IMG/VR virus record: IMGVR_UViG_3300044841_000118
Coordinates: 1-60,317 of that record
Length of the DNA stretch: 60,317 bases
Reading direction: 5' to 3' (one strand)
DNA from: a virus
Taxonomy: Duplodnaviria; Caudoviricetes
Shown here: in pieces, positions 1 through 60,317 of the stretch
How the letters are laid out: every line of letters begins with the position of its first letter
Position numbering within the stretch: position 1 is the stretch's first letter
Position numbers and translations under genes: made by a program
The notes under the pieces: model-generated
Told to the model about the DNA's origin: nothing
What the model saw: only the letters and a program-made list of their open reading frames with translations
Databases searched by the model: none

Positions 1-627
1 CAGGTGGAGTTGAGTACGCCTGAAATCGCCAACATGACGGCGGCGCACATCCTGCGAAAAGATCGTAATCACCTCAGCCACGAGGACAACAAGCAGGCCG
101 CGCGGTTGTTCAGAGACGCAGCCTACTACGTGGGCAACGATCCGATGATCACGGAAGCGCAGCAAGCTCTCGACCTCATCGAGAAAGCAATTGCGCGGTT
201 GGGAGCGACCATCGTTATCCTCGACAACCTGCACGCGCTCTGCCGAGGGGACAACGAGTTGCGCGACCAAGCATCCGCCAGCCGCCGTATCAAGACTATC
301 GCACAGAGAACAGGCACGAAGTGGGTGGTCGTCTGCCAGCCCCGGAAGGCCGACTCCAAGAACAAGGGCAAGACCCTCCACATCTCCGATATCAAAGGGG
401 CGGGAGCGATCATCGAGGACGCGGACGCACTCTTCACGATCCACCGTAACTATGTCCAGAATCCAGATCCCAATAACCCGCCCATGGACACCTACGAGCC
501 CGAGACAGAAATCCACTGTCTGAAGGCACGTACCAAGGCTGACGGCCCCACGTTCTCGAAGCTGTTCTTCCACGGGGCGCTCGCCACATACGCCGACATC
601 ACTCACATGGAACCTCCTCCGCAATGA
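1..627 (+). CDS. DnaB/T7 gp4-like replicative helicase, C-terminal part (5' end outside window)
   Basis: SF4 motifs IVILDNLH (Walker B), VVCQPRK, DIKGAGAIIEDAD, CLKAR. Confidence 0.85.
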   Translation, partial: QVELSTPEIANMTAAHILRKDRNHLSHEDNKQAARLFRDAAYYVGNDPMITEAQQALDLIEKAIARLGATIVILDNLHALCRGDNELRDQASASRRIKTIAQRTGTKWVVVCQPRKADSKNKGKTLHISDIKGAGAIIEDADALFTIHRNYVQNPDPNNPPMDTYEPETEIHCLKARTKADGPTFSKLFFHGALATYADITHMEPPPQ

Positions 628-824
628 ACCTACACAAGAGACTGCGCACGAAGTCCCTCTTCGACAGATACGCAAGGACGCCTCGCGGTGCCTCTGAAGA
701 AATGATGTACCGGTTCTCGATCACGTTCGAGTTACTTACGGGTGCTTCATATAAGGAAGCCAGACGTAAAGTTCTATGCAAAATACGGCGTAAATTATTT
801 GGATTTTCCGCATCAAAGCAGTAG
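624..824 (+). CDS. hypothetical protein (66 aa, basic)
   Basis: ATGA overlap with helicase stop; lower GC. Confidence 0.4.
   Translation: MNLHKRLRTKSLFDRYARTPRGASEEMMYRFSITFELLTGASYKEARRKVLCKIRRKLFGFSASKQ
790..817 (+). promoter_or_regulatory. ECF-sigma-like promoter (GTAAAT-N14-GCATC)
   Basis: same two boxes at the same 20-nt offset recur at 5764, 11577 (+) and 50732 (-). Confidence 0.5.
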
Positions 825-862
825 ACCCTTCCAAATCTGAAGAACCCGCAGGGAGCACACCC

Positions 863-1060
863 ATGCCCGTACAGGCGAAGAACTTCTTCTTGTTCCGGAC
901 TTTCAACGAGGACGGATCCGTCAAGAACCCTGGGATCAAGTTCCGCCAGTCCTTCGACGCGCCAACCGATGTGGTGCTGATCAATCCAGCTGTTCTCCAG
1001 CAACTCCTGGCGACGACAGCTGTGAACGGACTCATCGACGTATACATCGCTTCCGAGTAA
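863..1060 (+). CDS. hypothetical protein (65 aa)
   Basis: GGGAG RBS; phage-typical codon use. Confidence 0.7.
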   Translation: MPVQAKNFFLFRTFNEDGSVKNPGIKFRQSFDAPTDVVLINPAVLQQLLATTAVNGLIDVYIASE

Positions 1061-1070
1061 CACCCCTTCC

Positions 1071-1205
1071 ATGACACCAGAAACACAACAGCCGCCCCAG
1101 CGCGTGTGGACGAAGCCTGCGCTCACGATCCTCGCCCTTACCCGCGCCGAGCATGGCGCACACGGCGTCGGTGTGGACCACAGCCGTGCCCACCGCAGCG
1201 CCTGA
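1071..1205 (+). CDS. lasso-peptide-precursor-like peptide (44 aa), copy 1
   Basis: MTPETQQPPQRVWTKPALTILALTRAEHGAHGVGVDHSRAHRSA; fills the gap between neighbours; paralogue at 54419-54556. Confidence 0.75.
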   Translation: MTPETQQPPQRVWTKPALTILALTRAEHGAHGVGVDHSRAHRSA

Positions 1206-1215
1206 AAGGAACCGC

Positions 1216-2289
1216 TTGAACATCCCTGCCGCCACTCTCAAGTCCCTGCTGAAGAAACTCTCGTCCGTGCGCTCCGAACTGGTGCTGCTCGATACCGCCG
1301 CTGGCACGCTCTTCGCTGCGGACAATGACATCCGCCTCTGGGTAGAGTCGCCTGCACTGAAGGACGAGTCGGGCGCGGTACTCACGGTGAATGGCCGCCG
1401 GCTCTCCTCCGCCGTCAGCCGGCTCTCGGGCGTCCTCAGCGTGACCCACGGCAAGAAAGGTCTGACCGTCGCCTCCGCTAAGACGCGCTTCGACCTCGAA
1501 GTCACTCCCGGTAAGCTGGATCCCCGTACGGCTGAGAAGGGCGCGACCTACACGCTACCGCTGGCCGAAACCAAAGCGCTGCTCAAGGCTGGCGCCATCA
1601 TCACCCAGAAGGGTCACGCCTCCTACTCCGACATCGTCGAATTACGCGGCGACACGGTGCTGCGGGTTCGCGCGACCAACGAGCGGCGCCTCGCGGTGAT
1701 CTGGGGCGGCCCCTACGAAGGCGAGGCATTCCAGCACCTGATTCCCGTTTCGGTGATCGGCGCGCTGCAGGAGATCCCCGGCGAGTCAGCCGTGCTCACC
1801 GTCAGCGACGCCTTGGTCACGTTCTCGACTACCGACGACCAGGAGACCCGCGTCATCGTCTCCGCCCGCCGGTCGGCCAAGCAGTTCCCGGACTTCGACG
1901 GCATTCTCCCCAAGACCTTTGCCCATGAGGTCAAGGTGGATGCGGCCGCGATGCGCGAGGCACTGGCCCGTGTCGCCCCCTTCATCCCCGCCACCGACCT
2001 CAAGACCGTGCTGGTGACCTTCCCCGGCTCCGAGGTTCAGGTCTCAGCCAGCAACGGCGGTGTGGCAGTAGACGCCGTCCCGCAGATTGACCCGGCCAGC
2101 ACCGAGGACGACCCGTTCGCCGAGACCCCGGCCGCGCCGTACAGACTTCACATGAACCACACCTACCTGAGCGACTTCTTCCAGGCCGCGGAGGGCACGG
2201 TCACCATCGGGCTCAACACCCACCCCAAGCCTGTCTGGATGGACGCCGGGAAGACCAGCGCGCTGTTCACCCTCCAGGTTCCCGCCTAA
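1216..2289 (+). CDS. dnaN: DNA polymerase III beta sliding clamp-like protein
   Basis: three-domain size; motifs VRATNERRLA, QFPDFDGILP, MNHTYLSDF; TTG start after AAGGA RBS. Confidence 0.8.
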   Translation: MNIPAATLKSLLKKLSSVRSELVLLDTAAGTLFAADNDIRLWVESPALKDESGAVLTVNGRRLSSAVSRLSGVLSVTHGKKGLTVASAKTRFDLEVTPGKLDPRTAEKGATYTLPLAETKALLKAGAIITQKGHASYSDIVELRGDTVLRVRATNERRLAVIWGGPYEGEAFQHLIPVSVIGALQEIPGESAVLTVSDALVTFSTTDDQETRVIVSARRSAKQFPDFDGILPKTFAHEVKVDAAAMREALARVAPFIPATDLKTVLVTFPGSEVQVSASNGGVAVDAVPQIDPASTEDDPFAETPAAPYRLHMNHTYLSDFFQAAEGTVTIGLNTHPKPVWMDAGKTSALFTLQVPA

Positions 2290-2337
2290 CACACCGGCGA
2301 CTTTTGCCGCGATATCGCTTTTCAGAAGGTAATCCCC

Positions 2338-3225
2338 ATGAAGTGGAAGTCTCTCCTCCTCGCAGTGGCACTTGCAGTCAGCGCGTCCGCACAGACGGTC
2401 ACCGCGCCAGTTGTCGTCGGAAACACGATTCAGTTCTCCATGACGGACCCCTTGGGCACGTACGCCTACACGATCCCGGTCGTCCTCAGCGTAACCGTCG
2501 GCACCGCCTCCGTGGCCTTTACTCCTGTGCCACCGCCGCCGCCTCCTCCACCTCCGCCCGGTATCACCATTCCCGGAAACGCAATCCAGATCGGCATCGA
2601 GAATCGGACCAACTGGATCGCGGTACACGACGCAGGCACGCCCGGTGCTGTCCAGACCATCGTCAACACCTACAACGCGACGACGGGTGTACGCACGCAC
2701 TCCATGACCTACACCGGCAATGGCGGAACCCGCTGGTCGGTAAGCCTGGGCAGTGCAGCGTACGACACCGTGGCCACCCATTTCGTCTACGACGTGTTCG
2801 TCACATCGCCGAACTGGCTGCAGGTGAAGAACCTGGAACTGGACGCGAATCAGGTGCTGGCGAACGGCGACACGGTCATCTACGGTATGCAGTGCTCCAT
2901 GTGGTCGAACACCTGGGAGTACACCTCCACGGTCGGCGGCACGCACTGGATTCCGAGCAACGTACCGTGTAACTCCACCAAGTTCGCGCCCAACTCGCGC
3001 CACCACTTCCGCCTTGCCTATCACCGCAACAGTGCAGGCATCGTGACCTACGAGGGAGTGGAAGTGGACAGCGTGTACTCGGCGCTGACCGGAGCCGTCG
3101 TCAACGCAGCCAAAGCGCTCGGATGGCCGAAGGGTGACCTACTCTTCAACGTCCAGACCGAAGGTGCTACCGCAGCAGGTACGACCACCATCCTCACGGA
3201 TGGGCTGACGATCTACCGCTGGTAA
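2338..3225 (+). CDS. secreted protein: signal peptide, poly-Pro linker, lectin/ConA-like beta-sandwich
   Basis: MKWKSLLLAVALAVSASA|Q; 10 consecutive Pro; domain paralogous to C-terminus of 29945-31258. Confidence 0.75.
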   Translation: MKWKSLLLAVALAVSASAQTVTAPVVVGNTIQFSMTDPLGTYAYTIPVVLSVTVGTASVAFTPVPPPPPPPPPPGITIPGNAIQIGIENRTNWIAVHDAGTPGAVQTIVNTYNATTGVRTHSMTYTGNGGTRWSVSLGSAAYDTVATHFVYDVFVTSPNWLQVKNLELDANQVLANGDTVIYGMQCSMWSNTWEYTSTVGGTHWIPSNVPCNSTKFAPNSRHHFRLAYHRNSAGIVTYEGVEVDSVYSALTGAVVNAAKALGWPKGDLLFNVQTEGATAAGTTTILTDGLTIYRW

Positions 3226-3250
3226 CCGAGAGGCCCACAGGAGAAACGGC

Positions 3251-3583
3251 ATGAATTACGTAGAAGCACACCAAAATCCGGCACCCTGGACGCATAGCCA
3301 AGAGGGCCTCGGCGATTACATCCACAACGCCAAAGGCGAGTGCGTCATGAGCGAGGAGAAGTACAGCACGGACATCAACCTGACCGACGAGGAATGGAAG
3401 ATCGTCGCGGCTGCTCCTACTCTCGTCAAGGTGGTTCGGGACTTTCTCTCCGTGATGGCGCGGTTCGGCAACTGGGATGAGGGATGCTTCTACTACAACA
3501 GCGTGACCGCTAGTGAATTGCAGAAGCCGATTGCTGATGCTGAAGCGGCTTTGACGGCAGCCGGGGCAAGCCTTGCTAGTTGA
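3251..3583 (+). CDS. hypothetical phage protein
   Basis: AGGAG RBS; PAPW...IVAAAPTL motif common in phage proteins. Confidence 0.7.
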   Translation: MNYVEAHQNPAPWTHSQEGLGDYIHNAKGECVMSEEKYSTDINLTDEEWKIVAAAPTLVKVVRDFLSVMARFGNWDEGCFYYNSVTASELQKPIADAEAALTAAGASLAS

Positions 3584-4250
3584 GGTTCTTCCCCCGGAGT
3601 CGCTTGCGATCATCGACCCGGCGGAGGTAGCGCGGCAGACGGTCGTCCAGTTACTGGACGACATCCGCGATCACGAGTACGAGCTGGCCGCCAACTACGC
3701 GCGGCTCGGCGCGGTGCTCTTCGACATCCGCCGCAACCAGTACTGGGACAAATGGGGCTACCTCAGTTTCGGCTCCTACATCCGGGAACTGGCGGACCGG
3801 GTACAGAAAGAGCGGTCACAACTCTACGCGTACATCGGCGTGGCGGAAAAACTTCTGCCGGAGGTAGACGAGCACACGCTGGTCGCGATCGGTATCACCA
3901 AGGCCGGCGAGCTCAAGCGCTTCGTCTCCCAGTCCGGCCGCCGCATTCCTGAGAAGCTGCTGCAGGTAGCGCTCGACGACAAGCGAACCGCCAAGGAACT
4001 GCGCGCCGCGGTGCTCGAAGAGTTGCACCAAGCACCAGACCCGGCGGGCAAGTATTACGAGATCGGCGGGTTCTTTTGCACACCTGATGAGAAGGCAGAG
4101 ATCGATCTGTCGATCCGGATAGCGAAGGGTTTGGATCCAGCTATTCCAAACAACATTCCAGAACATATGCAAATGAAAGAGGTCATGTTGAGGTGGGCGC
4201 GCGAGTTTATCGCCACTTGGCAGGAGGCATTTGAACGTGGAGGAGCTTGA
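3573..4250 (+). CDS. DUF3102-like DNA-binding protein
   Basis: RLGAVLFDIR...WGYLSFGSYI...RSQLYAYIGVAE pattern. Confidence 0.55.
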   Translation: MLVEVLPPESLAIIDPAEVARQTVVQLLDDIRDHEYELAANYARLGAVLFDIRRNQYWDKWGYLSFGSYIRELADRVQKERSQLYAYIGVAEKLLPEVDEHTLVAIGITKAGELKRFVSQSGRRIPEKLLQVALDDKRTAKELRAAVLEELHQAPDPAGKYYEIGGFFCTPDEKAEIDLSIRIAKGLDPAIPNNIPEHMQMKEVMLRWAREFIATWQEAFERGGA

Positions 4251-4803
4251 GCTTACCTGCTATAGGTGCCGCGTCACGAAAGTAGAATCTTTGTTCCACC
4301 GGTGCAAAAAGAACAAGACAGGCCGGCACACGATATGTATCGAATGCTCCAAAATGGAGAAGGCGGCCTACTATCGTTCGGAAAAGGCTGTGCGGTTGAG
4401 AAAAGAACGACAGCCCGAGATTGTAGCTTGGCGGGCACAGTACAACAACAACCCGATAAACAAGGAGAAAAGACGCGACGCACATTACAAACATAAATAT
4501 GGAGTCACTCTAGAAGAGTTCCGTTCCATATTAGAGCGTCAACACCATCGTTGTGTCGTGTGCGGAGAGAGTCCATCCAAGTCTACGCAAAAGAAATTCT
4601 GGAATCTAGATCACGATCACGACACAGACAAAGTTCGGGGTGTGCTGTGCACACCCTGTAATCTCACGCTCGGAGTGGCCAAAGAAAGCATACCTCGCCT
4701 CCAGCGCTGCCTAGCCTACCTCCGATTCCACAAAGGAATGATCAAGGTTCCGGGTCCTTTCATGTACAGCAAGCCTCCCCAAGTTGCGCGTAAGAGTTGG
4801 TGA
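4231..4803 (+). CDS. endonuclease VII-family protein with N-terminal Zn finger
   Basis: YGVTLEEF...CVVC...LDHDH...VRGVLCTPCN; lower GC than flanks. Confidence 0.85.
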   Translation: MNVEELELTCYRCRVTKVESLFHRCKKNKTGRHTICIECSKMEKAAYYRSEKAVRLRKERQPEIVAWRAQYNNNPINKEKRRDAHYKHKYGVTLEEFRSILERQHHRCVVCGESPSKSTQKKFWNLDHDHDTDKVRGVLCTPCNLTLGVAKESIPRLQRCLAYLRFHKGMIKVPGPFMYSKPPQVARKSW

Positions 4804-4809
4804 AAACGC

Positions 4810-5103
4810 ATGGCACGGATACACGTCCCGCATAGCCCGCTCGGGAAGTTCTGCTTCTTCTTCGCAACACAGTGCCTGTCCTACTTTCTGTTCGTGGCCA
4901 ACGCCCGGGCGTACACCCAAGGGCTCTATCTCTGGACCGGAGCGACGGACGGGCTTTTCGCCATGCAGAGCTTCATCATGCTCCAGCTGATAGCGAAGGA
5001 CGCACAGGCCAGCGGCTTCTGGGCCGGGGCCGGTTACACACTGGGCGGTGTGTTCGGCTCGCTGCTCTCTATTTTCGTCACACAACACCTCTACGGACAC
5101 TAA
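4810..5103 (+). CDS. small membrane protein (~3 TM)
   Basis: hydrophobic helices; GYTLGGVFGS. Confidence 0.65.
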   Translation: MARIHVPHSPLGKFCFFFATQCLSYFLFVANARAYTQGLYLWTGATDGLFAMQSFIMLQLIAKDAQASGFWAGAGYTLGGVFGSLLSIFVTQHLYGH

Positions 5104-5114
5104 GGAGACTCACC

Positions 5115-5378
5115 ATGTCAATGAATCCTCAATACAGCTATGAAGGCAACAGCATCAACGCAGGCGTCGGCCAGAGTAACGGCGACCTGAACAGAACAGC
5201 GATTGGTGGGCTTTCGGGCTATGCCTTCACCGTCAACCAGGGCGGCGAATACGGGAAGCACGAGATCATAGACGCTGACCGGTTCGAACTGGAAGGTGAG
5301 TTCGTGATCTTCTACAAGAAGAACAATCAGGTCGCGCTCCGCCGCCTCCACGAAATCGGCAGCATCTCCGCCCGGTGA
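5115..5378 (+). CDS. hypothetical protein
   Basis: TAAGGAG RBS before ATG 5115. Confidence 0.7.
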   Translation: MSMNPQYSYEGNSINAGVGQSNGDLNRTAIGGLSGYAFTVNQGGEYGKHEIIDADRFELEGEFVIFYKKNNQVALRRLHEIGSISAR

Positions 5379-5767
5379 GCAAGACCGTCCACTGTGAGAT
5401 CGACGCCGCTGGCGATGTGATTCGCATCTTCAAGTTCGCCAAAGATGCGAGAGCACTGCCAGCGGAGGCGGTCCGCGAGTACCCCAAGGCATACGCCGTT
5501 GAGCAGATCCGCCGCTTCGTCTTCGAGCGATCTAAAGACATGGACGGCGTCTCCTGCTGCGAGTTCTGTGGTGCCTCCCTCACATGGGAAAGCGGGCATA
5601 TGCACGAGCGGCACGCCAAGGGCAAACAGATCGACGGCGTCTTCGGCGAGGTCTCGCGGGCCAACAGCTGCTTTATCTGCTCGGGCTGCCATACCGAACG
5701 TCCGGATTCTGCACACGGGGACCGCCGCTGGCAGAGCGCGAAAGTAAATCATGCACAGTTCGCGTAA
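5375..5767 (+). CDS. HNH-like Zn-binding nuclease
   Basis: CEFCG...GHMHE...NSCFICSGCH. Confidence 0.65.
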   Translation: MSKTVHCEIDAAGDVIRIFKFAKDARALPAEAVREYPKAYAVEQIRRFVFERSKDMDGVSCCEFCGASLTWESGHMHERHAKGKQIDGVFGEVSRANSCFICSGCHTERPDSAHGDRRWQSAKVNHAQFA

Positions 5768-5828
5768 GTTTCGCCCGTAAATTGCATCATATTTATCACA
5801 ACCCTTCACGCACCACCCTGAAAACCCC

Positions 5829-6236
5829 ATGCCAGTTTCTGTCTCAGTCAGTTACGAGCTCGACTCCGCGCGCGTCCACTTCCCGGATAACGGGCCGGTC
5901 ACAGTCCCTGCGGACTCCATCACCGCGTCAATCACACACGTCAGCTTCCAGTGTGACAATCCACTCTGCAAGAAGAACTTCGGCGGCGTTCCCCGGTCAT
6001 TCTCCTGGCAGGAAGAGAAGGTACAGGCGGACGCAGACGCGCTCCCCGACGATGCCTTCCGCATCCTCAACGTCCAGTTGTTCGACGGCCGCAAGTTCGC
6101 ATTCTGCTGCCGCCAGTGCGTCGGCACCGCGCTCGACATGCTCGGACCGCTCAAGAGCCCACGGGAGCAGATGAGCAACGTCATTGCCATGCCGACCAAG
6201 GATGACAACGACGCGGTCACGGTGGCGCACGTATGA
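5829..6236 (+). CDS. Cys-rich (TRASH-like) hypothetical protein
   Basis: CDNPLC...FCCRQC; ECF-like promoter upstream at 5764-5788. Confidence 0.65.
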   Translation: MPVSVSVSYELDSARVHFPDNGPVTVPADSITASITHVSFQCDNPLCKKNFGGVPRSFSWQEEKVQADADALPDDAFRILNVQLFDGRKFAFCCRQCVGTALDMLGPLKSPREQMSNVIAMPTKDDNDAVTVAHV

Positions 6237-6583
6237 CCGGCGACGAGTACATCAAGGCGCAGATCGCCCGGGCGGCGTGGCTCCGGGCGAAGGAGAACGG
6301 CCCGCTTGCTATGTTGGCAGTCGCCATGGTCGTTCGCAATCTGGAGCGGACGGGTAAGTCGTGGCTTGCGGCATGCGATGAGGTGACCGTGGAATGTTTC
6401 GGCGGCAACCCAGATGTCCGAAACCCAGACTTCCAGAAGTTGCTGTACGGCGTGGAATCGATCTTCGACGGAACCGCGCCCGACAAACTGACCAACGGCG
6501 CAACCCTAATCGGTTATCTCGGGGAGGCGTACCCCGGATACCAGCAGTGCGCTGTCGTCAGCGGCTTGGTGCTGCTGAAGTGA
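6233..6583 (+). CDS. SleB/Hydrolase_2-like cell-wall hydrolase homologue, possibly inactive
   Basis: ARAAWLRAKENG.LAMLAVAMVVRN...DKLTNGAT; expected catalytic Glu not evident. Confidence 0.5.
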   Translation: MTGDEYIKAQIARAAWLRAKENGPLAMLAVAMVVRNLERTGKSWLAACDEVTVECFGGNPDVRNPDFQKLLYGVESIFDGTAPDKLTNGATLIGYLGEAYPGYQQCAVVSGLVLLK

Positions 6584-6711
6584 CGCTGCTCCTTTGCTGG
6601 CGCTGCGGGTACGACACGCGGCTCACCCAGACCACCTGTCCAGAATGTGGACACCCTCTCAAGCCTGTCGCAGGCAGCGATTCCCGGAGACCAAATGCCG
6701 AGAAAATCTAA
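6580..6711 (+). CDS. small Zn-ribbon protein (43 aa)
   Basis: CWRCGY...CPECG; GTGA overlap. Confidence 0.55.
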   Translation: MTLLLCWRCGYDTRLTQTTCPECGHPLKPVAGSDSRRPNAEKI

Positions 6712-7165
6712 GCCCCGCACCCCGGCGCAGCAAGAGCGCGACACCGACCTCCGGCTCCGGCGCACCTACGGCATCACGCTCGCCGAGTACAACGAGCGAC
6801 TGGCCCAGCAGGGCGGCGGGTGCGCCATCTGCGGGAAACCCGCCGCGACCAAGCGCCTGCACACCGACCACTGCCACAAGTTCTCGAAGCTGTTCAAGAT
6901 CGCCCGGTTCAAACTGAAGCACGGTGGGTACCACGCGTCGGCGGAACACAAGACCGACCCCACATCTCGGCTCTTCTACTTCTTCACGGTAAAAGACACG
7001 CGGCAGGAAGCAGTCGCCGAGGTGAAGAAGGAACTGAAGAAACGCAGTGTGAGGGGTATCCTCTGTGCCCACTGCAACCGGGGCTTGCGCTATTACTTCG
7101 ACCGGCCAGAGTTGTTCGTCCGAGCAGCCCAGTACCTCCGCGACTTCGCGGACCGCACCGCATGA
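6695..7165 (+). CDS. endonuclease VII-family protein with internal insertion
   Basis: YGITLAEY...CAICG...HTDHCH...VRGILCAHCN. Confidence 0.85.
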   Translation: MPRKSKPRTPAQQERDTDLRLRRTYGITLAEYNERLAQQGGGCAICGKPAATKRLHTDHCHKFSKLFKIARFKLKHGGYHASAEHKTDPTSRLFYFFTVKDTRQEAVAEVKKELKKRSVRGILCAHCNRGLRYYFDRPELFVRAAQYLRDFADRTA

Positions 7166-7204
7166 TCTACGTCACTCCCTAATCTGCCATTCCCGAGGAA
7201 CCCC

Positions 7205-7471
7205 ATGCCCTCCAAGACACCCCTGAAGCTCAACGGCAAGCCGCTCGAGCCTTCGAACAAGCAGCGCATCCAGCAGGTGATCGCTTCGATCCCGCACGGC
7301 CATCTGCTCTCGACGGCTGAGATTGCCAAACAGGCCGGCGTGCACACCAACGACATGGCCATGAATCACCCGGATTTCCAGGCGCACAAAAGGAAGCACG
7401 TAAATCGCTTGGTTTGGGGTGGCAAAAAAACCATCGACCAGTACGACCAGCAGATGAGCGAGGGTAAATAG
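7205..7471 (+). CDS. small basic HTH-like protein
   Basis: LSTAEIAKQAGV. Confidence 0.55.
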   Translation: MPSKTPLKLNGKPLEPSNKQRIQQVIASIPHGHLLSTAEIAKQAGVHTNDMAMNHPDFQAHKRKHVNRLVWGGKKTIDQYDQQMSEGK

Positions 7472-8652
7472 TGCCTACCACCATTGCAGAACTGAAGCAG
7501 CGCCAGGACGAGAAGGACGCCGCCGGAGCCAAGCTCGGCGAGCAGCACGAAGTCACCGGCAACACATGGGAAGTGTCCATCCCTCGGACGCGCATCTGCA
7601 CTCTGGAGCAGTTGGTCGAACACTGCAAGATCGATCTAAACACCTGGACCGTTAAGAGGTTCGTCGCCAATAAGTGGGAGGTTGGTGCCAAGAACCCGGA
7701 CTCCGGCAAGATCGAGGTCGAGCCGCTCTTCCAGATCAAGGCGTTTCTAGAGCGCCGGGTCGAGGTCGCTGACGCTGTCCAGGAACTGGACGAGTTGAAG
7801 CGGAAGGCTAAGCTCAGCGCAAAACCCTGGGTGTCGATAGATCGGAAGATTTCTCTGCCCTCCGGCAACATGCTTGAGGTCAATCTGCCCGATTTACACG
7901 CGGGCAAACTTGCATGGCAGCAGGAAACTGGCGGCCCGAACTATGACACCAAGATAGCGATCAAAGGGTACTGGGATGCCTTCAACACTCTGCTATCTCG
8001 CGTGAAGCATTTCGAGTTTGAGCAGGTGCTATTCGTGGTCGGCAACGACCTGTTGAACTCCGATGACACAGAAGGGCGCACCAACGCCGGCACACAAGTC
8101 TCCACGGATGTCCGCTACCAGAAGACCTTCGGTACTGTTCGGGACACGATGATTGAGTCGATAGAACGCCTTCGGCGCATCGCTCCGGTCAAGGTGGTAA
8201 TGGTTCCGGGAAATCACGACAAGCTGTCGGTCTGGCATCTTGGCGACTCCCTGGAGTGCTACTTCCACAAGTACGAAGACGTGGAAATCGACAACCGACC
8301 GCGTCAGCGCAAATACCATCAGTTCGGCCTCGTCGGTCTCATGTTCTACCACGGTAACAAGGGGAAGAAGGCAGACTACCCCCTAACCATGGCAACCGAG
8401 ATGCGGAAGATGTTCGGCGCCACCAAGTTCAACGAGTGCCATACCGGACACCTTCACAAATCATGGGCCGACGAATTTCACGGGGTCATCGTCCGTATCC
8501 TGAGCGCGCTCTGCCCCGCCGACGCTTGGCATTCGGAGAACAACTTTATCGGTAACCAGCGTACGGCCGAAGCCTTTGTCTGGAACAAGGACGAAGGGCT
8601 CATCACTATCGCGAGATACACGGCAACCGAAGAAGACGAGGAAGTCGCATGA
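7471..8652 (+). CDS. calcineurin-like metallophosphoesterase
   Basis: DLHAGK, GNDLLN, PGNHD, YHG, HTGHLH. Confidence 0.85.
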   Translation: MPTTIAELKQRQDEKDAAGAKLGEQHEVTGNTWEVSIPRTRICTLEQLVEHCKIDLNTWTVKRFVANKWEVGAKNPDSGKIEVEPLFQIKAFLERRVEVADAVQELDELKRKAKLSAKPWVSIDRKISLPSGNMLEVNLPDLHAGKLAWQQETGGPNYDTKIAIKGYWDAFNTLLSRVKHFEFEQVLFVVGNDLLNSDDTEGRTNAGTQVSTDVRYQKTFGTVRDTMIESIERLRRIAPVKVVMVPGNHDKLSVWHLGDSLECYFHKYEDVEIDNRPRQRKYHQFGLVGLMFYHGNKGKKADYPLTMATEMRKMFGATKFNECHTGHLHKSWADEFHGVIVRILSALCPADAWHSENNFIGNQRTAEAFVWNKDEGLITIARYTATEEDEEVA

Positions 8653-9140
8653 GCGATTACCAACTGCACGGACCAGAAGTCCCCATACTCCGGAAGAGAC
8701 CGGGACTGACGACATGGACACCGGTCCGCAAGCCCATCCAACTCCGCTTCCGCAACGGCTACTGGGAGTTCGAGGTGGATGGGAAGCAGCACAGCGGGTA
8801 CAGCTGCCTGACGTGCGCTCTCGGCACCGCCAGCAAGATTCAGATGGCTGTTCGCAAGCGGGAGATCGACCGCGCGCTGCTGGAGATGGAAGCGAAAATC
8901 TGGCGACACGAGTTCGACACCCCCACCGACCCTGTCCAGAAAACGGACGATAACCCATTCGCGTTTCAGGAAGTACTGAACCAAGCCAGCCCCAATGAGT
9001 TTCCTTGGCCCGGCACGATCATCCCCGTGGATGCTGACGACCCGCGACTGCCTCGTCGCAACTGGTTCCATCGCCAACTCGAGGACATCGGTCTGACAGT
9101 CCGCATGATGTGGGAGTTCGTAAAACGGGAGGTTTTGTGA
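8649..9140 (+). CDS. hypothetical protein
   Basis: coupled to both neighbours by ATGA/GTGA overlaps. Confidence 0.65.
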   Translation: MSDYQLHGPEVPILRKRPGLTTWTPVRKPIQLRFRNGYWEFEVDGKQHSGYSCLTCALGTASKIQMAVRKREIDRALLEMEAKIWRHEFDTPTDPVQKTDDNPFAFQEVLNQASPNEFPWPGTIIPVDADDPRLPRRNWFHRQLEDIGLTVRMMWEFVKREVL

Positions 9141-9691
9141 TTTTACTCGGCGTGATCGGAAGAGCTCAACAGGGGAAAAGTACCCTCGCTAATGCGATCG
9201 TCACCCACGCCGCCACCCGCGGTTACGGTGCCCGCGTCTACGAGGTCTCGCACCTCATCCTCCGCTACTGCCAGAAGGCCGGGCTGATCGAATCGTGGAA
9301 GACCCGTGCGGACTGCACCGAGCAGGACGTCCAGACCCTGATCGACGTGGGACACGAGAAGCGCATCGAGGACCAGAACTACTGGCTCGACTCCATCGCC
9401 GAGATGATCCGGCTGGACGCGGCTGACGTAGCTATCATCCCGAATGTCCGTGCAGATAACGAATGTGCCTTCGTACGCGAAAAGGGTGGCTCCATCCTCC
9501 GAGTGGTGAGCACGAACCCGGATGGCACGCCGTACATCCCGCGCGACCGTGACCCCAACAACCGCTTCGAGACCATCTCGATGACGCTCACCCCGGACTA
9601 CGAGATCAAGACGCCACGCGGCGCCGAAGCCCTCGCCAAGTCCTACGCACACTCCCTCTTCGACTACCTCGCTGCCAAGGCTGGCGAGTGA
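9137..9691 (+). CDS. deoxynucleoside monophosphate kinase
   Basis: P-loop GRAQQGKST; IPNVRADNE (DxRFxNE-like). Confidence 0.8.
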   Translation: MILLGVIGRAQQGKSTLANAIVTHAATRGYGARVYEVSHLILRYCQKAGLIESWKTRADCTEQDVQTLIDVGHEKRIEDQNYWLDSIAEMIRLDAADVAIIPNVRADNECAFVREKGGSILRVVSTNPDGTPYIPRDRDPNNRFETISMTLTPDYEIKTPRGAEALAKSYAHSLFDYLAAKAGE

Positions 9692-9969
9692 GAAAGCCGC
9701 GGATCGTGGTAACTGCCGGCTTCTACGCCAAAGCCAAAGAGACGTGGGCAACGATGGAGGCGCGACAATCTATGTCTGAAACCCTGCCCGCCAACTCCAC
9801 AGTCGAGCGAATGAGTGAAGTGCTGAACGACCTCCGGGCCAAAGTCCAGAAGAAGTACCTACTCGACGAGCCGTATATCGCTAAGTTCCAGAACCTGACC
9901 TTCGTGGCACCGGTTCTCCGCGACACGATCATTTGCGACGTGAGCATAACTACAGAGGTGAAAGCATGA
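9688..9969 (+). CDS. hypothetical protein
   Basis: operonic GTGA overlap. Confidence 0.55.
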   Translation: MRKPRIVVTAGFYAKAKETWATMEARQSMSETLPANSTVERMSEVLNDLRAKVQKKYLLDEPYIAKFQNLTFVAPVLRDTIICDVSITTEVKA

Positions 9970-10130
9970 GACATCCAATGTTATTTGTCGCGGATATCGC
10001 GCTGTGTGGTCTTTTCGGTTTACTGCTCTCGACACTATTGCCTGTGCACGGTGGGCATGTTCTAGGTGCGTTGGCGCTCATCGTAATTTTTCATGCGGAT
10101 CGCTTCTTGTTCATCTTCGGTAAACGATAA
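9966..10130 (+). CDS. small 2-TM membrane protein
   Basis: GAGGTG RBS; hydrophobic; low GC. Confidence 0.5.
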   Translation: MRHPMLFVADIALCGLFGLLLSTLLPVHGGHVLGALALIVIFHADRFLFIFGKR

Positions 10131-10720
10131 TGCCTGGCATCCTGAGCCGCTTCCACGACACCCAGCCCTTCGTCTTCTCCGCCGATGGGCGCAAGCTCGG
10201 CCCTGGCCACAACGCGCCGACCGTCAGCGAAATCGCGCGCGGCCTCGGCAAGCTCTGCCGGTTCGCCGGCAACAGCCGCGTCTTCTGGCCAGTGCTACTG
10301 CACTCCATGGTGGTGGCCGATCTGGTAGACGAGGAGATCGCGTTGTACGCCCTGCTGCACGATGCGGCCGAGGTGGTCTTCAACGACACGCCGACGCCGT
10401 TCAAGCCGTCGTTCTTCGAGGCGCGGGAGAAAGCAGTACTGCGCAAGCTCTACGCCGACATGGGTGTGCCTGAGCCGACCGAGGATATCTTGGCGCGCGT
10501 GAAGGTCGCCGACCGTGCGGCGCTGGTCGCGGAGGCGCATGTCATCGGGCCGCTGGGACTGGGCGAGTACTTCGGGGAGAGCGACTCGACGACAGAAGCC
10601 GTCATTCTCGCCTATCTCAAGGACTACTCACCCAACGACTACCTGACCGAAGGCCGCGCCGTGATCGACTTCCAGACCCGCGTCCGCTACGCCGCTGATC
10701 GAGTGCGGAGGGCCAGCTGA
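10130..10720 (+). CDS. HD-domain phosphohydrolase (YfbR/5'-deoxynucleotidase-like)
   Basis: LCRFAGN...VLLHS...ALLHDAAE...D.PTPFK...VKVAD. Confidence 0.85.
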   Translation: MPGILSRFHDTQPFVFSADGRKLGPGHNAPTVSEIARGLGKLCRFAGNSRVFWPVLLHSMVVADLVDEEIALYALLHDAAEVVFNDTPTPFKPSFFEAREKAVLRKLYADMGVPEPTEDILARVKVADRAALVAEAHVIGPLGLGEYFGESDSTTEAVILAYLKDYSPNDYLTEGRAVIDFQTRVRYAADRVRRAS

Positions 10721-10920
10721 TGCCGGTGCGCCCCATGCGCCAAGTCGACATCCGCGACGCCCTCGGAGACGTCACCCAGACCCACGTCCTCCCCAGCACC
10801 ATCGGACCGGACATGGTTCTCGACTACTACGGGCACGCTCTGCATCACTCCTGCCCATGCACCCCGCGCGTCGAGTACGTCAACATGACGCCGGTTCTGA
10901 TCCACCGGAGGGACGTATGA
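10720..10920 (+). CDS. small His/Cys-rich hypothetical protein
   Basis: THVLP...HSCPCTP...LIHR; coupled stops and starts. Confidence 0.6.
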   Translation: MPVRPMRQVDIRDALGDVTQTHVLPSTIGPDMVLDYYGHALHHSCPCTPRVEYVNMTPVLIHRRDV

Positions 10921-11552
10921 GAATAGTCACCCTGTCAGATACGCATGGACTCCACCACAAAGTCCATATTCCAGACGGCGACGTGCTGGTCCACGCTGGT
11001 GATTTCATGAACTTCGGAACCAGAGTTCAAGAAGCTACAGACTTCCTATCCTGGTTCGCGGGGCATCCGCATTCCGAAAAGATTTTGGTCGCCGGGAATC
11101 ACGACATCCTGTTCGAGCAGGACCCGTCGTGGGCTAATTCCCTGATCCCACCGGGCGTCCAGTACCTGAAGAACTCCGGTACAACGATCCACGGTATTCG
11201 GTTCTGGGGCTCTCCGTTCACTCCGCGCTTCATGGAATGGGCGTTCATGGCTGACCCCGGCGAACCTATCGCCCACATCTGGTCTCAGATTCCAGGAAAG
11301 ACGGATGTTCTGATTACACACGGGCCTCCGCTCGGGATTCTGGACGAGATGGACGAGCCCAAGCAACGAGTCGGCTGTGAAGAACTGCGCAAGGCTGTGG
11401 ATCGGATAAAGCCGCGCTACCACATCTTCGGTCACATCCATGCAGGCTACGGAGTCGAGATGCCGGAAGAGTCCGAAACCCTGTTCGTCAACGCTGCCGT
11501 GTGCAACGAGCAGTACCGCCCGATCAACCAGCCCATTGTCATCGACGTTTAG
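10917..11552 (+). CDS. metallophosphoesterase (MPPED/239FB-like)
   Basis: SDTH, HAGD, AGNHD, THGPP, FGHIH. Confidence 0.9.
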   Translation: MRIVTLSDTHGLHHKVHIPDGDVLVHAGDFMNFGTRVQEATDFLSWFAGHPHSEKILVAGNHDILFEQDPSWANSLIPPGVQYLKNSGTTIHGIRFWGSPFTPRFMEWAFMADPGEPIAHIWSQIPGKTDVLITHGPPLGILDEMDEPKQRVGCEELRKAVDRIKPRYHIFGHIHAGYGVEMPEESETLFVNAAVCNEQYRPINQPIVIDV

Positions 11553-11623
11553 TAACGTGGCCCTGCGTATTTCCGCGAAATAAATCTCGCCGAATTGCAT
11601 CCATAGTGACAGAGGAACAACAG

Positions 11624-11815
11624 ATGACGTTGAAGGAGAAAGCGAAGGCGCTCTTGTACTCGCGTCGGCCGCTCGGTCTCAACCTCCAGTTATGCAACCA
11701 CCCTGACCGCTTCGTGGTCTACGCCGGGATTGCAGGGTTCGGAACAATAACGGCGGTCTGCACACGCTGCCTACTGCAGGCGGTGTCTCGTCGCTGGTGG
11801 AGGTTCGGACGCTGA
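11624..11815 (+). CDS. small Zn-binding hypothetical protein
   Basis: GAGGA RBS; CNH...CTRC. Confidence 0.55.
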   Translation: MTLKEKAKALLYSRRPLGLNLQLCNHPDRFVVYAGIAGFGTITAVCTRCLLQAVSRRWWRFGR

Positions 11816-12009
11816 TGGACCTGATCGCAGAACTCGATTCGCGGAAGAGCTACCTGAAGGTGTCAGAGTTCGCCCGGATGCTCTCGGTCAGCGCGCGCCA
11901 GGTCTACAAACTGGTCGAGCAGCACCGCCTGCCCGCACTCAAGATCGGCACCACCGTGCGCCTCTGCCCCCGCGCCGCTGCCGCATGGCTCCGCGAAAGG
12001 ACTGCCTGA
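11815..12009 (+). CDS. xis: excisionase-family HTH protein
   Basis: YLKVSEFARMLSVSARQVYKLV...LPALKIG..VR; close to attP and int. Confidence 0.8.
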   Translation: MDLIAELDSRKSYLKVSEFARMLSVSARQVYKLVEQHRLPALKIGTTVRLCPRAAAAWLRERTA

Positions 12010-12278
12010 TGTCTGAAACGAAGAAACGCTACGTGGTCGTCACTCTCTCCATCCCTGTTGTCCTTTCCTATCCCGACGATTCGTACTGGAACAAGGAGGG
12101 GATCGAGTTCCACCTTAATGAAGGATCCAACTGCGTCGACAACCAGATCCGCGACTTCATCCAGCAGTTCGAACACAGGAATGACAAGGACTGCTACTGC
12201 TTCGACCCCGAGACCAAGGCCACCTATGTCCGGGAGGCTACAGACGAAGACATCTTGAGAACAGGGATTCGCAAGTGA
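12009..12278 (+). CDS. hypothetical protein
   Basis: coupled to xis; last gene before terminator. Confidence 0.65.
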   Translation: MSETKKRYVVVTLSIPVVLSYPDDSYWNKEGIEFHLNEGSNCVDNQIRDFIQQFEHRNDKDCYCFDPETKATYVREATDEDILRTGIRK

Positions 12279-12297
12279 CCAACGACACAAAGCCACA

Positions 12298-12324
12298 AGG
12301 CCCGCCCGCTCCGGCGGGCTTTTC
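12298..12324 (+). terminator. intrinsic terminator of left arm
   Basis: GCCCGCC/GGCGGGC stem then TTTT. Confidence 0.75.
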
Positions 12325-12338
12325 CATTTCCCGGACAA

Positions 12339-12372
12339 CGCCTTAGTCATGCGCCGGTCGCCTTAGTCATGC
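12339..12372. repeat. integrase arm-type direct repeats CGCCTTAGTCATGC x2
   Basis: 12339-12352 and 12359-12372; partial copy TAGTCATGC at 12583-12591 on the other side of the core. Confidence 0.7.
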
Positions 12373-12492
12373 AAAACGGGTCCAGACACGCATCTAGGTT
12401 CGCTGTATTCGCATTTGGAAGATTCCTCGATGTGCCCAGAACCCGCATGAACACTGGGAAATCCAGTTAAATCAAGGGGATTTTACAAAGGC

Positions 12493-12512
12493 TGGCGGAG
12501 AGGGAGGGATTC
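12493..12512 (-). mobile_element. attP core (3' end of tRNA-Ser)
   Basis: minus strand GAATCCCTCCCTCTCCGCCA = T-loop to CCA of tRNA-Ser; ~100 bp upstream of integrase. Confidence 0.85.
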
Positions 12513-12608
12513 TGATCACAACCACTGCAAGTACTTCATTCTATAGATACTTGACAGGAACACACAGCCCGTAGTACTACAATAGTCATGCAGTTCTGAA
12601 GGAGACGC

Positions 12609-13805
12609 ATGGCTAACCGAACCTGCACCCTGATGCTCTACTGCCGCACCGAGAACGGGTGGCGCCGCTTCCCTGCCGCCTTTGGCAAGAACGGGCGCAT
12701 CCGGCCCAACTACGCCGAGGTCGCAGGCGAGCAGGTCCACTTCGATACCGCGCGGTACGAGATCCGCTTCTACGCTGGCCGCAAGGTCCAGTTCAAAGCC
12801 GTCCAGGGAAGCGCAAAGGACGCGCTGGCAGCCCGCCGCCGGCAGGAGGCTCTGCTAGTCGCCCGGGACTCGGCCAAGGCCTCTGGGGCCACCCTGGTCG
12901 AGAATGAGCCCACCCGGAAGAAGCTGACGCAGGAGAAGCAGCGCTGGCTTGAGGGGCTGGAGGCCCGCGGAAAAGCCGAGTTCATCAAGACCGCGCGGGT
13001 GGCGATCGACGACTTTCTGGCCGCCACGGAACTGATCTACGCCGACCAGATCACCGCAGACGCCATGCTGGTCTTCTACCGGGTTCTGCGGAAGCGCGGC
13101 AACTCGGCGCGCACCCTCTACAACAAGGTGATCAACCTCTCCGCCTGGTTCAAGGACATGGGGCTGGAGGTCAAGTCCATCGTCAAGCACAAACCGGTCT
13201 ACACAGAGCGGGAGGTCGACGTCTACAGCCCCGAAGAGATCGGCGACCTGTTCCGCGCCTGCCGCAACGACTACCAGCGCGCGCTGTTCGACGTGCTGCT
13301 CAAGGCCGGGCTGCGCGAGCAGGAGGCGGTCAATCTGGAGTGGACGAACGTCGACTTCCGGGCCAAGGTGCTCCGCGTCCGCGAGAACGTACAAACCGGG
13401 TCATCCATCAAGGACCGGGCCGAGAGATCCGTCCCTATGCCTGACAGTCTGATCGAGTCATTGCGCGCCTGGCGGGAGAAAAGGCCCAAGGCACACCTCG
13501 TCCTCGGCACCGCGACCGACCGGCCCAACAACAAGATGCTGCGGACGCTGAAGCGGGTGGTCAGCGCGGCTAAGCTCAACTGCGGTCGCTGCGATGGGTG
13601 CACCACCCGGGACGAGTGCCGCCGCTGGCGCCTGCACAAGTTCCGGGCCACCTACACCACCCGCCTGCTGCAGAACGGGGTCGATGCCCGAACGGTCATG
13701 GCCTACACGGGGCACGCGGATTTAGCGACCGTGCTGCGCTATCTGGCGCCGGCGGAGGACGCCCCGATGCAGTCCAGGATCAGCAGCATCGAATGGGTGC
13801 GGTAG
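12609..13805 (+). CDS. int: tyrosine integrase
   Basis: GLREQE (R), LHKFRATY (HxxR), GHADL...RY. Confidence 0.95.
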   Translation: MANRTCTLMLYCRTENGWRRFPAAFGKNGRIRPNYAEVAGEQVHFDTARYEIRFYAGRKVQFKAVQGSAKDALAARRRQEALLVARDSAKASGATLVENEPTRKKLTQEKQRWLEGLEARGKAEFIKTARVAIDDFLAATELIYADQITADAMLVFYRVLRKRGNSARTLYNKVINLSAWFKDMGLEVKSIVKHKPVYTEREVDVYSPEEIGDLFRACRNDYQRALFDVLLKAGLREQEAVNLEWTNVDFRAKVLRVRENVQTGSSIKDRAERSVPMPDSLIESLRAWREKRPKAHLVLGTATDRPNNKMLRTLKRVVSAAKLNCGRCDGCTTRDECRRWRLHKFRATYTTRLLQNGVDARTVMAYTGHADLATVLRYLAPAEDAPMQSRISSIEWVR

Positions 13806-13817
13806 TCCGGGAAATGG

Positions 13818-13843
13818 AAAAGCCACCCGGTGAGAGGTGGCTT
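13818..13843 (-). terminator. terminator between int and late arm
   Basis: AAGCCACC/GGTGGCTT stem; U-tract on minus strand. Confidence 0.65.
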
Positions 13844-13900
13844 GGGTTACGATGGTAAGTTGATGCCTTACGACCCGCAGGGCATCATACGGGGTGGGGT

Positions 13901-14083
13901 ATGGTTGTGGCCTTCTTCGAGATCCTCGGGATCCTGACGCTACTCAGCTTCTCCATACAGGCGACGGCCTTCCTGTTCGACTTCCTGACGAAGCCTGTCC
14001 CTCGCCGCTACCCTGCTCCTGTGCGCCCCCGTACTGCACATCCAAGGGCTCGCATGGTGTCTTTCAAAACACACCCCGACTAG
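13901..14083 (+). CDS. possible small membrane protein
   Basis: N-terminal hydrophobic helix; GGGGT RBS-like. Confidence 0.35.
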   Translation: MVVAFFEILGILTLLSFSIQATAFLFDFLTKPVPRRYPAPVRPRTAHPRARMVSFKTHPD

Positions 14084-15948
14084 TTTCCGCCCATAATCTT
14101 CTTCGCCTTGGCTGCCTTCACCTTTGGCGCAGGAGCCTTGAGCGCGGGACGCTGGATGTGCGCCTCACCCTCGGGGGTCACATGCACCGGGCTGGTCTTC
14201 GGAGGTTCTGGTTTCGGATAAATCGGGCGCCGTGTTCGATCGACTGCTGTCTCCGCGTTCAGCTTCGGGTACGTTGATCCTGGTACCCCGACATTGCTAT
14301 TCGATGCGTTTCCGGGGAGACCCTTCGCTGCTGGTGCGGCTTGCGGCAGCGCCCCCTGCGAACGGCCAGCCTGCAACGCCTGGGGCGGGGCTGTCGGGCC
14401 AGCAGGTGCCGGGTTGGGCGTCGTCTCGGCAGTGACCGTCTCGGGTGTTCCCTTGCTCGGCAACCGCGGCCTGTCCGGAGTCTGGACGCCGCTATCGAAT
14501 GTGCCGGGCACGGACTCGGGTATCTTCTTGGTGAAGCGGCGGATGTCCGCCTGCGTCTGCGTCATCGGAGACTCGCGGAGCAGCGTCTGTGCGATCTTCT
14601 TCTTGTCTCCGTGCCCGAGGACAGCCCCGGTGACGTCACCGACAGACTCCGCCACGTGTCCGATGAACTGCTTGCCTGTCATCGGGCGGTTGAACTGAAC
14701 CTCTTTCGATGCCAGCGGAACGCGCGCGTTCTCCAGCGCTTCACGAGTGGTGAGTAGATCAGATTCCGTCTGCTTGAGCTTTTTGAAGTCCTGTCCGGTG
14801 GCGTTGCTTAGACCGTCGTAGTATGTGTTACGGACAGCTGACGAAGCGGCACTCAGAGCCTGATCCAGATTCGCCGACCGCTGTACAGCCACGCCGCTCA
14901 TCTTGAAGGACGGAGATGTCTGGTTGTTCAGGTACATCCGAAGTCCGTTCAACTCCCCGAGCGTATCTACGCTGGCGACGCGCTTCTTCAGCGATTCCAG
15001 TTCGTTGACGTCATCTGGGGCATATTTTTCCATGCCCTCCTTCTTCAGATCGTCAATGGCTTGCAGAACGGGTTTCATATCGACGGGCTGGTTCTTCACA
15101 TTCCGCAGCGCGTCCAGGTGTGCCTCGTCGATGTGCTGCTGCGCATTGTGGACAGCTTCGTGGAAGGCGTCGTAGGTTTCCTCTGGAGTGGCTTTCGGAT
15201 CGAGGATGCGTTCCCGTAGTGCCCGGTTCGACTGGATCTCCTGCTGAACGATTGGGGAAACGCTGCTGGCGACCTCCTTCGCGTCGAAGTTCTTCCCCAT
15301 GCCAGCCTTGCCTTGGTCGATGACCGCAGTGAAACCGCGATGGGCTGCGCTGTTCTCAGGATTGGCTCGGTTCTCAAGAGCCCCCTGCGTCTTGTTGACG
15401 CCGCGTTCCGTAAGGTGCGGGACCAAAGAGGTCAGAAGGTCGCCTAACGTTTCGCCTGCACCCCGGTTGGGGCTTTCTTCCATGTCCTTCTGGTCTTCAG
15501 CAAGCGCTGGATTGACTGCCGCATCCGCCATGTGTGATAGACCGAGGTAGTAGTTGGACGCGCGCTGGCTGTTGGTGACAGCGGGGTCGTTCCGAAGATG
15601 ATACGCAGTGCTGATTTCGTCGGCACCCTGCCGTATCAACTGTCCACGATTGTGCAGGTCGCTCTTTATACTATCGACAGGGTTATCAGTGGGAATGGTG
15701 AGCCCCGACAAACGGTGCATCATCCCACGCGCGGCGTCCCCCATGTTTGAAAGGAAACCCCCATCCGTGGGTGCACTACCGCCCGTACTCGGTGCATCCC
15801 ATTCCACACCGTCCGCGCCGCTGGGTGTAGCAGGAGCAGAGGCGGACGGCTCAGAGGTTCCGGTATACACGGTCGCTGGCGCAGTAGCGCCAGCCGTTGC
15901 TGGTGCGTCCCACTCGACTCCGGGAGTTGTGTTCTTCTCGTCGGCCAT
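14080..15948 (-). CDS. internal virion/DNA ejection protein
   Basis: last gene of podovirus morphogenesis block; helical; GVEWDAP repeats. Confidence 0.6.
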   Translation of the reverse strand: MADEKNTTPGVEWDAPATAGATAPATVYTGTSEPSASAPATPSGADGVEWDAPSTGGSAPTDGGFLSNMGDAARGMMHRLSGLTIPTDNPVDSIKSDLHNRGQLIRQGADEISTAYHLRNDPAVTNSQRASNYYLGLSHMADAAVNPALAEDQKDMEESPNRGAGETLGDLLTSLVPHLTERGVNKTQGALENRANPENSAAHRGFTAVIDQGKAGMGKNFDAKEVASSVSPIVQQEIQSNRALRERILDPKATPEETYDAFHEAVHNAQQHIDEAHLDALRNVKNQPVDMKPVLQAIDDLKKEGMEKYAPDDVNELESLKKRVASVDTLGELNGLRMYLNNQTSPSFKMSGVAVQRSANLDQALSAASSAVRNTYYDGLSNATGQDFKKLKQTESDLLTTREALENARVPLASKEVQFNRPMTGKQFIGHVAESVGDVTGAVLGHGDKKKIAQTLLRESPMTQTQADIRRFTKKIPESVPGTFDSGVQTPDRPRLPSKGTPETVTAETTPNPAPAGPTAPPQALQAGRSQGALPQAAPAAKGLPGNASNSNVGVPGSTYPKLNAETAVDRTRRPIYPKPEPPKTSPVHVTPEGEAHIQRPALKAPAPKVKAAKAKKIMGGN

Positions 15949-15951
15949 GAG

Positions 15952-17865
15952 TTAGTTCGCCCTCTTCCAGTTCTTGTTCTTCGCCAGCAAATCATCGACT
16001 TTGTCCATGGTGGTTGTCCCGCCGCGGCCCTTGTCGTCCACAATCCGGACAGGGATAGAGGCTCCGAAGTGCGCGCGCACGAACCGGTTGTGGTCCGCGT
16101 ACACACGCATGCGATCACCCAGCGCAATGCGCGCCGCGCGCACGGCTTCGTCGATCTGCGCAGTGTTGAAGTTCTTCGGGAAGTTCTCCTGCGCGAGCTT
16201 AATCTTGGCGTCTGATGTGGCGCCGCCCTGAGCGAAGATCGAGCCGTATTGCTCCGCGATATCGTTCATCAACTGATGAAGCGTCACACCTTCGGGGCTG
16301 CCGGACTGGATACGGCCCCAAGCCTGTACATCGTTCAATGCCGGCAGTGATGTAATCCCGGCCTTATGCGCCTCCTGCTGCAACTCGGACAGCAGTCCGC
16401 TCTTGCCGTCGCTGCCGGTCAGCGTAACGTTGGCCTTCACCTTAGTCTGGACGGGGACGCTGTTGAACTCCTTCGCCTCCTGGCGCTGGCCCTCAAAGTC
16501 GTACTTGCCGCCGGAGAGTTTCAGGATGCGGTCCTGCACGTCCTGACGGAACTTGGACGCTTCCTTACCCATGCCTTTGCCGACGGTGTCGATGGTATCG
16601 TTTCCGGCAATGATGTTTTTGGCGGCGCGACCAACGCGGTCATCCGCGTTGTTGGGATCAGACACGTCCGATGCAGCATCTGCCGCCTGACTGGTCTGCG
16701 TGGCTCGGCCTGCCCGGGCAGTCTGGTGTGATTTCGCGTCGGAAGCATGAGCAGCGCCAAGCCGCTGGGCCGCCTGCGCCTGTTTATCCGCGAGGTCCGC
16801 CGCATCCATGGCGACCTTCTGCTGCTTCTGCCGATCCGTCTCCTGCTGGAGTTGATACTGCGTGTGCTTGTTCTTCAGCGCGATGTACTGGCTCGCATCC
16901 AGTTGCTTGCCCGGCTGTAGGATGTCGGCCGCGTTCTGCCCCATGGTGTCAAGGAAGCCGTCCTTCTTCCACGCGTTCAGCGTGACGTCTGACAATGGCA
17001 CCTTGCCCTTGGGATCGAACGCCGAGTAAACGTACTGGTAGTGGTGCTCGCCAGTCTGCGCGTCGACGCTCTCCTTCATACCGACCGGCTCCCAGTCCAA
17101 CGCACTTGCGCCAGGATTGCTCTGGATGGTCTTCTGCATCTCTTCTTCGGGAACTTGGTCGAAGGTCGGTTTCAGTCCCGCGTCGAGGTACGGGGCCACA
17201 TTCGTCTTGCCGGCCTGCGCGTGCTTCTGGTGGGTGTCGTAATCCTGTGCCTGCGTTTCCTGATTTAGCTTCAGGGTCCCGATGTTTGAATGAGCGATCT
17301 GTGCCTTCAACAGTTGCCCGTTGACGTCGGTCTCCTGCTGGTCCCGCTGGTTCTTGTCAGCGGTCATTTGATTTTTGAACTGGTTCTGCGCCTGCTCCCG
17401 CCGGCCTTCATCCTGTTGACCCTTCATCTGTTCGACAGCGCCTGCGCCTGCGACGGCACCGGCCAGCGGACTTCCACCTGCCGCGCGCGCGGCCTGCCCA
17501 CCAACGGCTCCACCAACCAACGCACCTGCTAGGATGCGCCGGAAGAGTTCGCCGGGCTTCATGTTGCTCACCGTCGTGACGGTCTGTCCAGTTTTCGGAT
17601 CGATGCTGTAGTTAGCTTCCTTGCCGAGCGCGCCGAGCAACTGCTGCCCGATGCCCGCAAGATGGCTGGTCTTCGCGGCTTGAACCTTCGCTGTTACATC
17701 CGGCTCCGTCGGATTCAGAGCCGCGACTTGCGCGTTCGGCTGCGGCGCGGGGGTTGTCTGCTGTACAGGAACTGGACTCGGCTGCGCCTCTGCCGGTGCG
17801 GTTGGTTCGCCGGCGGGCTGCGCGTCTCCCTGGGGTACTTGCTCGTCGTTCTCTTCCGGACCCAT
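15952..17865 (-). CDS. internal virion/DNA ejection protein
   Basis: Gly-zipper hydrophobic segment; Q/A-rich coiled coil; position. Confidence 0.6.
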   Translation of the reverse strand: MGPEENDEQVPQGDAQPAGEPTAPAEAQPSPVPVQQTTPAPQPNAQVAALNPTEPDVTAKVQAAKTSHLAGIGQQLLGALGKEANYSIDPKTGQTVTTVSNMKPGELFRRILAGALVGGAVGGQAARAAGGSPLAGAVAGAGAVEQMKGQQDEGRREQAQNQFKNQMTADKNQRDQQETDVNGQLLKAQIAHSNIGTLKLNQETQAQDYDTHQKHAQAGKTNVAPYLDAGLKPTFDQVPEEEMQKTIQSNPGASALDWEPVGMKESVDAQTGEHHYQYVYSAFDPKGKVPLSDVTLNAWKKDGFLDTMGQNAADILQPGKQLDASQYIALKNKHTQYQLQQETDRQKQQKVAMDAADLADKQAQAAQRLGAAHASDAKSHQTARAGRATQTSQAADAASDVSDPNNADDRVGRAAKNIIAGNDTIDTVGKGMGKEASKFRQDVQDRILKLSGGKYDFEGQRQEAKEFNSVPVQTKVKANVTLTGSDGKSGLLSELQQEAHKAGITSLPALNDVQAWGRIQSGSPEGVTLHQLMNDIAEQYGSIFAQGGATSDAKIKLAQENFPKNFNTAQIDEAVRAARIALGDRMRVYADHNRFVRAHFGASIPVRIVDDKGRGGTTTMDKVDDLLAKNKNWKRAN

Positions 17866-18272
17866 TAGCGGGGCTCCTTGTCACTCTGAAAATTGGCGGT
17901 GAATATTGTTAGATGAGTTTCGCGGGAAATACTTGCATCTTTCAGCGCGCGGCGGAGGAATTTCACCACCTGCTCCACGCCTCCCAGTTCGCGTATGCCA
18001 TAGGCGGCCAGCAGATTGCGTAGCGAGTCGTCAGCCTTGATCCGGGACCGGGACTTGCCCGATAGCTTGAGTTCCATGTCGACGACGGACGCCTTGTAGC
18101 CATTGACGAACGAAGGGAAGACACGTCTCCCTTCCTCATCCAGTTCGTGCTTACCAGGGCGCGCAAAGGAGCGGAGGAGGAGCGGACTCCGAAGTCGGTA
18201 GGCCGTAGACTCCGGCTCGTGCGCCCGGTTCAGGTGTGCAATTGCGTCAACGAGTGCTTCTGCTTTGTTCAT
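17865..18272 (-). CDS. lysozyme-like virion protein homologue, apparently degenerate
   Basis: AIAHLN...AYRLRSPLLLR...VFPSFVNGY resembles the RNNPGNLR...F.T..G family. Confidence 0.4.
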   Translation of the reverse strand: MNKAEALVDAIAHLNRAHEPESTAYRLRSPLLLRSFARPGKHELDEEGRRVFPSFVNGYKASVVDMELKLSGKSRSRIKADDSLRNLLAAYGIRELGGVEQVVKFLRRALKDASISRETHLTIFTANFQSDKEPR

Positions 18273-18276
18273 GAGG

Positions 18277-18903
18277 TTAGCTGCCCATCACCTTCTTGGC
18301 GATTTTTGTGGCGCGTGGCGTATCGTCGTCATCGTCGCCGTCTACATCCGGTTCGTTGTCGGCGCAGCAGGACTTGTCTTCTACCGGATGCCCTTTCATA
18401 GAGCACCAGCGCGGACGCCCTTCGGAGTCGGGCTGATTCAGTATCCCTTCGCCGTACTCACAGCGCTCACACCCAAAGCCGCGCGGGTTCGGTGTGGTGC
18501 CGAAGTCCATGCGTGTGTCGTTGAATCGACCGCCGGGACAGTACTTCCCTTCCGGGTCGCCGAAATTCGTGACCTCCCAGAATCCGCAACTGGACTGGTG
18601 CGGCTTGGCGATCACTTCGGTGATACGGATGAGGCAGGCGTCGCCGGGGGCGAGCTTGTTGCAGGCCGCCGAAGACCCGTCCTTCAATCCGCCACAGAGG
18701 TAGGCACCCATGGGGTCGTACGTGTTGGAGAGGCCGCACCGCGAGTCTGCGTACTGCGCCAGCCGGACGCTGTCCATGCGGCGCTTCGCGTACATCACCT
18801 CGTCTTCCACGGTGATGCTGGTCGGCATGATGAACAGGCCGTCGTCGCCGACCGGTGCGTAAAGGATGGGTCTCCCCTGCTGCTTGTCTGTTTGTTTGCT
18901 CAT
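18277..18903 (-). CDS. Cys-rich protein (11 Cys), putative metal/Fe-S binding
   Basis: two Cys clusters; the second is CERC-x15-C-x11-CC. Confidence 0.6.
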   Translation of the reverse strand: MSKQTDKQQGRPILYAPVGDDGLFIMPTSITVEDEVMYAKRRMDSVRLAQYADSRCGLSNTYDPMGAYLCGGLKDGSSAACNKLAPGDACLIRITEVIAKPHQSSCGFWEVTNFGDPEGKYCPGGRFNDTRMDFGTTPNPRGFGCERCEYGEGILNQPDSEGRPRWCSMKGHPVEDKSCCADNEPDVDGDDDDDTPRATKIAKKVMGS

Positions 18904-18933
18904 ATCTTAGAAGCTCGGCATGGTTATGGGGCG

Positions 18934-19686
18934 TTACCCGCCCATGATTTTCTTGCCGATCGCGCCACCACCGGCTCCACCGAGGAACGCGTCCGCCGCG
19001 CCTCCGAGCAGGCCAGCCCCGATGTTCCATGGATTCGCCGCATCCGCCATCTGCGTGTTCTGTTGCGCGGAGTTATAAGCTGTGGTGCCTGCTCCAGTAG
19101 CCGACCCGGCTGCTGCGTTCGGGTTCTCGATACTGGATAGGGTGTTGAGACTGGACACCGCGTTGTTGTAGTTCGCGTTGCCCTGCTGGTACCCGGCGTT
19201 GGTGATGCCCAACTGCTGCTGCGACTGCTGCCCGGCCGCTGCGTTGGCATTCTGCGCTGCGATCTGAGAGGTCACACCCTGCGGGATCACCGCGTTGCCT
19301 CCGCCAGCCGCCGCGATGTTCTCGCCGGACGCTTGCTTGGCTGCTGCATAGTTCGCCGCAGTTCCGCTGTCTGCCTGTGTCCGCAGGGCCGCATCCTGTT
19401 GCGCACCGAAGCCGTACTGGCCGGGGCCGCCCTGCAAGGTCGACGTCAGCGAGTTCGTCAGATTGCCCAGCGTGGATGCCTGATTCTTGAATGTGGATCC
19501 GTAGTCGTTCTGCAGCGTGTTGTAGAAGCTCTGCTGTGAGTTGGCCAGGCTGGTCTGCTGCGAGCTCGGGCCTTTGCACAGCGCAATCGGCGAGCCTGCG
19601 GGCAGATCGTATCCTTCTTCGAAGACGCACACGTAGCGGCCTTCTTCATCATTCCAGCGGTACTCTGCCCTTGTGGTTATGCGCAC
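18934..19686 (-). CDS. DNA pilot/ejection protein (P22 gp7-like)
   Basis: LCKGPS processing-type motif; Q/A/G/N-rich; C-terminal Gly-rich hydrophobic tail. Confidence 0.65.
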   Translation of the reverse strand: MRITTRAEYRWNDEEGRYVCVFEEGYDLPAGSPIALCKGPSSQQTSLANSQQSFYNTLQNDYGSTFKNQASTLGNLTNSLTSTLQGGPGQYGFGAQQDAALRTQADSGTAANYAAAKQASGENIAAAGGGNAVIPQGVTSQIAAQNANAAAGQQSQQQLGITNAGYQQGNANYNNAVSSLNTLSSIENPNAAAGSATGAGTTAYNSAQQNTQMADAANPWNIGAGLLGGAADAFLGGAGGGAIGKKIMGG

Positions 19687-20147
19687 GTCTTCTTCTCCAG
19701 GTCAGACAGCCGCAGCCGGTAGACGGTATGCGGCAAACGTTCAAAAATCTGGTTGGCGGCCAGGGTCTCGGTGCCCTTGTCGCTGCTCAGGAAATAAATC
19801 TCGCCGGTTCCCTTCAGGTACCCCAGCGAAACTGCGAACTGCAGCAGTTCTTTCATCGCGCGGCTCACGTCTGGTTTGCTGATCCCCGGGCGAAAGGCCA
19901 TGCCTTCGAGGAACATCGGCGTCTCTGCTACGGGCCGGGGTTTGCTCTCAGCGTCGATCAGCAGCGGCTGCTGCAGCGGCAGGAAGGCCAGCGGGCCGTC
20001 CTCGTCGAACGCACACATGGTGATGGTGTTTTCATACGTCGCCACCATGGGATCGAAATCGCTCTGCTCGCGGTTCGCCATCGCCCACTCGAAGAACACC
20101 GGGGCTTCCTGTTCGCGCGCAATCCGGCAGTAGATGTGCGATCGCAC
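19677..20147 (-). CDS. GNAT-fold virion assembly protein (T7 gp13-like position)
   Basis: size, position before pilot protein, alpha/beta pattern. Confidence 0.45.
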   Translation of the reverse strand: MRSHIYCRIAREQEAPVFFEWAMANREQSDFDPMVATYENTITMCAFDEDGPLAFLPLQQPLLIDAESKPRPVAETPMFLEGMAFRPGISKPDVSRAMKELLQFAVSLGYLKGTGEIYFLSSDKGTETLAANQIFERLPHTVYRLRLSDLEKKTCA

Positions 20148-20551
20148 TAGCGATTCTCCTCAGACGAAACGATGGTCGGCGGACCGGGAATCTGCGGCAT
20201 CGGCATATACCCGCCGGGGAATGAGCGGGCAAACATGATAGGCAGCAGCGATTGCAGCCAGTGGCTGAGCGCACCGATGCTGGTTTGAATGGCGTCGATC
20301 TTGCCCCGCATCTCTTCGCGCGGAACGAACCTCTCACTCAGAGTGTCGAACTTGCCGGCGTGGTCATCCAGACGCTCCCCGTGGTCTACCAAGGTCTTGT
20401 TCGTTGTCTCTTCCCAAGCCGCGCGCGTCGCCTCGTTGGCCGCGTGTAGTTCCTTCTGCTGCAACAGCTGCTTGCGGTTGTTGTAGAGCAGGATGGCGAT
20501 GGTAACGAGTGGCGGGAGGACGTCGTGGAGATAGGGGGGAAGAGAGGTCAC
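20147..20551 (-). CDS. membrane-anchored coiled-coil protein
   Basis: N-terminal TM followed by coiled coil. Confidence 0.55.
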   Translation of the reverse strand: MTSLPPYLHDVLPPLVTIAILLYNNRKQLLQQKELHAANEATRAAWEETTNKTLVDHGERLDDHAGKFDTLSERFVPREEMRGKIDAIQTSIGALSHWLQSLLPIMFARSFPGGYMPMPQIPGPPTIVSSEENR

Positions 20552-20606
20552 GTGGGCCGGTGTGCTTTCGAGAGGATGGGTCTACGAAGGGCGGTGCGGG
20601 GTGCTA

Positions 20607-21104
20607 CTAAACCAAGGTGAGCGTCAGAACGCCGCTGACCACCTGCAACCGGTACGTGTTCCCATTGGTCGTATCAGGGATCACAATGCCGCCGGACGCG
20701 CTGGTGTCGAACTCTGGCGCGTGGACAGTGCCGGTAAAGGTGGCACCGGCAAGTGCTGCTCCGCCGATAGCGGCGAGGGTGCCGGATGGTAGGTCAGCGG
20801 TGGTGAGCGCGCGGAAGGTCGGCGCTGCTGCGGTGCCGCTCGCCGGGCCAGCCCAGAAGGTGTTGGCTGTCTGCGTCGCGAGTGTGGCGGTGATGGTTCC
20901 GTTCGCGGTCAGCGGGGATCCGGTGATGGTGAAGATACCGGGGAAAGTCAGGCCGACGCTCTGCAACGCGACGGCGAATGTCGCATCTTCGCGCAGAAAC
21001 TTTGTCGTGCCAGGCGTCGATCCCGGGTCAGGGACGAAGCCTGGCGCATGGTTCGGGCCGGAGGCACCCATCTGCGTGTTCTGTGTGAGAATCTTCGCCG
21101 ACAT
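20607..21104 (-). CDS. short tail fibre-like protein
   Basis: KFLREDATF, AGPASG.AAAPTFRAL, GATFTG, YRLQVVSGVL fibre motifs. Confidence 0.7.
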   Translation of the reverse strand: MSAKILTQNTQMGASGPNHAPGFVPDPGSTPGTTKFLREDATFAVALQSVGLTFPGIFTITGSPLTANGTITATLATQTANTFWAGPASGTAAAPTFRALTTADLPSGTLAAIGGAALAGATFTGTVHAPEFDTSASGGIVIPDTTNGNTYRLQVVSGVLTLTLV

Positions 21105-21892
21105 TAGAACACCACCAGAAGCGTGTGACCGGTAGTTGGGGCGGTCGTGAAATCGATCACCCATTCCCCGGCGATGATGTTCAACGTCGCAGCGGCGGAG
21201 ACCTGATAAAAGCCGTTGTCGAAGACATCTACGCTGGTTGTCTCGGGCGCTCCGCCGACGATGCGGAACCGGGTCGTAGTTCCGTTCGGCACCGGGGCGA
21301 GTGCGTACTGCGCGCGGTCATCGACAATGTCGGGGGTGAAGATAGCGAATGGCGTTGCGCTGGCGGCGGGTGCTGTGGTGAAGACCACTGTCCAGTTTCC
21401 GGACACCCGGTTCAGCGTGTAGTCGGTACCGGGAATCAGCAGATGCCCGTCCGCGCTGTAGACGTCCACGTACGCGCCGTTAGGTAGCCCCGTCGGGAAC
21501 GTGAATGAGGTGATTGTGCCGTCTGCGATAGGCGTGAGTCCGTACTGCTGCCGCGCGTCCACCGGTGTTGCGTACACAGCCGCCATCGTCACGCTGGCTG
21601 CGGGGGGTGTAACGAACGCCACCTGACTGCCGCTCAGGGTATACGCGCTGGTCGGTTGCAGCAGCCCGCCCACGAAGATGTCGGTGTAGCCGCCGGGGAC
21701 CGGCCCCTGGATGGTGAAGGATCCATTCGACCCATCCGGCACGGGCGTCGTGGGGTACTGCTGCCGCGTCGTCTGCGCGCTCACGGTGACGCTCTTGTTC
21801 AGCGTCGCTGTCCCGCCGCCGAACAGACCTGCCCCGGCCACGACGGTGACGCCGACAGTGCTCGAGACGGGTTGCGGGTAGAGTTGGGGCAT
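21104..21892 (-). CDS. virion protein with three tandem repeats
   Basis: RQQY...P..DG...F...VDV...FTTAP x3. Confidence 0.7.
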   Translation of the reverse strand: MPQLYPQPVSSTVGVTVVAGAGLFGGGTATLNKSVTVSAQTTRQQYPTTPVPDGSNGSFTIQGPVPGGYTDIFVGGLLQPTSAYTLSGSQVAFVTPPAASVTMAAVYATPVDARQQYGLTPIADGTITSFTFPTGLPNGAYVDVYSADGHLLIPGTDYTLNRVSGNWTVVFTTAPAASATPFAIFTPDIVDDRAQYALAPVPNGTTTRFRIVGGAPETTSVDVFDNGFYQVSAAATLNIIAGEWVIDFTTAPTTGHTLLVVF

Positions 21893-22593
21893 TAGGCTTG
21901 AATCACAGCGAACGAGAAGGACACGTTGAGGATCGTGCTGCTGCCTACCGGGTTGGTCACGGTGACATAGATCGTGCTGACGCGGGTGTTGTCGTCGTTG
22001 AACCCGATCACGATCGGTGAGCAGGTCCAGTCCATCTCATTGGGCGCCAGCAGCAGAAAGTCAGCGATGATGCCGGACTCTGAGCCGGGTACCACCGGGC
22101 TGGTCTGGCTGCGGCCCAGATCAGCAACCTGCGCGGCCTTGGTCGAGTACATCCGGATGCGCGCCGGCGCGTTGACAGTGACGTGAAGCAGAGCAAACAC
22201 CGTCGCCATCGAAACCGACACCTGGATGGACTGTCCCTGGTTCAGGACCGGTGTGGTCACCGAAGCATTCTGAATCGTCTGCGCCGCTACGCTGCTGCCC
22301 GTCGTGCCTGCGGAGGAAGAGCCACCAGTGCCGATAACCGTCGTGGTCGACCCCGACGAAGCTCCGCCGTTGTTGGTCGGCTGCGACGGCGTCATGGTGC
22401 GCGTCTGGGGAATCCCCGGCATGTCGAACTGGCGCAGCGAATCAGGGGTGACCGAGACCGGGGGCAGAGGACAGCGGAGGAAGTTCGGCGCGGCCTGCGC
22501 AGCCTTGACATCACCACCACTCGGCGTGGGCCGGGTGGTCGGCTCGTATCTCTCCCGGTTGATCGGTGCTGTCGCTTCTGCTAGGGTCGCCAT
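21892..22593 (-). CDS. tail-associated structural protein
   Basis: ATG 22593 coupled to nozzle stop; PARIRMY beta domain. Confidence 0.65.
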   Translation of the reverse strand: MATLAEATAPINRERYEPTTRPTPSGGDVKAAQAAPNFLRCPLPPVSVTPDSLRQFDMPGIPQTRTMTPSQPTNNGGASSGSTTTVIGTGGSSSAGTTGSSVAAQTIQNASVTTPVLNQGQSIQVSVSMATVFALLHVTVNAPARIRMYSTKAAQVADLGRSQTSPVVPGSESGIIADFLLLAPNEMDWTCSPIVIGFNDDNTRVSTIYVTVTNPVGSSTILNVSFSFAVIQA

Positions 22594-25500
22594 TATTTCT
22601 CGGAAGAATAGCCGCCGTACAATGTGAGACTTAGAAGCTCGTTGGCAGCGTCTTCTGCGGGCCATGCGAACTTGATCTGCATGTGACGGCAGATTGCGGG
22701 CAACTGTGTCTGCGAGAAGTACCGGCGGTCCATGTAGAGGGAGGCGCTGGCCGGCAGTTGCGTCGGGTCGGGAACGTTGTTCGGCAGCGCCTCGAAGGTT
22801 CCGGATATCTCGTCGAGCAGCACGCTAATCGACGCGCGCGACCCGAGAGCACTGGCGTCCGTCGTCAGGAAGGAGAGTTCGGCAATCTGGCCGGGCAGTG
22901 CGAGCACTAGCGAACCGATGATGCCGAATGCTGTGAAGGCCGTACCGTTGTCAGTGTTGGCGGACAGGTTGCGCTGCAGGAGTTGGCCGGATCCGGTGGG
23001 TCCGACCAGTAGTTTGTGCACGCCCGGGGTGATCTCGATGGACTGGACCGCCTTGACGCCGCCAGTTATGGTCGCGAACGGACTCCACATCATGCCGGTC
23101 TCGGGCGCGGGCGTGGGGCACAGCCGGTACCATCCGGTCGAACCGTTCGCCACGTACAAGGCCTTGTCCTGTGAGCCGTCCACATGCCAGCTGACGTACA
23201 CCTGCGTCGGGTCCCACAACTGAAGCTGGTCGCCGATCGGGAAGCCCACTTCGGAGACTCCGGAGCTCGGGTCGAGCGCGATCAACTGCCGGTCGGCCGT
23301 GAAGAGGTAGATCAGCGTGCCGTTGACATCCAGCGCGTTGTAGGAGAGCAGCCCGATGCCGGTGAGGTACGGCGTGAACAGCAGCGGACTGTTCGCGGTT
23401 GCGTTGCCGACGCCCAGGTAGATGTCTGAGACGGTGAAGACCAGCAGGCCGATAGATGTCGGCACCATGCGCTTCACCGCGCTGGGAAAGGTCGCGAAGT
23501 TGATCGGCTGAAATCCGTTCGTGCCGTTGCCGATGGGCGTGTCCGGGCCGGTCGACCAGTACACCGTGTTGCCCAGCGAGACGAAGATCCGGCCAAGGTG
23601 GTAGGTCAGGTTGACCACTCCCACCAGTGGTGGCGTGTTCTGTAGCGCCGTTGGTGCCTGCAGCAGGATGTTCAGTCCGCGGTCGGTGGTCGTGTCTGTA
23701 TACCCATTGGCGAGATAGTCCTGAATCGCAAGCGTGTACGGGGTGTTTCCCGGGCCGGGGATCAGGAAGAAAGTCGCGCCGCCGTCCTGTGTCCGGAAAA
23801 TGGCCACGTAATCAACCTGCGGGTCATAATTCGCCGGGATGCCGCCGCTCACCGCTACGCCCGTGGAGGCGCGGAAGTTGCCAGTCGCCGCAGTGATCGG
23901 GCTGACATTCGACACCGTGTCGTCCAGCGTGTTGACCAGCGAAATGCAATACTCCCACCCGCCGTTGACTGTGGTCAGCGTGCCAGTGGGTGGCGAGCTC
24001 GCCTGCCCCTGGTTGATCCAGAGCAGGTTCGGATTGTCGGCGGTCGTCCCGGAAAATGTGGTGGAGAATGACGGCTGCGTCGTCCCGGACTTACCCGCTT
24101 CATACGGGTTCTGGGTGTTGTTGTTCGGGTCGATGATGTCCGCGGTCGTGATGTATGAGGTCAGCGCGATCCATGCGTAATCCGCGACCGGGCCGATGTT
24201 CGTCCAGGTGAGCGCGCCCTGCGACTCGGACACCGTCGGATAGCTCGGGGCGAAGCTCGTGTTCCAAGCCGGCCAGATGGGTTGGGTTGCACCGCTCTCT
24301 GCGGGGTCCGGGATGATGTTTTGCCCGTTGACAGTGACCTGCAGAGTCTGGCCGGAGTGGTACCAGTAGTCCCAATCGATCTCGATGGGATACGTGCCGG
24401 CGGAGGGGAAATTCACCACCACCGAGTCGGTATTCGTGCCCGCCATGTTCGTGCATCCGAACACCGGGAAATTGCTCACCGCCGTCGTGGTCTGGCCGAT
24501 GGGGTTGGTGGTGAGGCCGCTCACCATCTCGGCGCCGCCGCCGATGCCCCAGATCAGGCCGTCCTGATGGATGAGGCTGAAGGTGTACTGCCCCGGCGCA
24601 GGGACTTCGATGTTGGCGATCAGCGCGAGCGCGTAGTTCTCTGAGTTGCTGGGGAACGGGACCGTGTACCCGGTGGTCTCGCCCGCGCCGTTCAGCGTCG
24701 CCCACTGCACTGGCTTGCGGTTCGGGTTCGCTGGCGGATTGAACAGGAAGCTGTTGCCGGAAGCGGTCGCCACTGCGCTGCCCGTGGTTGTCGGGAAGGT
24801 GAGGATGCAAGCGCCCACCGGCCCGCTGTGCGGCGCGTTGTAGAGGTAGGCGTTGATCGCCCCGGTGGTCTTGATGCCGGAGAAGCCTTCAAGCTTGAAC
24901 AGGCAGGGTGTGCCGACGGCTGTACCGATGATGAACTGGCCTTGCGGGTACGTGGTATGTGGATGCCATACCAGCGAGGCCGCCGTCTGGATCATCGTCC
25001 AAATGGCCGTGCCGTCTGTCGTGGTCGTACCGACGGAAGTAGCCCATGCCGGGGCGCTGTTGCTGCTCGTGCCCGCAGTTGTCACCTTCTGCAGGTTGCC
25101 GTTGCTGTCGATGACGACTGGGTCGTTCGCGTAGAACGTGTTTGGCTGCCAGGAGTTGCTCTGACCCCCGTGAACGATGGTCGGCTTGACACTCGGCGCG
25201 GCGATGCCCCAGTTCTGGAGCGGGTTGCCGCGATTCACCCAGATGATCGTGCCGTCGTAGGTCTTGCCGAGCAGCGTCGTGTTCCAGGTCGGCTGCGTGG
25301 TGCCGGTGATCGCAGTGCCGCCGGAGAGCACGGCGGCTTTGCCAGTATCGGCGACGCTGGTGTCTGCATGGGTGAAGTTGTTCGTGAACGACGCGGTGAA
25401 GGTCGTGCCGCTCACTGCGGTGATGGTGACGGTCTGGCCGTTCAGCCAGGTCGCTGTGCTCAGGCCAGAGAACCGGATGCTCAGGTCAACGGCGAGGATC

Positions 25501-26147
25501 GCGCTGATGTCAGCGGTGCAGGTGATCGTCAGGACGTTGCTGGCCACCGCGACGTGCGCCACCGTGGCGAAGACGCCGAACAACTGCTGCATGTTTCCGT
25601 TCGGGTCGATCAGGAAAGTCTGGGTGCTGGCGATGTCCAGCGTGGTGTTGGCGGTCCATGCGAGCAGCGAGTTCTGCAGCTTCTTTTGGTCAATGCCGTT
25701 GCCGAAGAACAGGCAGTTGGCGACGCTCTGCATGTAGCTTTGGCCAGCGCCAGCGCTCTTTGTCCACAAAATGGACTTGGTGCTCGCCCCTGTCGCGTTG
25801 TAGAGACCGTCGGCCTGGTCGGCCAGTACTTTGATCTGCTCGGTACGCGCGTTGAACAGCCGCAGTTCGTAGAAGAAGTCGACCGCGTTGAAGGTCTGGG
25901 AGTTGTAGACCGTGTGCCCGGGTCGACGGATGGCAGTCAGTCGGTTGGAGAGTTCGATGTTGCTGCCATCGATGAACGCATCACCGCGTGGCCCGTAGAA
26001 CTTCTCCTCCATACGCGTGCTCGCGGCATCGCGCAGGGGGCTGCGCTGCGTCCACAGGCCGGTACAGAAGCGACCGGTCCAGAGAGGGGCGTAGTGGGAA
26101 CTACGCAGCGCCTGCGCGCCTGCTAGTTGAAGGGCATTTCCAGACAT
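22593..26147 (-). CDS. tail nozzle (P22 gp10/T7 gp12-like) with large inserted repeat and PA14-like region
   Basis: N-terminal SNIEL...RRPG; C-terminal propeller-like GRIFV..G..VYWS and CRHMQIKF. Confidence 0.7.
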   Translation of the reverse strand: MSGNALQLAGAQALRSSHYAPLWTGRFCTGLWTQRSPLRDAASTRMEEKFYGPRGDAFIDGSNIELSNRLTAIRRPGHTVYNSQTFNAVDFFYELRLFNARTEQIKVLADQADGLYNATGASTKSILWTKSAGAGQSYMQSVANCLFFGNGIDQKKLQNSLLAWTANTTLDIASTQTFLIDPNGNMQQLFGVFATVAHVAVASNVLTITCTADISAILAVDLSIRFSGLSTATWLNGQTVTITAVSGTTFTASFTNNFTHADTSVADTGKAAVLSGGTAITGTTQPTWNTTLLGKTYDGTIIWVNRGNPLQNWGIAAPSVKPTIVHGGQSNSWQPNTFYANDPVVIDSNGNLQKVTTAGTSSNSAPAWATSVGTTTTDGTAIWTMIQTAASLVWHPHTTYPQGQFIIGTAVGTPCLFKLEGFSGIKTTGAINAYLYNAPHSGPVGACILTFPTTTGSAVATASGNSFLFNPPANPNRKPVQWATLNGAGETTGYTVPFPSNSENYALALIANIEVPAPGQYTFSLIHQDGLIWGIGGGAEMVSGLTTNPIGQTTTAVSNFPVFGCTNMAGTNTDSVVVNFPSAGTYPIEIDWDYWYHSGQTLQVTVNGQNIIPDPAESGATQPIWPAWNTSFAPSYPTVSESQGALTWTNIGPVADYAWIALTSYITTADIIDPNNNTQNPYEAGKSGTTQPSFSTTFSGTTADNPNLLWINQGQASSPPTGTLTTVNGGWEYCISLVNTLDDTVSNVSPITAATGNFRASTGVAVSGGIPANYDPQVDYVAIFRTQDGGATFFLIPGPGNTPYTLAIQDYLANGYTDTTTDRGLNILLQAPTALQNTPPLVGVVNLTYHLGRIFVSLGNTVYWSTGPDTPIGNGTNGFQPINFATFPSAVKRMVPTSIGLLVFTVSDIYLGVGNATANSPLLFTPYLTGIGLLSYNALDVNGTLIYLFTADRQLIALDPSSGVSEVGFPIGDQLQLWDPTQVYVSWHVDGSQDKALYVANGSTGWYRLCPTPAPETGMMWSPFATITGGVKAVQSIEITPGVHKLLVGPTGSGQLLQRNLSANTDNGTAFTAFGIIGSLVLALPGQIAELSFLTTDASALGSRASISVLLDEISGTFEALPNNVPDPTQLPASASLYMDRRYFSQTQLPAICRHMQIKFAWPAEDAANELLSLTLYGGYSSEK

Positions 26148-26159
26148 TCGGGGAGGGGT

Positions 26160-26328
26160 GCCGCGCTCTCACGGCTGTCACACCACTTAGCGACCCACGC
26201 AATGCGTGTTTTGGGCGGTCGCTTTATCTAGCAGCAGGTGTCGCTGGATGGGACTCCACCGGGTAGGTTGTTGCGGGTCCGGCTGCGAGGCTCCCAAATC
26301 GCCGCGCTCTGGCGGCCGTCACACCACT
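26160..26328 (-). repeat. 28-nt direct repeat hairpin x2 in a structured intergenic leader
   Basis: 26160-26187 and 26301-26328, 25/28 identical: AGTGGTGTGACRGCCGYSAGAGCGCGGC. Confidence 0.75.
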
Positions 26329-26442
26329 ACGTACTTATCAGGAACGCCCCAAGGTGTCGGGGTCACCGCTGCATCAGTCCCACTCTCAGGCAAACCCGAC
26401 GTGACAGAGGGCGCGAATAGGGGAGCAGCAGCACACTGTCCA

Positions 26443-26478
26443 GAAAATGGAAAGGGCAGGCGAGGAAACGCCTACCCT
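26443..26478 (-). terminator. intrinsic terminator/attenuator
   Basis: AGGGTAGGCG/CGCCTGCCCT stem then TTCCATTTT. Confidence 0.6.
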
Positions 26479-26522
26479 ATTAGATGCATTCTACGAGGAA
26501 ATCGCTCGGCTTTTTCTAGAAG

Positions 26523-27584
26523 CTAACCGCCGAATGGCCAGCCGGGTCCGATCGCCGCGCCCCCGTAGTAGCTGCCCGACTCCATCAGCCCACTGGAGGG
26601 GTACATGACGAAGTTCTCCTGCTCGCGGTCGGCTGCGCGCAGTGCGGTCATCAGGGTCGTTTCCCAGCCTGCCATGGTAGCGGCAGCTTTGGCGCTCCCG
26701 GCGTGCTCCATCAGATACGCCTTCAGGCCCTGCCGGAACAGGTACGCCATGTTGTTGGGCAGCGGGTAGATCGTGCTCTGCAGGTTCACGAACACGGGCG
26801 GGTTCCGCTGGTAGACCGGGTAGATCAGCCAGCAGAGTCCGCAGATGGCCGGCACCGGGTCCATGCGGACAGCCGCGCCGTCCGGGTCGGCCACTGTCCA
26901 TATAACGGACCCGTCCTGCACCGTGGTGCCAGGAGCCGAAAGTGTCGGCAGTGAGGGCTGGGTGCTTCCGCTCACCCCGTAAGGGCTGTTCGTCAGCGAG
27001 ATGGTGTCGCCGGTGAACCCCGGCGATACGCGATTCAATCCGAGCACCGTGCTGTCTATGTAGAGCAGATTCCCGTTGGCGTCCATGAACTGCTGCACCG
27101 GGGTGATGGGTGTCTGGGCGACGCCGTACCCGCAGGAGTAGACCGTGTTCGGCTGCCAGGTTCCCAGGATCGCGAGCTTGTTGGGGATCACGTTGAAGTC
27201 AAACGGCGACCCCTGCAGCGACTGCGGGTTCAGGTCGCGCACCGCTTCCGTGGTGAACTCCGGCTTCATCGCCAGGTTGCCGTTATTTGTGTTGTTGTTG
27301 ATGTCGACGCGGGTCACGCTCTCGAGCCAGCCCACGTCGGAGACCTGCGTCAGGTAGTCCTGTTGCAGCGCGACGGTGAGGAACGAAGGGATGAGCGCGC
27401 GGTTCCACTTCCAGTCCATCCCCTGCGCGAAGATCCGCTGCATCACGTCATTCGCCAGCGTCAGCGCGGGTTCTGTCGAGTAGCCGGTCGTCCCCAGGAT
27501 CGGGACGAGTTCGGGATACGTGCGAAGGAAGTTGACGATGCCTTGCAGCGTCAGACTGTTGTTGGTCGTTGTGAGTATGGGCAT
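26523..27584 (-). CDS. head-tail adaptor (tail tubular A-like), paralogue 2, with insertion
   Basis: PALTLANDVMQ...WKWNR...QQDY...GWLES. Confidence 0.7.
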   Translation of the reverse strand: MPILTTTNNSLTLQGIVNFLRTYPELVPILGTTGYSTEPALTLANDVMQRIFAQGMDWKWNRALIPSFLTVALQQDYLTQVSDVGWLESVTRVDINNNTNNGNLAMKPEFTTEAVRDLNPQSLQGSPFDFNVIPNKLAILGTWQPNTVYSCGYGVAQTPITPVQQFMDANGNLLYIDSTVLGLNRVSPGFTGDTISLTNSPYGVSGSTQPSLPTLSAPGTTVQDGSVIWTVADPDGAAVRMDPVPAICGLCWLIYPVYQRNPPVFVNLQSTIYPLPNNMAYLFRQGLKAYLMEHAGSAKAAATMAGWETTLMTALRAADREQENFVMYPSSGLMESGSYYGGAAIGPGWPFGG

Positions 27585-27588
27585 GGGT

Positions 27589-29511
27589 TTAGTAGCTGCA
27601 TCCCCACTTAGTCAGCGTGGGGTCGTACCGGCAATCCATCGGCTTATTGACAACAGCAGTTGAGGCGTTGGCGAAGTTGCCGCCCGTAACGATGGTCCAT
27701 GCAAAGTCAGGCCAGAGGGTGATTTTGCATAACTTGTTAAGGCTGTCGATGGTCGTCACCGCGCAGCCCGTGGGAACCGTCATGGTCTGAATTGAGCCGC
27801 CAGTTGTTGCCGTGACGTGGACCACAGCAGCCGTGGGAGCAATCGTGGAGTTAGCAACTGCTGCTATGTTTAGCGTGGCGCCGACGACATCGTAGGGCGT
27901 ACCTGCTGATGTCCATCCAGAGGTGGTGCCGCCCACTGCATTGCCCGTGTTGTTAACGTCGACAGTAACGCCGTGACCGCCGCCCTGTATGAATGCGTCG
28001 CCCTTTGATGTCTCGTAGCCGAACCTAGCCCTGCTGCCGGAGACGGAAAAGAAGTTAGTTGTCGCTCCACCAGCGCCAATGGTGAAAGCGCCAATCGTGC
28101 TGTTATCAAACGAGACGGACAAGTTGCCGCCCAGCACCAGGGCAGCGTTGTCGAAGTCCTTTGAGAGCCCTGTCCCATCGCAGACCTGATTCCCCAGCAT
28201 GGACACGCCGCCCGGCAGTCCGCCGACGAAGACATTTCCCGTGGCAGTGACGAACTCGTTGTAACCGCCTGCGGTCTGGTTTGCCCCACACCATAGGTTC
28301 GACATCTTGATCTTGCTAGCGAGGGAGCCGAAGAAGAAGTCCGAACTTCCGGGGTAGCTGTTATTCCATGTCCGAGACAGCCCGCTGACCGAGGAGTTGG
28401 TGCCCTCGAAGTCAATGCAATACTTGAATGTCGAGTCACACTCGAAGCCGATGAAGGCGCTATGTCCGCCGTCGTACACCCCTACGATGGAGCCGATGGG
28501 ATGAAGACCGTAGTAGCGGTTATCCCCCGACCCTCCGGTGATGTAAGTCCCTGCTACCGTAAAGTTGCCGTTTGTGCGGACTGCATAAAAGTCCGAGTCC
28601 GTCACGTTCTGAATCAGCAGGCCATAGTTCAGGCTTGCTGTAGGAAAGACCTGGACATACACCTGCCCGCAAGCCACACCTGTCTGAGACCAGGTAATTC
28701 CAGTCAGTGTTCCGCCCGATAGAACAGCGGTGCCTACTGGAAGGGTGGTGCAGGACTGAAGCGGGTCCAACACCAGCACGGACGTACCGGCTGGCAGGTT
28801 CGACCCAGCAGACGTGATTGTCGTACCAGAGATCGCACCGGTCGTCATTGTGACTGCTACCAGCGGGTCCACGACGCCGGAAACCGAAGGGCTGGTCTGA
28901 ATCAGGATGTCGTTGACCTGTAACTCATACGAGTAGCCACTACCCGTTGAGCCGAGCTGCAATACGTGGTCTGAGCCATTCGCATTCTTTAGCAGCAAGT
29001 GTTCGATCTTGGATCGACGGACGCCGAACACTTCCAGAGCTGCCGGAGCGTTGCCGTTGGCGTCGATGGTCATGTTCGCTATGTCGGGCTGCTGGTTCGG
29101 ATTAGCTCCGAAGGGCTGACCGACCGAGGCGACTGCGACAGAGCAGGACTGTTGAACGGTCGTGTTGATTGCTCCCACCCCATTCAGCGAGAGCGTTGCT
29201 CCCGAAGCCAGAGCAGGCAGCGTGAAGGCGTTGCAGTGGCGATAGGTTCCCGTGCCAAACTGGAGCAATGCATTCTTGTTATTCGCGGTCACCCATGCAG
29301 AGGCAGCCGTAAAAGCAGCGTCTGGTGATGCGTATCCGTCCGCATAGAAGATGGTCCCGATCTGCGGCGCACTGATCGGGCCACTAAATGCCTGCGGACT
29401 CGTGGTGGATGTAGACGCGCCACCGTTGGACGGCTGAAAGACAGGACTCTGCGCGCCGCACGAAGCCGCAGCGAGCAACAGCCCGAAAACGATGAGCAGC
29501 TTACTGCGCAT
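27589..29511 (-). CDS. beta-helix tailspike-like protein with signal peptide
   Basis: MRSKLLIVFGLLLAAASCGA|Q; LQFGTGTY...LNGVG pectate-lyase-like start. Confidence 0.7.
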   Translation of the reverse strand: MRSKLLIVFGLLLAAASCGAQSPVFQPSNGGASTSTTSPQAFSGPISAPQIGTIFYADGYASPDAAFTAASAWVTANNKNALLQFGTGTYRHCNAFTLPALASGATLSLNGVGAINTTVQQSCSVAVASVGQPFGANPNQQPDIANMTIDANGNAPAALEVFGVRRSKIEHLLLKNANGSDHVLQLGSTGSGYSYELQVNDILIQTSPSVSGVVDPLVAVTMTTGAISGTTITSAGSNLPAGTSVLVLDPLQSCTTLPVGTAVLSGGTLTGITWSQTGVACGQVYVQVFPTASLNYGLLIQNVTDSDFYAVRTNGNFTVAGTYITGGSGDNRYYGLHPIGSIVGVYDGGHSAFIGFECDSTFKYCIDFEGTNSSVSGLSRTWNNSYPGSSDFFFGSLASKIKMSNLWCGANQTAGGYNEFVTATGNVFVGGLPGGVSMLGNQVCDGTGLSKDFDNAALVLGGNLSVSFDNSTIGAFTIGAGGATTNFFSVSGSRARFGYETSKGDAFIQGGGHGVTVDVNNTGNAVGGTTSGWTSAGTPYDVVGATLNIAAVANSTIAPTAAVVHVTATTGGSIQTMTVPTGCAVTTIDSLNKLCKITLWPDFAWTIVTGGNFANASTAVVNKPMDCRYDPTLTKWGCSY

Positions 29512-29932
29512 TGCGGCCTCGCGTGTAGAAGAAGTGGATCTGTGTGGTCCCGTCCGCGCCGGTCAGCGTGCCGATGTTCACACGAATATAGGGGACTGGC
29601 TTCGAGTTGAACGAGTAGGTCTTCACTGTGGCGGAGGCGCATGTAACGTCGCCGCTTGGGGTGTCCACGCCGGTATCCCATGCCACGGTGTCAGGAGAAC
29701 TCTGTACCTCGAACGTGCAGACGCTCGGCACCGTGCCGGTGACGTATACCTGGACCGAGTACGATCCCGGCGCGCCACCGTTTCCGGCATTGAGCGTCAC
29801 AGGGATGCCGACCACGCCGGTCGCCACGGCCAATGGCCATGAGTAGGTTCCGGGGGTCGCGTAGGTCACCTGCTGCCCCCACGTCCGGAAAACGGACAGA
29901 AGGAGGATGAGGGGGAGGAGAATGCGCTTCAT
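29501..29932 (-). CDS. small beta-sandwich virion protein with signal peptide
   Basis: MKRILLPLILLLSVFRTWG|Q; VQSSPD...W...PYIRV. Confidence 0.7.
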   Translation of the reverse strand: MKRILLPLILLLSVFRTWGQQVTYATPGTYSWPLAVATGVVGIPVTLNAGNGGAPGSYSVQVYVTGTVPSVCTFEVQSSPDTVAWDTGVDTPSGDVTCASATVKTYSFNSKPVPYIRVNIGTLTGADGTTQIHFFYTRGRNAQ

Positions 29933-29944
29933 ATGAGGGGGTCT

Positions 29945-31258
29945 CTACTTGCTGGCGGTATAGTTGTCGGCGGTGTAAAGCATCGTGACGGTCTTGGAAG
30001 CACCGGTTATGTCTGTCTGCTTCTGGCTTCCTGTGGCTGAAGACCAGCCGGTATGCAGGAAGGCGGCGCGCATCGTCTGGTTCAGGACATAGGTGGTTGC
30101 CGATCCACCGGAGGCCTGAACAGTCAGCGAGTCGTAGTAGTTGCACGGCCCCGGAGTAGTTCCCGTCCCGCTTGCATTCGCTAACGTGCAAGCGGTGTCA
30201 CCGACAAGTCGGTGCCCCTTGAACGTGATGTGGTACCACGTCCCTGCGGTCAGGTTGCAGGGGACATTGGTACCGCTCTGCTTGGCGGTGATCCATGAGT
30301 CGTTCTGGTTGTCGATCTGCCAGATGTGCGAACTAAGATTGCATTGCAGGCCGAACATGAAGTCCAGGCCGTCGGTGCTGTCGAACATGTACATGTCCGA
30401 CTCGAGGTTTGCCGCGAAACTCACGGCGTTCGTGCTCGGCTGCATCCAGAAGTCATTCGAAAAGAAGGTGCAGCTATCGCAGTTCGGGAAATGCTTCACC
30501 CACAGAGCGTTGGTCTGCGTAGCCGACGATGTCGTAGAGAGCGTAGTCTGCATCCCCAGCGTGTCTGCGGTCGGTGGGCTGCTGACTGTCTGATAAGTAA
30601 TGGCTGTCGAGGCCGGAGCGTTGTTACCGCCCGGATTGCACGCGGTCAGGACACAGACTGCCTTGTCGTACTGCGCAGTGTCTGTGCTGTTGGTGATAGT
30701 GACCACGGGTGTCGCGCCTGTCCCGCTGGTCCCCCCGGACCCACTTCCCGTAGGGGTTACGGTCAGATCGGCGTTGGACATCGAATAGCCGATGGTCCAG
30801 TTAGGCGCTGCTGGGTTGGTCGTGCATCCCGCTGCGGCCTGCATGATGCCCCACATATAGGAGTGATTCGCTTGGAGAGCGAATGGCGTGGCGGGGTCTT
30901 GGGTGTAAGCTCTCTGCCCGTTCACGAAGGTGATGCGAAACTGCGAATCTACTTCCGCGCTCGTCGTGGTCGTGTCGTACAGCGTCACGATTGCAGGGGT
31001 GGTGCAGCCAACCGGGGCTGTCGACAGAACCACGTCCACTGTCTGAACATTTACCGCTACGGGGAGGTCGAGGACGGACCCGATCCCGGCAGTATTTGTT
31101 CCGGTGAACGTCGTCGTGTTGTCCGAGGTCCACGGGATAAACGCGACAGCCTGAGATGTGTGGACGGCCGATGGGTCAGGCAGTCCGGCATAGGACTGCG
31201 CCGCCGCGTGGAAGGAAAGCACGAGCCCGGCGCATACAGCGACCAGCGTCTTATTCAT
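29945..31258 (-). CDS. secreted protein with C-terminal lectin/ConA-like domain
   Basis: MNKTLVAVCAGLVLSFHAAA|Q; LESD...FGLQC...W...VPC...WYHI. Confidence 0.7.
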   Translation of the reverse strand: MNKTLVAVCAGLVLSFHAAAQSYAGLPDPSAVHTSQAVAFIPWTSDNTTTFTGTNTAGIGSVLDLPVAVNVQTVDVVLSTAPVGCTTPAIVTLYDTTTTSAEVDSQFRITFVNGQRAYTQDPATPFALQANHSYMWGIMQAAAGCTTNPAAPNWTIGYSMSNADLTVTPTGSGSGGTSGTGATPVVTITNSTDTAQYDKAVCVLTACNPGGNNAPASTAITYQTVSSPPTADTLGMQTTLSTTSSATQTNALWVKHFPNCDSCTFFSNDFWMQPSTNAVSFAANLESDMYMFDSTDGLDFMFGLQCNLSSHIWQIDNQNDSWITAKQSGTNVPCNLTAGTWYHITFKGHRLVGDTACTLANASGTGTTPGPCNYYDSLTVQASGGSATTYVLNQTMRAAFLHTGWSSATGSQKQTDITGASKTVTMLYTADNYTASK

Positions 31259-34217
31259 TGATGACTCCGGGGGAATCTGCTAGCCAGGCTGTCTGCGGTA
31301 CTGAATAGCTGAAGTGCTGCGAGGCACACTTGCTGGCCGTTGGCGCCGACCATGTCAGGAATCCGTGCACATTCGCGGGAGAAGCGACCGTCCTTCCGCC
31401 CGTGGCGTCCTGGCAGAAGGTCAGGGTCTTTGGCTGCCCATCGATGCCTGCTGCCAGTGTGAAGCTGGTGATGTTTCCCGTCAGGACGATGTAACTCTGC
31501 AGCGTCGCCGTAGAGAATGTCGGCGTGGCGGAGAAGGTCACCGTCTCCGACGATCCGGTCAGGGAGAAGTGGGTCCAGTGGTTCGTGGCATCAGCAACGT
31601 AGACGCCAGCACCGGCAAACCCGGACCCGGAAGAGATGTAGACCTCGCCCTGCTGTGTTGGTTCCGTTGCCGAGGTCGGGGCCGCCCTACCGATGATTAA
31701 CCCGCCCGTGGTAGTGATCCCCAGAAAGCCCGACGGGATGATGTTTGTGTTAATCGGTGCTGTATTGGTGTCGAAGATTTGCAGCGTCTGCGCTACAGCC
31801 GGATGCCCGTTGGTCGCTACGTCTCCCTGCGAGATAAGTCCCGGCGTGAAGCTTGGGTCAGTCGTCGCTTGGCGATATAGCTCATAGTGTGTCGTGCCGG
31901 ACGGTAGGGCTACGAGGATCTTGACGTTGTTCAATGGTCCGGTAGTCGCTGGAGGTGTGACCGACTCGGTGGCTATCTGACTGAAGGAGAAGCTGCCGCC
32001 TACCCATGCCTTGTATGCGTACGAATATGTGAAGGTGCCCGGCGATCCTGCGGTTGTAATGTTGGGAACGCCGATGACTGCGGACGGCCTGAACTGTGCG
32101 GTGCCGATGACATCCAGCATCGACAGCGACTGCACCGATGGCGTTGCCTGATTCGCAAAGTTGACCTGCCAGAAGTCCTGATCGACCGCTTGGCAGTTGG
32201 CCTGCGCGAAAATGGTTACTGGCGAACCTGTGTTGAAGACGAAGAACTCTAGCGAGTTAGACGGGCCGACGATATTGTGCCCCGTGCAGCTGTAGAAGTT
32301 TCCGCCGCTCTCCGGGGCCACGAGGATGTCATTTGCGCTCGCCAGCGAGATATAGAGATGCTGCCCGATGCGCTCGTTTGTGAGGCTCGTGATGTTCGTC
32401 GAGGATCCGTTCTGCATCAGGACATGGACGTACCTGCCCACGTCTGGGCTAGATCCGGTGAGCGGCGATCCACCGTTAAACTCTGCGCGATCCATCTCCG
32501 GAGTGGTCATGTTGACGCCCGGATAGGCGCCTAATGCGACTGCTCCAGAACGGTCGATCTGGTCGCCGTTGGCAGCAGGTACGTTCACCCACGAGCCTTG
32601 CCCAGCCGCGACGTATCCGGTGCGGAAGGAGGTTCCCAGCGGCGGATTGTCGAAGACATCTCCAGCCGTCCAGAAACCCCCGCTGGCGCTTGCATCTTCG
32701 ACGTCGTCGCAGTACCCGCGGGCAGTCACCCCGGCCTGAAACTTGCAGCCCTGAGATGCTTGGAAATGCGTGATCACCGAACTCGATGAGCCAGCAAAAA
32801 TGGCAGGGCCTGCGTGACCTTCCGACCTGACATTCGTTAGCAGCACGTGGGCAGCGGTAGAAGGTATGCAGATACCGTATTCGTCAATCTGGACGAAGGC
32901 CTTATCGACCAACTGTCCGCCGCCGCCGACAACTAAGCCGCAGAGGTGTCCGAACTCAGTGCCGGGGGTGTTGAATGTCCCGTAAGTCTCGACACTGTGG
33001 ATGCGTCCGTCTCCGCTGTTGTTCTCAACGCCGCCGTGCATTCCGTCTGTCGATGGGTTGTAGGTGATCCCGCTGCCGCGGTCGAATCGTAACCATGCCT
33101 GCGTGTCAAATGCCCAGAGGTCGTAGAAGTCGGAGTCCTGCCCGTTCGCGTCAATGCCTGTTCCGCCGGTGTAAGCAGCGCGGAGGTTCCTGCCGGTGCC
33201 ATGCGCTAAGCCGATGAAGATGCCCGTCTGATGTGGTCCAGCATTGCCCGTATAGGGGGACCCGGGGCTCTGTGCGCCACCGGTGTTCACCGTTCCCTGT
33301 ACCTGGATGTTCTCGACATTTCCACCGTCGAAGGAATTGGTAGCGGTCGTTCCATCAGCGCAGGTCGAGGTTTGCGGATCATCCACCCGGAAGATCCCGG
33401 AGTCAGTAAACGGGGAGGTGAAGATCGTGCCGCCTTCGTTGTTGCTCCCTCCCACGCCAATCGTTCCGCCGGCCGTCCCGATGACGTTCATGCCCGGTCC
33501 GAATGTCAGCGTCGGCGCTGCCGTTACGCCCACTTGGAATTTCCCCGGGGGGATAAAGATTGTGGCTGCACGGTGATTCCGCGATACGAAGCAGTTCATT
33601 TCGTTCGCGACTTCCTGCAGCGCCAGCGCGGGGTTGCTGGCCAGCGTAACCACGGTGTTGTTGCCGTCGATCTTCTCGACGCGCGGACGGCGGGCATCGA
33701 AGAGGCCGCGGTTCAAGTCCTCGACCCACGCCTGTGTCGTGTTGCCGGAGCCGTCGGTCGACCATCCCACTTCAGGGGCGGACACGATGGTGCCGCTGCC
33801 GTTCGATGCCACACCTTGGTTCGGGGTGACGGTGACAGTGCCGCCGCCTGCGCCGCCGAGCGTGACTACCTGCGTCTGGCAGGACGTGCCGGTTGCGCAC
33901 ATCTGCTCGACATAGTTGCCGGCGGTCACCCAGTAGGAGTAGTTGCCGTTCTTGTCTGCCTGAATTGGGTTCGTCGAATACGGCACCGTCATCGCCGGAT
34001 CCTTGTAAAGGGTCACGGTGCTGGTGCAGGCAGTCGGGTTGGACGAGTTGTAGGAGCAGACCTTGACCTGCGCGTAGGCCAGAATCCGGGCGACGCTTGA
34101 GGCGTTGCCGAGCGCCGTTGCCTGCCGCTGTGCTCCCTGCGCCTCGGCGGAGACGCAGAAAGACCCGGCCGCAAAAAGCAGCAGAGTCGAAAGGATCAAA
34201 CGTTGCATCCGGTTCAT
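31251..34217 (-). CDS. tailspike (particle-binding N-domain plus beta-helix) with signal peptide
   Basis: signal ...VSAEA|Q; LYKDPAMT...NPIQADKNGNY; TIFIPPGKF; C-terminal QDATGGRT. Confidence 0.75.
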   Translation of the reverse strand: MNRMQRLILSTLLLFAAGSFCVSAEAQGAQRQATALGNASSVARILAYAQVKVCSYNSSNPTACTSTVTLYKDPAMTVPYSTNPIQADKNGNYSYWVTAGNYVEQMCATGTSCQTQVVTLGGAGGGTVTVTPNQGVASNGSGTIVSAPEVGWSTDGSGNTTQAWVEDLNRGLFDARRPRVEKIDGNNTVVTLASNPALALQEVANEMNCFVSRNHRAATIFIPPGKFQVGVTAAPTLTFGPGMNVIGTAGGTIGVGGSNNEGGTIFTSPFTDSGIFRVDDPQTSTCADGTTATNSFDGGNVENIQVQGTVNTGGAQSPGSPYTGNAGPHQTGIFIGLAHGTGRNLRAAYTGGTGIDANGQDSDFYDLWAFDTQAWLRFDRGSGITYNPSTDGMHGGVENNSGDGRIHSVETYGTFNTPGTEFGHLCGLVVGGGGQLVDKAFVQIDEYGICIPSTAAHVLLTNVRSEGHAGPAIFAGSSSSVITHFQASQGCKFQAGVTARGYCDDVEDASASGGFWTAGDVFDNPPLGTSFRTGYVAAGQGSWVNVPAANGDQIDRSGAVALGAYPGVNMTTPEMDRAEFNGGSPLTGSSPDVGRYVHVLMQNGSSTNITSLTNERIGQHLYISLASANDILVAPESGGNFYSCTGHNIVGPSNSLEFFVFNTGSPVTIFAQANCQAVDQDFWQVNFANQATPSVQSLSMLDVIGTAQFRPSAVIGVPNITTAGSPGTFTYSYAYKAWVGGSFSFSQIATESVTPPATTGPLNNVKILVALPSGTTHYELYRQATTDPSFTPGLISQGDVATNGHPAVAQTLQIFDTNTAPINTNIIPSGFLGITTTGGLIIGRAAPTSATEPTQQGEVYISSGSGFAGAGVYVADATNHWTHFSLTGSSETVTFSATPTFSTATLQSYIVLTGNITSFTLAAGIDGQPKTLTFCQDATGGRTVASPANVHGFLTWSAPTASKCASQHFSYSVPQTAWLADSPGVINE

Positions 34218-34220
34218 CGT

Positions 34221-34943
34221 TTAGAAGGCTCCGCGCCCTTGGCGGGCGGACTGGGCATTGCCCAGGGTTTCCTGCGACTGACGCTGGGTATCCAGCCGGT
34301 CGGAGAGGAAGATGTTGGCTTGCGTCTCGTTCAGGCCACCGTTCGCCGCGATGCTCTGCCGCAGGAACAACTGCATGGCTACGCCGAACCGCTCGTCGCC
34401 GAGATACTCGTACGCTTTGGCGAGCATGCCCTGCGAGCACAGATAGTGGAGGTAGTCGGGGATCGGTGCCCACGTCTGTGACGGTGCTGTGAAGATCGGC
34501 GCCGCGTTCTGCGACGTCACTGTGACGGTGTAGACGCCATCCGGCACTGGGTGTAGGCGGAAGGTGATGTTCCCTGCCCCGTCATCCAGTTGCGCTGAGA
34601 TGTGGACGAGCTCGCCTTGCTGTTTCTCGTCGGCGAGGATCATCTTCACTTCAAGTTCGCGCGCGGGGTTCACGCTCTGGGTCAGATCAGTGAAGGTTGC
34701 TTTCTCGATCCATCCGAAGGTCGCTGCGGACACCGAGTAATCCTGTGTGCCTGCCGCCGTTTGGAAGGTCGTCACGCTCCGGTTCCAGCGCCACGCGAAC
34801 GGTGCCGCGAGCAGAAACTGACGAACCCAGTCCGCGTTGAGCAGAGCCGGGTCGTTGTTGCTGCCGAAGGTCAGCGGCGCGTTGCGCACGAACTGCTGCG
34901 TCAAATTGATCGTGCGCTGGAGAGTGATCGTGGAGGATGGCAT
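34221..34943 (-). CDS. head-tail adaptor (tail tubular A-like), paralogue 1
   Basis: WRWNRS...TAAGTQDY...RLHPVPDGVYTV...PIPD. Confidence 0.75.
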   Translation of the reverse strand: MPSSTITLQRTINLTQQFVRNAPLTFGSNNDPALLNADWVRQFLLAAPFAWRWNRSVTTFQTAAGTQDYSVSAATFGWIEKATFTDLTQSVNPARELEVKMILADEKQQGELVHISAQLDDGAGNITFRLHPVPDGVYTVTVTSQNAAPIFTAPSQTWAPIPDYLHYLCSQGMLAKAYEYLGDERFGVAMQLFLRQSIAANGGLNETQANIFLSDRLDTQRQSQETLGNAQSARQGRGAF

Positions 34944-34990
34944 TCGAAAGGGTCACGGACGCGGGGAGCGTCCGGAAAATGGACGGGCCT

Positions 34991-35476
34991 TTAGCCCATT
35001 ACGGCGGAGAAGCGCTGACCGGCCTGCGACATCTGGTTGCCGCTCTTGCGTCCCATCTGCTTCCTGTAGTCTTCGTCACCGGGCATGAAGACGCGGGTGC
35101 AGTTGGTGCAGATTCCGACCACCTGGTTGTTGTCCAACCGGTGCTTGATAATGCTGGTCATGTCGCCTGTGCGCTGGGACATTTCATTGCACCCCTGGAG
35201 GTGGGGACATGCGTCCTGCGCCGCTTTGATGTTCGCCTGCTTGCGCGCCTCGGCCTGGCGGTTGTGCTCACGCATCTGCTCCGCGAGGACCTTGTCGCCC
35301 GGGTTCTCATAGGGCTTCTTAATCTCGGCGAGCGCGGCGATCAACTGCGCCTGATTCCCTGCCTGGCTCTGCGTGATCGCGGTGGTGAGCAATGCCACCA
35401 TGTCTGCGACACTCAGGTTGGCCGGTGCGACGTCGGGGGTTACTGTCTCGTTGGTGTTCTCGGGCTGCTTTGCCAT
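34991..35476 (-). CDS. hypothetical protein with C-terminal Zn site
   Basis: GAGGAG RBS; CPH...CTNC. Confidence 0.7.
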   Translation of the reverse strand: MAKQPENTNETVTPDVAPANLSVADMVALLTTAITQSQAGNQAQLIAALAEIKKPYENPGDKVLAEQMREHNRQAEARKQANIKAAQDACPHLQGCNEMSQRTGDMTSIIKHRLDNNQVVGICTNCTRVFMPGDEDYRKQMGRKSGNQMSQAGQRFSAVMG

Positions 35477-35513
35477 ACATTCTCCTCGGCCAATCCGGGC
35501 CAGACGGTTGTCT

Positions 35514-36224
35514 TTACTTGCGGGCTTTCTCAGCTGTGGTACTGGTTTTGCGATTGCGCCAGCGGTACAAATCTCGGCGGTAGGTGAATCCGCCTTCACC
35601 GGTCGGTGGCCCAAACACGCGGTGCGCCTCGTCCTCGGTGATAATGGCTCTGCGAATCAGGTTCAGCAGCACTTGCCGCCAGCCGCGCAGGATTTCCTTC
35701 TTCGGAACGTCGCGCTGCGCATCGAACTCGTGCAGGCTGTACTCCGGCATCGTCCCCTTCGGGCAATAGAAGAGGTACTCGAACTGCATGCCCTCAAGAT
35801 GGGGCTGCGGTACGCCATACATCCGGTAGATCGCCAGGTCGCTCTCGAAGGCACCCTGCTCGAAATAAATCTTGTCGCCGGTGATCTGCTTCAGCGTCTC
35901 GAAGAACTCGACGTGGTGCATCGACTTCCCGACGCGCGCGGCGTACTTCTTGTACTCGTCCTGATCCTCCCAGCGTTGCGCGCGCACCGCTTCGGAGTTG
36001 TTGTTCATCTCGCGGAGCCGATCGACATGCTCGCGGGTGGAGAGGCGCGGGGAGCGCTCGCAGGAGACACACTGGAAGGCGCGTCCGTCTTTGTGTGAGG
36101 TATCCCGGCGGAAGTGGTTGTACGTCAGAGCACGGAGGCAGGAAACGCACTCTTTGCCCAGCAGTTCATCTGATTCATGGAGGTCGCGCTGAATCGTGTT
36201 TTCAACGGACGATAGATCGTGCAC
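35514..36224 (-). CDS. hypothetical protein with N-terminal Zn finger
   Basis: AAGGAG RBS; CVSC...F.RD...DG...CVSC. Confidence 0.7.
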   Translation of the reverse strand: MHDLSSVENTIQRDLHESDELLGKECVSCLRALTYNHFRRDTSHKDGRAFQCVSCERSPRLSTREHVDRLREMNNNSEAVRAQRWEDQDEYKKYAARVGKSMHHVEFFETLKQITGDKIYFEQGAFESDLAIYRMYGVPQPHLEGMQFEYLFYCPKGTMPEYSLHEFDAQRDVPKKEILRGWRQVLLNLIRRAIITEDEAHRVFGPPTGEGGFTYRRDLYRWRNRKTSTTAEKARK

Positions 36225-36263
36225 GCACGTCTCCTTTATGGGAAAGCGAGATGTCTGGGTGGA

Positions 36264-36623
36264 TTACTGCTGGACGGCGACCGCATCAGCGGCTGCAACT
36301 GCTTCGGCTTGGACGGCCGCGGCATCATCTGTTTTGGCTGCAGCGTCTGCGGCGGCAGCGACACGCACAGCAGCCAGGGCGTCGAGTTGCGCCTGATGTG
36401 CCTCTTCAACGGCAACCGTGGCCGCTTCGCTGCGCGCGTATTCAATGCTTGCGATCAGCGGTGCAATCTCGGGGCGCTTCGCCTGATACACACCCTTGTC
36501 CAGCAGAACCTCTGCGGCAAACGTGCGGGTATCTGTGGGGGCCGAGGGGTTGCGGGCAAGATCGAAGAGGTGGTTGTCGCTCAGGCCTGCGGTGGCAATG
36601 TCGAATTCAGCGCGTGTTGGCAT
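36264..36623 (-). CDS. hypothetical Ala-rich protein
   Basis: co-oriented in late operon. Confidence 0.65.
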   Translation of the reverse strand: MPTRAEFDIATAGLSDNHLFDLARNPSAPTDTRTFAAEVLLDKGVYQAKRPEIAPLIASIEYARSEAATVAVEEAHQAQLDALAAVRVAAAADAAAKTDDAAAVQAEAVAAADAVAVQQ

Positions 36624-36632
36624 TAAGGGTCC

Positions 36633-37151
36633 CTAGTTGGCAGCGTCGTAGTATTTGCGGAGCAGCGCGACGTACGCATCTACTCCCGGGTTGCTGGCGC
36701 CGATGTGGCCGCCGTTCCAAAGCTGTCCCCACTGCTCGACCGTCTGTGGCCGGGTGCGCAGGTTCAGTCGAACCAGAAAGTCAGCGGTCGCGCGGGCACA
36801 CTCTTCGGCCTCGCGCAACTGTGTGGGAGCCATGCCGACCGGGCAGTTGATCAGTAGGATTTGCCACGGCCCGTAGGAGCAATGAGCGCTGTGGCCGTAC
36901 ATGGCGGTGAGCCGGACGACTGCGGGGTTGGCGCTGTACAGGCCGGTGCAGTATGCCTTCTCGTGCCGCGGGTGGCAGTTCTTGCCGCCGGAAGACTCCA
37001 TCATGCTGATGGCCTTCACGAGTTTGCGCGGATCCAGGTTGGCCGGGTTGAACGCCTGGAAGAACCGCTCGATCAGGTCTTCCAACTGCGCAGGGGTCAA
37101 CACCGGCCAAGGGCCATCGATGAAGTTCAGGAGAGCCGACTGTACGTCCAT
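36633..37151 (-). CDS. lytic transglycosylase/lysozyme-like endolysin (start may be 37193)
   Basis: MESSGG (catalytic Glu), SYGPWQI, WNGG. Confidence 0.8.
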   Translation of the reverse strand: MDVQSALLNFIDGPWPVLTPAQLEDLIERFFQAFNPANLDPRKLVKAISMMESSGGKNCHPRHEKAYCTGLYSANPAVVRLTAMYGHSAHCSYGPWQILLINCPVGMAPTQLREAEECARATADFLVRLNLRTRPQTVEQWGQLWNGGHIGASNPGVDAYVALLRKYYDAAN

Positions 37152-37452
37152 GAGAGAAAGAGCCGCGAGACCGGTCGCGCCGGGGTGTTGCATCGGCTTG
37201 CCCCGCGTAGTCTCATATCGCCTACCGAACGGACCGAATCAGGTCAGCGCAGTGATTGAGTGGACTCTTCGCGAGCCGGGTGCAATCGACTCCTCACTTC
37301 CGGGCAAGGTCGCGGGGAGTCAAAGCGGGCGGGTGGGGTCTCGAGGCGAGCGGCCCGCGTGAAAGCAGGCCGGATGACGGAATGCCCGTCGAAAGAGGAA
37401 CCCGAATCCCTGGAGATCCGGGGCCGCGCAGCATTACTGCACGGGATGAATC

Positions 37453-37530
37453 TGGCTGGCAGAGTAGGACTCGAACCTACATAGGCCGCATTAACAGTGC
37501 GGTTCTCTGCCCAGATTGAGATATCTGCCA
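37453..37530 (-). tRNA. tRNA-Asn (GTT)
   Basis: acceptor TGGCAGA/TCTGCCA, G73, CCA; anticodon arm CCGCA-CTGTTAA-TGCGG; T-arm GTAGG-TTCGAGT-CCTAC. Confidence 0.95.
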
Positions 37531-37562
37531 GTGTTTGGAGCCCATTCCGAACCCGGGGGTTC

Positions 37563-37984
37563 GAATCAGCTTACCCACTCCGCACGGGCCAGACGTGTGG
37601 GGCTACGCTGCGGGTGCCTATCCCGAAACACTGAACTTCTCGCTCGGGGTTGCAACCACACTCAAACTTATCCCCCGATGCGGTGCCGTCAGGGCCGATT
37701 TGCAGCGGTCTCTGCGGCAGGGGGTCCGGTACATGACCCATATCCGCCCTGCAAGGCGAAACTGCGAGTCAGAGGGAATCCGGAGGCACACTATGGGACC
37801 GTCTCTCCGGCTGCCATGGGATTGTCCTCCCCATCAAGGTCTTCGCGGCCGGCTTGCTCCCAGCTGTCTAGCCGGGTCCATTACGCGAAGCGCCGGGCTT
37901 TTGATCCTGCCGGCGACGGTGAAGCCGAGATGTCCCTCTCGACGGGAGATCCTCGATAACTAGTCGAGGCAGTTAAGCTGACCC
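37563..37984 (-). ncRNA. candidate ~420-nt structured ncRNA, family unassigned
   Basis: 11-bp end-closing helix, many hairpins, promoter box ~25 nt upstream, no minus-strand ORF in the track. Confidence 0.5.
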
Positions 37985-38062
37985 CTGAAGTAGGTGCCGC
38001 TACATACTTAGATGCGATTCTGCATGAAAATCATCACCCTATTTTCGTCCAGAAACTGGACA

Positions 38063-38082
38063 AGCCGCCAGGGTAGGCGGCT
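38063..38082 (-). terminator. hairpin after capsid operon
   Basis: AGCCGCC/GGCGGCT stem directly followed by the GTCC-N7-GGAC site; weak U-tract. Confidence 0.45.
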
Positions 38083-38107
38083 CATTCAGGGTGAGGGTTT
38101 TTGTGGA

Positions 38108-38617
38108 CTAGACCTGGTCGATCGTGAACTCGGTCACGGTCACGCTGTTGGTCGCCAGAGCCGCGCCGAACGTCGCCGAAGCAACGAACTGCAGGCCCGA
38201 CGGATCAACGACACCGGTCTGTGCCGTGGTGGCACCGAACGCCGTCAGAGTGCCATTGGTCTGACCCCAGAACATGCCGTGCACCGTCTGGGAAACAGCA
38301 TCCCAGCTCAGCTGCGCCGTCACGTCGAAGTTACCGCCGGCTACCGGAATGGCTGCGCCGGAGACGGTGAAGGCCGCAACCACGCTGTCACTGGCGAGCG
38401 TCGCGGAGTTGCCGCGATACAGCTTGATCAGCAGGGTGGCAGCAGTTCCGCCGGTGGCCTTGCCGCGGATGTTCACCGCGATCGAGGACACGCGGTTCTG
38501 CGGGGCGAGACCAACGACCAGAGGTGCTCCGACTGCATTCAGAATCGCAGTCTCCGTGGTCGAATTCAGCGCGAACGCTGGATTGTTGTAGATACCAGCA
38601 ATCGTGTTGTTATTCAT
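38108..38617 (-). CDS. capsid decoration/minor head protein
   Basis: follows MCP; beta-rich; A/T/G-rich. Confidence 0.6.
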   Translation of the reverse strand: MNNNTIAGIYNNPAFALNSTTETAILNAVGAPLVVGLAPQNRVSSIAVNIRGKATGGTAATLLIKLYRGNSATLASDSVVAAFTVSGAAIPVAGGNFDVTAQLSWDAVSQTVHGMFWGQTNGTLTAFGATTAQTGVVDPSGLQFVASATFGAALATNSVTVTEFTIDQV

Positions 38618-38706
38618 GGATGGAGCCTCTTTCTTTCATAAAGGGGGTGTAGCGCGCACCAAGGGAGGACCCGGATGCGCGCCGTGGGGTTGTGTGGGTT
38701 GCGAAA

Positions 38707-39690
38707 CTAGCTACCGGTCTGGGCCTGGATGCGGCGGTAGGTCATCGTCGCGCCGGGGCGCAGCGTGTTGGTGTACTTCACGTTGTACGACACCCAGCCG
38801 CCAATCTGACGGGCGGGATCGGAAACGCTACCGCTCTGCGGAGCCTCCTGCACCATCAGCTTGTAGTTCTTGTCGCCGGCCGCGTTCTTGCCCAGGAAGA
38901 TCGAGAAGATCGCGTCGTCGCCGAAGACGTAGGTGTTGTACTTCAGGACGGCGTCCACGGTGCCGCTCGGCGCGGTCGTGGTCTGCTTGAACTTCACGCC
39001 AGCAAACTCGATGACGTCGTTCTCGCCCAGGGGTCCGAGCAGCTTTGCACGGTCGCTGTCGCTGCCGCGCTTCAAGATGTCGGTCAGACCGTTCAGGCTC
39101 GTGTCGTTCAACACGTCCCGCACAGCAAACGGGTGGATGATGCCGCCGTAGCCGCCGTCGCTCAACATCGGACGGGCATTGACGTTGGCCAGGGACTGGA
39201 CAGCGCTGCGGATGCCGTTCGCGGTGAGGAAGGTGCCGTTCGCGATGTCGATGTTCACCGAGGAGTCCACGGAGACACCGGCGTCAGCGGTCAGCTGCAC
39301 CAGCTTGTTCAGGGTCAGTGCCAGGCGGTAGGCCAGTTCCTCAGAGAGGCTCTGCATCAGGCCGCCGTCGTCAATCGCAACGTCCATCGCCAGATCAGAC
39401 GAGTTGATGAAGTCAGCGTACTGACCGATCGTCGCGTTGATCGAGGTGGAGGTTTCGGTCACGCCGCTGCCGACAGTACCTTCGGCCGCCTGCGTGGTGT
39501 TGGAGCCCAGGAGGGCGTAGGTGAAGAACTGAACCTGGTTGCCGGACTTGACGGGAAGCGGCTTCTGCTTCGTCATCGACATGAAAGGCGTATTCGCCTT
39601 CAGGTTGGGAATCGACTTCCGCTCGTAGTGGATAGCAACCAGGTTAGGCAGGCTGCCGGAAGTCAGGATGGATGCTGGGGAATAACTCAT
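38707..39690 (-). CDS. major capsid protein (N4-gp56 family)
   Basis: LPVKSG..VQF...EGT...ATIGQYAD...IIHP...DP..QIG.WV. Confidence 0.9.
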   Translation of the reverse strand: MSYSPASILTSGSLPNLVAIHYERKSIPNLKANTPFMSMTKQKPLPVKSGNQVQFFTYALLGSNTTQAAEGTVGSGVTETSTSINATIGQYADFINSSDLAMDVAIDDGGLMQSLSEELAYRLALTLNKLVQLTADAGVSVDSSVNIDIANGTFLTANGIRSAVQSLANVNARPMLSDGGYGGIIHPFAVRDVLNDTSLNGLTDILKRGSDSDRAKLLGPLGENDVIEFAGVKFKQTTTAPSGTVDAVLKYNTYVFGDDAIFSIFLGKNAAGDKNYKLMVQEAPQSGSVSDPARQIGGWVSYNVKYTNTLRPGATMTYRRIQAQTGS

Positions 39691-39726
39691 GGGGAGGCTT
39701 GGTGAAACGAAAGGGATGTGGGGTTC

Positions 39727-40947
39727 TTAGCGCTTGGCAAACTGGCTCTGCCGAATACCAACTATTAGTTGGTCAACTTCGGCATCACTCAATTGGTCAA
39801 GCGACACGGCGGAGGGCGGCTCGTTGGAACTCGGGGCGGGAACGTTGGACGTCTCGCTCGGTCGAATGCCGAAGCCCACTCTCGGCTGACGCACGGCGCG
39901 AGAAGGCGCGGCGGCAGGTGAAACGGGTGCTGCAGGGGTCGGGGTGGGTGCAACTGCTACGGGTGCGGCAGGTGCGGCTGCGGGAGTCGTTGCTACTGCG
40001 GCCGGTCGGACCGGCTCTGCTGGTTTGGGAGCAACAGGCTTCACTTCGAGCAATCCGCTCTCGCGCAAGTCCTCGTATGCTTCATCAAGGTTGCTGACAG
40101 TCCACTCGCCGCTCCGGACCAGTTCTGTAAGGATCTCGTCCTGGTTCTGGGTGGTGAGTATCTTGCCGAGTTTGTGCTTCGCCACATAAGCGACCATCGT
40201 GCTGAAGTTCGCATCGCTTCTGTGGTAGTCCGGATGGCTGGCCACGAATGCCGTAGCAGTCTCCGTAAGTAGTCCTTCTTCACGTGCCTGAACACCGGCG
40301 TCCGCTTGCTGGACAAGGGTCTCGAGGCTACGGCCCGCTCGCTGTTGAATCCATTTCGTCAATGCGGCGTCTGGATTCTGGTCGAACTCGTGCTTGAGGG
40401 CAACAATCTGGTCAGCAGTCAGCGCCTTGGGCGCTACGATCGGCGCGACTGGCACAACCGTCTGCTGCTTGGGGGGAACACCGAGCTTCAATTGCCGGTT
40501 CTGTTCCCGAATCTTTTTGGTGGCGTTCAGTTTGGCGATCGCCAGCTGGTGCCACATCTCGTTCTTCGTGGCGCCGTAGAAGACTTCCTTCGTCGCACCT
40601 GGCGTGCCGAGGTCCAGCGTCGCCTTCCAACCGCGCGAGGTTTTCTCGATCGTGATAGAAGACCCGTCCGGGTTCTCCGTCAACTCGGGGCCTGCTGGCT
40701 CCGGATCTACCTGCACCGCGACGGGTTCCACAACCGGGGCTACGGGCTGAGCGGATGCAGCCACGGCGGCTGCTTCCTCTGCTTCGGCAGCCTCTGCTGC
40801 CTGCTGCTCCGCGAGTTGCTCGGCGGCCAGGGCCTCGATATCGCTCTGGAGGGTGGCGCGCTGGTCGTCGTGCTGAACCCGGGTGAACTCATCATCGAGC
40901 CACGGGTCGGAATGTGGGGCTGCAGGAACTACGGTCGGTGTGGACAT
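39727..40947 (-). CDS. capsid scaffolding protein
   Basis: between portal and MCP; acidic; Pro/Ala-rich; LDQLSDAE C-terminus. Confidence 0.7.
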   Translation of the reverse strand: MSTPTVVPAAPHSDPWLDDEFTRVQHDDQRATLQSDIEALAAEQLAEQQAAEAAEAEEAAAVAASAQPVAPVVEPVAVQVDPEPAGPELTENPDGSSITIEKTSRGWKATLDLGTPGATKEVFYGATKNEMWHQLAIAKLNATKKIREQNRQLKLGVPPKQQTVVPVAPIVAPKALTADQIVALKHEFDQNPDAALTKWIQQRAGRSLETLVQQADAGVQAREEGLLTETATAFVASHPDYHRSDANFSTMVAYVAKHKLGKILTTQNQDEILTELVRSGEWTVSNLDEAYEDLRESGLLEVKPVAPKPAEPVRPAAVATTPAAAPAAPVAVAPTPTPAAPVSPAAAPSRAVRQPRVGFGIRPSETSNVPAPSSNEPPSAVSLDQLSDAEVDQLIVGIRQSQFAKR

Positions 40948-40992
40948 GGGCCTCTCGTTAATCCAACGAAACGGTTCGGTGCTACGTGGGTG

Positions 40993-41361
40993 TTACAGAG
41001 CCTCGGGCGGAAGGCCGGAGGTGTTGGCGTGTGCTCGGCGAAGAACTTCCGGGACGGTGTGTCCCGCGTTGATCGCGTTCTGCACATCGCTGTCGAAGAA
41101 GTGCCGGATGTCGTCGGCCATCTTGGCCGCGGCGTGCGCTTGGGGAACAGCGGGGTCGCCGGGCAGGAGCTTGAAGAGTTCCTTGGTCGCGCTGTCCGCG
41201 TAGGCCTTGATCATGTTGCGGACGATCTCCCAGCCGGGTTGCTGGGTAAGGTGCTCCAGTTCCCTGCCGTTGTGCCACTGATCAATTTCGTACTGCTCTT
41301 CCGGGGTCAGTTCCGCGGCCAGTTTGCTGCCGAGGCGGAACATCATCTGATCGGGGGTCAA
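40993..41361 (-). CDS. conserved small protein downstream of portal
   Basis: L.QQPGWEIV motif typical of this position. Confidence 0.65.
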   Translation of the reverse strand: MTPDQMMFRLGSKLAAELTPEEQYEIDQWHNGRELEHLTQQPGWEIVRNMIKAYADSATKELFKLLPGDPAVPQAHAAAKMADDIRHFFDSDVQNAINAGHTVPEVLRRAHANTSGLPPEAL

Positions 41362-41468
41362 GCGTCCTCACCTTCGTGGCCGCAGGCATCGCAGACGTAT
41401 TGTTCGGGGAACTCGCCGCGCCGGAGAAAACTCGATCCGCAGCGTTCACAAACCTTTGGCTTGCTCAT
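41358..41468 (-). CDS. Zn-ribbon peptide (36 aa)
   Basis: MSKPKVCERCGS...YVCDACGH; fills the gap between portal and next gene. Confidence 0.6.
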   Translation of the reverse strand: MSKPKVCERCGSSFLRRGEFPEQYVCDACGHEGEDA

Positions 41469-41470
41469 GG

Positions 41471-43546
41471 CTACAGCGCGCTTCCGGCTCCTGAGCCGCC
41501 CGGTTCACCGGTCAGGGTGATGGGGCCGGCAGATGCTTCAATGGCGTGTCGAAGAACCTCGCGCGCGGCGCGCGCCATATTCTCCTGATCGGCCAGTTCT
41601 TCCTTGCGGTCGAACGAGTGATCCTGCAACTGCTGCATCGCCTGAGCTTTGGCTGCTGCGGCGGCCGCCGGCGAATCCGCCTGCGAGCGTTGCAGTTCTT
41701 CGGGGGTCATATCCACGATGACGTCGTAGTAGTTGCGCCATTCGCTGGTCTCGAAGAACATGCGCAGGACTTCCTGCATATTCACCTTCTTGCCGGCAAC
41801 CATGAGTTGCTGCGTGACCGAAGGCTGGGAGAGGAACTGTGTGATGATCGGCAGCGACTGCGCCATCGCGCGCCGTGCCTGCATCTTCGCTCCGGCAGAG
41901 ATCGAGAAGCGCACTTGCGCGTTCAGAAGATCGATCACCGTGCCGCCTGAAGCCAGATACTCGTGCTCGAGCTCGTCGTTCAGGATGTCGCGAATGCTGG
42001 AGACTGGCAGGAGAGCCTTGTCCATCTCCATTGCACGGAAGACGAAAGGCAGAAATACCTGGGTCGAAAACTTCTCGACGAAATCACCTGTCCGGTTACT
42101 GGACCCGGCTGACAGCAGACTTGCGCCGGCGGCGGTGCGGGCCAGGTTGGAGTGCCCGGAGGCTCCGGCTACACCGGATGTGCCTGCGTCGCCCGCGCCG
42201 GAGACAAGGTCAACTCGTCCCTGCGACATGGAGATGTGGGCTCCGGCTTCGGGAACAGCCGGGGTACGGGGCAGCGGCGCGAAACCGTTGGGCTCGTCAA
42301 CTTCGATGATCTTGCCCGGCGCGATGCGGATGGACTGCGTCGGAACGTTTTTGCCGCGGACGCGGACGAAGACGCCGTTCAGGTTCAGCGCGGCCTGGTC
42401 GAGCCAGACGTTGGTGATGCCCTGCTGCAGCCGCTGCTCGGATCCGATCAGCTTGCCGAGGCCCATGCCGTGGAAGGCTTCGGGCACATCCCACCAGTTG
42501 ACGCTCAGGTAGGGGATTACGCCGTAGGGGTTCTCGGTATTGCAGATGACCAACTTCTTCTGCAGGACGACGATGTATTTGTCGTTGTCCCAGCGCTCGA
42601 GCACTTCGAGCGGCTCGTTGAAGGGGTCAATCGTGGTGGTCTCGTACGCCGGCTTGGCCTGCTGTACGGCGGTGCCCATCGCAGTTTCGACGGACCCGGT
42701 GTCCTGCTCCGGCTCCTCCCGCGGCGGGAAGAAAAGCATGATCAGCTTTTCCTTCGGCGGAATCGTGAAGCCGGGACGATCGCGGAGTTTGTCCAGATCG
42801 TCGAATGTCATGTACATCCGCTCGACGACGTACTTCGCCTTGCGGATGTCGGGCTTGTCCAGCCCGGGGTCAACCATCACGCGGCCAAGGTTGACGATGT
42901 GCTCGAAGAACGGGCGATCGATCTGTTCCTCGACCGGCTCTATTTCAATGTCGTCACTCTCGATGGTGATCGGAGAGGCGTTCGGGTTACCGGTCGGGTC
43001 CGGAATCTGGATAGGCTGATTCGGCCGGACGTACAGTTTGCGCTTGCGGGTGTAAGACTCCCAACCCCACTTCCAGATGCCGGTGCCGTAAAGCGCGGCC
43101 TGGTGAATGCCGAGCCGGCACTCTTCGCGGAAGTTGATGTCTTCCAACTGGAACGCGAGCAGGGCGGACCATGCGCGGGCAGCCTGCGCGGTTGTCTTCG
43201 GCCGCTGCTGCACCATAAACGGAGGGGACTCGTAGAAGAGCCCGTTCATGATCTGGGGCACCAGTCCGTTGACGGCGGTGGCCAGGGTGTAGAAGGGGAC
43301 GTTGGCGCGCTCAACTTGCGTGCCTTCCCAGTTACGTGTCCCGTAGGGGGACTGGTACAGGGTGGAGGCGACGGTCCAACCGTTCACCCACTGCTTTGAC
43401 TTCTCATATGACTCAGCGCGCGCCGCGTCCTGCACCACCATGCGAAGCGCAGGGTCGTCGTCCCACACTCCCGTGCGGAGGAACTTCTTCGCTTCGTCTG
43501 GAGTGAGAGGGGCTTGCGGGTTGGGGCTTTTGGTCTCGAGCAGCAC
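41471..43546 (-). CDS. portal protein
   Basis: LYGTGIWKWGW, VDP, NPYG..PY, FHGMG, RTAAG; podoviral portal. Confidence 0.9.
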   Translation of the reverse strand: MLLETKSPNPQAPLTPDEAKKFLRTGVWDDDPALRMVVQDAARAESYEKSKQWVNGWTVASTLYQSPYGTRNWEGTQVERANVPFYTLATAVNGLVPQIMNGLFYESPPFMVQQRPKTTAQAARAWSALLAFQLEDINFREECRLGIHQAALYGTGIWKWGWESYTRKRKLYVRPNQPIQIPDPTGNPNASPITIESDDIEIEPVEEQIDRPFFEHIVNLGRVMVDPGLDKPDIRKAKYVVERMYMTFDDLDKLRDRPGFTIPPKEKLIMLFFPPREEPEQDTGSVETAMGTAVQQAKPAYETTTIDPFNEPLEVLERWDNDKYIVVLQKKLVICNTENPYGVIPYLSVNWWDVPEAFHGMGLGKLIGSEQRLQQGITNVWLDQAALNLNGVFVRVRGKNVPTQSIRIAPGKIIEVDEPNGFAPLPRTPAVPEAGAHISMSQGRVDLVSGAGDAGTSGVAGASGHSNLARTAAGASLLSAGSSNRTGDFVEKFSTQVFLPFVFRAMEMDKALLPVSSIRDILNDELEHEYLASGGTVIDLLNAQVRFSISAGAKMQARRAMAQSLPIITQFLSQPSVTQQLMVAGKKVNMQEVLRMFFETSEWRNYYDVIVDMTPEELQRSQADSPAAAAAAKAQAMQQLQDHSFDRKEELADQENMARAAREVLRHAIEASAGPITLTGEPGGSGAGSAL

Positions 43547-43613
43547 GAAGGGAGGGGGTAGAACGTTCGGGTAGCCGGCTCATGCGGGTATGCGCGCGCC
43601 GGCTACGCTCGGA

Positions 43614-44018
43614 TTAAGCTGCGACGGGAACCACTTGGACCTTCAGGATGGCAACAACCGCATTGACGATGTTCGAGATCGCGGCGTTGTCGACCTTCAC
43701 GCCCTCAGCACTCAGCAGCGAGGTCACGGTCGGGGAGACCAGTGAGATAACATCGGCCAGCTTCTGTGCGTTGGATTCGTTGGACTTCCCGACATTCGAG
43801 GCGGTGTACTTCTGCTCGACCTCGACAACCGCGGTCTGGATCAGATCGACGGCATTGACTACACCGGAGATCGCCGCAGACTGGGCTGGGAAGATCAGCG
43901 AGGCCAGCGTGACCGCTGCCGGCAGGTACTGCTTCGTAATCGCGAGACCTTTGGCGAAATCCTTGCCGACGATCTCAAGTGCGTTGACGATCTTGTGCTC
44001 TACGGACGAGAGGCTCAT
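43614..44018 (-). CDS. holin-associated membrane protein
   Basis: amphipathic; AVVEVEQ...QKL; next to holin. Confidence 0.55.
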   Translation of the reverse strand: MSLSSVEHKIVNALEIVGKDFAKGLAITKQYLPAAVTLASLIFPAQSAAISGVVNAVDLIQTAVVEVEQKYTASNVGKSNESNAQKLADVISLVSPTVTSLLSAEGVKVDNAAISNIVNAVVAILKVQVVPVAA

Positions 44019-44049
44019 GATGAGTCTTTCTGCGCTGGGGGCGCGGGTG

Positions 44050-44316
44050 TTAGCTGTCTTTCTGGAGGGCACCCAGAAGTCCCTTGGTGATCGCAGTGAT
44101 AAGAGCGACCACAGTACCCGTGCCGACATGACCAAGTGTTATCTCCTGCGAGGCCATGGCCCCCGTCACGACCAGGGTGATTGTGAGTAGGGCGCTCGCT
44201 GTCGTCTTCCAGTTCTTGACGACGCGGTCGAAAACAAACTGCACGGGCTTTTCCAAGGAAGGTGAACCGGGTGGCACAGGTCCGAAGAAATCAGCCTGTT
44301 GGGTGGGAGGCTCCAA
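44050..44316 (-). CDS. holin
   Basis: KNWKTT plus two TM helices plus C-terminal KD. Confidence 0.65.
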   Translation of the reverse strand: MEPPTQQADFFGPVPPGSPSLEKPVQFVFDRVVKNWKTTASALLTITLVVTGAMASQEITLGHVGTGTVVALITAITKGLLGALQKDS

Positions 44317-44396
44317 GCGGACAAGGGTCCGCTCAAAGAGCCGTATAACAGATTAGATGCAAATTACCTTGGTTTCGTTCACAAAATATTTTGTGT

Positions 44397-46382
44397 TTAT
44401 CCCCACATGCCGCCACCGAGGATGCTCGGCATACCAGGGCTCGGGGTCTCCGCATAGCACTCCGGCTCCGGCTCGAGGATTTCCTGAATCATCTGCATCG
44501 GGTTGCCCATACCAAGGCGCCCAAATGCATCCGCCGGCATCTCGCTCTCGGTCAGGTACGGTCCGTAGAGCAGGTTGTACTCCGGATCGATCACCACCTG
44601 CTGATCGCGCGGCGTGTCGGAAGCGGCAAGTAGCATCTGCGGAGCGTACCGCGGCTGCTGCGAGATTACGTCCGGGATGTCGTTGTGGCCAGAGTTGGAC
44701 AGGCAACGCTCGAACTCGTCGTAGAGGGTCTCGAGATGTGGCAGGTAGTTCGCCAGTTTCAGGCGGTCGTGGACGAACCAGGAGTGTAGCGCCGCCATCC
44801 GGATCTTCTTCGCACCCTTCTGGTTGTCCGGTGTGAACCAGTCGATACGCGCGCAGATCGAAATCACGTACGGGTCGTTCGTCGCCCGGGCGTGCATCAT
44901 GATCGCGGTGTGGATGAGCTCGGACCCGGCGGCTTTCTCGATGCCGATGATTGACGGCTTCCACTTCCGGGCGAACTCAACCACGGCCTTCGCCAGGTCA
45001 TCCGGCTTGTACCTCTGGCGCAACAGATCATGCACACACATGGTGCCGTCCGGTTTCCAGACGACGGAGGCCGCCGTGCTGAAATCCCGATTCTTCTTTT
45101 CTGAGAACGCGAAGTCCCACACCTGGGTGATCACGCCGCGCTCCGGCATATCGGTCGGCGGGATGGTGTTCTTCAGCAGCAGCGGGCGATCGAAGGTGAC
45201 CTCCGACGCTGGCCGCGGATTCTGGTTCATCTGCCCTTCGAAGAGGGCTTCGTCCATGGACAGGATCTCCATCAGGTAGGAGAAGTCCATGTACTTCGGC
45301 ATCAGGAACACGCATCCATCCGGACCGGCTTCCTGATACGTCACCGCTCGACCTTCCTGCTCGAGCTTCGCCACAACTTCTGGCTTTATCTGGACGGCCT
45401 TCGCAATGAGGATGAGACTCTTCGCTGCCCGGTTCGTCGTCAGAACCCAGCCAGGGCCACGCTCCTCCTCCACCACACCGACGCTGTTGATCTCGATCTC
45501 GCGGCCATGATGGTCGGCGTCGTGGTAGCGCGTGCCGATGTCGTCGAAGTACCCTTTTGGGACAAGCGTGCGCTTACGAAGGATGATCGCCTTCGAGACC
45601 TTCTTGCACTGCTCTTCGTTCTCGGAGTTGCGGTCAGAGACTCCGTCGTCCGTCTTGATGAGCTCGAAGTGCCAGCCGGCCGCGGTCGAGGTGACCGACG
45701 ATGCGAAGACGGTAGGCTCTTTGCGCTTGATCTGCTTGGCTGCCCACACGGGGCAGGTGAACTCGAACTGGTTGCCGAGGTTCTTCTCCTCTACACAGAA
45801 CTCGGGGAAGAAGAGGTTCATCATTGTGGGCGCGTCCGTCTTGATGACGAAGTGCCCCTTCAACTCGTCGAGCAGACCCATGGCGAGGTCGTCGGCGGCG
45901 GTCAGGAACCAGATGCGGATGGCCGGGAAGTTAAGGATCCACTGGACCGCGTCGATCACGTCACACGTGGACTTGAGCCCGCCGCGGGGCCAGAGTAGGA
46001 CGCGCGTCTTGAACTCGCTCTGCTCGAGCATTGGCTTGCTGTCGTCTTTCTGGACAAACAGCTTGCGGCACATCACCCCGTGACTCTCTTCGGTAATGCG
46101 GTTGTCGCTGATCGGCTTCCACCCTTCGTGGTGAGCCATCGTCTCCCAGCAGAAGAACCCCGCGAGGAAGATCAGGTCCTGCTTCGAGCGGCGCCGCACT
46201 TCTTTCCCCAAAGGGGAACTGGGGATCTTGTCGACCCCCAGCTTGGCGAAATTGATCAGGTCGGGCCGGAACGAGTCGAGGAACCCGTAGAGCACATCGT
46301 TTGGAATCGCTTGCGCGGACCCGTACGACTCGATCATCTCCTGGAACGGGTTGCTTTCCGTTGTCGTGTTACTGGACACCAT
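44397..46382 (-). CDS. terL: terminase large subunit
   Basis: PRGGLKST, GWHFELIKTDD, IGTRYH, WDFAFS..DFS, IGIEK, HNDIPD. Confidence 0.92.
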   Translation of the reverse strand: MVSSNTTTESNPFQEMIESYGSAQAIPNDVLYGFLDSFRPDLINFAKLGVDKIPSSPLGKEVRRRSKQDLIFLAGFFCWETMAHHEGWKPISDNRITEESHGVMCRKLFVQKDDSKPMLEQSEFKTRVLLWPRGGLKSTCDVIDAVQWILNFPAIRIWFLTAADDLAMGLLDELKGHFVIKTDAPTMMNLFFPEFCVEEKNLGNQFEFTCPVWAAKQIKRKEPTVFASSVTSTAAGWHFELIKTDDGVSDRNSENEEQCKKVSKAIILRKRTLVPKGYFDDIGTRYHDADHHGREIEINSVGVVEEERGPGWVLTTNRAAKSLILIAKAVQIKPEVVAKLEQEGRAVTYQEAGPDGCVFLMPKYMDFSYLMEILSMDEALFEGQMNQNPRPASEVTFDRPLLLKNTIPPTDMPERGVITQVWDFAFSEKKNRDFSTAASVVWKPDGTMCVHDLLRQRYKPDDLAKAVVEFARKWKPSIIGIEKAAGSELIHTAIMMHARATNDPYVISICARIDWFTPDNQKGAKKIRMAALHSWFVHDRLKLANYLPHLETLYDEFERCLSNSGHNDIPDVISQQPRYAPQMLLAASDTPRDQQVVIDPEYNLLYGPYLTESEMPADAFGRLGMGNPMQMIQEILEPEPECYAETPSPGMPSILGGGMWG

Positions 46383-46656
46383 CGAGGCCGCGTTCCTTGC
46401 AGTTGTATGGGCCGGAGCATCCGGGTAGCGTGCACTTGACTTCGTTCTGATCGACGGCGCAGTCGGACGGCTCAGGCTGAGGCGACGCAGAGACAACGCT
46501 CTTCGCCCACGCTGCCGCGAACTCGTTGACCGCGACCTTGCGCGCGGTGTTCAGCGCGTCGACCACATCGTTCGCGCGCACCAGCGTCGACTTGCCGTCC
46601 TTGAAGACGATGTTGTAGAGCTTGGACCCGTCTGGTGTAGCTGGTGAATACCCCAT
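46369..46656 (-). CDS. hypothetical protein
   Basis: coupled to neighbours. Confidence 0.6.
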   Translation of the reverse strand: MGYSPATPDGSKLYNIVFKDGKSTLVRANDVVDALNTARKVAVNEFAAAWAKSVVSASPQPEPSDCAVDQNEVKCTLPGCSGPYNCKERGLDGVQ

Positions 46657-46962
46657 TTACACCCCCTGGGCGGCTGCGACCGGCGGTGCGGCCGGCTGTT
46701 CCTGTTCTGCCTCGGGCTGGTCGCCCATGTGATCCGCGACATGCTGCTGCAATTGATCGACGTCGCCGACCTGATGCTCTTCCATATCAGAGCCTGACAT
46801 CGGGTCCTTCGGGTCTGGCTTCATGTGGTGCTCAACGATGAACCCACCATTCGCCGCGCGCCGGATGTTCATACGGTGCACCGACTTCTTGCCAGACTTC
46901 GACTTTCCCTTTTTCTTTTCGCCGCCCATAACCCGCTGGGCACGGCTACCTTTGCTGCTCAT
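46657..46962 (-). CDS. small protein with basic N-terminus and His-rich core
   Basis: GAGG RBS; IRRAANGGFIVEHH...EEH...LQQHV. Confidence 0.65.
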   Translation of the reverse strand: MSSKGSRAQRVMGGEKKKGKSKSGKKSVHRMNIRRAANGGFIVEHHMKPDPKDPMSGSDMEEHQVGDVDQLQQHVADHMGDQPEAEQEQPAAPPVAAAQGV

Positions 46963-46964
46963 GC

Positions 46965-47510
46965 TTAACCTCTTTTCGGAATCAACTTGATGGAGAGCGA
47001 CGTGTCCCGCGGGGTGATGCGGTTGACGTGCTGCGGAACGTAGAGGATCGGCGCGCCAGCGGCTTCGAACGCGGCCGTGACCAACTCGCTGCAGTACCAG
47101 CTGTTCGGGGTTCGCCAGTCGCGGTGGGCAAGGACGCCAAAGATCGCGGTGGTATCGTATGGCTTCCCTATCTGCTTCGCGACGAACCGCACCAGTTCCC
47201 GCTTCTGATCGGGGGTGACTTCAACCAGGAAGCGGTCGTCGAGTGAATACGGGGTGTACGAATCAGACCGGACTTGCACACCGTCGGAGTGACGCGCGCC
47301 AATCGTCAGGTTGTTATATAGGTTTCCTTGGAGTCGATGCAGAGATTCCCGCAGACCTTGGGAAGAGGATGCGATTTCTTTAAGACCGGCATCCCACTCG
47401 GGATCCAGAACAAACTCGATGTGCGAGTACTGGCTCCAGGTAATATCCCGAATCCCTGCGCTGATGAAATCGTGGCTCTCGGTGACGAGACGTACTTCTA
47501 CAAAGCTCAT
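46965..47510 (-). CDS. permuted papain-like amidase (YaeF/YiiX, C92)
   Basis: YSHIEF...QIGKPYD...WYCSELV. Confidence 0.85.
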   Translation of the reverse strand: MSFVEVRLVTESHDFISAGIRDITWSQYSHIEFVLDPEWDAGLKEIASSSQGLRESLHRLQGNLYNNLTIGARHSDGVQVRSDSYTPYSLDDRFLVEVTPDQKRELVRFVAKQIGKPYDTTAIFGVLAHRDWRTPNSWYCSELVTAAFEAAGAPILYVPQHVNRITPRDTSLSIKLIPKRG

Positions 47511-49366
47511 TAGGATCCTGTCTGCTGGTATGCCTCTGGGGGAGGCGTGGGCGCACGCGGCGTCGTGACAATCCCGGCGCTGGTGTCGGAGGGGGCCGTC
47601 GGCTGAACCGTGCTCTGCGGCAGCTTGTCCAGGTCTTCGAGGTATGGCTTGTACGCGGCATCCATGTCGGAAGCTGCCTGGCCGGTGACGTGCGGCCGCT
47701 GTGAAACGTAGTACTGAATGGCTGCGGCCTGTTTCTCCCAGGGGAGAGACAGGATGGTTCCGCCCTTCTTGCGCAGGTCGATCAACCCTTGGGCGCCGCC
47801 GTAGTTGTACGGGTCCTTCTCGTCGTCGGCCGGAATTTTCGCGGCGATCTCCGGCGGAAGGTTGTGCTGGATGATGTGCATACCCTCATGCGCGACCAGC
47901 TGCTGGACGGTGTAATCGTCGAGTGGCGTGTTGTGGTCAAACAGGATGGTGTGCGGCTCGCCCTTCACCACACCGGCGTAGTCAGGGCGGCCAGTGATGA
48001 AGGAGTCTTCGAGCGCGCCGTGCCCGAACTGCACCTTGTCGCTGCTCAGGTGACGCTGCAACTGCGGCGGCATGGCCGTCACCGCGCGCGCCGTGACCTC
48101 CTGAAGACGATCGTGCGCGCTGCTACCGTCGGTAGGAGCCTTTGTGTCTGCCACCTTTTTTCCTTTGGGCGGGGTCATCCCGTGCGCCTTGTAGTCGTTC
48201 TCGTCCCAATCCGACTCAGGAGTAACGGTCTGCTTGCCCTTCGGCGCGGACTGTCCAGAAGGGCCTGCGGGCGTTCCGCTTTGGTCTACCTTCCTGTTGT
48301 GCAGCACCTGCGAATAAGCGTCGGCATTGTCCGGATTGTCGAACTTGCCAAGGTGCTCACCCGTCTTGAGGTAGTGTTGCCATGCTGCTTGGAACATGGC
48401 CTTCTCGGCAGGACTTCCTTCCGGCGGCTTCTTACCGTTTGGAGTAAGGAACTTACCTCCCACAACAGTGGGGACAAGTACTTCGTGACCGTCGTCGTCT
48501 CCGAAAGATGTGGAGTATTCAGAACTGATAGTCCCGTCCGCGTTGTGGACAATCGGGCGGTGCCAGATCGGAAGGTTGCCCTTCTCGACAAGACCCTTAG
48601 GATTGGCCGCAGCCATGAAGGGGTCTTGAGCACCCTGCATAGCATTCGGTTTCGTCTTGGATTTATTAGGATTCAACGGGACAGGGTCTCCACCCAACAG
48701 CGGGTCCGGCTTCAGCATTCCCAAGCCCGGGGTATCGGCGGGAGGCAGTCCGGGAGCTTCCGGATGGGTATTGATTTCGTCGCCCTCGGGCTGGGGCGCA
48801 AGCTGCTTGATGAAGGGGTGGTAGGCGTTCTGCAGGTCCGCGTAGTCCGCCAGGTCGTACTTGTTGACCTTCCCTTCCTTGGCGTATTGTTCGATTTGGC
48901 GAGATGCCTGGATGTAGTCCTTCACCATCTGGGCTTGCTGCTCTACGTTGAAGTTCGCCATGGTCTTGCCTTCGGCGCGCGCCTTTAGTAGGCCGGGGAC
49001 ACCGCCGTAGTCGTACATAGCCGTTGCGTTCGGATCGTGAGGCTCCGGCAAATCCTGACCGGGCTCAACGCCGTCGGTTCTTGCGAACTGCGAGACGTGC
49101 GTGGACTCGTGACCGCGAATGGGTGGTGTAAAGCCCTTACGGTTTCGTACCTTGATCGTTGTGGGGTCATCACCATCTACCTCGCCTGCCACCCACTTCA
49201 GTTTTCCGGGCAGACGTCCTGCCATGACTTCTTTGACCTTCGACCAGTCAACCGTTTGGCGAGCAAAGGCAGGGACGCCGTTGAGCGCACCGACTCCAGC
49301 GGCTGTGCCGGAGGTATCAAAATTGGGCTTCTTGGTTGCCACTAATTCCTTGAGGGGTTTGCCCAC
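47510..49366 (-). CDS. multidomain protein with two HExxH zincin-like domains
   Basis: HESTHVSQ...YDYGG...EQQA and HEGMHIIQ...YNYGG...EKQA flanking a TGEHLGKF domain. Confidence 0.7.
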   Translation of the reverse strand: MGKPLKELVATKKPNFDTSGTAAGVGALNGVPAFARQTVDWSKVKEVMAGRLPGKLKWVAGEVDGDDPTTIKVRNRKGFTPPIRGHESTHVSQFARTDGVEPGQDLPEPHDPNATAMYDYGGVPGLLKARAEGKTMANFNVEQQAQMVKDYIQASRQIEQYAKEGKVNKYDLADYADLQNAYHPFIKQLAPQPEGDEINTHPEAPGLPPADTPGLGMLKPDPLLGGDPVPLNPNKSKTKPNAMQGAQDPFMAAANPKGLVEKGNLPIWHRPIVHNADGTISSEYSTSFGDDDGHEVLVPTVVGGKFLTPNGKKPPEGSPAEKAMFQAAWQHYLKTGEHLGKFDNPDNADAYSQVLHNRKVDQSGTPAGPSGQSAPKGKQTVTPESDWDENDYKAHGMTPPKGKKVADTKAPTDGSSAHDRLQEVTARAVTAMPPQLQRHLSSDKVQFGHGALEDSFITGRPDYAGVVKGEPHTILFDHNTPLDDYTVQQLVAHEGMHIIQHNLPPEIAAKIPADDEKDPYNYGGAQGLIDLRKKGGTILSLPWEKQAAAIQYYVSQRPHVTGQAASDMDAAYKPYLEDLDKLPQSTVQPTAPSDTSAGIVTTPRAPTPPPEAYQQTGS

Positions 49367-49507
49367 CGGCTGTCACGGGGCTTGCAAGGATTTGCACCTG
49401 TCGGCGCGGGGTGCGCCTATTCGAGCGCCAGGGAGGCGCATCTCGAGACCAGCTTCGCCTCAGAAGAGACGGAGCCTAAAGCTCAAACCACGCATGGTGG
49501 GTGAGAC

Positions 49508-49635
49508 ATTCTGCGGGCAGGGCTTGATACCTGCTCAGGCTTGACCCGATATGGAAGTAGCCACCCTTGCGGGACGTCGGGCTCGTCTCATTCCTGCCTA
49601 GAGCGCAGGCGTGTCCATCCACGCCGCCGCAGAAT
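49508..49635 (-). ncRNA. tRNA-like RNA with non-canonical middle arm
   Basis: 9-bp stem ATTCTGCGG/CCGCAGAAT; D-like GCGT-GGATGGAC-ACGC; T-like GCAGG-TATCAAGC-CCTGC. Confidence 0.55.
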
Positions 49636-49640
49636 CTTTG

Positions 49641-49955
49641 TTACCGCATCACGTTGTAGGTGTCGCGGTATGGCGCGAGGTCCATCCAGACCTCCAGCGC
49701 ATCGTTCTCGACCCGTTCGCGTGTGATCGCGGGGTCGCCGTTCTGGAACTCTTCGAGATCCGCGAGAGCGTTGTGGTAGGCAACCTCGGCCTCGGTGAAC
49801 GACACATCGCCTTCGTGGTCGACGCGGATCTTGTGGATCAGCACGCGGTCGATGCGTAGGTCATCCGCGATGTGGCGGGCGAACACGACGTCGGACTTCG
49901 AGGAGGCGAGAGCCGGAAGAGCCGAGAGGAGCAGGACCGCGAGCAGCTTCTTCAT
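49641..49955 (-). CDS. small secreted protein
   Basis: GGAGG RBS; MKKLLAVLLLSALPALA|S. Confidence 0.7.
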   Translation of the reverse strand: MKKLLAVLLLSALPALASSKSDVVFARHIADDLRIDRVLIHKIRVDHEGDVSFTEAEVAYHNALADLEEFQNGDPAITRERVENDALEVWMDLAPYRDTYNVMR

Positions 49956-50124
49956 ACGGCCTCCGTGAACTATGGAGCAATCAGGCGGGGGAGCATCCCG
50001 CATCTAGTGGCCGCCGACATGTCGAGTGCCGCTCATCTTGCATTAAACGACCGATCGCATGTTGCGGTGTGTGCAGCCCTCCCACCGCGAGAGGCTCGTA
50101 ACGTGAGGTCTCCGCTGCTGCCTT

Positions 50125-50283
50125 TTAGAACCAATCCCACGTACCCCAGTGCCGGTGGCTCCTGGGTATCTGGGGCTCTTCCTTCTTGGTCTCGCGCTTT
50201 GCCCGGCGCCGATCGATGCGGTTCCAGATGCGCTTCAGTACCGATGGCGGTCCGCAGCCCTTCGATTTCCGAGTACGCGACAT
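50125..50283 (-). CDS. small basic protein (52 aa)
   Basis: MSRTRKSKG...RIWNRIDRRRAK...WDWF. Confidence 0.55.
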   Translation of the reverse strand: MSRTRKSKGCGPPSVLKRIWNRIDRRRAKRETKKEEPQIPRSHRHWGTWDWF

Positions 50284-50287
50284 CGGG

Positions 50288-50437
50288 CTACTTGCCCTTG
50301 ACCTTCTTGAGCGCCGGGTTCTTGCGCTTCGCGGCGGGGCTAGCGTTGCGGGAAGACGAGGCGAGGATCGCGCCAGCGGCCTTCTTGCTCACGCCTTCCT
50401 TCTTGGAAATCTTGTTCTCGACACTCTTGAACGACAT
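50288..50437 (-). CDS. small basic protein (49 aa)
   Basis: MSFKSVENKISKKEGVSKKAAGAILASSSRNASPAAKRKNPALKKVKGK; GGAGG RBS. Confidence 0.7.
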   Translation of the reverse strand: MSFKSVENKISKKEGVSKKAAGAILASSSRNASPAAKRKNPALKKVKGK

Positions 50438-50593
50438 TTACCGACCTCCGACCTTCATGGCGATGTCAACCAGAGCACGGACGTTCACCCGCTTGCCCTG
50501 CTCTGCCAGTTGCTTATGGAACTCGGGGGAGTCCAGGCAGTCGGCTAGGGTCGGGAGGGCACTGCGGAGCAGCTGCTTGGTCTCCATATCCAT
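50438..50593 (-). CDS. hypothetical protein (51 aa)
   Basis: AAGGA RBS; abuts neighbours. Confidence 0.55.
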   Translation of the reverse strand: MDMETKQLLRSALPTLADCLDSPEFHKQLAEQGKRVNVRALVDIAMKVGGR

Positions 50594-50750
50594 CTAGTCC
50601 TTCTCCTTGTCGAACTCGTGGCCGTCGGCGTCTATGGTGCTGGGGTCGTTGACGCGCGCAACAGAACTGGATCCACCACCGCTGGTCTTGATTCGCATAC
50701 TTACTTAGATGCGTAATCCCTATGGTATTTACGCGCGGCATTTGGAGATT

Positions 50751-51167
50751 TTACAAACCGTAGAGGCTGCGCGGCTCGACTCCCCGGTCGGCGGCCACCA
50801 GCGCCATGGCGGTCATCTCCGTGGCAATCTCGTTCGCGTAGTGCGCCTTCCCCTTCAGCACCAGCAGGACCTCCCCGAACCGGAGATGCAGCAGTTCATG
50901 AACAACCGTCACCTCCAAATCGTGGCAGGCGTGTGGTCCGTCGTCCTCCGGTATCTGCGCCGGGTCCTTGATGATCACATGCGCACGTAGGTGTGTCACG
51001 TTCCCACGCGCCTCTGCAATGCTGTCGAAGTCATCCGGTGCAGGCTTCACCTCGATGAGGTAGTCCTCCAGCCTGAGCCGGGGTACCCACTTGGCGACGT
51101 AGAATTCGGCATCACGCAGGAACGCCGGTTTTGCTGCTTTCCGTTTTCCCATTTTGGGTTTCCTCAC
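50751..51167 (-). CDS. HExxH zinc-metallopeptidase-like protein
   Basis: W...LRLEDY...TVVHELLH...E. Confidence 0.75.
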   Translation of the reverse strand: MRKPKMGKRKAAKPAFLRDAEFYVAKWVPRLRLEDYLIEVKPAPDDFDSIAEARGNVTHLRAHVIIKDPAQIPEDDGPHACHDLEVTVVHELLHLRFGEVLLVLKGKAHYANEIATEMTAMALVAADRGVEPRSLYGL

Positions 51168-51535
51168 CAGACTCCGTTGAGCGCGCCGATAGCCGCGAGG
51201 CGCTTCATTTCACGTTGGAAAGCATGACCGTGGACGTTCTTGCAGTCGAACCCGTTGGTAGGGTTGTTCCGCAGCTTCCAGTGCACCATCTCGTGCAGCA
51301 GCAGAAGGTTCCAGATCCAGCGGTAGGGCTTGAACTTGCGCCACAACCGGATGACTCCTTCGGTGACCGGGCCGTCGTCAATCCGGTACCCTGTGCAGCA
51401 ACCAGCGCAGTCGAACGGTATCCCCGGAATCTTGGGGCTGGACATCCACTGGACCTTGCACGGCGGCAGGTGCCCGCGGAAGTAGCGGCGGTTGAAGATG
51501 TCGAACATTTCCTGCGGTGTCTTCTTGGCCGACAT
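51164..51535 (-). CDS. SprT-like zinc metalloprotease
   Basis: FNRRYF.G.LP...LLHEMVH...HGHAF. Confidence 0.85.
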   Translation of the reverse strand: MSAKKTPQEMFDIFNRRYFRGHLPPCKVQWMSSPKIPGIPFDCAGCCTGYRIDDGPVTEGVIRLWRKFKPYRWIWNLLLLHEMVHWKLRNNPTNGFDCKNVHGHAFQREMKRLAAIGALNGVW

Positions 51536-51538
51536 ACC

Positions 51539-51793
51539 CTATTTGTTCTTCTCCACGAACACATGGATCATCTGGTCGACTTCGAACTCCGCCATGCCCC
51601 ATGGTTTGTCTAGGGTCTGCAGCGTCAGGGTCCCGGCGGCCGCGTCGAACTCGTAGGAGACCTTTGAGTCGAGGGCTTCGGCTACACCCTTGTCGTCGTT
51701 GATATCCAGGCCGGTCTTGGCGAGGAGGGCGGCCTTGAGGCGCTGCCACCGGTCATGGGTGAACGGGGCGAAGGACTGGATCTCGTGCATCAT
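51539..51793 (-). CDS. hypothetical protein
   Basis: coupled to def. Confidence 0.65.
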   Translation of the reverse strand: MMHEIQSFAPFTHDRWQRLKAALLAKTGLDINDDKGVAEALDSKVSYEFDAAAGTLTLQTLDKPWGMAEFEVDQMIHVFVEKNK

Positions 51794-52335
51794 CGCCCAG
51801 CCACCTTGCGGGTGCGTTCTTCCCGCTTGTGGATCTTCCGGTACCGGGTGAGCAGCAGGTCGCGCTTCACCGGCCCGAGGTGGTCCCAGAACATTCGGCC
51901 ATGGAGATGGTCCAGTTCATGCTGAACAATGCAGGACACCACACCGTCCACCGTCTTCTCGAACCACTCGCCTTTTTCGTTCTGCGCGCGGACCGTGACT
52001 TCCCTGCGTCTCTCGACGATGCCTGCAATCCCGGGCGCGCTGAGGCAACCCTCCTGGCTCAGGACCGTATCGTCGGACCAGTCCATGATTAGGGGGTTGA
52101 CCAGAACCAGCGTCTCGGGGAACTCAACCTTCTCTTTACCCTCGTACCCTTTTTCAGGGATTCGCACGATGGCAACCCGGAGGGAGGCGCCGATCTGAGG
52201 CGCAGCAAGTCCGGCGCCGCGGGCCATCTCGAGGATGCGGATCATGCCAGCGACCAGCGTCTCGAGGACGGGGCCGAAGGCGGTGACCTCCGCGGCGGGG
52301 TGGGTGAGGATCGGGTCGGGGTAGCGGACGATCAT
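51790..52335 (-). CDS. def: peptide deformylase
   Basis: GAGLAAPQIG, EGCLS, QHELDH. Confidence 0.95.
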   Translation of the reverse strand: MIVRYPDPILTHPAAEVTAFGPVLETLVAGMIRILEMARGAGLAAPQIGASLRVAIVRIPEKGYEGKEKVEFPETLVLVNPLIMDWSDDTVLSQEGCLSAPGIAGIVERRREVTVRAQNEKGEWFEKTVDGVVSCIVQHELDHLHGRMFWDHLGPVKRDLLLTRYRKIHKREERTRKVAGR

Positions 52336-52505
52336 ACGGGCTCCTTCTTGAGTTCGGCGCGCACCATGCGGCGTCGCCGTCGGTTGTACTGGGCCTTGAT
52401 CTGCCGGACCACCCCAGCGGTGTGCCCGTACCACTTACGCATACGGGTCAGGGCGTCGTACTCGTCTCCGCCTTTGAGAGGTATTCGGTCGTTGCGTTCT
52501 GTCAT
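52332..52505 (-). CDS. small basic phage protein (57 aa)
   Basis: KGGDEYDALT..R.W...IKAQYNRRRR; ATGA overlap with def. Confidence 0.65.
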   Translation of the reverse strand: MTERNDRIPLKGGDEYDALTRMRKWYGHTAGVVRQIKAQYNRRRRRMVRAELKKEPV

Positions 52506-52811
52506 CACCGCTTCTCCGTGTGAAAGAATTTGCGCGCGCGTTGCCAGGCGTTGACGTCTCTTACAGAAGCGTCGAGGGGCTTCCCCACCCGGGGGTCCGA
52601 TCCAAATTAAGGTTCCCCCACACCCACCCGCCGGCCAGAGCAGCGGACGACATCACCACCCGGCGCCGGCAGACGCATCGATCCACATAAGCGCTGGCAG
52701 CTGAGGGAGTATTTCTGGAGCATCCAGGGGTCGATCAGAGTTATTTCTGGGGCGCGTTTGCGCAAACCCTTTGTAATCAGCGAAGCATACTTGGTAGAGT
52801 CATGCACTCTA

Positions 52812-53111
52812 CTAAGTTCTGAGACTTGCGGAGCTCTCCAGCCTTTGGATCCTGCGCTCGAGAGTGTGCAGTCGAGTGTGATCCGGCCCAAAGATCAACA
52901 GCAGGTTGTCTGGCGCGTTGTTCTGGCGGTCGCCGTCGACGTGGTGAAGGACAAAGCCCTCTCGCATCTTCTCGTCGAGCCAGGTGGCACTTACGTACGG
53001 ATGCGCATCGAGCCAAACCGCGCGGTATTGCCGCGGTGTGAGGGGCATTCGGTCTGGATTCATATTGATTTTGAGCATAAGGATGTATGTTTCGGCGTTG
53101 ATCCGTAGCAC
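52812..53111 (-). CDS. HNH endonuclease
   Basis: VLHHVDGDRQNNAPDNL...HTRLH. Confidence 0.8.
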   Translation of the reverse strand: MLRINAETYILMLKINMNPDRMPLTPRQYRAVWLDAHPYVSATWLDEKMREGFVLHHVDGDRQNNAPDNLLLIFGPDHTRLHTLERRIQRLESSASLRT

Positions 53112-53333
53112 TCTGTACGACTTTCGCGCGCTTTCAATACGAATCGCTTACTTTTCGTGAGAATGACGATGTGCCAGGCAAACTGTGTCTGTCCCAAACC
53201 ACGGGCAGGAGATGCTATGTTTACGCGCGCCGCACCCAACCAGCGCACACTGCAGCGCATAGATCCGTGCCTCTTACGCCTGTCATTTCCTCTTCACTTG
53301 TCTCTATGTGTAGAGGTACAGGCAGTTGCGAGT

Positions 53334-53489
53334 TTATGTGTTGAGGAGCGGGCCGGCGCGCGGTTGTGACAGGCACGGGATGGCCAGAACGACGTGCCCG
53401 ACCCTGTAGCCGTCGGCGCCATTGATCGCGAGAATGACGTGACCAACGACGTAGGGCGGTTTGCCTGGCTTTGGGTTGTCTTGGCTCAT
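53334..53489 (-). CDS. 51-aa peptide with internal repeat
   Basis: YVVGHVILAI...YRVGHVVLAI; GCGTCTAA promoter box upstream. Confidence 0.45.
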   Translation of the reverse strand: MSQDNPKPGKPPYVVGHVILAINGADGYRVGHVVLAIPCLSQPRAGPLLNT

Positions 53490-53752
53490 AGGGAAATACC
53501 GGGCCGGCAGTCTCAATCTGGGCGAACCTGCCACTTTCGTCCGCAGATCGCGTGTAAATTCCTCCGCGTTTTCTGCCTCTAAGTGATTAGACGCAAAAAG
53601 CATGGGGCAATTGACAAGTATATTTTCAGGCCGGCCGTGGTCTGCCTGAGATTGGGTGCAGTTCGTGCGGTTCCGGCGTGTCCAGTTTCTGGACACTGGC
53701 TTGTGTGGCGCGCGCGTAGCCAAACTTTCATCACATACACACACTTTACGTG

Positions 53753-53780
53753 TTGACACTAAGTTTGTTTGTGCTACTCT
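53753..53780 (+). promoter_or_regulatory. sigma70 early promoter 1
   Basis: TTGACA-N16-TACTCT with extended TG. Confidence 0.75.
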
Positions 53781-53805
53781 AGACACATCAACAGAGGAGC
53801 CACCC

Positions 53806-54015
53806 ATGCAGACCTTCACCGGACAAAAAGAGACAGCGGCAACGGTAGCAAAAGCACAGCGCGCACTCATCGAGCAGCGTGCATACGTCATCAGCGTGTG
53901 GGGCAATCTCTGGATTGAGCAGTACGACCCAAAGCACTCGGCAGCCGTTGACGAACTGAAGAGACTGCGTCGGATCTTCGCCGTTAAGCAGGAGGCACTC
54001 AAGTGCGGACAGTAA
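53806..54015 (+). CDS. early hypothetical protein
   Basis: GAGGAG RBS. Confidence 0.7.
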   Translation: MQTFTGQKETAATVAKAQRALIEQRAYVISVWGNLWIEQYDPKHSAAVDELKRLRRIFAVKQEALKCGQ

Positions 54016-54422
54016 CGGAAGTGACAGACGTACTCGGCACGTCAAAGCCTGTTGCCCGCTATTACGGGGACGGCAGTTTCGATTGCCCGCACTGCTCCTA
54101 TCCTGTGCGCGCGGATCAAGGCCTGAGTCTCGAAGCACATAACCCGTGGTGCATCGCAAACCCTGCTTACCCTGTGGATTCGGCGCTCCAGTTTGTCGCG
54201 GATCGTGAGCGTAAGGAGCAGGAAGAAGCAGAGCGCCGGCGCAGTCGCGATGCGTCTATCGCGCGCGCCGAGGAATACCGGCAGTCCCAGGAACGCACCA
54301 GAACTGCCAAGCTGTTGGACGCGAAAGCGCGCGGACTCTGCGTTACCTGCTTAGTCCGCAGTGATTTTCGCAAGGAAGTGAAGCATCGGAAGGCTTGCCC
54401 CCTGACTGAGGCAACAGCATGA
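54003..54422 (+). CDS. early Zn-finger/coiled-coil protein
   Basis: GGAGG RBS; CPHC...HNPWC; CVTC...H..AC. Confidence 0.7.
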   Translation: MRTVTEVTDVLGTSKPVARYYGDGSFDCPHCSYPVRADQGLSLEAHNPWCIANPAYPVDSALQFVADRERKEQEEAERRRSRDASIARAEEYRQSQERTRTAKLLDAKARGLCVTCLVRSDFRKEVKHRKACPLTEATA

Positions 54423-54556
54423 CCCCTCACATCCCCTTGCCTGCTACCCCAAAGAAGGAGTGGAAGCGGCCGGCGATCGAAATCTTGGCGGTATCGCGCG
54501 CCGAGCATGGACACGGGCATGGCTCCGACAGTGTCTGGCGTCACAAGAGCGGGTGA
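54419..54556 (+). CDS. lasso-peptide-precursor-like peptide (45 aa), copy 2
   Basis: MTPHIPLPATPKKEWKRPAIEILAVSRAEHGHGHGSDSVWRHKSG; GAGG RBS; ATGA overlap. Confidence 0.75.
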   Translation: MTPHIPLPATPKKEWKRPAIEILAVSRAEHGHGHGSDSVWRHKSG

Positions 54557-54602
54557 TGTCCGGAAAATGGACAACTCACCCAAAGTATGTAGCAATATTG
54601 TA

Positions 54603-54630
54603 TTGACACGTTGTTAGATTGTGCTATTCT
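54603..54630 (+). promoter_or_regulatory. sigma70 early promoter 2
   Basis: TTGACA-N16-TATTCT with extended TG. Confidence 0.75.
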
Positions 54631-54655
54631 CAGTTCATCGCAGGAGGAAACGACA

Positions 54656-55060
54656 ATGCAGGCTGAATCGCTCATCGGAAAGACTCTGGTATGCGCTGAG
54701 ACGGGCAAGACGTTCGTAGGCGCGGCCGACGGAATCACCACCAACTACGCGCACAGCAGCGAAGGCGAGATCCTCTCGGATGAGGGCGTCAACATTCGCG
54801 AGCAGCGCGGGTTACTTGATCGCTCAAAACCTTTCTATGCCTATGTCTCGAGCGATGGGAAGCACATCACGGGTTGGAAGGGCAATGTGCTCGGCACCAT
54901 CATGAGCTCGCACTCCGTCCGCCTGACTCGCCAGTCCTACACCCACGGTTCGACGATTCAATCCTATGTGGTTCGCGACATTCACGGTGGGATGTGGCAT
55001 GGCCGCGGCAATCCCGGAATCTGCATCACCCTGCGCGCCTACAAAACCAAGGCAGCCTAA
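54656..55060 (+). CDS. early hypothetical protein
   Basis: AGGAGG RBS; ITGWKG..LG...G.WHGRG. Confidence 0.75.
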   Translation: MQAESLIGKTLVCAETGKTFVGAADGITTNYAHSSEGEILSDEGVNIREQRGLLDRSKPFYAYVSSDGKHITGWKGNVLGTIMSSHSVRLTRQSYTHGSTIQSYVVRDIHGGMWHGRGNPGICITLRAYKTKAA

Positions 55061-55092
55061 GCCAGTCCAGATTCTGGACAGAGGAGAAGAAC

Positions 55093-55395
55093 ATGACAGC
55101 TTACTGGACATCTAGCAGCGGATTGATCGATCTGGAGATGACACTCGAGCGAGCAGCGAGCGTCTCCCACTCCGGCCGATGTGATGACGACGTCGACGCG
55201 CTATCCCTCGTCCCTGAGATCGCCAAACAACTGGAAGCAATCAAGGCGGATGACCTACGCCGGGAACTGAAAGAGTACGGCGCATGGGATGCCGAAGAGT
55301 TGGTAGACCACCAGCAGAATCTCCAGCGTGTCCTCTGGCTTGCGGGCTGTGACATCAAGGAGCGCGCCGGGGAAGAAGACGAGGATGCGGAATGA
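55093..55395 (+). CDS. early hypothetical acidic protein
   Basis: GAGGAG RBS; SHSG.CDDDV...ELKEYGAWD..EL. Confidence 0.75.
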   Translation: MTAYWTSSSGLIDLEMTLERAASVSHSGRCDDDVDALSLVPEIAKQLEAIKADDLRRELKEYGAWDAEELVDHQQNLQRVLWLAGCDIKERAGEEDEDAE

Positions 55396-55721
55396 GCCCC
55401 CGAGCCGGCGAACGCCCCATCCTCACCCCGATAGTGACCCGCGCGCTGCTGCATACCGTCACCAACATCGGCCAGCTGTCGCGGGATGAGATCAACCAAC
55501 TCGAGCGCGCCATCCGTCACGGCATCCTGGCCAAAGGTAAAGGCGGGCCGTATCCCGCGCTGAAAACCGTCTATGCCCGCTTCGGGTTTGACTTCGAGCA
55601 GGAGCGGCGCGAGTGGGTCGCTTACATGATGCGCCTGCATGAACTGGAAACGTCCGGCCGTCGCATTGAAGCGCTCGAACTGATGAAAGCCGGCCCAGAC
55701 TCAAAGGAGACCAATGCTTAA
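55392..55721 (+). CDS. early hypothetical protein
   Basis: ATGA overlap. Confidence 0.7.
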   Translation: MSPRAGERPILTPIVTRALLHTVTNIGQLSRDEINQLERAIRHGILAKGKGGPYPALKTVYARFGFDFEQERREWVAYMMRLHELETSGRRIEALELMKAGPDSKETNA

Positions 55722-55857
55722 CACCATCGCAAACACCATCAGCCGGTTTATCTGCCTGCACCGTGGCTCGCAGCTGCGGCGCGTTGAAGGTTCCGTGCTC
55801 TACATCGAGTGCATGGAATGTGGCGCCTGCAGCCCTGGAGTTGTGACCGGCGAGTAG
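55714..55857 (+). CDS. small Zn-binding protein (47 aa)
   Basis: AAGGAG RBS; C.H...CMECG. Confidence 0.6.
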   Translation: MLNTIANTISRFICLHRGSQLRRVEGSVLYIECMECGACSPGVVTGE

Positions 55858-55916
55858 TCCAGTAAATGGACGGTTCCCACTTCGGGAATAGCGGTAAACA
55901 TCACACAATTTGTGTA

Positions 55917-55944
55917 GTGACACGAAGTTTGTTTGTGCTATTCT
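55917..55944 (+). promoter_or_regulatory. sigma70 early promoter 3
   Basis: GTGACA-N16-TATTCT; spacer almost identical to promoter 1. Confidence 0.7.
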
Positions 55945-55970
55945 CTGTCTATCCCAAGGAGGACACAACA

Positions 55971-56546
55971 ATGCGAGACATTCAGACCTACGCCAAGGAC
56001 AGACTAGCCGAACTGATGCACGACAAGGTTGAGACGGTTGACGATCTCCGCTCCGAGGCTAATGACCTTGAGGAAGATTTTGACGGCGACAGCTTCGCTC
56101 CTTACTACAACCAGAAGCAAGAAGTGATCGATCAGTATGAGCGCGAGTTTGGCTCTGACGCCGAGGACATTTGCGGTGAGGCAACTTTCAAGGCGTCTGA
56201 TTACATGGCTGCCATGTCCGCTTACGCTGACGCGATCGGATGGACCGCATTCTCTAGCTACTTCGCAGAAGCAAAGGAAGAGTTTTCCGATGCACTGGAC
56301 GCGATCCAAGAGGCAATCGAGGCGCGCGGACTAGACGCCGATGACGTCAAGGTGAGCGTTTCCAGTTCCGACCCGTTCGGCTGGTCTGCCCACAACCGCG
56401 AGGACGCTACTGGCTCGTTGACGCTCTGCATCCACGAGTCTGGCCAGTTAGACGGAATCAACGGTATCAGTGCCGAAGTATGGTCTGGCTTGCATCTGTC
56501 CTTCACCTGGGATCCGAGCAAGCCAGCAGCAAACGAAGCGGAGTAA
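55971..56546 (+). CDS. highly acidic early protein (Ocr-like DNA mimic candidate)
   Basis: AAGGAGG RBS; D/E-rich; DGDSFAPYY. Confidence 0.6.
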   Translation: MRDIQTYAKDRLAELMHDKVETVDDLRSEANDLEEDFDGDSFAPYYNQKQEVIDQYEREFGSDAEDICGEATFKASDYMAAMSAYADAIGWTAFSSYFAEAKEEFSDALDAIQEAIEARGLDADDVKVSVSSSDPFGWSAHNREDATGSLTLCIHESGQLDGINGISAEVWSGLHLSFTWDPSKPAANEAE

Positions 56547-56589
56547 CGCGTTCGTTCCCACTCTAACAATGCAAGACAGGAGGCACCAC

Positions 56590-56790
56590 ATGACGAACTA
56601 CAACTGTGATGGATCTGGACCGCACTCTGAAGGCGAAGTCAAGCTGATGCCAACAGGCGGAAGCGGCAACCTCATACTCTGCCACAACTGCTGGAATCAC
56701 GAGCTTGCCTATCGCAATAGCGAGATGGGCGAGTTTGCACAGTTCGACCTGCCCCTATGGTCACAGGGCAAGGTTTACGAGACAGTCTAA
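56590..56790 (+). CDS. early Cys-rich small protein
   Basis: AGGAGG RBS; NCDGSGPH...ILCHNC. Confidence 0.7.
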   Translation: MTNYNCDGSGPHSEGEVKLMPTGGSGNLILCHNCWNHELAYRNSEMGEFAQFDLPLWSQGKVYETV

Positions 56791-56925
56791 AGCAATCAGT
56801 TTCCTCAAAACCTGAAACAATCATCCTGTGCAACACTCAGCCCCTGGAACGCCAATAGCGATGCATACCGAATCAGCTTAGAAGGCTGATGCGCTAAGAC
56901 CGTGCCCAAGGAAAGGCTAGCACCC

Positions 56926-57210
56926 ATGCACTGCCCCATCTGTTACGAACGAAGCAAGGGACAAGGAGCGCGGCCGCTCCGGCGCAGCATCGGCAGGGTG
57001 GCCGCCGAATCCCTGAACCGCGCATCTGAATCCGCTATGCGAAATCTGACCAGTCCAGTTTCTGGACACATAGGGGTGATGGACGCGCGTAGTGCGGCAC
57101 ACGCAGCAAGACATCTGGAGATAGAAGCGCCGGCGCGGTTTGCCTATCTCCTTCCAGACTCCCCCGAGGGGGTGGGCCAGTTATTTTTGAAACGAACGGA
57201 GGCTGTATGA
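56926..57210 (+). CDS. hypothetical protein
   Basis: CPIC start; coupled to next gene. Confidence 0.5.
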   Translation: MHCPICYERSKGQGARPLRRSIGRVAAESLNRASESAMRNLTSPVSGHIGVMDARSAAHAARHLEIEAPARFAYLLPDSPEGVGQLFLKRTEAV

Positions 57211-57488
57211 GCATTCATCCCGGACCGTGGCGCGTAAAGCACGGCTATCAGATCGTCGATGGTAATGGTGTCCGCATAGTGGACGCCGAGAGAACAGGAC
57301 TCAACGACGCAACCATACAGGATTGCCTCCGCCTGATCGCGGCCGCACCGGCAATGCTCAAAGCACTGCAGGCTGTTTATGCCGGTGTGGTCAAGTCACG
57401 CAATGAGGAACGTCTTGTCATCAACATCAGTCTTCAGGCATTCAAAGACGTGGAAGCGGCCATATCTAAGGCCACAGAGCCCGAATGA
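57207..57488 (+). CDS. common phage hypothetical protein
   Basis: PGPW...LIAAAPAML motif. Confidence 0.75.
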   Translation: MSIHPGPWRVKHGYQIVDGNGVRIVDAERTGLNDATIQDCLRLIAAAPAMLKALQAVYAGVVKSRNEERLVINISLQAFKDVEAAISKATEPE

Positions 57489-57630
57489 GCGACCCGAGCA
57501 AGCCTGACGCCCCGGAGGGTGCTTTCCTTCCCTCCGACGCGCCAGCGCTGCCACTGATAGACCGTGTGGTAGGTTGGCTGGAGAAGATCGATGCGGCGAC
57601 TGAACCGTTGTTGCCAGATGAGGAGGAGGC

Positions 57631-57951
57631 TTGAACCGACCGAAGACCCGCGAAGAGTGGGCCGCGCTGCTTGAGACCTTCCCGGAAGAGCTCGGCGACC
57701 TGCTGATCAGTGCTGGGCAGAAGATGCGCGGGCGACTCTACCCCGGCGGGCGGTCGCCTGTGCTGAAGCCCTGTCCGAAATGTGGAGAGTCGTACTCCGC
57801 GCGCGAACTCCGCACACATCAGCGACAGTGTGGCGCCCATCTAGTACCGTGCAAGTTCTGCGGGCGGAAGTGGGGAGCGGCTGGCATCTATCTGCACGAG
57901 GTCCGCTGCTCCGAGAATCCGAACCGCAAAGAGAAAAAGGCCACCCGGTGA
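57631..57951 (+). CDS. double C2HC zinc-finger protein
   Basis: CPKC...H...C and CKFC...H...C; GGAGG RBS. Confidence 0.7.
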   Translation: MNRPKTREEWAALLETFPEELGDLLISAGQKMRGRLYPGGRSPVLKPCPKCGESYSARELRTHQRQCGAHLVPCKFCGRKWGAAGIYLHEVRCSENPNRKEKKATR

Positions 57952-57962
57952 AGGATGGCCTT
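57937..57962. terminator. terminator between convergent arms
   Basis: AAGGCCA/TGGCCTT stem with A-tract. Confidence 0.55.
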
Positions 57963-58005
57963 ACTGGGAGATTTCATCAAGAACCGCGCGGCGACTCTCC
58001 CTGGT

Positions 58006-58188
58006 TCACACCTTGTACAACTTTCGTCTCTCTGGGTACTGCTTGAGGTAAGCGGCGATCCGTTCCGGATGCTGCACTGACAGCCGTTTGGTCTTGTGAT
58101 CCCGGCAGACCAGGCCGGCCGGCTGGTGGCATCTCGGGCACTCGACGTGGGTCATTGCGTCCGTGTTGAGCATGCCGGTCACAACCAT
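58006..58188 (-). CDS. small Zn-finger protein
   Basis: CPRC..PAG..C...H..R. Confidence 0.6.
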   Translation of the reverse strand: MVVTGMLNTDAMTHVECPRCHQPAGLVCRDHKTKRLSVQHPERIAAYLKQYPERRKLYKV

Positions 58189-58319
58189 CGTACCGCTAGC
58201 TTACTCGTACCACACGGCCATCTCTTGGTGGATTCTGGCTCTCCACTCAGATTGATAGACCGAGTCGAACCGCATGCGTAACCGCCACGCCCACTCCTTC
58301 AGTTTCTCTAGCATTTTCC

Positions 58320-58517
58320 TCACCCCAGGATAGAAGCTGATTGCGCCTTGGCGCGGCGCTTGCGGCTCTCGTTCGAGCGGTCCCCTAGTTTCGTCTTCAG
58401 CATCTCAAGCAGCTGTTTGGCTGCGTCCAGGCGCTGGTCCGTGGTGTACTTGCCGGCCTTGTCCTCGGCGATCGAGATCAGAACGCGGCGCAACCGCTGT
58501 GGCGTTGAGGCGGCCAC
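58320..58517 (-). CDS. hypothetical protein
   Basis: helical, basic; in a chain of abutting small ORFs. Confidence 0.55.
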   Translation of the reverse strand: MAASTPQRLRRVLISIAEDKAGKYTTDQRLDAAKQLLEMLKTKLGDRSNESRKRRAKAQSASILG

Positions 58518-58624
58518 TTACTGCGCATCCAGTTTCTGGACAGCCAGCTGATTCTTCGGCCCACCCCAAGATAGTTCCGAACCGGAATCATCACTTAGGG
58601 CGTCGAGATTGATCAACGAGGCGG

Positions 58625-58849
58625 TCATGTCGTCTTAGAACCCCAAACGATCTTTGGCAGCACGGAGATGCTACCCCAATACATTTCCACGTATTCCGCA
58701 GGGCGCAATTTACCTGTAACAGCGAAGTCGAGAACGCTTGCGGCCAGAAAGAGAGGCCAGACCATCACGGCGAAGAACAAACCAGGCAGAGCGGCCAGCG
58801 GTGTGAGCAGTACGCGGAGGGTCAACTGGAGTAGACGGCGGATGGTCAT
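58625..58849 (-). CDS. small membrane protein
   Basis: hydrophobic hairpin; GCATC promoter box upstream. Confidence 0.55.
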   Translation of the reverse strand: MTIRRLLQLTLRVLLTPLAALPGLFFAVMVWPLFLAASVLDFAVTGKLRPAEYVEMYWGSISVLPKIVWGSKTT

Positions 58850-58933
58850 GGGAGGGGTGCTGGTAGTTAAGATGCGGATTGCTGAGAAAAATTAACATAC
58901 TTTTTCTCAATCGTTGTCCGCGTCTTGCGCGTC

Positions 58934-59017
58934 CTAAACCAAACCAAAACCTATACCAAACCTAAACCTAAACCCTACGGGCATCTTCCGGGATTATCCG
59001 GGAGACTCCGGGAGAAC
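58934..59017. repeat. ori-like region: AAACC-rich tract plus three 10-bp iterons
   Basis: CTAAACCAAACCAAAACCTATACCAAACCTAAACCTAAACCCT; TCCGGGATTA/TCCGGGAGAC/TCCGGGAGAA. Confidence 0.55.
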
Positions 59018-59115
59018 TGTAAGCTCCACAAAACACACGGCTTGCTGCAGGGGGTATCACAAAGGTAACTAAATTGTCTCTAAATTGTCATTTTCGCGTT
59101 TATGATGTGCTCTCA

Positions 59116-59295
59116 ATGACCAAAACGAAGGGCGGCAAGGTGCCGCAATGCCCTATCCATGGGCGGGATCTGGTGTGCCCGTCTTGTGCAGCAATCGAAC
59201 GGGGCCGGAAGGGCGGGGAGAAGACCTCCGCCGAAAAAGCGAAAACCGCGCGGGAGAACGCGGCCAAAGCTCGTAAGAAACGGCACCCGAAGTGA
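59116..59295 (+). CDS. small basic KGG-motif DNA-binding-like protein with Zn knuckle
   Basis: CPIH...CPSC; GRKGGEKTSAEKAKTAREN. Confidence 0.65.
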   Translation: MTKTKGGKVPQCPIHGRDLVCPSCAAIERGRKGGEKTSAEKAKTARENAAKARKKRHPK

Positions 59296-59329
59296 AGCCG
59301 GGCGGGTCTGTCTCCAACCCGCCCAACCC

Positions 59330-60043
59330 CTACGCGGCTTCTTCTTCTTCTACTTTGCGTGGGCGGCCGCGCTTGGCCCGTACGCCTTCGGCGATCGCAA
59401 TCGGCTCGAAACTCTGCCGGTTAGATATCCCCATTGCGGTCATCAACATGCCCACGTGTGCGTCAAGAAACGCTTTCCGTGCTTTGTGGCTGCGGGGCAG
59501 ACGCTTGACGCGGCTGTCCACAAACCGGAAGCACTCGAGCTCGATACGGTCCAGGCTGTACGTTCTCTCTTGCAGGTAATGCTCTTTGCGGAACTGGACG
59601 ACCTTGTCCAGGTAGTCGTGAACTTTCTTCGGATCTTGCGTCTTGGGCGGTGGCAGCGCAGCAACCGCTTCCGTGAAACGACCAAGGGGGCGCTCCTCAT
59701 TCGTCCCCATCATGTCCAGGCCCCGAGACATCGCTGCCAGCAAGTAAATCTCCGGCAGGTTGGCCTTCGCGTTCTCGAACCCGTTCATTAAGTTGTAGGC
59801 AGTCTTGCGGTCAAAGCGGATCTCGTCCAGAAAACGGACGAACACCCCCTTGGGCTGCAGGATTTCGCGGATGCGGACCAGCCGCTCCCCGATTGCCATG
59901 CGTGCCCGCCCGAAGTTGACCATGTCACTGCCTAAACCTTTGGTCTCCTTCTCAAGCGTGGCGCGTTCCTTTGGATCGAGTTCCCCCAGGTGGTCGATCA
60001 CCGCTTCGAAGTTCGTCAATGTGATGTCTGTGTTCTTCATCAT
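59330..60043 (-). CDS. DUF3102-like DNA-binding protein with AT-hook
   Basis: AIGERLVRIR...G.FVRFL...RKTAYNLM; C-terminal KRGRPRK. Confidence 0.65.
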   Translation of the reverse strand: MMKNTDITLTNFEAVIDHLGELDPKERATLEKETKGLGSDMVNFGRARMAIGERLVRIREILQPKGVFVRFLDEIRFDRKTAYNLMNGFENAKANLPEIYLLAAMSRGLDMMGTNEERPLGRFTEAVAALPPPKTQDPKKVHDYLDKVVQFRKEHYLQERTYSLDRIELECFRFVDSRVKRLPRSHKARKAFLDAHVGMLMTAMGISNRQSFEPIAIAEGVRAKRGRPRKVEEEEAA

Positions 60044-60317
60044 AAGATGTAGTCGTTACGCCATTCCCCTTTCCCTTTTTGGTAGCAAAGCGAAGATAGC
60101 ACATATGCTTTGTCTCCGCGCAATGACTTTTCTACCATCTTTGTGCCAAATAGGGATTACCCCTTTGGTTGTACACAGCATGGTAAATATTAGCTTGCAT
60201 TATTTCTTGACACGGCACTTTTTACGCCCTACCTTGTACTTACAAATTCAGTTCCAAAGGGCCGTAAATACAAACCCCCATGACTGTTCCCCCCTATTTT
60301 TCGAAGCGCTTTGAAAA

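Follow-up and report, generated by a model that had tools for sequence, protein, structure and literature searches.

Phage homologues of acidobacterial lasso-peptide precursors, encoded apart from lasso enzymes in the recovered genome

Lasso-peptide precursors are normally inseparable from the enzymes that mature them, and a phage with two diverged, intact precursors departs from that arrangement. The locus considered here, a short reading frame beside the sliding-clamp gene of a virus of the class Caudoviricetes, raises the question of whether the frame is a gene, whether it belongs with lasso precursors and, if so, whose enzymes its product would meet. The DNA analysed, hereafter the window, is the entire virus record IMGVR_UViG_3300044841_000118, a linear sequence of 60,317 nucleotides for which the CheckV completeness estimate is 56 (about 56%). 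The features discussed below are collected in Table 1.

Table 1. Features of the window relevant to the two peptide genes
Feature	Position	Strand	Remarks
DnaB-like primase/helicase, C-terminal part	1..627	+	truncated by contig start
ORF of 65 aa, function unassigned	863..1060	+	upstream of copy 1
Copy 1, lasso-precursor homologue, 44 aa	1071..1205	+	ATG..TGA ORF; cellular-only profile E 2.1e-12
Leader recognition motif W-T-K-P-A-L-T-I-L, residues 13-21 of copy 1	1107..1133	+	fits [Y/W]xxPx[L/V/I/F/A]
Putative core peptide, copy 1 residues 28-44	1152..1202	+	W at -15; start Gly29 if W at -16; cleavage inferred
Asp36 codon, putative macrolactam acceptor, core position 9 or 8	1176..1178	+	invariant in alignment A3
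Ser43 codon, penultimate residue, putative kinase target	1197..1199	+	invariant in alignment A3
Phage sliding clamp (DNA polymerase processivity factor)	1216..2289	+	phrog_947 E 2.6e-29
attP-like stretch, identical to 3' end of host tRNA-Ser genes	12486..12524	.	genome matches
Integrase	12609..13805	+	phrog_1 E 6.9e-38
Cys-rich ORF, 139 aa, function unassigned	54003..54422	+	TGA overlaps copy 2 ATG (ATGA)
Copy 2, paralogue, 45 aa (W15, Asp37, Ser44)	54419..54556	+	NF033524 E 2.6e-4; cellular-only profile E 8.2e-12

Copy 1 encodes exactly the residues quoted in the first-pass annotation and lies, as stated there, just upstream of the clamp gene (dnaN), where it occupies a gap of 155 nt, otherwise empty, between that gene and a 65-aa ORF that has no family match in Pfam, PHROG or Atlas. 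We place the clamp start at TTG 1216 rather than at ATG 1153, the homologues P0024 and P0025 (72 and 71% identity) beginning at the equivalent residue; with this start, the clamp gene and the peptide ORF do not overlap. The Shine-Dalgarno sequence of the clamp, AAAGGA at 1204..1209, overlaps the copy 1 stop codon, and none is visible upstream of copy 1 itself. The ECF-like promoter that had been proposed upstream of copy 1 is not supported, since the motif GAAC-N14-19-CGT is absent from positions 600..1075, and a sigma-70-like site is likewise absent from positions 500..2500.

At the GC content of the window (60%), spurious ORFs are numerous, and copy 1 might on that count be a chance ORF in GC-rich DNA and not a gene. 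However, a profile constructed from 25 distinct cellular, cluster-encoded peptides, with phage sequence excluded, matched two of the 1585 six-frame ORFs of at least 20 aa in the window, namely copy 1 and its paralogue copy 2, with the next best ORF at E 0.4. The local BLOSUM62 score between the two copies is 105, compared with 24.3 +/- 5.4 for shuffled sequences, none of 5000 shuffles reaching that value, so their likeness is far above chance. Taken with the way in which copy 1 fills its gap, a chance origin is scarcely credible, and the profile search and the shuffle test effectively refute it.

The identification of copy 1 as a lasso-precursor homologue stands, both on this profile match and on the position of its cellular relatives beside lasso B/C genes. 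Judged from their sequences, both phage ORFs clearly classify as divergent members of the lasso-precursor family from Acidobacteriaceae clusters. Scoring against a curated model, which the first-pass annotation had suggested as a check, succeeded only in part: the cellular-only profile matches both copies, but against NF033524 (paeninodin family lasso peptide) copy 2 reaches 20.7 bits, below the cut-off of 27 bits, and copy 1 gives no match at E <= 10. The same model scores four of five cellular homologues at 13.8-15.8 bits and does not match the fifth. Neither phage peptide has a Pfam match at E <= 10 or, apart from NF033524, a match to PqqA or any other RiPP precursor in NCBIfam. The relatives in cells make up a large family without a name, consisting of His-rich peptides of 51-54 aa (135 clusters at 90% identity), mostly from Acidobacteriaceae and soil metagenomes; wherever a source names a member, the name is 'hypothetical protein'. 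Curated models at present miss this soil family; the lasso precursor datasets behind two earlier studies (PMC13381572; PMC10368454) may already include it. Two 771-aa proteins that fell into the 90% cluster of the peptide (P0018 and P0019) are unrelated, oxidoreductase-like proteins and were discarded as a clustering artefact.

The association of cellular homologues with lasso B/C genes, also put forward earlier as a check, proved positive in every locus examined. A precursor lies beside these genes in 9 of 9 genome loci, in all 14 strong places (spread over 12 of the 301 family genomes) and in 8 of 8 metagenome loci. The sum is 31 cellular loci or places, with some loci counted twice, and L054 is one additional locus of the same kind. 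In every relative with a readable flank, the lasso cyclase follows directly downstream of the precursor. Also present in the clusters are a PqqD-type RRE (B1), a fusion of nucleotidyltransferase and B2 peptidase and an HprK-like kinase, a content on which we class them as phosphorylated, paeninodin-like lasso clusters. In the cluster at locus L002, for example, the cyclase matches Asn_synthase (E 4.9e-33) and has the lasso cyclase NF033535 as its best NCBIfam match (E 1.3e-75), B2 scores 74 bits against NF033537 (cut-off 33), and NTP_transf_5 and an HprK-related kinase are present. A candidate RRE at this locus, orf85 (9570..9824), was rejected, the real PqqD being located on the minus strand at approximately 6579..6875. 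In five of five genomes, a PqqD inside the cluster exceeds the model cut-off, and a single precursor per genome was likewise counted in five of five. A full cluster is also present in the cultured Acidobacteriaceae bacterium KBS 83, a relative of the putative hosts.

The motif bound by RREs in precursor leaders, given in PMC13381572 as [Y/W]xxPx[L/V/I/F/A], is present in copy 1 (W13-T-K-P-A-L) and in copy 2 (W15-K-R-P-A-I), and both copies keep all eight invariant columns of the 16-row alignment A3 (M1, W, P, I, L, A, D and S). At the position equivalent to the putative ring acceptor, 117 of 118 database members have Asp or Glu. Serine is the last residue but one in the two phage peptides, as it is in 100 of these members, and is the final residue in a further 14 of the 118; for kinase-type lasso precursors, a conserved C-terminal Ser is described as a requirement (PMC9266682). 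The tail of the phage copies is 8 residues long, which is the mode of the family.

The cleavage register is less straightforward. In lasso peptides, the Asp or Glu that accepts the ring bond lies at core position 7-9. The first-pass annotation had begun the copy 1 core at His, with Asp at position 9; this is a possible reading, but the residue at W+15 is variable in the family (12 residue types) and that at W+16 is Gly in 114 of 118 members, which favours Gly1-Asp8. Cleavage of copy 1 thus appears ambiguous between the two, Gly1-Asp8 being more likely. A motif Trp at -15 is described for PbaA (PMC13381572), and in the present family a Trp at -16 fits at least as well as one at -15. With Trp at -15, the Asp would be at position 9 in copy 1 and 8 in copy 2, and with Trp at -16, at 8 and 7; under either inferred register it falls within the permitted range in both copies. 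The residue at -2 in both copies would be Ala (W-15 register) or Glu (W-16 register), and Thr is absent. The replacement of Thr(-2) by Ala had been singled out earlier as an exception, and Ala is indeed there, but it is not peculiar to the phage, since W+13 is Ala in 118 of 118 database members. Thr(-2) is in any case not universal, as a functional lasso precursor has Ile at that position (PMC10368454).

The phage peptides depart from their cellular relatives elsewhere in the leader. At W+6, where all 118 database members have Asp, the copies have Thr or Glu; at W+12, both have Arg, which occurs in none of the 118; and only 12 or 14 residues precede the Trp, compared with mostly 21-22 in cellular members. 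From sequence comparison, the changes at W+6 and W+12 could weaken or alter recognition or cleavage. Locus L054 is a cellular exception to both the W+6 Asp and the long N-terminal part: its cluster encodes a precursor that resembles the phage peptides in its short N-leader, in having Ala at W+4 and in having Glu at W+6, so the phage leader type would lie within the range that real machineries accept. A complex prediction that combined the alignment of L002 B1 (A4) with that of the phage peptides (A3) scored 0.48, compared with 0.54 for a control in which chain 1 had been replaced, and so speaks neither for nor against binding.

The same departures bear on the possibility that the peptides are decoys, binding the host RRE (B1) through their leaders but being poorly processed, and so blocking or retuning a host lasso peptide as counter-defence or to silence a signal. 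An Arg three residues before the putative cut, absent from all cellular members, and the loss of an otherwise invariant Asp would suit such a function, and two copies among the early genes would mean a high dose. RREs bind the leader alone at nanomolar affinity, with no need for the core (PMC5067487), and RiPP pathways are known to suffer from cross-recognition that is non-productive (PMC13381572). Against this, the phage copies have kept the Asp acceptor, the near-terminal Ser, the tail length of the family and, four residues from the end, a His, all needless for a pure leader decoy, and we regard the decoy reading as distinctly unlikely.

Comparison with described systems places the family closest to the paeninodin-like precursors (PadeA, PbaA; NF033524), with which it has in common a leader motif WxxPx(L/I) that begins with Trp, an acceptor Asp at residue 7-9 of the core, a Ser conserved at the C-terminal end and, around the cellular homologues, clusters with a discrete PqqD RRE, B2, cyclase, HprK-like kinase and NTP transferase. 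[quoted passage not shown] There are also differences: the phage peptides fall below the NF033524 cut-off and have no enzymes nearby, most members of the acidobacterial family have the Ser one residue before the end and not at it, Thr at -2 is missing from this family, and B2 is fused to the nucleotidyltransferase in its clusters. The family is moreover acidobacterial, whereas paeninodins are restricted to Bacillota according to PMC13381572.

The BsfA type of Bradymonas sediminis (PMC10368454) resembles the family in having a kinase-bearing lasso cluster outside Bacillota, a YxxPxL-type leader, a Gly1-Asp8 ring and a residue other than Thr at -2, and precursors with a non-Thr penultimate leader residue were also seen in silico in Acidobacteriaceae in that source. 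It differs in that the Bsf motif has Tyr at -17, Ile at -2 and Ser3 as kinase target, whereas the family described here has Trp at -15 or -16, Ala or Glu/Gln at -2 and a Ser conserved at the C-terminal end. In Bacilli, linear polyphosphorylated peptides (LPP) likewise derive from precursors with [Y/W]xxP leaders and share RRE, HprK kinase and NTP transferase with lasso pathways, and cross-talk of precursors with non-cognate RREs was raised in that work; however, the motif of LPP leaders has Tyr, and no cyclase is encoded in LPP clusters (PMC13381572), whereas our family has Trp in the motif and a cyclase beside every cellular homologue examined.

A parallel for a phage-borne gene is offered by phage and prophage RiPP or bacteriocin clusters such as that of sublancin on SPbeta, where a temperate phage likewise carries RiPP precursor cargo that could, in both systems, change what the lysogen secretes (bioRxiv 10.1101/2020.10.01.322628). 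In the sublancin-type phages, the precursor travels together with modification, immunity and export genes, whereas in the 60 kb recovered here the precursors are alone; the text of that preprint contains the word 'lasso' 0 times.

The claim that the precursors are orphans requires some qualification. Neither phage copy lies beside a cyclase (C), leader peptidase or RRE within the recovered 60.3 kb: PF13471, PF05402 and PF00733 have no match in the window, and tblastn of the window with ten proteins from in and around the L002 cluster gave nothing at E <= 1e-3. The 65-aa and 139-aa ORFs were considered as hidden RREs and rejected, lacking Pfam, PHROG or Atlas support; the 139-aa ORF has no Pfam or PHROG match, and its Atlas scores of at most 0.85 are leads only. 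Given the estimated completeness, orphan status is established at the level of the contig but not of the whole phage. The contig begins within the primase/helicase gene (fragment matches: PF03796, E 5.7e-11; phrog_239, E 9.1e-18, profile positions 403-582 of 801), so early-region DNA adjoining copy 1 is missing; both peptide genes belong to the early/replication region, and it is this region that the unrecovered part of the genome adjoins. A lasso machinery of the phage's own could be encoded there, the two ORFs being precursors of a dispersed phage-borne cluster. Complete phage-borne RiPP clusters are known, sublancin among them, and the Ala at W+4, the non-Asp residue at W+6 and the Arg at W+12 that both copies share would be in keeping with an RRE or B2 of a distinct type having co-evolved with them. 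On the other hand, cellular precursors are immediately upstream of the cyclase, but around the phage copies the sequenced side contains no enzyme for 50 kb; four enzymes would need some 5.5 kb; and L054 provides a cellular machinery for phage-like leaders. We consider this explanation rather unlikely.

The history of the two copies was also informative. They are 51% identical, both are intact, and they have derived traits in common (Ala at W+4, Arg at W+12 and an N-leader that is short), a combination that points to long maintenance after duplication. Contigs from three other soil runs (X2, X3 and X4) span copy 1 at about 95-97% identity, and the changes listed in copy 1 affect codon 23 only (Leu to Ile in two runs, synonymous in one); one X3 contig joins position 825 to 1064, omitting the 65-aa ORF, but the joint is of low stringency and calls for caution. 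These data are relevant to the idea that the ORFs are passengers, fragments of a host cluster that the phage acquired and that are now neutral or used outside lasso maturation, as the missing Shine-Dalgarno of copy 1 and the neighbouring genes without assigned function would allow. Such passengers would hardly be expected as two diverged copies, both still open, with every invariant column of the alignment kept in each, or as an ORF retained by related phages of other soils. Their flanks, furthermore, hold no remnants of cluster enzymes, and the packing is that of a tight operon, copy 2 joining the preceding gene through the ATGA overlap and copy 1 having its stop within the clamp ribosome-binding site. 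We give this account slightly less credence than the decoys.

The explanation that we prefer, with a confidence that falls somewhat short of even, is that both ORFs are genuine genes for precursors of the family and that the phage peptides are matured in trans by a lasso cluster of the host. In a host owning the cluster, B1 would capture the phage precursors through the W-x-x-P-x-(L/I)-x-I-L leader, the conserved near-terminal Ser would be modified, B2 would take the leader off and the cyclase C would shut the ring on the conserved Asp, such that the host would produce phage-specified lasso peptides, a lysogenic conversion of a RiPP pathway in which the substrate alone is supplied. Retention of the acceptor Asp and the Ser goes beyond the needs of a mere leader decoy. 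In broader terms, the peptides may serve host machinery as substrate or decoy: perhaps, though we are not fully persuaded, the phage supplies substrates only and the host B1, B2, kinase and cyclase mature them, or the peptides jam that machinery.

Maturation in trans is favoured by the lifestyle of this soil phage, which its integrase marks as temperate, and by its attP-like site, which matches tRNA-Ser of the same bacterial family. The attP-like stretch has a match of 25-34 nt (94-100% identity) in approximately 21 of the 301 genomes from the family to which KBS 83 belongs, and the match in L045 overlaps the 3' end of a tRNA-Ser(CGA). We counted against it the W+6 and W+12 departures and the lack of a visible Shine-Dalgarno for copy 1, as well as the short attP matches in lasso-bearing genomes: in ten such genomes the attP core matches over 15-23 nt, and the best matches of G067 and G258 lie beside the core and not on it. 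The large terminase, which was not found in the 301 family genomes, counts in the same direction, as does the failure of our scans to find another phage with such a gene. Scans of viral contigs with A1 and A3 returned no further phages with such peptides, and tblastn of copy 2 against GenBank phages gave none, narrow peptide patterns and a 45-aa query being weak evidence in this respect; relatives of the phage were likewise not found when viral contigs were scanned with the clamp, with its alignment and with the helicase fragment.

The finding leaves two readings, either that the code by which host RiPP pathways recognise leader peptides is exploited by viruses or that lasso clusters can be phage-borne and dispersed, and we found no precedent for either in the literature (open-access papers and bioRxiv). 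As a by-product, the analysis delimits the large family of His-rich lasso precursors from soil. Since KBS 83 is in culture and has a complete cluster, the idea of maturation by the host is directly testable. If true, it would represent the first case of a virus hijacking RiPP maturation machinery via the leader-peptide code, and an infected or lysogenised cell would secrete lasso peptides specified by the phage or cease making its own.

The 44-residue ORF (copy 1) that the first-pass annotation had read as an orphan lasso-peptide precursor translates to exactly the residues quoted there and, as described, lies just upstream of the sliding-clamp gene of a linear, complete IMG/VR record of 60,317 bp and 60% GC, all of which makes up the window. 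Residues equivalent to the TTG start of the clamp begin both of its database homologues (72 and 71% identity) and, because the clamp starts there, copy 1 fills the gap between it and a 65-aa ORF, overlapping neither, with its stop codon inside the clamp ribosome-binding site. The ECF-like promoter proposed for copy 1 did not hold up, since a search of 500..2500 gave no sigma-70-like site and neither copy has a GAAC-N14-19-CGT motif upstream. The second peptide that had been announced is present as copy 2, whose ATG overlaps the TGA of a 139-aa ORF directly 5′ of it. A near-consensus sigma-70-type promoter directly follows copy 2, which therefore ends a transcription unit. Both peptide genes are in the plus-strand early/replication region, and their products align locally with a score of 105, compared with 24.3 ± 5.4 for shuffled sequences, none of 5000 shuffles attaining 105.

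Features of the phage record and contigs from other soil metagenome runs that cover copy 1
Feature	Position	Strand	Description
65-aa ORF	863..1060	+	5′ neighbour of copy 1
Copy 1	1071..1205	+	ATG start, TGA stop, 44 aa
Clamp ribosome-binding site	1204..1209		AAAGGA
Sliding clamp	starts TTG 1216	+	phrog_947, DNA polymerase processivity factor, E 2.6e-29
Endonuclease VII	4231-4803		Early region; PF02945, E 4.4e-21
Endonuclease VII	6647-7165		Early region; PF02945, E 1.9e-16
13-nt direct repeat	about 12342-12375		Two occurrences
attP-like stretch	12486..12524		Just upstream of integrase; equals 3′ end of tRNA-Ser genes
Integrase	12609-13805		Tyrosine integrase
tRNA-Asn(GTT)	37453-37530	-	Inside structural gene block
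Copy 2	54419..54556	+	45 aa; found by six-frame motif scan
Sigma-70-type promoter	54603-54630		Before next gene; TTGACA, 16-nt spacer, TATTCT, extended-10 TG
Contig of run X2	1064-1457		21 differences in 394 nt (single low-depth contig)
Contig of run X3	1064-1280		7 differences in 217 nt (single low-depth contig)
Contig of run X4	1094-1244		5 differences in 151 nt (single low-depth contig)

Against the NCBIfam model for paeninodin-family lasso peptides (NF033524), copy 2 scored below threshold (E 2.6e-4; 20.7 bits, cut-off 27) and copy 1 gave no match; neither copy matched Pfam. When 1.84 billion representative proteins were searched exhaustively with a profile, four peptides of 52-53 aa came out (E 6e-5 to 5e-4), one of which clusters with a protein from an Acidobacteriaceae MAG, and a word-indexed search based on an alignment of 16 rows gave 135 proteins at E <= 1e-3. 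Among the 120 matches listed, nearly all are 51-54 aa long and any name given by the source is 'hypothetical protein'. Two oxidoreductase-like proteins of 771 aa (P0018 and P0019) share a 90% cluster with the 53-aa P0005, evidently a clustering artefact. As an independent test, a profile trained exclusively on the 25 distinct cellular peptides from this analysis was run against all 1585 six-frame ORFs in the window; copy 1 scored E 2.1e-12 and copy 2 E 8.2e-12, and no other ORF fell below E 0.4. We consider the homology of both ORFs to the cluster-bound lasso precursors firm; that they are chance ORFs is exceedingly improbable.

The genomic context of the homologues, which is that of lasso clusters, settles their identity decisively. 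A scan of species-representative genomes gave nine loci, of which seven carry the label Acidobacteriaceae, the isolate KBS 83 among them. In the KBS 83 cluster (L002), the gene directly 3′ of the peptide encodes an Asn-synthase-like protein (PF00733, E 4.9e-33) whose best NCBIfam match is the lasso peptide isopeptide bond-forming cyclase NF033535 (E 1.3e-75, with a score below the very high cut-off of that model). Upstream lie genes for an HprK-related kinase and for an NTP_transf_5 nucleotidyltransferase fused to a lasso B2 (leader peptidase) domain (NF033537, 74 bits, cut-off 33), the fusion being one 596-aa ORF (L002 6841-8628) with NTP_transf_5 at the N-terminus. A PqqD-family RRE scored above cut-off within the cluster in all five genomes tested. 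The first-pass annotation had asked whether homologues sit beside lasso B/C genes: by tblastn with KBS 83 proteins, the cyclase is directly 3′ of the peptide in 9/9 species-representative loci, at all 14 strong places (E < 1e-10, 12 genomes) in a 301-genome sample of the same family, and on 8/8 metagenome contigs, some loci being counted both as genome loci and as family-sample places. The kinase was found at eight of the nine loci (the ninth has only 464 nt upstream) and inside the 1.5-kb flank at 12 of the 14 places, and the NTP-transferase-B2 fusion at eight of nine loci. Five cluster-bearing genomes carry exactly one precursor each, and no enzyme-less cellular precursor was seen among the loci examined.

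Some loci have further features. Two genomes (G052 and G258; loci L020 and L022) hold two clusters each, and in both genomes one of the pair shows a cyclase, with no match to an HprK-like kinase in its 1.5-kb flank. At locus L031 (G185), two tandem small ORFs at about 1543 and 1885 encode a different WxxPxL-type peptide family, Ser-terminated and with the leader W-[TA]-[SA]-P-T-L-T-V-V; neither a cyclase nor a kinase match lies within 1.5-kb flanks. Near-identical precursors and clusters also occur in MAGs labelled Ktedonobacteraceae (L008/L015, G180) and Acetobacteraceae (L005), the former of which was sampled within the KBS 83 family; this suggests mislabelling or mis-binning.

Eight columns are invariant in the 16-row alignment and all are kept by both phage copies (M1, W13, P16, I20, L21, A26, D36 and S43 in copy 1). 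The leader, W-x-x-P-x-(L/I), fits the [Y/W]xxPx[L/V/I/F/A] motif bound by discrete lasso RREs, and in paeninodin-like precursors the motif Trp is nearly invariant, at -15 (PMC13381572). This Trp is present in all 118 database members, and placing it at -15 would give rings of His1-Asp9 in copy 1 and His1-Asp8 in copy 2. Counting from the Trp, W+13 is Ala in 118/118 members, W+14 is Gln in 78 and Glu in 37, W+15 varies among 12 residue types and W+16 is Gly in 114; a conserved residue, a variable one and then Gly are expected at -2, -1 and +1, and in that register the rings would be Gly1-Asp8 and Gly1-Asp7. The His-start register with Asp9 proposed earlier is thus possible with the Trp at -15, but the Gly at W+16 would favour Gly1-Asp8. 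The Asp or Glu acceptor is at W+22 in 113 members and at W+23 in four. Lasso rings close at acceptor positions 7-9, and either putative register would stay within that range.

The Ala noted previously in copy 1 instead of Thr(-2) is indeed there and is family-wide, Thr(-2) being absent throughout; a functional Ile(-2) precursor has been documented, and non-Thr(-2) precursors have been noted in silico in Acidobacteriaceae (PMC10368454). A conserved Ser is penultimate in 100 of the 118 members and last in 14. In kinase-bearing lasso clusters the C-terminal Ser is conserved and is phosphorylated on the linear precursor, ahead of B2 and C, and a nucleotidyltransferase homologue can further decorate it (PMC9266682). 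The cellular family works like these phosphorylated, paeninodin-type systems, but differs in its penultimate rather than terminal Ser, the lack of Thr at -2, the fusion of B2 to a nucleotidyltransferase and its acidobacterial distribution, and it falls outside NF033524 by that model's own cut-off.

The phage leaders have traits of their own. They carry 12 and 14 residues before the Trp, compared with 21-22 in cellular members; W+4 is Ala in both (cellular Val 96, Met 18, Ala 3; n=118), W+6 is Thr and Glu (cellular Asp, 118/118) and W+12 is Arg in both (cellular Arg, 0/118). As these derived traits are common to two copies of only 51% identity, they suggest an old duplication inside a phage lineage, probably followed by continued selection. 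The copies are intact as two diverged genes that retain every position invariant in the alignment, ring acceptor and Ser included; a passenger gene or an unrelated function is improbable. The changes at W+6 and W+12 would suit a decoy that acts through its leader to block the host pathway, and a leader alone suffices for RRE binding (PMC5067487); the Asp, the Ser and the tail length are all kept, which favours full processing over a pure decoy, and we consider the decoy reading unlikely. The same changes would also suit enzymes of the phage's own, encoded in the unrecovered part of its genome. An order-wide scan with a phage-only profile gave matches in 8/401 genomes and one phage-like cellular cluster (L054), the precursor of which is short: five residues precede the Trp, W+4 is Ala and W+6 is Glu. 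Since this precursor sits between an upstream kinase and a downstream cyclase, machineries that accept phage-like leaders exist.

The absence of cyclase, peptidase and RRE genes reported earlier was borne out for the 60.3-kb contig (CheckV completeness estimate 56), in which neither family models for Asn synthase, Transglut_core3 and PqqD nor tblastn with proteins encoded in and around L002 found anything. Because the contig breaks inside a primase/helicase gene, the DNA that is missing borders the early region with both peptide genes; even so, phage-borne enzymes there seem rather unlikely. What was recovered encodes a DnaB-like helicase fragment, clamp, two endonucleases VII, exonuclease, tyrosine integrase, major head protein, portal, large terminase, dNMP-kinase-like protein and metallophosphatase. 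Contigs from three different studies cover copy 1, and those of the listed differences that lie inside the ORF are confined to codon 23, where X2 and X3 have Ile for Leu and X4 a synonymous change. In a low-stringency alignment, one related-phage contig of run X3 connects 825 directly with 1064, bypassing the 65-aa ORF and keeping the peptide ORF and clamp.

The phage is temperate. Its attP-like stretch matches about 21/301 genomes of the KBS 83 family over 25-34 nt at 94-100%, in one overlapping the 3′ end of a tRNA-Ser(CGA), as would fit a temperate phage that infects this family. The link is not specific: in ten lasso-bearing genomes the match spans only 15-23 nt, two of these best matches lying beside the core rather than on it, and the large terminase was not found in the 301 genomes. 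We propose that the phage peptides would be produced during early infection or in lysogens, and that lasso machinery encoded elsewhere than on the recovered contig would mature them. That a host cluster does this in trans is our tentative preference, held at somewhat under an even chance. A complex prediction of the KBS 83 RRE protein (B1) with copy 1 weighs neither for nor against it, because a control scored as high.

Known phage-borne RiPP loci carry a full cluster, as for sublancin on SPbeta (bioRxiv 10.1101/2020.10.01.322628), whereas the precursors described here come without enzymes on the recovered contig. The text of that survey of phage biosynthetic gene clusters nowhere mentions lasso peptides, and among open-access papers and bioRxiv we found neither a phage-encoded lasso precursor nor an enzyme-less phage RiPP precursor. 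The mechanism proposed for these two precursors is directly testable.

Follow-up and report, generated by a model that had tools for sequence, protein, structure and literature searches.

A two-fold symmetric word dispersed through the genomes of an SU10-like soil phage and its relatives as a candidate recognition site for a dimeric protein

Short DNA sites repeated across a whole replicon are known from several systems. The L5 gp71 repressor binds, as a monomer, the stoperators of Cluster A mycobacteriophages, which are 13 bp long, asymmetric and aligned with the direction of transcription, and are proposed to block transcription elongation. In the KorB-OB system of IncP plasmids, in ParB-parS and at the centromere sites of phage N15, an HTH dimer has global effects on transcription or partition, and one regulator acts at about 17-20 operators in the case of the phage P1 C1 repressor and of the conserved inverted repeats of Streptomyces phage phiC31. 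At the RNA level, RNase III processing hairpins lie between the early genes of phage T7, and T4-type phages carry promoter-stem-loop cassettes.

The closest published analogue of the motif described here is the 17-bp repeat of Cluster O mycobacteriophages (Corndog and relatives), 5'-TGTTCGGNNNCCGAACA (PMC4351075). The repeat is inverted, its 3-bp centre is AAA or TTT in most copies, and it is present at ~34 copies per ~70 kb with no meaningful orientation; copies are inter- and intragenic, enriched in the non-structural arm and absent in host genomes, and the authors propose a site for a dimeric protein while leaving the repeat unexplained (PMC4351075). The window analysed here, the whole stretch of 60,317 nucleotides, is an incomplete 60-kb contig of an SU10-like podophage of soil origin (G000), and its motif shares with the Cluster O repeat the inverted symmetry, the A/T centre, the lack of orientation, the intergenic and intragenic placement and the non-structural enrichment. 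The two sequences are unrelated, however, and the Cluster O phages have actinobacterial hosts and a siphovirus virion. The Cluster O phages are closely related to each other, whereas the soil-phage motif spans records with portal proteins only 53-68% identical and 39-60% GC, and differs in its lineage-specific inner bases and its losses.

The exact pattern GTCCNNNNNNNGGAC, i.e. GTCC-N7-GGAC, is a palindromic word of 15-17 bp with an A/T-rich centre, and occurs 24 times in the window between 3645 and 59839, about once per 2.5 kb (Table 1). Dinucleotide-preserving shuffles of the window (n = 100) gave a mean of 1.92 copies and a maximum of 6, none of them (0/100) reaching 24. An earlier note on this DNA had counted 17 exact copies; the enrichment that it reported stands, and its number falls short by seven. 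The rule that it gave for all copies, a spacer with a purine first and a pyrimidine last (R/Y rule), holds for 23 of the 24 (shuffle mean 0.45), the exception being the copy at 43338, which may be a chance occurrence because it breaks the rule and has a G/C centre. The A/T-centred spacers are borne out, with A or T at 42/48 (motif position 7) and 44/48 (position 8) when both strands are counted, and the nine one-mismatch copies that had been named were all recovered, among 46 such matches; with up to one mismatch there are 70 matches in total, compared with 39.0 on average and at most 55 in the shuffles. Spacing 7 alone is enriched (24 copies, against 0-4 for the others among spacings 0-15), and GTCC-N7-GGAC is the sole outlier (z = 15.9) of all 4-Nk-4 palindromes with k from 0 to 12, the entries ranked after it being its own nested sub-words. 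The reversed, non-complemented control pattern occurs once in the G000 record. Codon-aware shuffling, a check suggested with the original claim, leaves the enrichment in place: coding sequences hold 18 copies, against a mean of 3.0 (maximum 8) in synonymous-codon shuffles and 2.05 (maximum 9) after codon permutation (n = 500 each). The observation is confirmed, and is stronger than first stated.

Table 1. Motif copies, early promoters and candidate binder gene in the window
Feature	Sequence	Position	Strand	Context
Exact site	GTCCAGTTACTGGAC	3645..3659	.	within ORF 3573-4250
Exact site	GTCCAGAATGTGGAC	6638..6652	.	spans GTG start, ORF 6647-7165
Exact site	GTCCATCCCTCGGAC	7575..7589	.	exonuclease ORF 7471-8652
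Exact site	GTCCAGGAACTGGAC	7777..7791	.	exonuclease ORF 7471-8652
Exact site	GTCCAGAAAACGGAC	8934..8948	.	ORF 8649-9140
Exact site	GTCCGGAGTCTGGAC	14473..14487	.	ORF 14080-15948
Exact site	GTCCACAATCCGGAC	16036..16050	.	ORF 15952-17865
Exact site	GTCCAGTTTCCGGAC	21390..21404	.	ORF 21104-21892; one core base changed at G004 orthologous position
Exact site	GTCCACAAAATGGAC	25762..25776	.	ORF 22593-26147
Exact site	GTCCATATAACGGAC	26896..26910	.	ORF 26523-27584; core kept at G004 orthologous position
Exact site	GTCCGGAAAACGGAC	29883..29897	.	ORF 29501-29932
Exact site	GTCCGGAAAATGGAC	34970..34984	.	intergenic, ORFs 34221-34943 / 34991-35614
Exact site	GTCCAGAAACTGGAC	38047..38061	.	intergenic, downstream of ORF 38108-38617
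Exact site	GTCCGCTTGCTGGAC	40300..40314	.	ORF 39727-40947
Exact site	GTCCGGTTACTGGAC	42090..42104	.	portal gene; 15/15 bases same at G004 orthologous position
Arms-only exact copy	GTCCCGTAGGGGGAC	43338..43352	.	portal gene; R/Y rule broken, G/C centre
Exact site	GTCCGCGTTGTGGAC	48536..48550	.	ORF 47510-49366
Exact site	GTCCAGTTTCTGGAC	53680..53694	.	intergenic; 58-59 bp upstream of P0 -35
Exact site	GTCCGGAAAATGGAC	54558..54572	.	directly past stop of ORF 54419-54556; 30-31 bp upstream of P1 -35
Exact site	GTCCAGATTCTGGAC	55065..55079	.	between stop at 55060 and ribosome-binding site of ORF 55093-55395
Exact site	GTCCAGTAAATGGAC	55857..55871	.	overlaps stop of ORF 55714-55857; 46 bp upstream of P2 -35
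Exact site	GTCCAGTTTCTGGAC	57053..57067	.	stretch 56791-57206, probably non-coding
Exact site	GTCCGCATAGTGGAC	57270..57284	.	ORF 57207-57488
Exact site	GTCCAGAAAACGGAC	59825..59839	.	inside candidate binder gene 59330-60043; one core base changed in G004 orthologue
One-mismatch copy	GTCCGGATTCTGCAC	5700..5714	.	
One-mismatch copy	GTCCATATTCCAGAC	10962..10976	.	
One-mismatch copy	TTCCATTTCCCGGAC	12322..12336	.	
One-mismatch copy	GTCCGGGAAATGGAA	13805..13819	.	integrase gene, end
One-mismatch copy	GTCCAGTTTTCGGAT	17586..17600	.	
One-mismatch copy	GTCCGGAAAATGGCC	23791..23805	.	
One-mismatch copy	GTCCAGAAAATGGAA	26438..26452	.	
One-mismatch copy	GTCCGGTTTCCAGAC	45048..45062	.	
One-mismatch copy	ATCCAGTTTCTGGAC	58527..58541	.	
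Early sigma70-like promoter P0	TTGACA-16-TACTCT	53753..53780	+	then ribosome-binding site, ATG at 53806
Early sigma70-like promoter P1	TTGACA-16-TATTCT	54603..54630	+	TG-extended
Early sigma70-like promoter P2	GTGACA-16-TATTCT	55917..55944	+	TG-extended
Candidate binder P0001		59330..60043	-	putative; 237 aa, all-helical; conserved C-terminal AT-hook KRGRPRK

The arms GTCC and GGAC are invariant and stand one helical turn apart, and the R/Y choice is made independently in each half-site, for which we write YGTCCR with an A/T centre. Base-pair covariation is absent: Watson-Crick pairing in G000 is found at positions 5/11 in 11 of 24 copies (12.4 expected under independence) and at 6/10 in 12 (9.3 expected), and in the relative G002 inner pairing is strongly avoided, with 12 against 23.6 at 5/11 and 0 against 22.0 at 6/10 (of 46). 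Motif orientation is free and unbiased, either orientation of the centre being found in one intergenic context. Because the inner positions do not covary and orientation is free, the motif looks like a site that a symmetric protein reads on double-stranded DNA, and not like a hairpin.

Relatives of G000 were collected via the portal protein, and divergent ones are enriched as well, with 13-46 copies per record: 46 against 0.31 expected in G002 (39.5% GC), 28 against 1.04 in G010, 19 against 0.67 in G005, 19 against 0.42 in G001 and 13 against 0.82 in G004, to which can be added 15 copies in the 33 kb of G003 and 21 in the complete genome G022 (106.5 kb). The arms are invariant across these relatives and the inner bases lineage-specific (GGAAAAT, GGAAACC, GCAAAAC), one 13-mer being common to 23 of the 46 sites in G002. 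The site in the portal gene that is the same in G000 and G004 lies among codons that differ, and the full core is kept at 2/10 of the aligned G000 coding sites in G004, with 2/10 one base off, a pattern that suggests a purifying signal at these sites. Other relatives lack the motif, as does Tunturiibacter phage Tunturi_3, and within the portal tree a well-supported subclade of 13 rows has lost it. One 15-mer variant scanned over 2.9 million viral contigs gave 114 stretches; among the ~80 matches listed, contigs with at least three copies are known group members or fragments implying genomes of ~105-110 kb (by size and CheckV completeness), namely G018-G022, in which motif copies were counted in full.

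In the window, 12 sites lie in 21.3 kb of non-structural regions and 12 in the 39.0 kb elsewhere, and 8/24 fall at least partly outside coding sequence, compared with 11.7% of positions (P = 0.0046). Intragenic sites make up two thirds and fall on both coding strands. A motif lies no more than 100 bp upstream of the -35 at 3/4 of the strict promoter-like sites in G000 and at 3/7 in G004, and the same holds for exact-TTGACA promoters in 2/3 cases in G000, 3/7 in G004 and 3/9 in G002 (each P <= 0.005); the association was not seen in G001 (0/3), G005 (0/2), G010 (1/15) or G022 (0/18). The distance from site to -35 varies between 11 and 63 bp, so that no activator or repressor of fixed geometry fits. 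The largest gap between sites is at most 5.6 kb in G000 and G002, and spacing is evener than random in G002 (P = 0.003) and, judged by the largest gap, in G000 (P = 0.027); no significant evenness was seen in G004, G001, G005 and G010 (P 0.15-0.76).

We favour, with a probability of about 0.5, the reading of the motif as a sequence-specific, two-fold symmetric recognition site in double-stranded DNA, probably for a dimeric protein. The earlier note had proposed a dimer bound across the genome, with roadblock repression, partition or condensation, and self-marking as possible functions; anatomy and conservation favour its symmetric-protein site, and from the sequences we infer the protein itself and its probable dimeric state. 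Each subunit would read one half-site, 5'-Y-GTCC-R, via the major groove; the half-site centres are 11 bp apart and would therefore lie on one helix face, with the A/T-rich centre, often AAA or AAAA, forming a narrow, bendable minor groove between them. The sites may serve as dispersed operators: in this phage some lie where early genes end, others precede the -35 of three early sigma70-like promoters by 30-59 bp, and the late genes carry more copies internally, every few kb. Once bound, the protein would insulate transcription units or block them, setting expression or DNA architecture across the whole genome, and would not work as a classical repressor that overlaps a promoter.

With the Cluster A stoperators, to which the motif had been likened, it shares tens of short-site copies genome-wide, short intergenic gaps and variants in related phages, but the analogy fails on their defining asymmetry and orientation, the soil-phage site being two-fold symmetric and without orientation bias; no immunity repressor was identified in our analysis. 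Like the KorB-OB, ParB-parS and N15 sites, which are palindromes of 13-16 bp, it is dispersed across a replicon of 40-100 kb, but its copy number is 2-10 times higher, and no Pfam scan of the clade gave a ParB-family domain. The P1 C1 and phiC31 operators are likewise spread across an entire temperate phage genome, but they are found at promoters, whereas most soil-phage copies are intragenic and those linked to promoters precede the -35 by a variable distance.

The best local candidate for the binder, plausible as a putative DNA-binding protein, is P0001 (Table 1), whose HTH-like core could read the arms and whose AT-hook could read the central minor groove. Its family comprises 481 cluster representatives at E <= 0.001; GRP occurs within the last 25 residues in 123/156 representatives, and RGRPRK is conserved among the close family. 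The gene carries a motif site itself. This product had been proposed in the earlier note, and with its conserved AT-hook it is a plausible DNA binder, but the family was not found in the ORFs of four motif-rich records (G001, G002, G005 and G010), and the motif-poor G008 and G009 have a member without the AT-hook. A Foldseek search with P0001 gave no match at E <= 0.001, and the comparison with ParB/Spo0J (Z 7.1) stays below the noise bar. Two further products had been put forward: that of 3573-4250 is also present in a motif-less relative, and the analysis gave nothing for that of 59116-59295. Across 11-15 genomes, neither BLAST clustering nor tblastn profiles nor HMM searches revealed a phage gene family that co-occurs with the motif in all motif-rich records.

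This last result would fit a host-encoded binder, a transcription factor or nucleoid protein of Acidobacteriota-like hosts, for which the phages gathered copies to recruit or titrate it. The loss in the portal-tree subclade could then reflect a host shift, and a regulon with only some tens of sites would not stand out as genome-wide enrichment in MAG counts. We regard a host protein as unlikely, though to be taken seriously, since inner bases that are lineage-specific and uniform within a genome fit co-evolving phage-encoded specificities better, and since the contigs with at least three copies, among the matches listed, are those group members and ~105-110 kb-genome fragments. Two candidate-host Acidobacteriota MAGs, whose host identity is putative, show no excess over the control pattern (42 copies against 45 in 6.1 Mb, 43 against 128 in 7.6 Mb), and the motif is not frequent in these two; a high host-wide frequency is what the earlier note had named as speaking against its proposal.

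Rather less probable is an RNA element, in which GUCC, a 7-nt loop and GGAC form a short stem-loop that tags transcripts, be it for processing, termination, stability or translational control. An RNA-level role is possible in G002, because there intergenic copies tip long RNA hairpins: 11 of them do so, at -16 to -22 kcal/mol (z -3.1 to -6.8), with upstream CCUGC paired to the downstream GGAGG ribosome-binding site and with covarying flanks (cgat/atcg, tcat/atga, ctat/atag, cta/tag, gta/tac, gaat/attc, aaac/gttt). Only G002 encodes an RNase III (Pfam E 4e-25; 15 other records without a tblastn match), and only it resembles the T7 and T4-type systems in placing a repeated stem-loop between consecutive small early genes, although its stems are only ~13 bp long and contain a bulge, and any cleavage is putative; this arrangement was not seen in the window. 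Several intergenic sites of G000 do lie directly after stop codons, as such an element might. Against it, base-pair covariation is missing from the flanks and the inner positions outside the G002 cassettes, inner pairing is avoided in G002, the 4-bp stem is unstable (at 8934 and 6638, -5 to -8 kcal/mol with z near 0), both loop orientations occur within the same context, the intragenic majority lies on both coding strands, and a hairpin would need complementarity and not an invariant GTCC. The sole Rfam match in the window is a tRNA.

We consider it more doubtful again that the motif is a target of DNA transactions, be it site-specific nicking or cutting by phage nucleases (EndoVII/HNH, LAGLIDADG, GIY-YIG), priming, packaging or an inter-repeat recombination hotspot. 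Homodimeric nucleases read pseudo-palindromic targets of similar size, and the clade is nuclease-rich: the window has two Endonuclease_7 ORFs and one HNH, Endonuclease_7 reaches 4-5 copies in G005 and G010, and G001, G002, G005 and G010 share a LAGLIDADG-like ORF in syntenic position. The ~2.5 kb spacing with few long gaps would also suit such a role, and for the Cluster O phages recombination between such repeats has been inferred (PMC4351075). No nuclease family tracks the motif, however: G000 and G004 have no LAGLIDADG-like ORF, and Endonuclease_7 also occurs in G013 and Tunturi_3, which are free of the motif. A palindromic cut site at 24-46 copies would moreover leave a fragmented genome.

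A compositional or coding artefact, the word being produced by codon usage or a repeated peptide, is refuted by the codon-aware shuffles (2-3 copies against 18), by the strict spacing of 7 and by the enrichment of the same word in relatives from 39.5% to 60% GC, and one third of the copies are non-coding, although one reading frame is nearly unused among the coding copies (1 of about 18), which G/C-rich third positions would lead one to expect.

The motif GTCC-N7-GGAC, one full form of which reads YGTCCAGAAACTGGACR, is real and strongly non-random. The 60,317-base window holds 24 exact copies, against a mean of 1.92 and a largest value of 6 in 100 dinucleotide-preserving shuffles, and 23 of them have a purine at position 5 and a pyrimidine at position 11 (the R/Y form, shuffle mean 0.45). 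An earlier note on this DNA had reported the enrichment with 17 exact copies; the enrichment stands and the count has to be raised to 24, while its nine one-mismatch copies are all present, among 46 such matches. Allowing up to one mismatch gives 70 matches (shuffle mean 39.0, largest 55). Only a spacing of 7 is enriched, with 0-4 copies at each other spacing from 0 to 15, and among all 4-Nk-4 palindromes with k from 0 to 12 this one is the sole outlier (z 15.9), the runners-up TCCA-N5-TGGA and TGTC-N9-GACA being the same sites shifted one base in or out. The enrichment also survives codon-aware shuffling (500 shuffles per scheme): 18 copies lie within the CDS set used for this analysis, compared with 3.0 (maximum 8) for synonymous-codon shuffles and 2.05 (maximum 9) for codon permutation. 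One reading frame is avoided by the coding copies because of the G/C-rich third positions of the genome, and reading-frame bias alone yields just 2-3 copies in these shuffles.

The motif extends by one base on each side, with Y before and R after, and its centre is A/T-rich (42 of 48 bases at position 7 and 44 of 48 at position 8). It is made up of two half-sites, each YGTCCR, spaced 11 bp apart and separated by an A-tract, an arrangement expected for recognition by a DNA-binding protein of two-fold symmetry from one face of the helix. The layout also resembles the 15-bp Fis-type consensus.

The motif is shared by uncultured podophages from soil that form a deep clade. A portal protein search in IMG/VR retrieved 40 loci at 41-68% identity, and copies were counted in whole records of these relatives. 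Some records cover one and the same genome in overlapping parts (G015 is contained in G005, G011 goes with G012, and G003 with G001), and thus the independent motif-rich genomes are G000 (the window), G004, G001/G003, G002, G005, G010, G011/G012 and G022. Both ends of G009 are bridged by G007 at 99.97-100% identity, and therefore G009 (98.2 kb) is a complete, circularly permuted genome; its record is classed as linear and 77% complete despite this evidence.

Copies of GTCC-N7-GGAC in whole records, numbers expected from arm frequencies (counts only for G003, G014 and G022), and promoter-like matches with a site at most 100 bp upstream
Record	Copies	Expected	Promoter-like matches with upstream site	Remarks
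G000 (window)	24	1.5		
G002	46	0.31	3/9	109 kb, 39.5% GC
G010	28	1.04	1/15	
G005	19	0.67	0/2	
G001	19	0.42	0/3	
G004	13	0.82	3/7	
G003	15			in 33 kb
G022	21		0/18	in 106.5 kb; complete genome, direct terminal repeats
G009	9	1.21		weak
G008	7	0.73		weak
G006	1	0.84		no enrichment
G013	1	1.39		no enrichment
Tunturi_3	2	1.4		no enrichment
G014	0			none, in 31.5 kb

The arms are constant across genomes and the inner bases are typical of each genome, the forms being GTCCAGAAACTGGAC and variants in the window, GTCCGGAAAATGGAC in G002 (with one 13-mer common to 23 of its 46 sites), GTCCGGAAACCGGAC in G005 and GTCCGCAAAACGGAC in G010. No other high-copy word was found in G006, G013 or the Tunturiibacter phage Tunturi_3. 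In a portal tree of 36 rows, with a midpoint root that is not secured, the motif is missing from the outgroups (Tunturi_3 and two long-branched contigs), is carried by a basal grade and by the window's own clade, and is lost in a 13-row subclade with support 100/100, a distribution consistent with an ancestral trait with later losses. A scan of all viral contigs with one 15-mer variant gave 114 stretches; among the about 80 listed, the contigs with at least three copies are known members or the fragments G018-G022 only, whose sizes and completeness estimates imply genomes of about 105-110 kb. The scan with the 15-mer GTCCAGAAACTGGAC returned nearly all single matches, in unrelated contigs.

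By the refined gene list (89.4% coding), 16 sites in the window lie wholly within coding sequence, 6 lie wholly between genes and 2 cross a gene end, so that 8 of 24 sites are not fully coding, compared with 11.7% of positions (binomial P = 0.0046). Three near-identical early sigma70-like promoters, P0-P2, stand at the start of the rightward early region; they have TTGTGCTAYTCT in common, are composed of TTGACA or GTGACA, a 16-bp spacer and TGC-TAYTCT, and are each followed by a strong ribosome-binding site. At each of the three a motif site lies 31-59 bp upstream of the -35 element, and in the whole window 3 of 4 strict promoter-like matches have such an upstream site (P about 2e-4). At 54558 and 55857 the site overlaps or immediately follows the stop codon of the small ORF before it, and the site at 55065 falls in the gap from a stop codon to the ribosome-binding site that comes next. 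Sites just downstream of a promoter number 0-1 per genome. The largest gap between sites is at most 5.6 kb in G000 and G002. Compared with random placement, the sites of G002 are more evenly spaced (P = 0.003 by CV and 0.002 by largest gap), those of G000 are borderline (P = 0.09 and 0.027 respectively), and those of four other genomes show no significant evenness. One copy in G004 (L066 5963-5977) caps a GC-rich hairpin of 9 bp where a zf-C2HC gene ends, 23-24 bp upstream of the -35 element of the next promoter, and this hairpin looks like a terminator.

Our main reading, to which we give a probability of about 0.5, is that a symmetric DNA-binding protein would recognise the dispersed copies of the motif and that these would have a part in organising transcription. 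Single sites were compared between the window and G004, whose orthologous genes are 55-72% identical in DNA. The site in the portal gene is identical at 15 of 15 bases, within an identical block of 20 bases with differing codons on either side, and the loop encoded there is variable in other relatives. Among ten coding sites of the window that could be aligned to G004, two keep all 8 arm bases, two have one change and six have 3-7 changes. Some sites are thus preserved and many are replaced, which suggests selection for possessing sites more than for the position of each.

The frequency of the motif in candidate hosts was also compared, as the earlier note had proposed: in two Acidobacteriota MAGs, which hold contigs related to the window and are candidate hosts only, the R/Y form shows no excess over control (42 copies in 6.1 Mb, control 45; 43 in 7.6 Mb, control 128), and motif density in the window is about 60 times that in the MAGs. 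Seven of the 42 copies are on one contig, with coordinates up to 50,119, which is probably the related phage-like contig itself.

The binder was sought by tblastn of 86 window ORFs against 10 relatives, by all-against-all clustering of 1324 ORFs, by HMM iterations on four candidate families, and by tblastn of the 183 ORFs of the complete G022 against 14 records, and none of these found a gene family present in all motif-rich and absent from motif-free genomes. Pfam scans of 113 (69 + 44) window ORFs, 49 shared-family representatives, 95 G005 ORFs and 120 G002 ORFs revealed two small sigma-like factors and many nucleases, and no classical repressor. Several families were rejected as binder: a sigma-region-4-like family of 159 aa and the family of ORF 3573-4250, for which there are HTH-like leads only, both occur in the motif-free G013, as does that of 40993-41361, which had looked promising in the G022 tblastn, and a LAGLIDADG-like family and one of 95-112 aa are restricted to one subclade.

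The most suggestive candidate in the window is P0001, a protein of 237 aa encoded at the right end of the contig and transcribed away from a further sigma70-like promoter-like site. Its coding sequence contains a motif site, which the G004 orthologue keeps with one change. The C-terminus carries KRGRPRK (residues 224-230), a canonical AT-hook with a GRP core and basic flanks; RGRPRK is conserved in the close family, and G226, R227 and R229 are nearly invariant in 10 sequences. An AT-hook reads the minor groove of A/T tracts, and that of P0001 would suit the A/T centre of the site. In public metagenomes the wider family, which is helical and about 220-290 aa in length, counts 481 cluster representatives (E<=0.001), and GRP falls within the final 25 residues in 123 of 156 representatives. 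The Pfam AT_hook match to P0001 is weak (E 0.22) and is seen in 1 of 50 family members; these 50 otherwise gave only faint matches to DUF3102 (3/50) and to HTH families, and the protein family as a whole corresponds to no Pfam family. The AlphaFold model is all-helical (mean pLDDT 79.6), and neither Foldseek against the PDB (E<=0.001) nor a PDB profile search (nothing below E 0.1) identified a solved relative. The best VIA-align matches, at Z 7.7 and 7.1, are below the noise bar for helical proteins, the second being the HTH region of Spo0J/ParB. An hhalign comparison of the P0001 and P0002 families gave a probability of 1.6%.

No member of the P0001 family was found among the ORFs of G001, G002, G005 and G010, and the homologues in the motif-poor G008 and G009 are devoid of the AT-hook. 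A scan with the close-family alignment matched G004 alone in viral contigs and nothing in metagenome contigs, single-protein scans for further loci gave no matches, and a degenerate peptide pattern gave 19 loci, all unrelated. Since the family is missing from four motif-rich genomes, P0001 cannot account for the clade in its entirety. It may bind the motif in the subclade to which the window belongs, and across the clade the binder would have been replaced, have diverged past recognition, or be a core or host protein. Recognition of the motif by a host factor is a live alternative, to be set beside the absence of excess in the two candidate-host MAGs, and so is the view that the motif is a site of DNA transactions.

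A further live alternative is that the element acts as RNA. We compared the Watson-Crick pairs at symmetric positions with the expectation under independence. In the window (24 sites) 11 pairs were observed at positions 5/11 against 12.4 expected, 12 against 9.3 at 6/10, and 7 against 9.2 at -1/+1; the corresponding values in G002 (46 sites) are 12 against 23.6 at 5/11, 0 against 22.0 at 6/10 and 11 against 23.3 at 7/9, and in G010 (28 sites) 5 against 11.9 at 6/10. Inner and flank pairing in the window thus follows independence, with no sign of compensatory base-pair changes. A stem-loop would demand that symmetric positions covary, and since none do, this reads against a hairpin; the invariance of GTCC is also unlike a hairpin, which requires complementarity only. 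The centre of the sites in G002 and G010 is a defined asymmetric sequence between symmetric arms, and either orientation of it occurs within the same flanking context. Sites are found on both coding strands with no consistent orientation to transcription, apart from a weak bias in G002, where the A-run is on the sense strand in about 30 cases versus 16. Isolated sites fold weakly (-5.3 kcal/mol at 8934 and -7.7 at 6638, z about 0), and a search of curated RNA families (Rfam, gathering thresholds) found only a tRNA-Asn in the window.

At least 11 of the intergenic copies in G002 stand at the apex of a longer palindrome, which is laid out as TAA, CCTGC, 3-6 covarying bases, the motif, the complement of those bases, a single bulged base, GGAGG and ATG. 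In these flanks, and in these only, the stem is kept by compensatory changes. Folded as RNA, the cassettes reach -16 to -22 kcal/mol (z from -3.1 to -6.8) with the ribosome-binding site buried; they lie between 43 and 73 kb, preceding small early genes, and amid them is an RNase III gene (44803-45552; Ribonuclease_3 and dsRBD, Pfam E 4e-25) found in none of 15 other records. Because of the hairpin cassettes and the RNase III of its own, an RNA-level role is possible in G002, where the cassette looks like a processing or translational switch built round a pre-existing DNA motif.

A few cultured phages have dispersed repeats that resemble operators; analogues include stoperators, KorB/ParB sites, P1 C1 operators and phiC31 inverted repeats. 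The closest published case is the 17-bp repeat TGTTCGGNNNCCGAACA of the Cluster O mycobacteriophages, with 34 copies in Corndog, a centre of AAA or TTT in 29 of the 34, no orientation, 14 intergenic copies and none in host genomes; its authors propose a dimeric protein and give no function (PMC4351075). The likeness to this repeat lies in the tens of copies genome-wide, divided in the window between 16 coding and 8 intergenic or gene-boundary sites, in arms that are exact in all 24 copies, with a centre of mostly A or T, and in the lack of orientation to transcription, the weak bias of G002 being akin to that in Cluster O. The Cluster O paper was the sole relevant one on such repeats in our literature search, which found no report of this motif, and a term search of the Tunturi phage paper found no mention of palindromes, inverted repeats, motifs or promoters. 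The motif joins a known but unexplained kind of phage feature.

The two analogies drawn in the earlier note fare less well. A parS-like reading agrees with the palindrome length (13-16 bp for ParB-parS and KorB-OB sites, 15-17 bp here), but no ParB-family match was found in the Pfam scans of window, shared-family, G005 and G002 ORFs. Cluster A stoperators are asymmetric and oriented, in contrast to the symmetric arms and inconsistent orientation in the window, and the stoperator analogy fails on these two points.

A broader view, which we consider unlikely, is that the motif might be the cis-element of an ancient genome-marking system of one phage lineage, in which proteins of a class not yet recognised would organise the phage chromosome as a whole, or serve to identify it, instead of regulating gene by gene. 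Evenly spread sites would then have persisted despite deep divergence and shifts in GC content of 20 percentage points, to serve looping or condensation for replication and packaging, or the distinction of self from non-self DNA, and the Cluster O repeats, whose function has been open since 2015, would be an independent invention of the same principle. If true, this would be a new principle of phage genome biology. 

Apart from this view, the motif defines a clade: podophages from soil, uncultured, about 60-110 kb in size and with a link to Acidobacteriota. It offers a simple signature for recognising them in metagenomes. It is kept where almost no early genes are, with lineage-specific variants and clean losses in some lineages, and this makes the clade a natural comparative system for finding the binder and its function.

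The window is a virus contig, linear according to IMG/VR and 56% complete according to CheckV, and probably a fragment; no polymerase was found in it. Gene identities were taken from Pfam and PHROGs matches. Genes run rightward from 1 to 14083, leftward from 14080 to 53111 (the structural block) and rightward again from about 53800. An 8-kb part of the window had no megablast match among GenBank phages, and the sole cultured relative there is Tunturi_3, a 97.6-kb podovirus of an acidobacterium, with a portal 34% identical. The major head protein search led to two contigs binned in Acidobacteriota MAGs, and the best match among public sequencing runs is a soil metagenome.

Features of the window
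Feature	Position	Strand	Remarks
DnaB-type helicase, C-terminal part	1-627		ORF runs off left end
dNMP kinase and 5'-dNMP phosphatase	9110-9691 and 10130-10720		side by side
Xis-like HTH_17 ORF	11797-12009		beside integrase
Tyrosine integrase	12609-13805		
SU10-type adaptor	34221-34943		
tRNA-Asn (GTT)	37453-37530	-	inside structural block, adjoins intergenic motif copy at 38047
Major head protein	38707-39690		
SU10-type portal	41471-43546		
Large terminase	44397-46496		
Peptide deformylase	51790-52434	-	Pfam E 8e-44
P0	53753-53780		early sigma70-like promoter
P1	54603-54630		early sigma70-like promoter
P2	55917-55944		early sigma70-like promoter
P0001	59330-60043	-	candidate binder
Sigma70-like promoter-like site	60207-60235		points off right end of contig
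Sliding clamp			
Exonuclease			
Endonuclease_7			2 ORFs

The integrase and the Xis-like ORF suggest a temperate lifestyle, unlike most larger relatives, and a one-mismatch motif copy (13805-13819) abuts the integrase stop codon. An open ORF at the right end (59805-60314) would be in frame with the left-end helicase ORF if the ends were joined, and overlaps the better-supported minus-strand P0001 gene. Peptide deformylase is an auxiliary gene better known from marine phages. G002 and G005 also encode MazZ-like dATP/dGTP diphosphohydrolase, MazG, NUDIX and nucleoside deoxyribosyltransferase domains, and the nucleotide-metabolism genes of these two and the window raise the possibility of base replacement or modification in the DNA of some members. 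The clade is in addition crowded with homing-type nucleases (Endonuclease_7, GIY-YIG/NUMOD3, HNH and LAGLIDADG), and the ribonucleotide reductase large subunit of G002 (94691-97234) is split by an intein with a LAGLIDADG domain.

Follow-up and report, generated by a model that had tools for sequence, protein, structure and literature searches.

Tailed-phage particles assemble in the reducing cytoplasm, where the virions of Escherichia phage SU10 (Kuravirus) are also built, and to our knowledge no tailed phage adds periplasm-matured proteins to its particles. According to the available portions of the SU10 report, the genes of this phage are arranged in the order adaptor (gp11), long fibre (gp12/13), short fibre (gp16) and nozzle (gp17), and both adaptor and nozzle serve as docking sites for the N-termini of the fibres (PMC9509320). 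The window analysed here, the whole 60,317-nt sequence of the IMG/VR virus record IMGVR_UViG_3300044841_000118, shares with SU10 the portal family (PF23899, SU10_portal), the adaptor family (PF24175, SU10_adaptor) and the location of its predicted fibre genes between adaptor and nozzle. The closest named relative is Tunturiibacter phage Tunturi_3 (PP885686), with 34% identity in the portal and 32% in the adaptor-like protein.

The adaptor (240 aa, no leader, one Cys; 34221..34943, minus strand; PF24175, E=1.3e-12) lies directly upstream of a cassette of four minus-strand genes. The first gene of this fibre slot encodes a tailspike-like protein of 988 aa (31251..34217), which is followed by a 437-aa protein (29945..31258), a 143-aa jelly-roll protein (29501..29932) and, as the last slot gene, a spike-like protein of 640 aa (27589..29511). 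The slot is closed by an adaptor-like paralog (353 aa, no leader; 26523..27584, minus strand), which is 33% identical to the adaptor over about 90 aa and, across 98% of its length, 32% identical to gp12 of Tunturi_3, a "structural protein". A leaderless protein of 1184 aa (22593..26147, minus strand) occupies the nozzle position and is named by this position only; its N-terminus resembles Tunturi_3 gp19, and a Pfam scan of it gave no match. The four genes fill exactly the interval from the adaptor to the adaptor-like and nozzle genes. The same adaptor-fibres-nozzle layout is present in the viral contigs L003, L052, and L096, and the core proteins of the syntenic contig L003 are 61-70% identical to those of the window (adaptor 61%, adaptor-like protein 63%, nozzle-position protein 70%).

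A sequence-only reading of this stretch had claimed that the 988-, 437-, 143- and 640-aa proteins carry Sec-type leaders ending before Gln. All four satisfy a strict Sec/signal peptidase I leader rule at the first ATG, and the claim is borne out by this home-made heuristic, applied at the first start codon, together with conservation in homologs. Each leader runs from one or two basic residues through an uncharged hydrophobic stretch to a small-x-small site and Gln, with cleavage predicted at AEA/Q after residue 26 (988 aa), AAA/Q after residue 20 (437 aa), TWG/Q after residue 19 (143 aa), and CGA/Q after residue 20 (640 aa). The twin-arginine RR occurs in none of the four n-regions. The 640-aa leader is the only one with a Cys near its end, and its A-A-S-C context is a poor fit to what we take to be the lipobox consensus; P0025, a homolog, has no Cys at that leader position. 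The strict rule flagged eight of the 78 called ORFs, and a run of at least four was found in 0.37% of 100,000 gene-order shuffles (p=0.0037).

The leader-including ATGs are located +4, -8, +12, and -11 nt from the preceding stop (in gene order from 988 to 640 aa), so that each adjoins or overlaps it, and three of the genes offer no further in-frame start past the leader for at least 67 codons. The 143-aa gene contains GTG or TTG at codons 21-44; its leader is nonetheless conserved in its homologs (26 of 28 aligned sequences). In the 988-aa family the leader stands at the N-terminus of nine of ten homologs, the tenth (P0017) being an N-terminally truncated fragment, and the leader of the 988-aa protein itself (residues 1-26, AEA then Gln27; 34140..34217, minus strand) aligns with those of five other slot fibres. 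Of the relatives of the 640-aa protein, P0025 is leader-bearing and P0026 leaderless. Leaders are retained in homologs despite divergence of the remaining sequence. True starts downstream of the leaders would have overturned the earlier claim, which stands given ATGs coupled to preceding stops and leaders conserved.

The four ORFs contain 15, 11, 2, and 13 Cys, respectively. A single Cys is lost with the leader in three of them, which leaves 14, 10, 2, and 12 in the mature chains, an exact match to the earlier hand count. If successive Cys are taken as pairs, the median gap is 24 residues within pairs versus 57 between pairs (one-sided Mann-Whitney p=2.6e-5), in agreement with the description of mostly near-neighbour pairs. 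As had also been noted, the leaderless 262-aa protein (21104-21892) and the "165-aa" protein have no Cys; the latter is a 185-aa ORF (20607-21164) read from Met21. The alignment of the 988-aa family shows an invariant C644 and near-invariant C491, C935, and C964; in the 143-aa family, where the pair is formed by C72 and C98, C72 is nearly invariant, P0035 and P0049 are without the second Cys only, and P0055 is without both. Even counts show that Cys are paired, not the site where pairing happens.

The 988-aa protein is modular. Its mature N-terminal peptide and N-domain (about residues 27-125, four Cys; 33843..34139, minus strand) form a putative particle-docking module. Compared with a 1019-aa protein of L003, identity is 53% over residues 3-120 and 71% at the C-terminus, and the middle is unrelated. 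The N-domain segment quoted by the earlier reading (LYKDP...NPIQADKNGNY) is present, and the domain is homologous to the N-terminus of a leaderless, Cys-free 837-aa fibre of contig L055 (38% over 42 aa, pairwise E=4e-8), which holds the same gene position as the 988-aa gene; four Cys are conserved in the leader-bearing versions of this domain and none is found in the leaderless L055 version. The domain could also be a generic beta-sandwich instead of a docking module, which would tell against a fibre. A complex prediction that combined a pair of adaptor chains with a threefold set of residues 27-130, run without controls, gave no answer (score 0.00) and speaks neither for binding nor against it.

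Roughly residues 167-571 of the 988-aa protein (32505..33719, minus strand) probably form a right-handed beta-helix core, on the basis of an ESM Atlas match to a NosD/Beta_helix cluster (TM 0.64 by row, 0.31 by query) that is a lead only; the neighbours of the protein in the same atlas, phage tailspike and beta-helix clusters with scores of 0.80-0.85, are likewise leads only. Residues 85-675 are 55% identical to the metagenome protein P0002. The conserved C-terminal domain (about 104 aa, residues 885-988; 31254..31565, minus strand) carries the Cys pair C935 and C964, has no Pfam family, and reaches best-segment identities of 56-76% in viral contigs and Acidobacteriaceae genomes. Leader-bearing homologs are also present in Acidobacteriaceae chromosomes, and since these adjoin a phage portal gene, they may themselves be prophage parts.

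The C-terminal part of the 437-aa protein is 29% identical to a leader-bearing 402-aa slot protein of L003. The 437-aa protein is also weakly similar to a leader-bearing, paralog-like ORF of 295 aa (2338-3225), which lies on the opposite strand and outside the structural module. This ORF and the chromosomal leader-bearing homologs fit ordinary secreted proteins, a consideration against fibres.

The 143-aa protein has 42 relatives among 1.84 billion representatives, and its AF2 model has a pLDDT of 87. Foldseek matched this model to the BPP-1 cement protein (3j4u_H, E=6.6e-4, TM 0.54) and to further jelly-rolls, including carbohydrate-binding modules, C1q-like domains, picornavirus capsids, and uncharacterised phage proteins; these matches are generic jelly-rolls and assign no function. 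In eight relatives the 143-aa domain is the N-terminal module of fibre-like proteins of 270-737 aa. Whether such fusions point to a complex of the 143- and 640-aa proteins was considered and rejected, because what follows the domain in the fused relatives shows no homology to the 640-aa protein. Over its mature chain (residues 24-640) the 640-aa protein shares 36% identity with P0002, in the C-terminal half of the latter, and in its central part it shares 28% with P0026, which is tail-fibre-like and leaderless; leader, mature N-terminus, and C-terminus are common to the 640-aa protein and P0025. A single-sequence AF2 model of the 640-aa protein was unusable (pLDDT 33).

Searches of described sequences returned little. 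Pfam and PHROGs scans assigned no family to any of the four proteins, PDB sequence searches with the 988-, 640- and 437-aa proteins gave nothing meaningful, and a first scan of viral contigs with the 988-aa protein as single query found no match. The general expectation that tailspikes normally lack signal peptides agrees with the GenBank phages searched, where tblastn of all four proteins against 50,697 phage records yielded no match; it fails in this phage family, where 17 loci have leader-bearing slot proteins and 16 have none. Literature searches for leader-bearing tail fibres found no report among the papers listed. The terms "mass spectrometry", "signal peptide", and "tail fiber" are absent from the available text of the Tunturi phage paper (PMC11924767).

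The survey of leaders at this locus in related phages, proposed by the earlier reading, covered 80 related viral loci found with the adaptor-like protein, and slot proteins of at least 250 aa were clustered. This gave 61 clusters, of which 31 carry a leader and 30 lack one. The median Cys content is 1.96% in the leader-bearing clusters versus 0.75% in the leaderless ones (p=1.3e-9), and the mature Cys count is even in 29 of 31 leader-bearing clusters versus 20 of 30 leaderless ones (binomial p=4.6e-7). Contig L003 has six leader-bearing ORFs in its slot, and in several loci, among them L068, L099, L107, and L127, every large slot protein bears a leader; adaptor, adaptor-like, nozzle, capsid, and portal proteins were never flagged. 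Short motifs right after the cleavage site recur across distant loci, and leader-bearing fibres replace leaderless, Cys-poor ones at the same positions in related phages. A simple host-phylum explanation was dropped because the GC contents overlap (42-59% with leaders versus 42-55% without). Predicted export leaders combined with paired Cys mark a conserved, family-wide class of fibre-slot proteins.

Gln occupies the +1 position in all four slot proteins of the window and in at least 19 of the 31 leader-bearing slot clusters. In 400 kb of the Acidobacteriaceae genome G002, Gln was found at +1 in 11 of 65 heuristic leaders (site chosen blind to +1; background 3.8%), a bias measured in a family member from which the true host of the window phage may differ, and an A/Q-type site is available in 20 of 66 leaders when the choice of site is left free. 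Two of three Acidobacteriaceae genomes encode glutaminyl cyclase (PF05096), with the match split in two in one of them. Gln after the predicted cleavage site matches the host-family bias. According to the parts of the reports available, the Q-rule, by which cleavage of leaders of the signal peptidase I type leaves Gln at the N-terminus, is particular to Bacteroidetes (PMC5837995, PMC10653852), and phages of Porphyromonas gingivalis code for secreted proteins that obey this rule and whose function is unknown (PMC10367356). The bias suggests that the Q-rule, so far described for Bacteroidetes only, extends to Acidobacteriaceae; a literature search linking glutaminyl cyclase, Acidobacteria, and signal peptides found no joint report among the papers covered.

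Conserved leaders, even Cys counts in 29 of 31 clusters, and Gln at +1 make the identity of the four predicted proteins as exported, disulfide-bonded proteins of tail-fibre type well supported. To this extent the earlier inference is upheld; its three proposed fates (joining particles at lysis, secreted depolymerase, receptor mask) remain undecided. Judged from sequence and predicted structure, the best reading, to which we give about an even chance, is that the genes encode variable fibres or tailspikes plus an accessory jelly-roll protein of an SU10/Tunturi_3-like Acidobacteriaceae podophage, made as Sec pre-proteins in contrast to the fibres of well-studied tailed phages. On this reading the four products would be receptor-binding fibres that leave the cytoplasm, acquire their disulfides in the periplasm, and join completed particles when the cell lyses. 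Three observations favour this fate: slot synteny, an N-domain shared with a fibre that has no leader, and the substitution of leader-bearing for leaderless proteins in related phages.

Assembly of this kind would proceed as follows. The chains would cross the inner membrane unfolded, the leader would be cut, and the exposed Gln1 may cyclise to pyroglutamate; disulfides would form in the periplasm, where the proteins would fold. Meanwhile, the cytoplasm would build particles complete except for fibres. When holin and endolysin breach the inner membrane and the wall, these particles would mix with the periplasmic fibres, whose conserved mature N-termini would dock on adaptor and nozzle like the fibre N-termini of SU10, and surplus unbound protein would act as free depolymerase. 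On the opposing side, fibres that attach only at lysis would be working against their own dilution. More tentatively, and at somewhat below an even chance, a whole family of soil podophages, probably together with other acidobacterial phages, would use Sec-routed, signal peptidase I-cut, pyroglutamate-capped, and disulfide-locked fibres mounted at lysis, with switches between this and the ordinary cytoplasmic state through gain or loss of leader and Cys pairs; tailed phages would then have an assembly route that spans two compartments.

The strongest alternative, which we consider rather unlikely but serious, is that the four proteins are exported and never bound to particles, acting as secreted or periplasmic depolymerases, lectin-like binders, or receptor-destroying or receptor-masking enzymes. 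The genes would be derived from tail fibres and expressed with the late operon, and their products would loosen host exopolysaccharide, keep new virions from binding again to cell debris, or shut out competing phages. The task of adsorption would then fall to the nozzle together with three small proteins encoded downstream, all without leaders (257, 262, and 165 aa). Ordinary secreted proteins typically show leaders, an even number of Cys, and Gln at +1, tailed-phage particles are established to assemble in the cytoplasm, the 143-aa jelly-roll resembles carbohydrate-binding modules as well, and a leader-bearing ORF (295 aa) is found in a non-structural part of the genome. Precedents for secretion are WceF, a bacterial tailspike-like exopolysaccharide hydrolase with a Tat export signal (PMC7949094, available text), and the Q-rule secreted proteins of P. 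gingivalis phages (PMC10367356, available text). On this account, however, the fibre slot would be empty of adaptor binders, although leaderless relatives, including Tunturi_3, hold ordinary fibres there, and a free enzyme has no evident need for a fibre-homologous N-domain or for conserved motifs at the mature N-terminus. The leader-bearing homologs in Acidobacteriaceae chromosomes, which would otherwise favour secretion, lose some of this value if they are prophage parts, as the adjoining portal gene allows.

It is improbable, in our estimate, that the leaders go unused in infection, with fibres joining particles in the cytoplasm, the leader retained or otherwise trimmed, and the Cys oxidised after release into oxic soil. 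The causes might be a late shutdown of Sec or of the membrane potential, or folding and trimerisation faster than export. This would keep the textbook assembly route, and even Cys counts are silent on where pairing occurs. Yet no selection would be expected for a full n-h-c leader, a small-x-small site, and a host-typical Gln at +1, and such leaders are found in four proteins of the window, six of L003, and at least 19 of the 31 leader-bearing clusters. Moreover, a soluble fibre would be left with an exposed hydrophobic segment, its leader, and SU10 fibres dock by their very N-termini (PMC9509320, available text). Disulfides do work in cytoplasm-assembled, released particles: in the Algoriphagus eCIS, the available text describes a functional disulfide (AlgoCIS Alg11) in a particle that is assembled in the cytoplasm and then released (PMC13314943). 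Disulfides of extracellular particles can thus form without periplasmic export, which is an observation against periplasmically matured fibres too.

Finally, that the leaders are gene-calling artefacts or chance hydrophobic N-termini with true starts downstream is very improbable: the leader rule is home-made and GTG or TTG occurs inside or just after some leaders, but the ATGs are coupled to preceding stops, an alternative start in frame mostly lies 67 codons or more further on, leaders persist in otherwise divergent homologs, a run of four genes is rare in shuffles (0.0037), and leader presence tracks Cys content (p=1.3e-9).

If fibres are indeed mounted at lysis, the last step of building a tailed phage would take place outside the cytoplasm. 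Such an assembly topology would be new and would explain fibres tough enough for acidic, protease-rich soil. If the proteins are instead secreted, routine "tail fibre" annotations in soil viromes would stand for secreted glycan-active enzymes, which bears on the long-running question of whether the glycoside hydrolases of soil viruses are structural proteins or metabolic helpers. Natural pairs with and without leaders (the window or L003 versus L055 or Tunturi_3) make the question directly testable.

Virion proteins with Sec leaders are found in the Ff filamentous phages, namely pIII and pVIII, and pIII has periplasmic disulfides; filamentous phages assemble at the membrane by extrusion, whereas tailed phages package DNA into a cytoplasmic procapsid. 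Among bacterial proteins, WceF of Pantoea stewartii, a trimer of right-handed beta-helices, is comparable to the window proteins in being tailspike-like, with an N-terminal export signal and a place of action outside the cytoplasm (PMC7949094). According to the available text of the same report, WceF differs in being encoded on the chromosome in an EPS biosynthesis cluster and in using the Tat route for folded proteins (PMC7949094), whereas the predicted products of the window lie in a phage fibre slot and are Sec-type and Cys-rich. The four slot proteins have neither a Tat signal nor a chromosomal EPS-cluster context.

Q-rule substrates, like the window proteins, expose Gln at the N-terminus, and the P. 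gingivalis phage proteins follow the rule of their host (PMC10367356). Those phage proteins are small and, in the available text, not described as tail fibres (PMC10367356), and the host family of the window phage is Acidobacteriaceae. In SU10, the fibres have His pairs that may bind Fe, and neither leader nor disulfide is mentioned in the available text (PMC9509320), in contrast to the Sec-type leaders and 2-14 paired Cys of the window; the extra adaptor-like paralog that closes the slot of the window is a further difference from SU10. Tunturi_3 shares with the window the same structural gene set and an acidobacterial host. Unlike the window proteins, its slot proteins (fibres gp14-gp18) carry no leader and have 0-7 Cys, and its adaptor-like gene precedes the adaptor, whereas that of the window closes the slot.

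Judged by their sequences, the four proteins of the fibre slot are fibre-type. The virus record, taken whole, is a single contig of 60,317 bp, in which the minus strand carries a podophage structural module with the large terminase (44397-46496), an SU10-type portal (41471-43546; PF23899), the major capsid protein (38707-39690), and an SU10-type adaptor (34221-34943; PF24175). A tRNA-Asn (GTT) gene (37453-37530, minus strand) also lies within this module, with the capsid-side genes on one side and the adaptor-side genes on the other. The adaptor gene is followed head to tail by ORFs of 988 aa (31251-34217), 437 aa (29945-31258), 143 aa (29501-29932), and 640 aa (27589-29511), then by a 353-aa adaptor paralog (26523-27584) and a 1184-aa protein at the nozzle position (22593-26147), all on the minus strand. 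The four genes fill the interval matching the fibre genes of phage SU10, where the genes between adaptor gp11 and nozzle gp17 are described as encoding long and short tail fibres, which are peripheral, on the outside of the adaptor and nozzle, and attach by their N-termini to the adaptor and a nozzle loop (PMC9509320). In leaderless relatives, including Tunturiibacter phage Tunturi_3, the slot is occupied by ordinary Cys-poor fibres.

All four slot proteins start with a basic n-region, followed by an uncharged hydrophobic stretch, a small-x-small site, and Gln; neither a twin-arginine motif nor a convincing lipobox was found in the four leaders. Leaders were called throughout by a heuristic rule backed by conservation in homologs, and both bear out the claim of the sequence-only reading that four consecutive ORFs carry leaders ending before Gln. 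The strict rule was positive in 8 of the 78 ORFs in the window. Total Cys numbers are 15, 11, 2, and 13 (988-, 437-, 143-, and 640-aa proteins), and because three leaders hold one Cys each, the mature chains have 14, 10, 2, and 12, exactly as counted earlier. When successive Cys were paired, the within-pair median was 24 residues versus 57 for the gap between pairs (p = 2.6e-5), in agreement with the near-neighbour pairs, here short loops, that had been noted; the leaderless 262-aa and 165-aa proteins (the latter a 185-aa ORF when started at Met21) likewise proved to be free of Cys. A leaderless 208-aa ORF of the late module (18277-18903, minus strand) has 11 Cys (5.3%) versus Cys-free neighbours, and no Pfam or PHROG match. 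Outside the structural module, on the other strand, a fifth leader-bearing ORF of 295 aa (2338-3225, plus strand) has a classical leader with ASA before Gln, 2 Cys, and no PHROG match; pairwise alignment gave weak similarity to the 437-aa protein (26% over 91 aa, E about 5e-4 to 2e-3). A small ORF (49641-50003, minus strand; no PHROG match) has a classical leader when reading begins at an internal start, 16 codons into the frame (product about 104 aa), with Ser rather than Gln after the site.

The leader trait is, as far as homologous sequences tell, conserved and more than a quirk of one genome. Of ten homologs fetched for the 988-aa protein, nine have an N-terminal leader and one is a truncated fragment. 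In a syntenic viral contig (L003/L050), whose core proteins are 61-70% identical to those of the window, the slot holds six leader-bearing ORFs (1019, 312, 402, 147, 599, and about 660 aa). A search of 1.84 billion representatives gave 42 relatives of the 143-aa protein; in an alignment of 28 sequences (the window's protein, that of L003, and 26 relatives), 26 have the leader and the first Cys is nearly invariant. In eight relatives, a longer fibre-like protein carries the domain as its N-terminal module. The survey of related phages that had been suggested covered 80 viral loci gathered by alignment of the adaptor-like protein, and took in slot proteins (adaptor genes to nozzle) of 250 aa or more. 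Its 64 distinct sequences formed 61 clusters at 90% identity, 31 with a leader and 30 without; leader-bearing slot proteins occurred at 17 loci and only leaderless ones at 16, and GC content did not separate the two kinds of loci. Median mature Cys content was 1.96% in leader-bearing versus 0.75% in leaderless clusters (p = 1.3e-9), and the Cys count was even in 29/31 (binomial p = 4.6e-7) versus 20/30; one of the two odd leader-bearing clusters looks like a false leader call. Gln follows the cleavage site in at least 19 of the 31. Gene calls were the longest plus-strand ORFs with leaders searched at any start in the first 45 codons, and at least one true leader, in a 718-aa ORF of L050, was missed.

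In the 988-aa protein, the N-terminal region of the mature chain can be aligned with five other leader-bearing slot fibres, and it matches the extreme N-terminus of an 837-aa fibre without a leader (38% over 42 aa, pairwise E = 4e-8) encoded immediately after the adaptor gene in another contig (L055). Four Cys are conserved in the leader-bearing versions of this domain and none is present in the L055 version; the alignment and the Cys pattern point to a single module that exists in a leaderless form lacking Cys and a leader-bearing form with Cys bridges. In the first slot fibres of loci L062-L129, two recurrent motifs start at the post-cleavage Gln: a Gln/Pro-rich peptide that leads into an N-A-K-Y..N-G-V-A-P-G-Y-like stretch, and, as in the window, Q-x-x-Q-R with a Cys-bridged beta domain. 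Both may serve as docking peptides or as sorting signals.

Compared with its L003 counterpart, the 988-aa protein is a mosaic: its N-terminus and last 104 aa are 53% and 71% identical, while the middle is unrelated. ESM Atlas neighbours, as leads only, place it near phage tailspike and beta-helix clusters, and residues 167-571 matched a NosD/beta-helix cluster by structure. The 640-aa protein shares 28% identity at its centre with P0026, a leaderless tail-fibre-like protein, and its mature chain corresponds to the C-terminal half of a leader-bearing 1406-aa metagenome protein (P0002), whose front half (residues 85-675) resembles the 988-aa protein; this union of a 988-like region with a complete 640-like mature chain indicates module shuffling among fibres. 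The 143-aa protein is confidently modelled as a jelly-roll (pLDDT 87), similar to phage cement proteins, carbohydrate-binding modules, and many uncharacterised phage proteins.

The C-terminal domain of the 988-aa protein (about 104 aa, 31254-31565, minus strand; two conserved Cys, no Pfam family) is conserved more strongly than any other module (best-segment identity 56-76%), and occurs in podophage fibres, in contigs of long-tailed phages, and in chromosomal copies; receptor-binding tip, chaperone, and sorting signal are candidate roles. A search with this domain led to 19 loci in Acidobacteriaceae genomes. At 15 of them (L008-L012, L014-L019, L021-L023, L026), a leader-bearing homolog of about 930-940 aa with this domain occupies the same chromosomal place in many species, with a conserved membrane protein and a YceG-like protein on its 5' side, joined at most of these loci by a lipoprotein-like ORF. 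At L014, Pfam assigned the upstream genes to CDP-alcohol phosphatidyltransferase, GreA, RuvX, and YceG, and on the downstream side a Phage_portal gene follows within a few kb. The chromosomal homolog may be part of a fixed prophage remnant or gene-transfer-agent-like element. Among viral contigs L005-L007, a long-tailed phage contig (e.g., L006 5926-17622) has five leader-bearing ORFs after its tape-measure and distal-tail genes (about 289, 263, 233, 528, and about 2185 aa, the last with 50 Cys), two of which end in the same domain, so the trait extends beyond podophages.

A|Q-type leader sites are common in 400 kb of one Acidobacteriaceae genome (G002:C1:100001-500000, L030-L049). With the site chosen blind to position +1, Gln stands there in 11/65 heuristic leaders (background Gln 3.8%); admitting any site of this type raises the figure to 20/66. 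Many of the other calls are transmembrane segments. Glutaminyl cyclase PF05096 was found in two of three Acidobacteriaceae genomes checked. The Q-rule has been described as Bacteroidetes-specific (PMC5837995, PMC10653852), phages of P. gingivalis reportedly code for secreted proteins that obey it, of unknown function (PMC10367356), and no report tying the rule to Acidobacteria was found in the literature searched. Given the Gln excess, the cyclase, and these precedents, the window leaders look tuned to the export and N-terminal capping system of the host.

Position in the fibre slot, fibre-type modules, host-type leaders, and paired Cys are thus all observed, and leaderless fibres have recurrently been replaced by leader-bearing ones. 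The likeliest reading, to which we give a roughly even chance, is a late assembly route: Sec would export the slot proteins, with cleavage before Gln; they would be disulfide-bonded and folded in the periplasm; and when lysis merges the compartments, they would meet fibreless particles and dock through their conserved mature N-termini. Because SU10 fibres are peripheral and, in the related loci, leaders were flagged in none of the core tail proteins, such late addition is structurally plausible. It is possible, with a clearly smaller chance, that the proteins are exported yet stay free as depolymerases, lectin-like binders, or receptor-destroying enzymes, a reading supported by the Tat-exported bacterial tailspike-like protein WceF, the leader-bearing ORF outside the structural module, and the chromosomal homologs; however, the adaptor docks of these phages would then be left without a fibre, and the shared N-domain would be of no evident use to a free enzyme. 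That the leaders are idle during infection and disulfides form once particles are released seems improbable: a cytoplasm-built eCIS with a functional disulfide has been described, but conserved cleavage sites with Gln would be left unexplained. Wrong starts or chance are very improbable, as ATGs that include the leaders are coupled to the stop codons of preceding genes, the other starts, checked as downstream candidates, are mostly far downstream, and four flagged ORFs in a row arose in 0.37% of gene-order shuffles.

The four slot proteins had no match in 50,697 GenBank phage records, and no earlier report of leader-bearing tail fibres was found in the literature searched, which takes in few subscription journals. 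What appears new is a known kind of protein, the tail fibre or tailspike, here with predicted Sec leaders and disulfides; post-export assembly, if confirmed, would mean a new route of particle assembly in tailed phages. The closest named phage, Tunturi_3, has an acidobacterial host (portal 34% and adaptor-like protein 32% identical) and is described as a podovirus (PMC11924767). In the window, the leader-bearing cassette lies between the adaptor gene and that of its longer paralog (33% identical over about 90 aa). Tunturi_3-like relatives instead have this gene pair side by side in reversed order, followed by the fibres.
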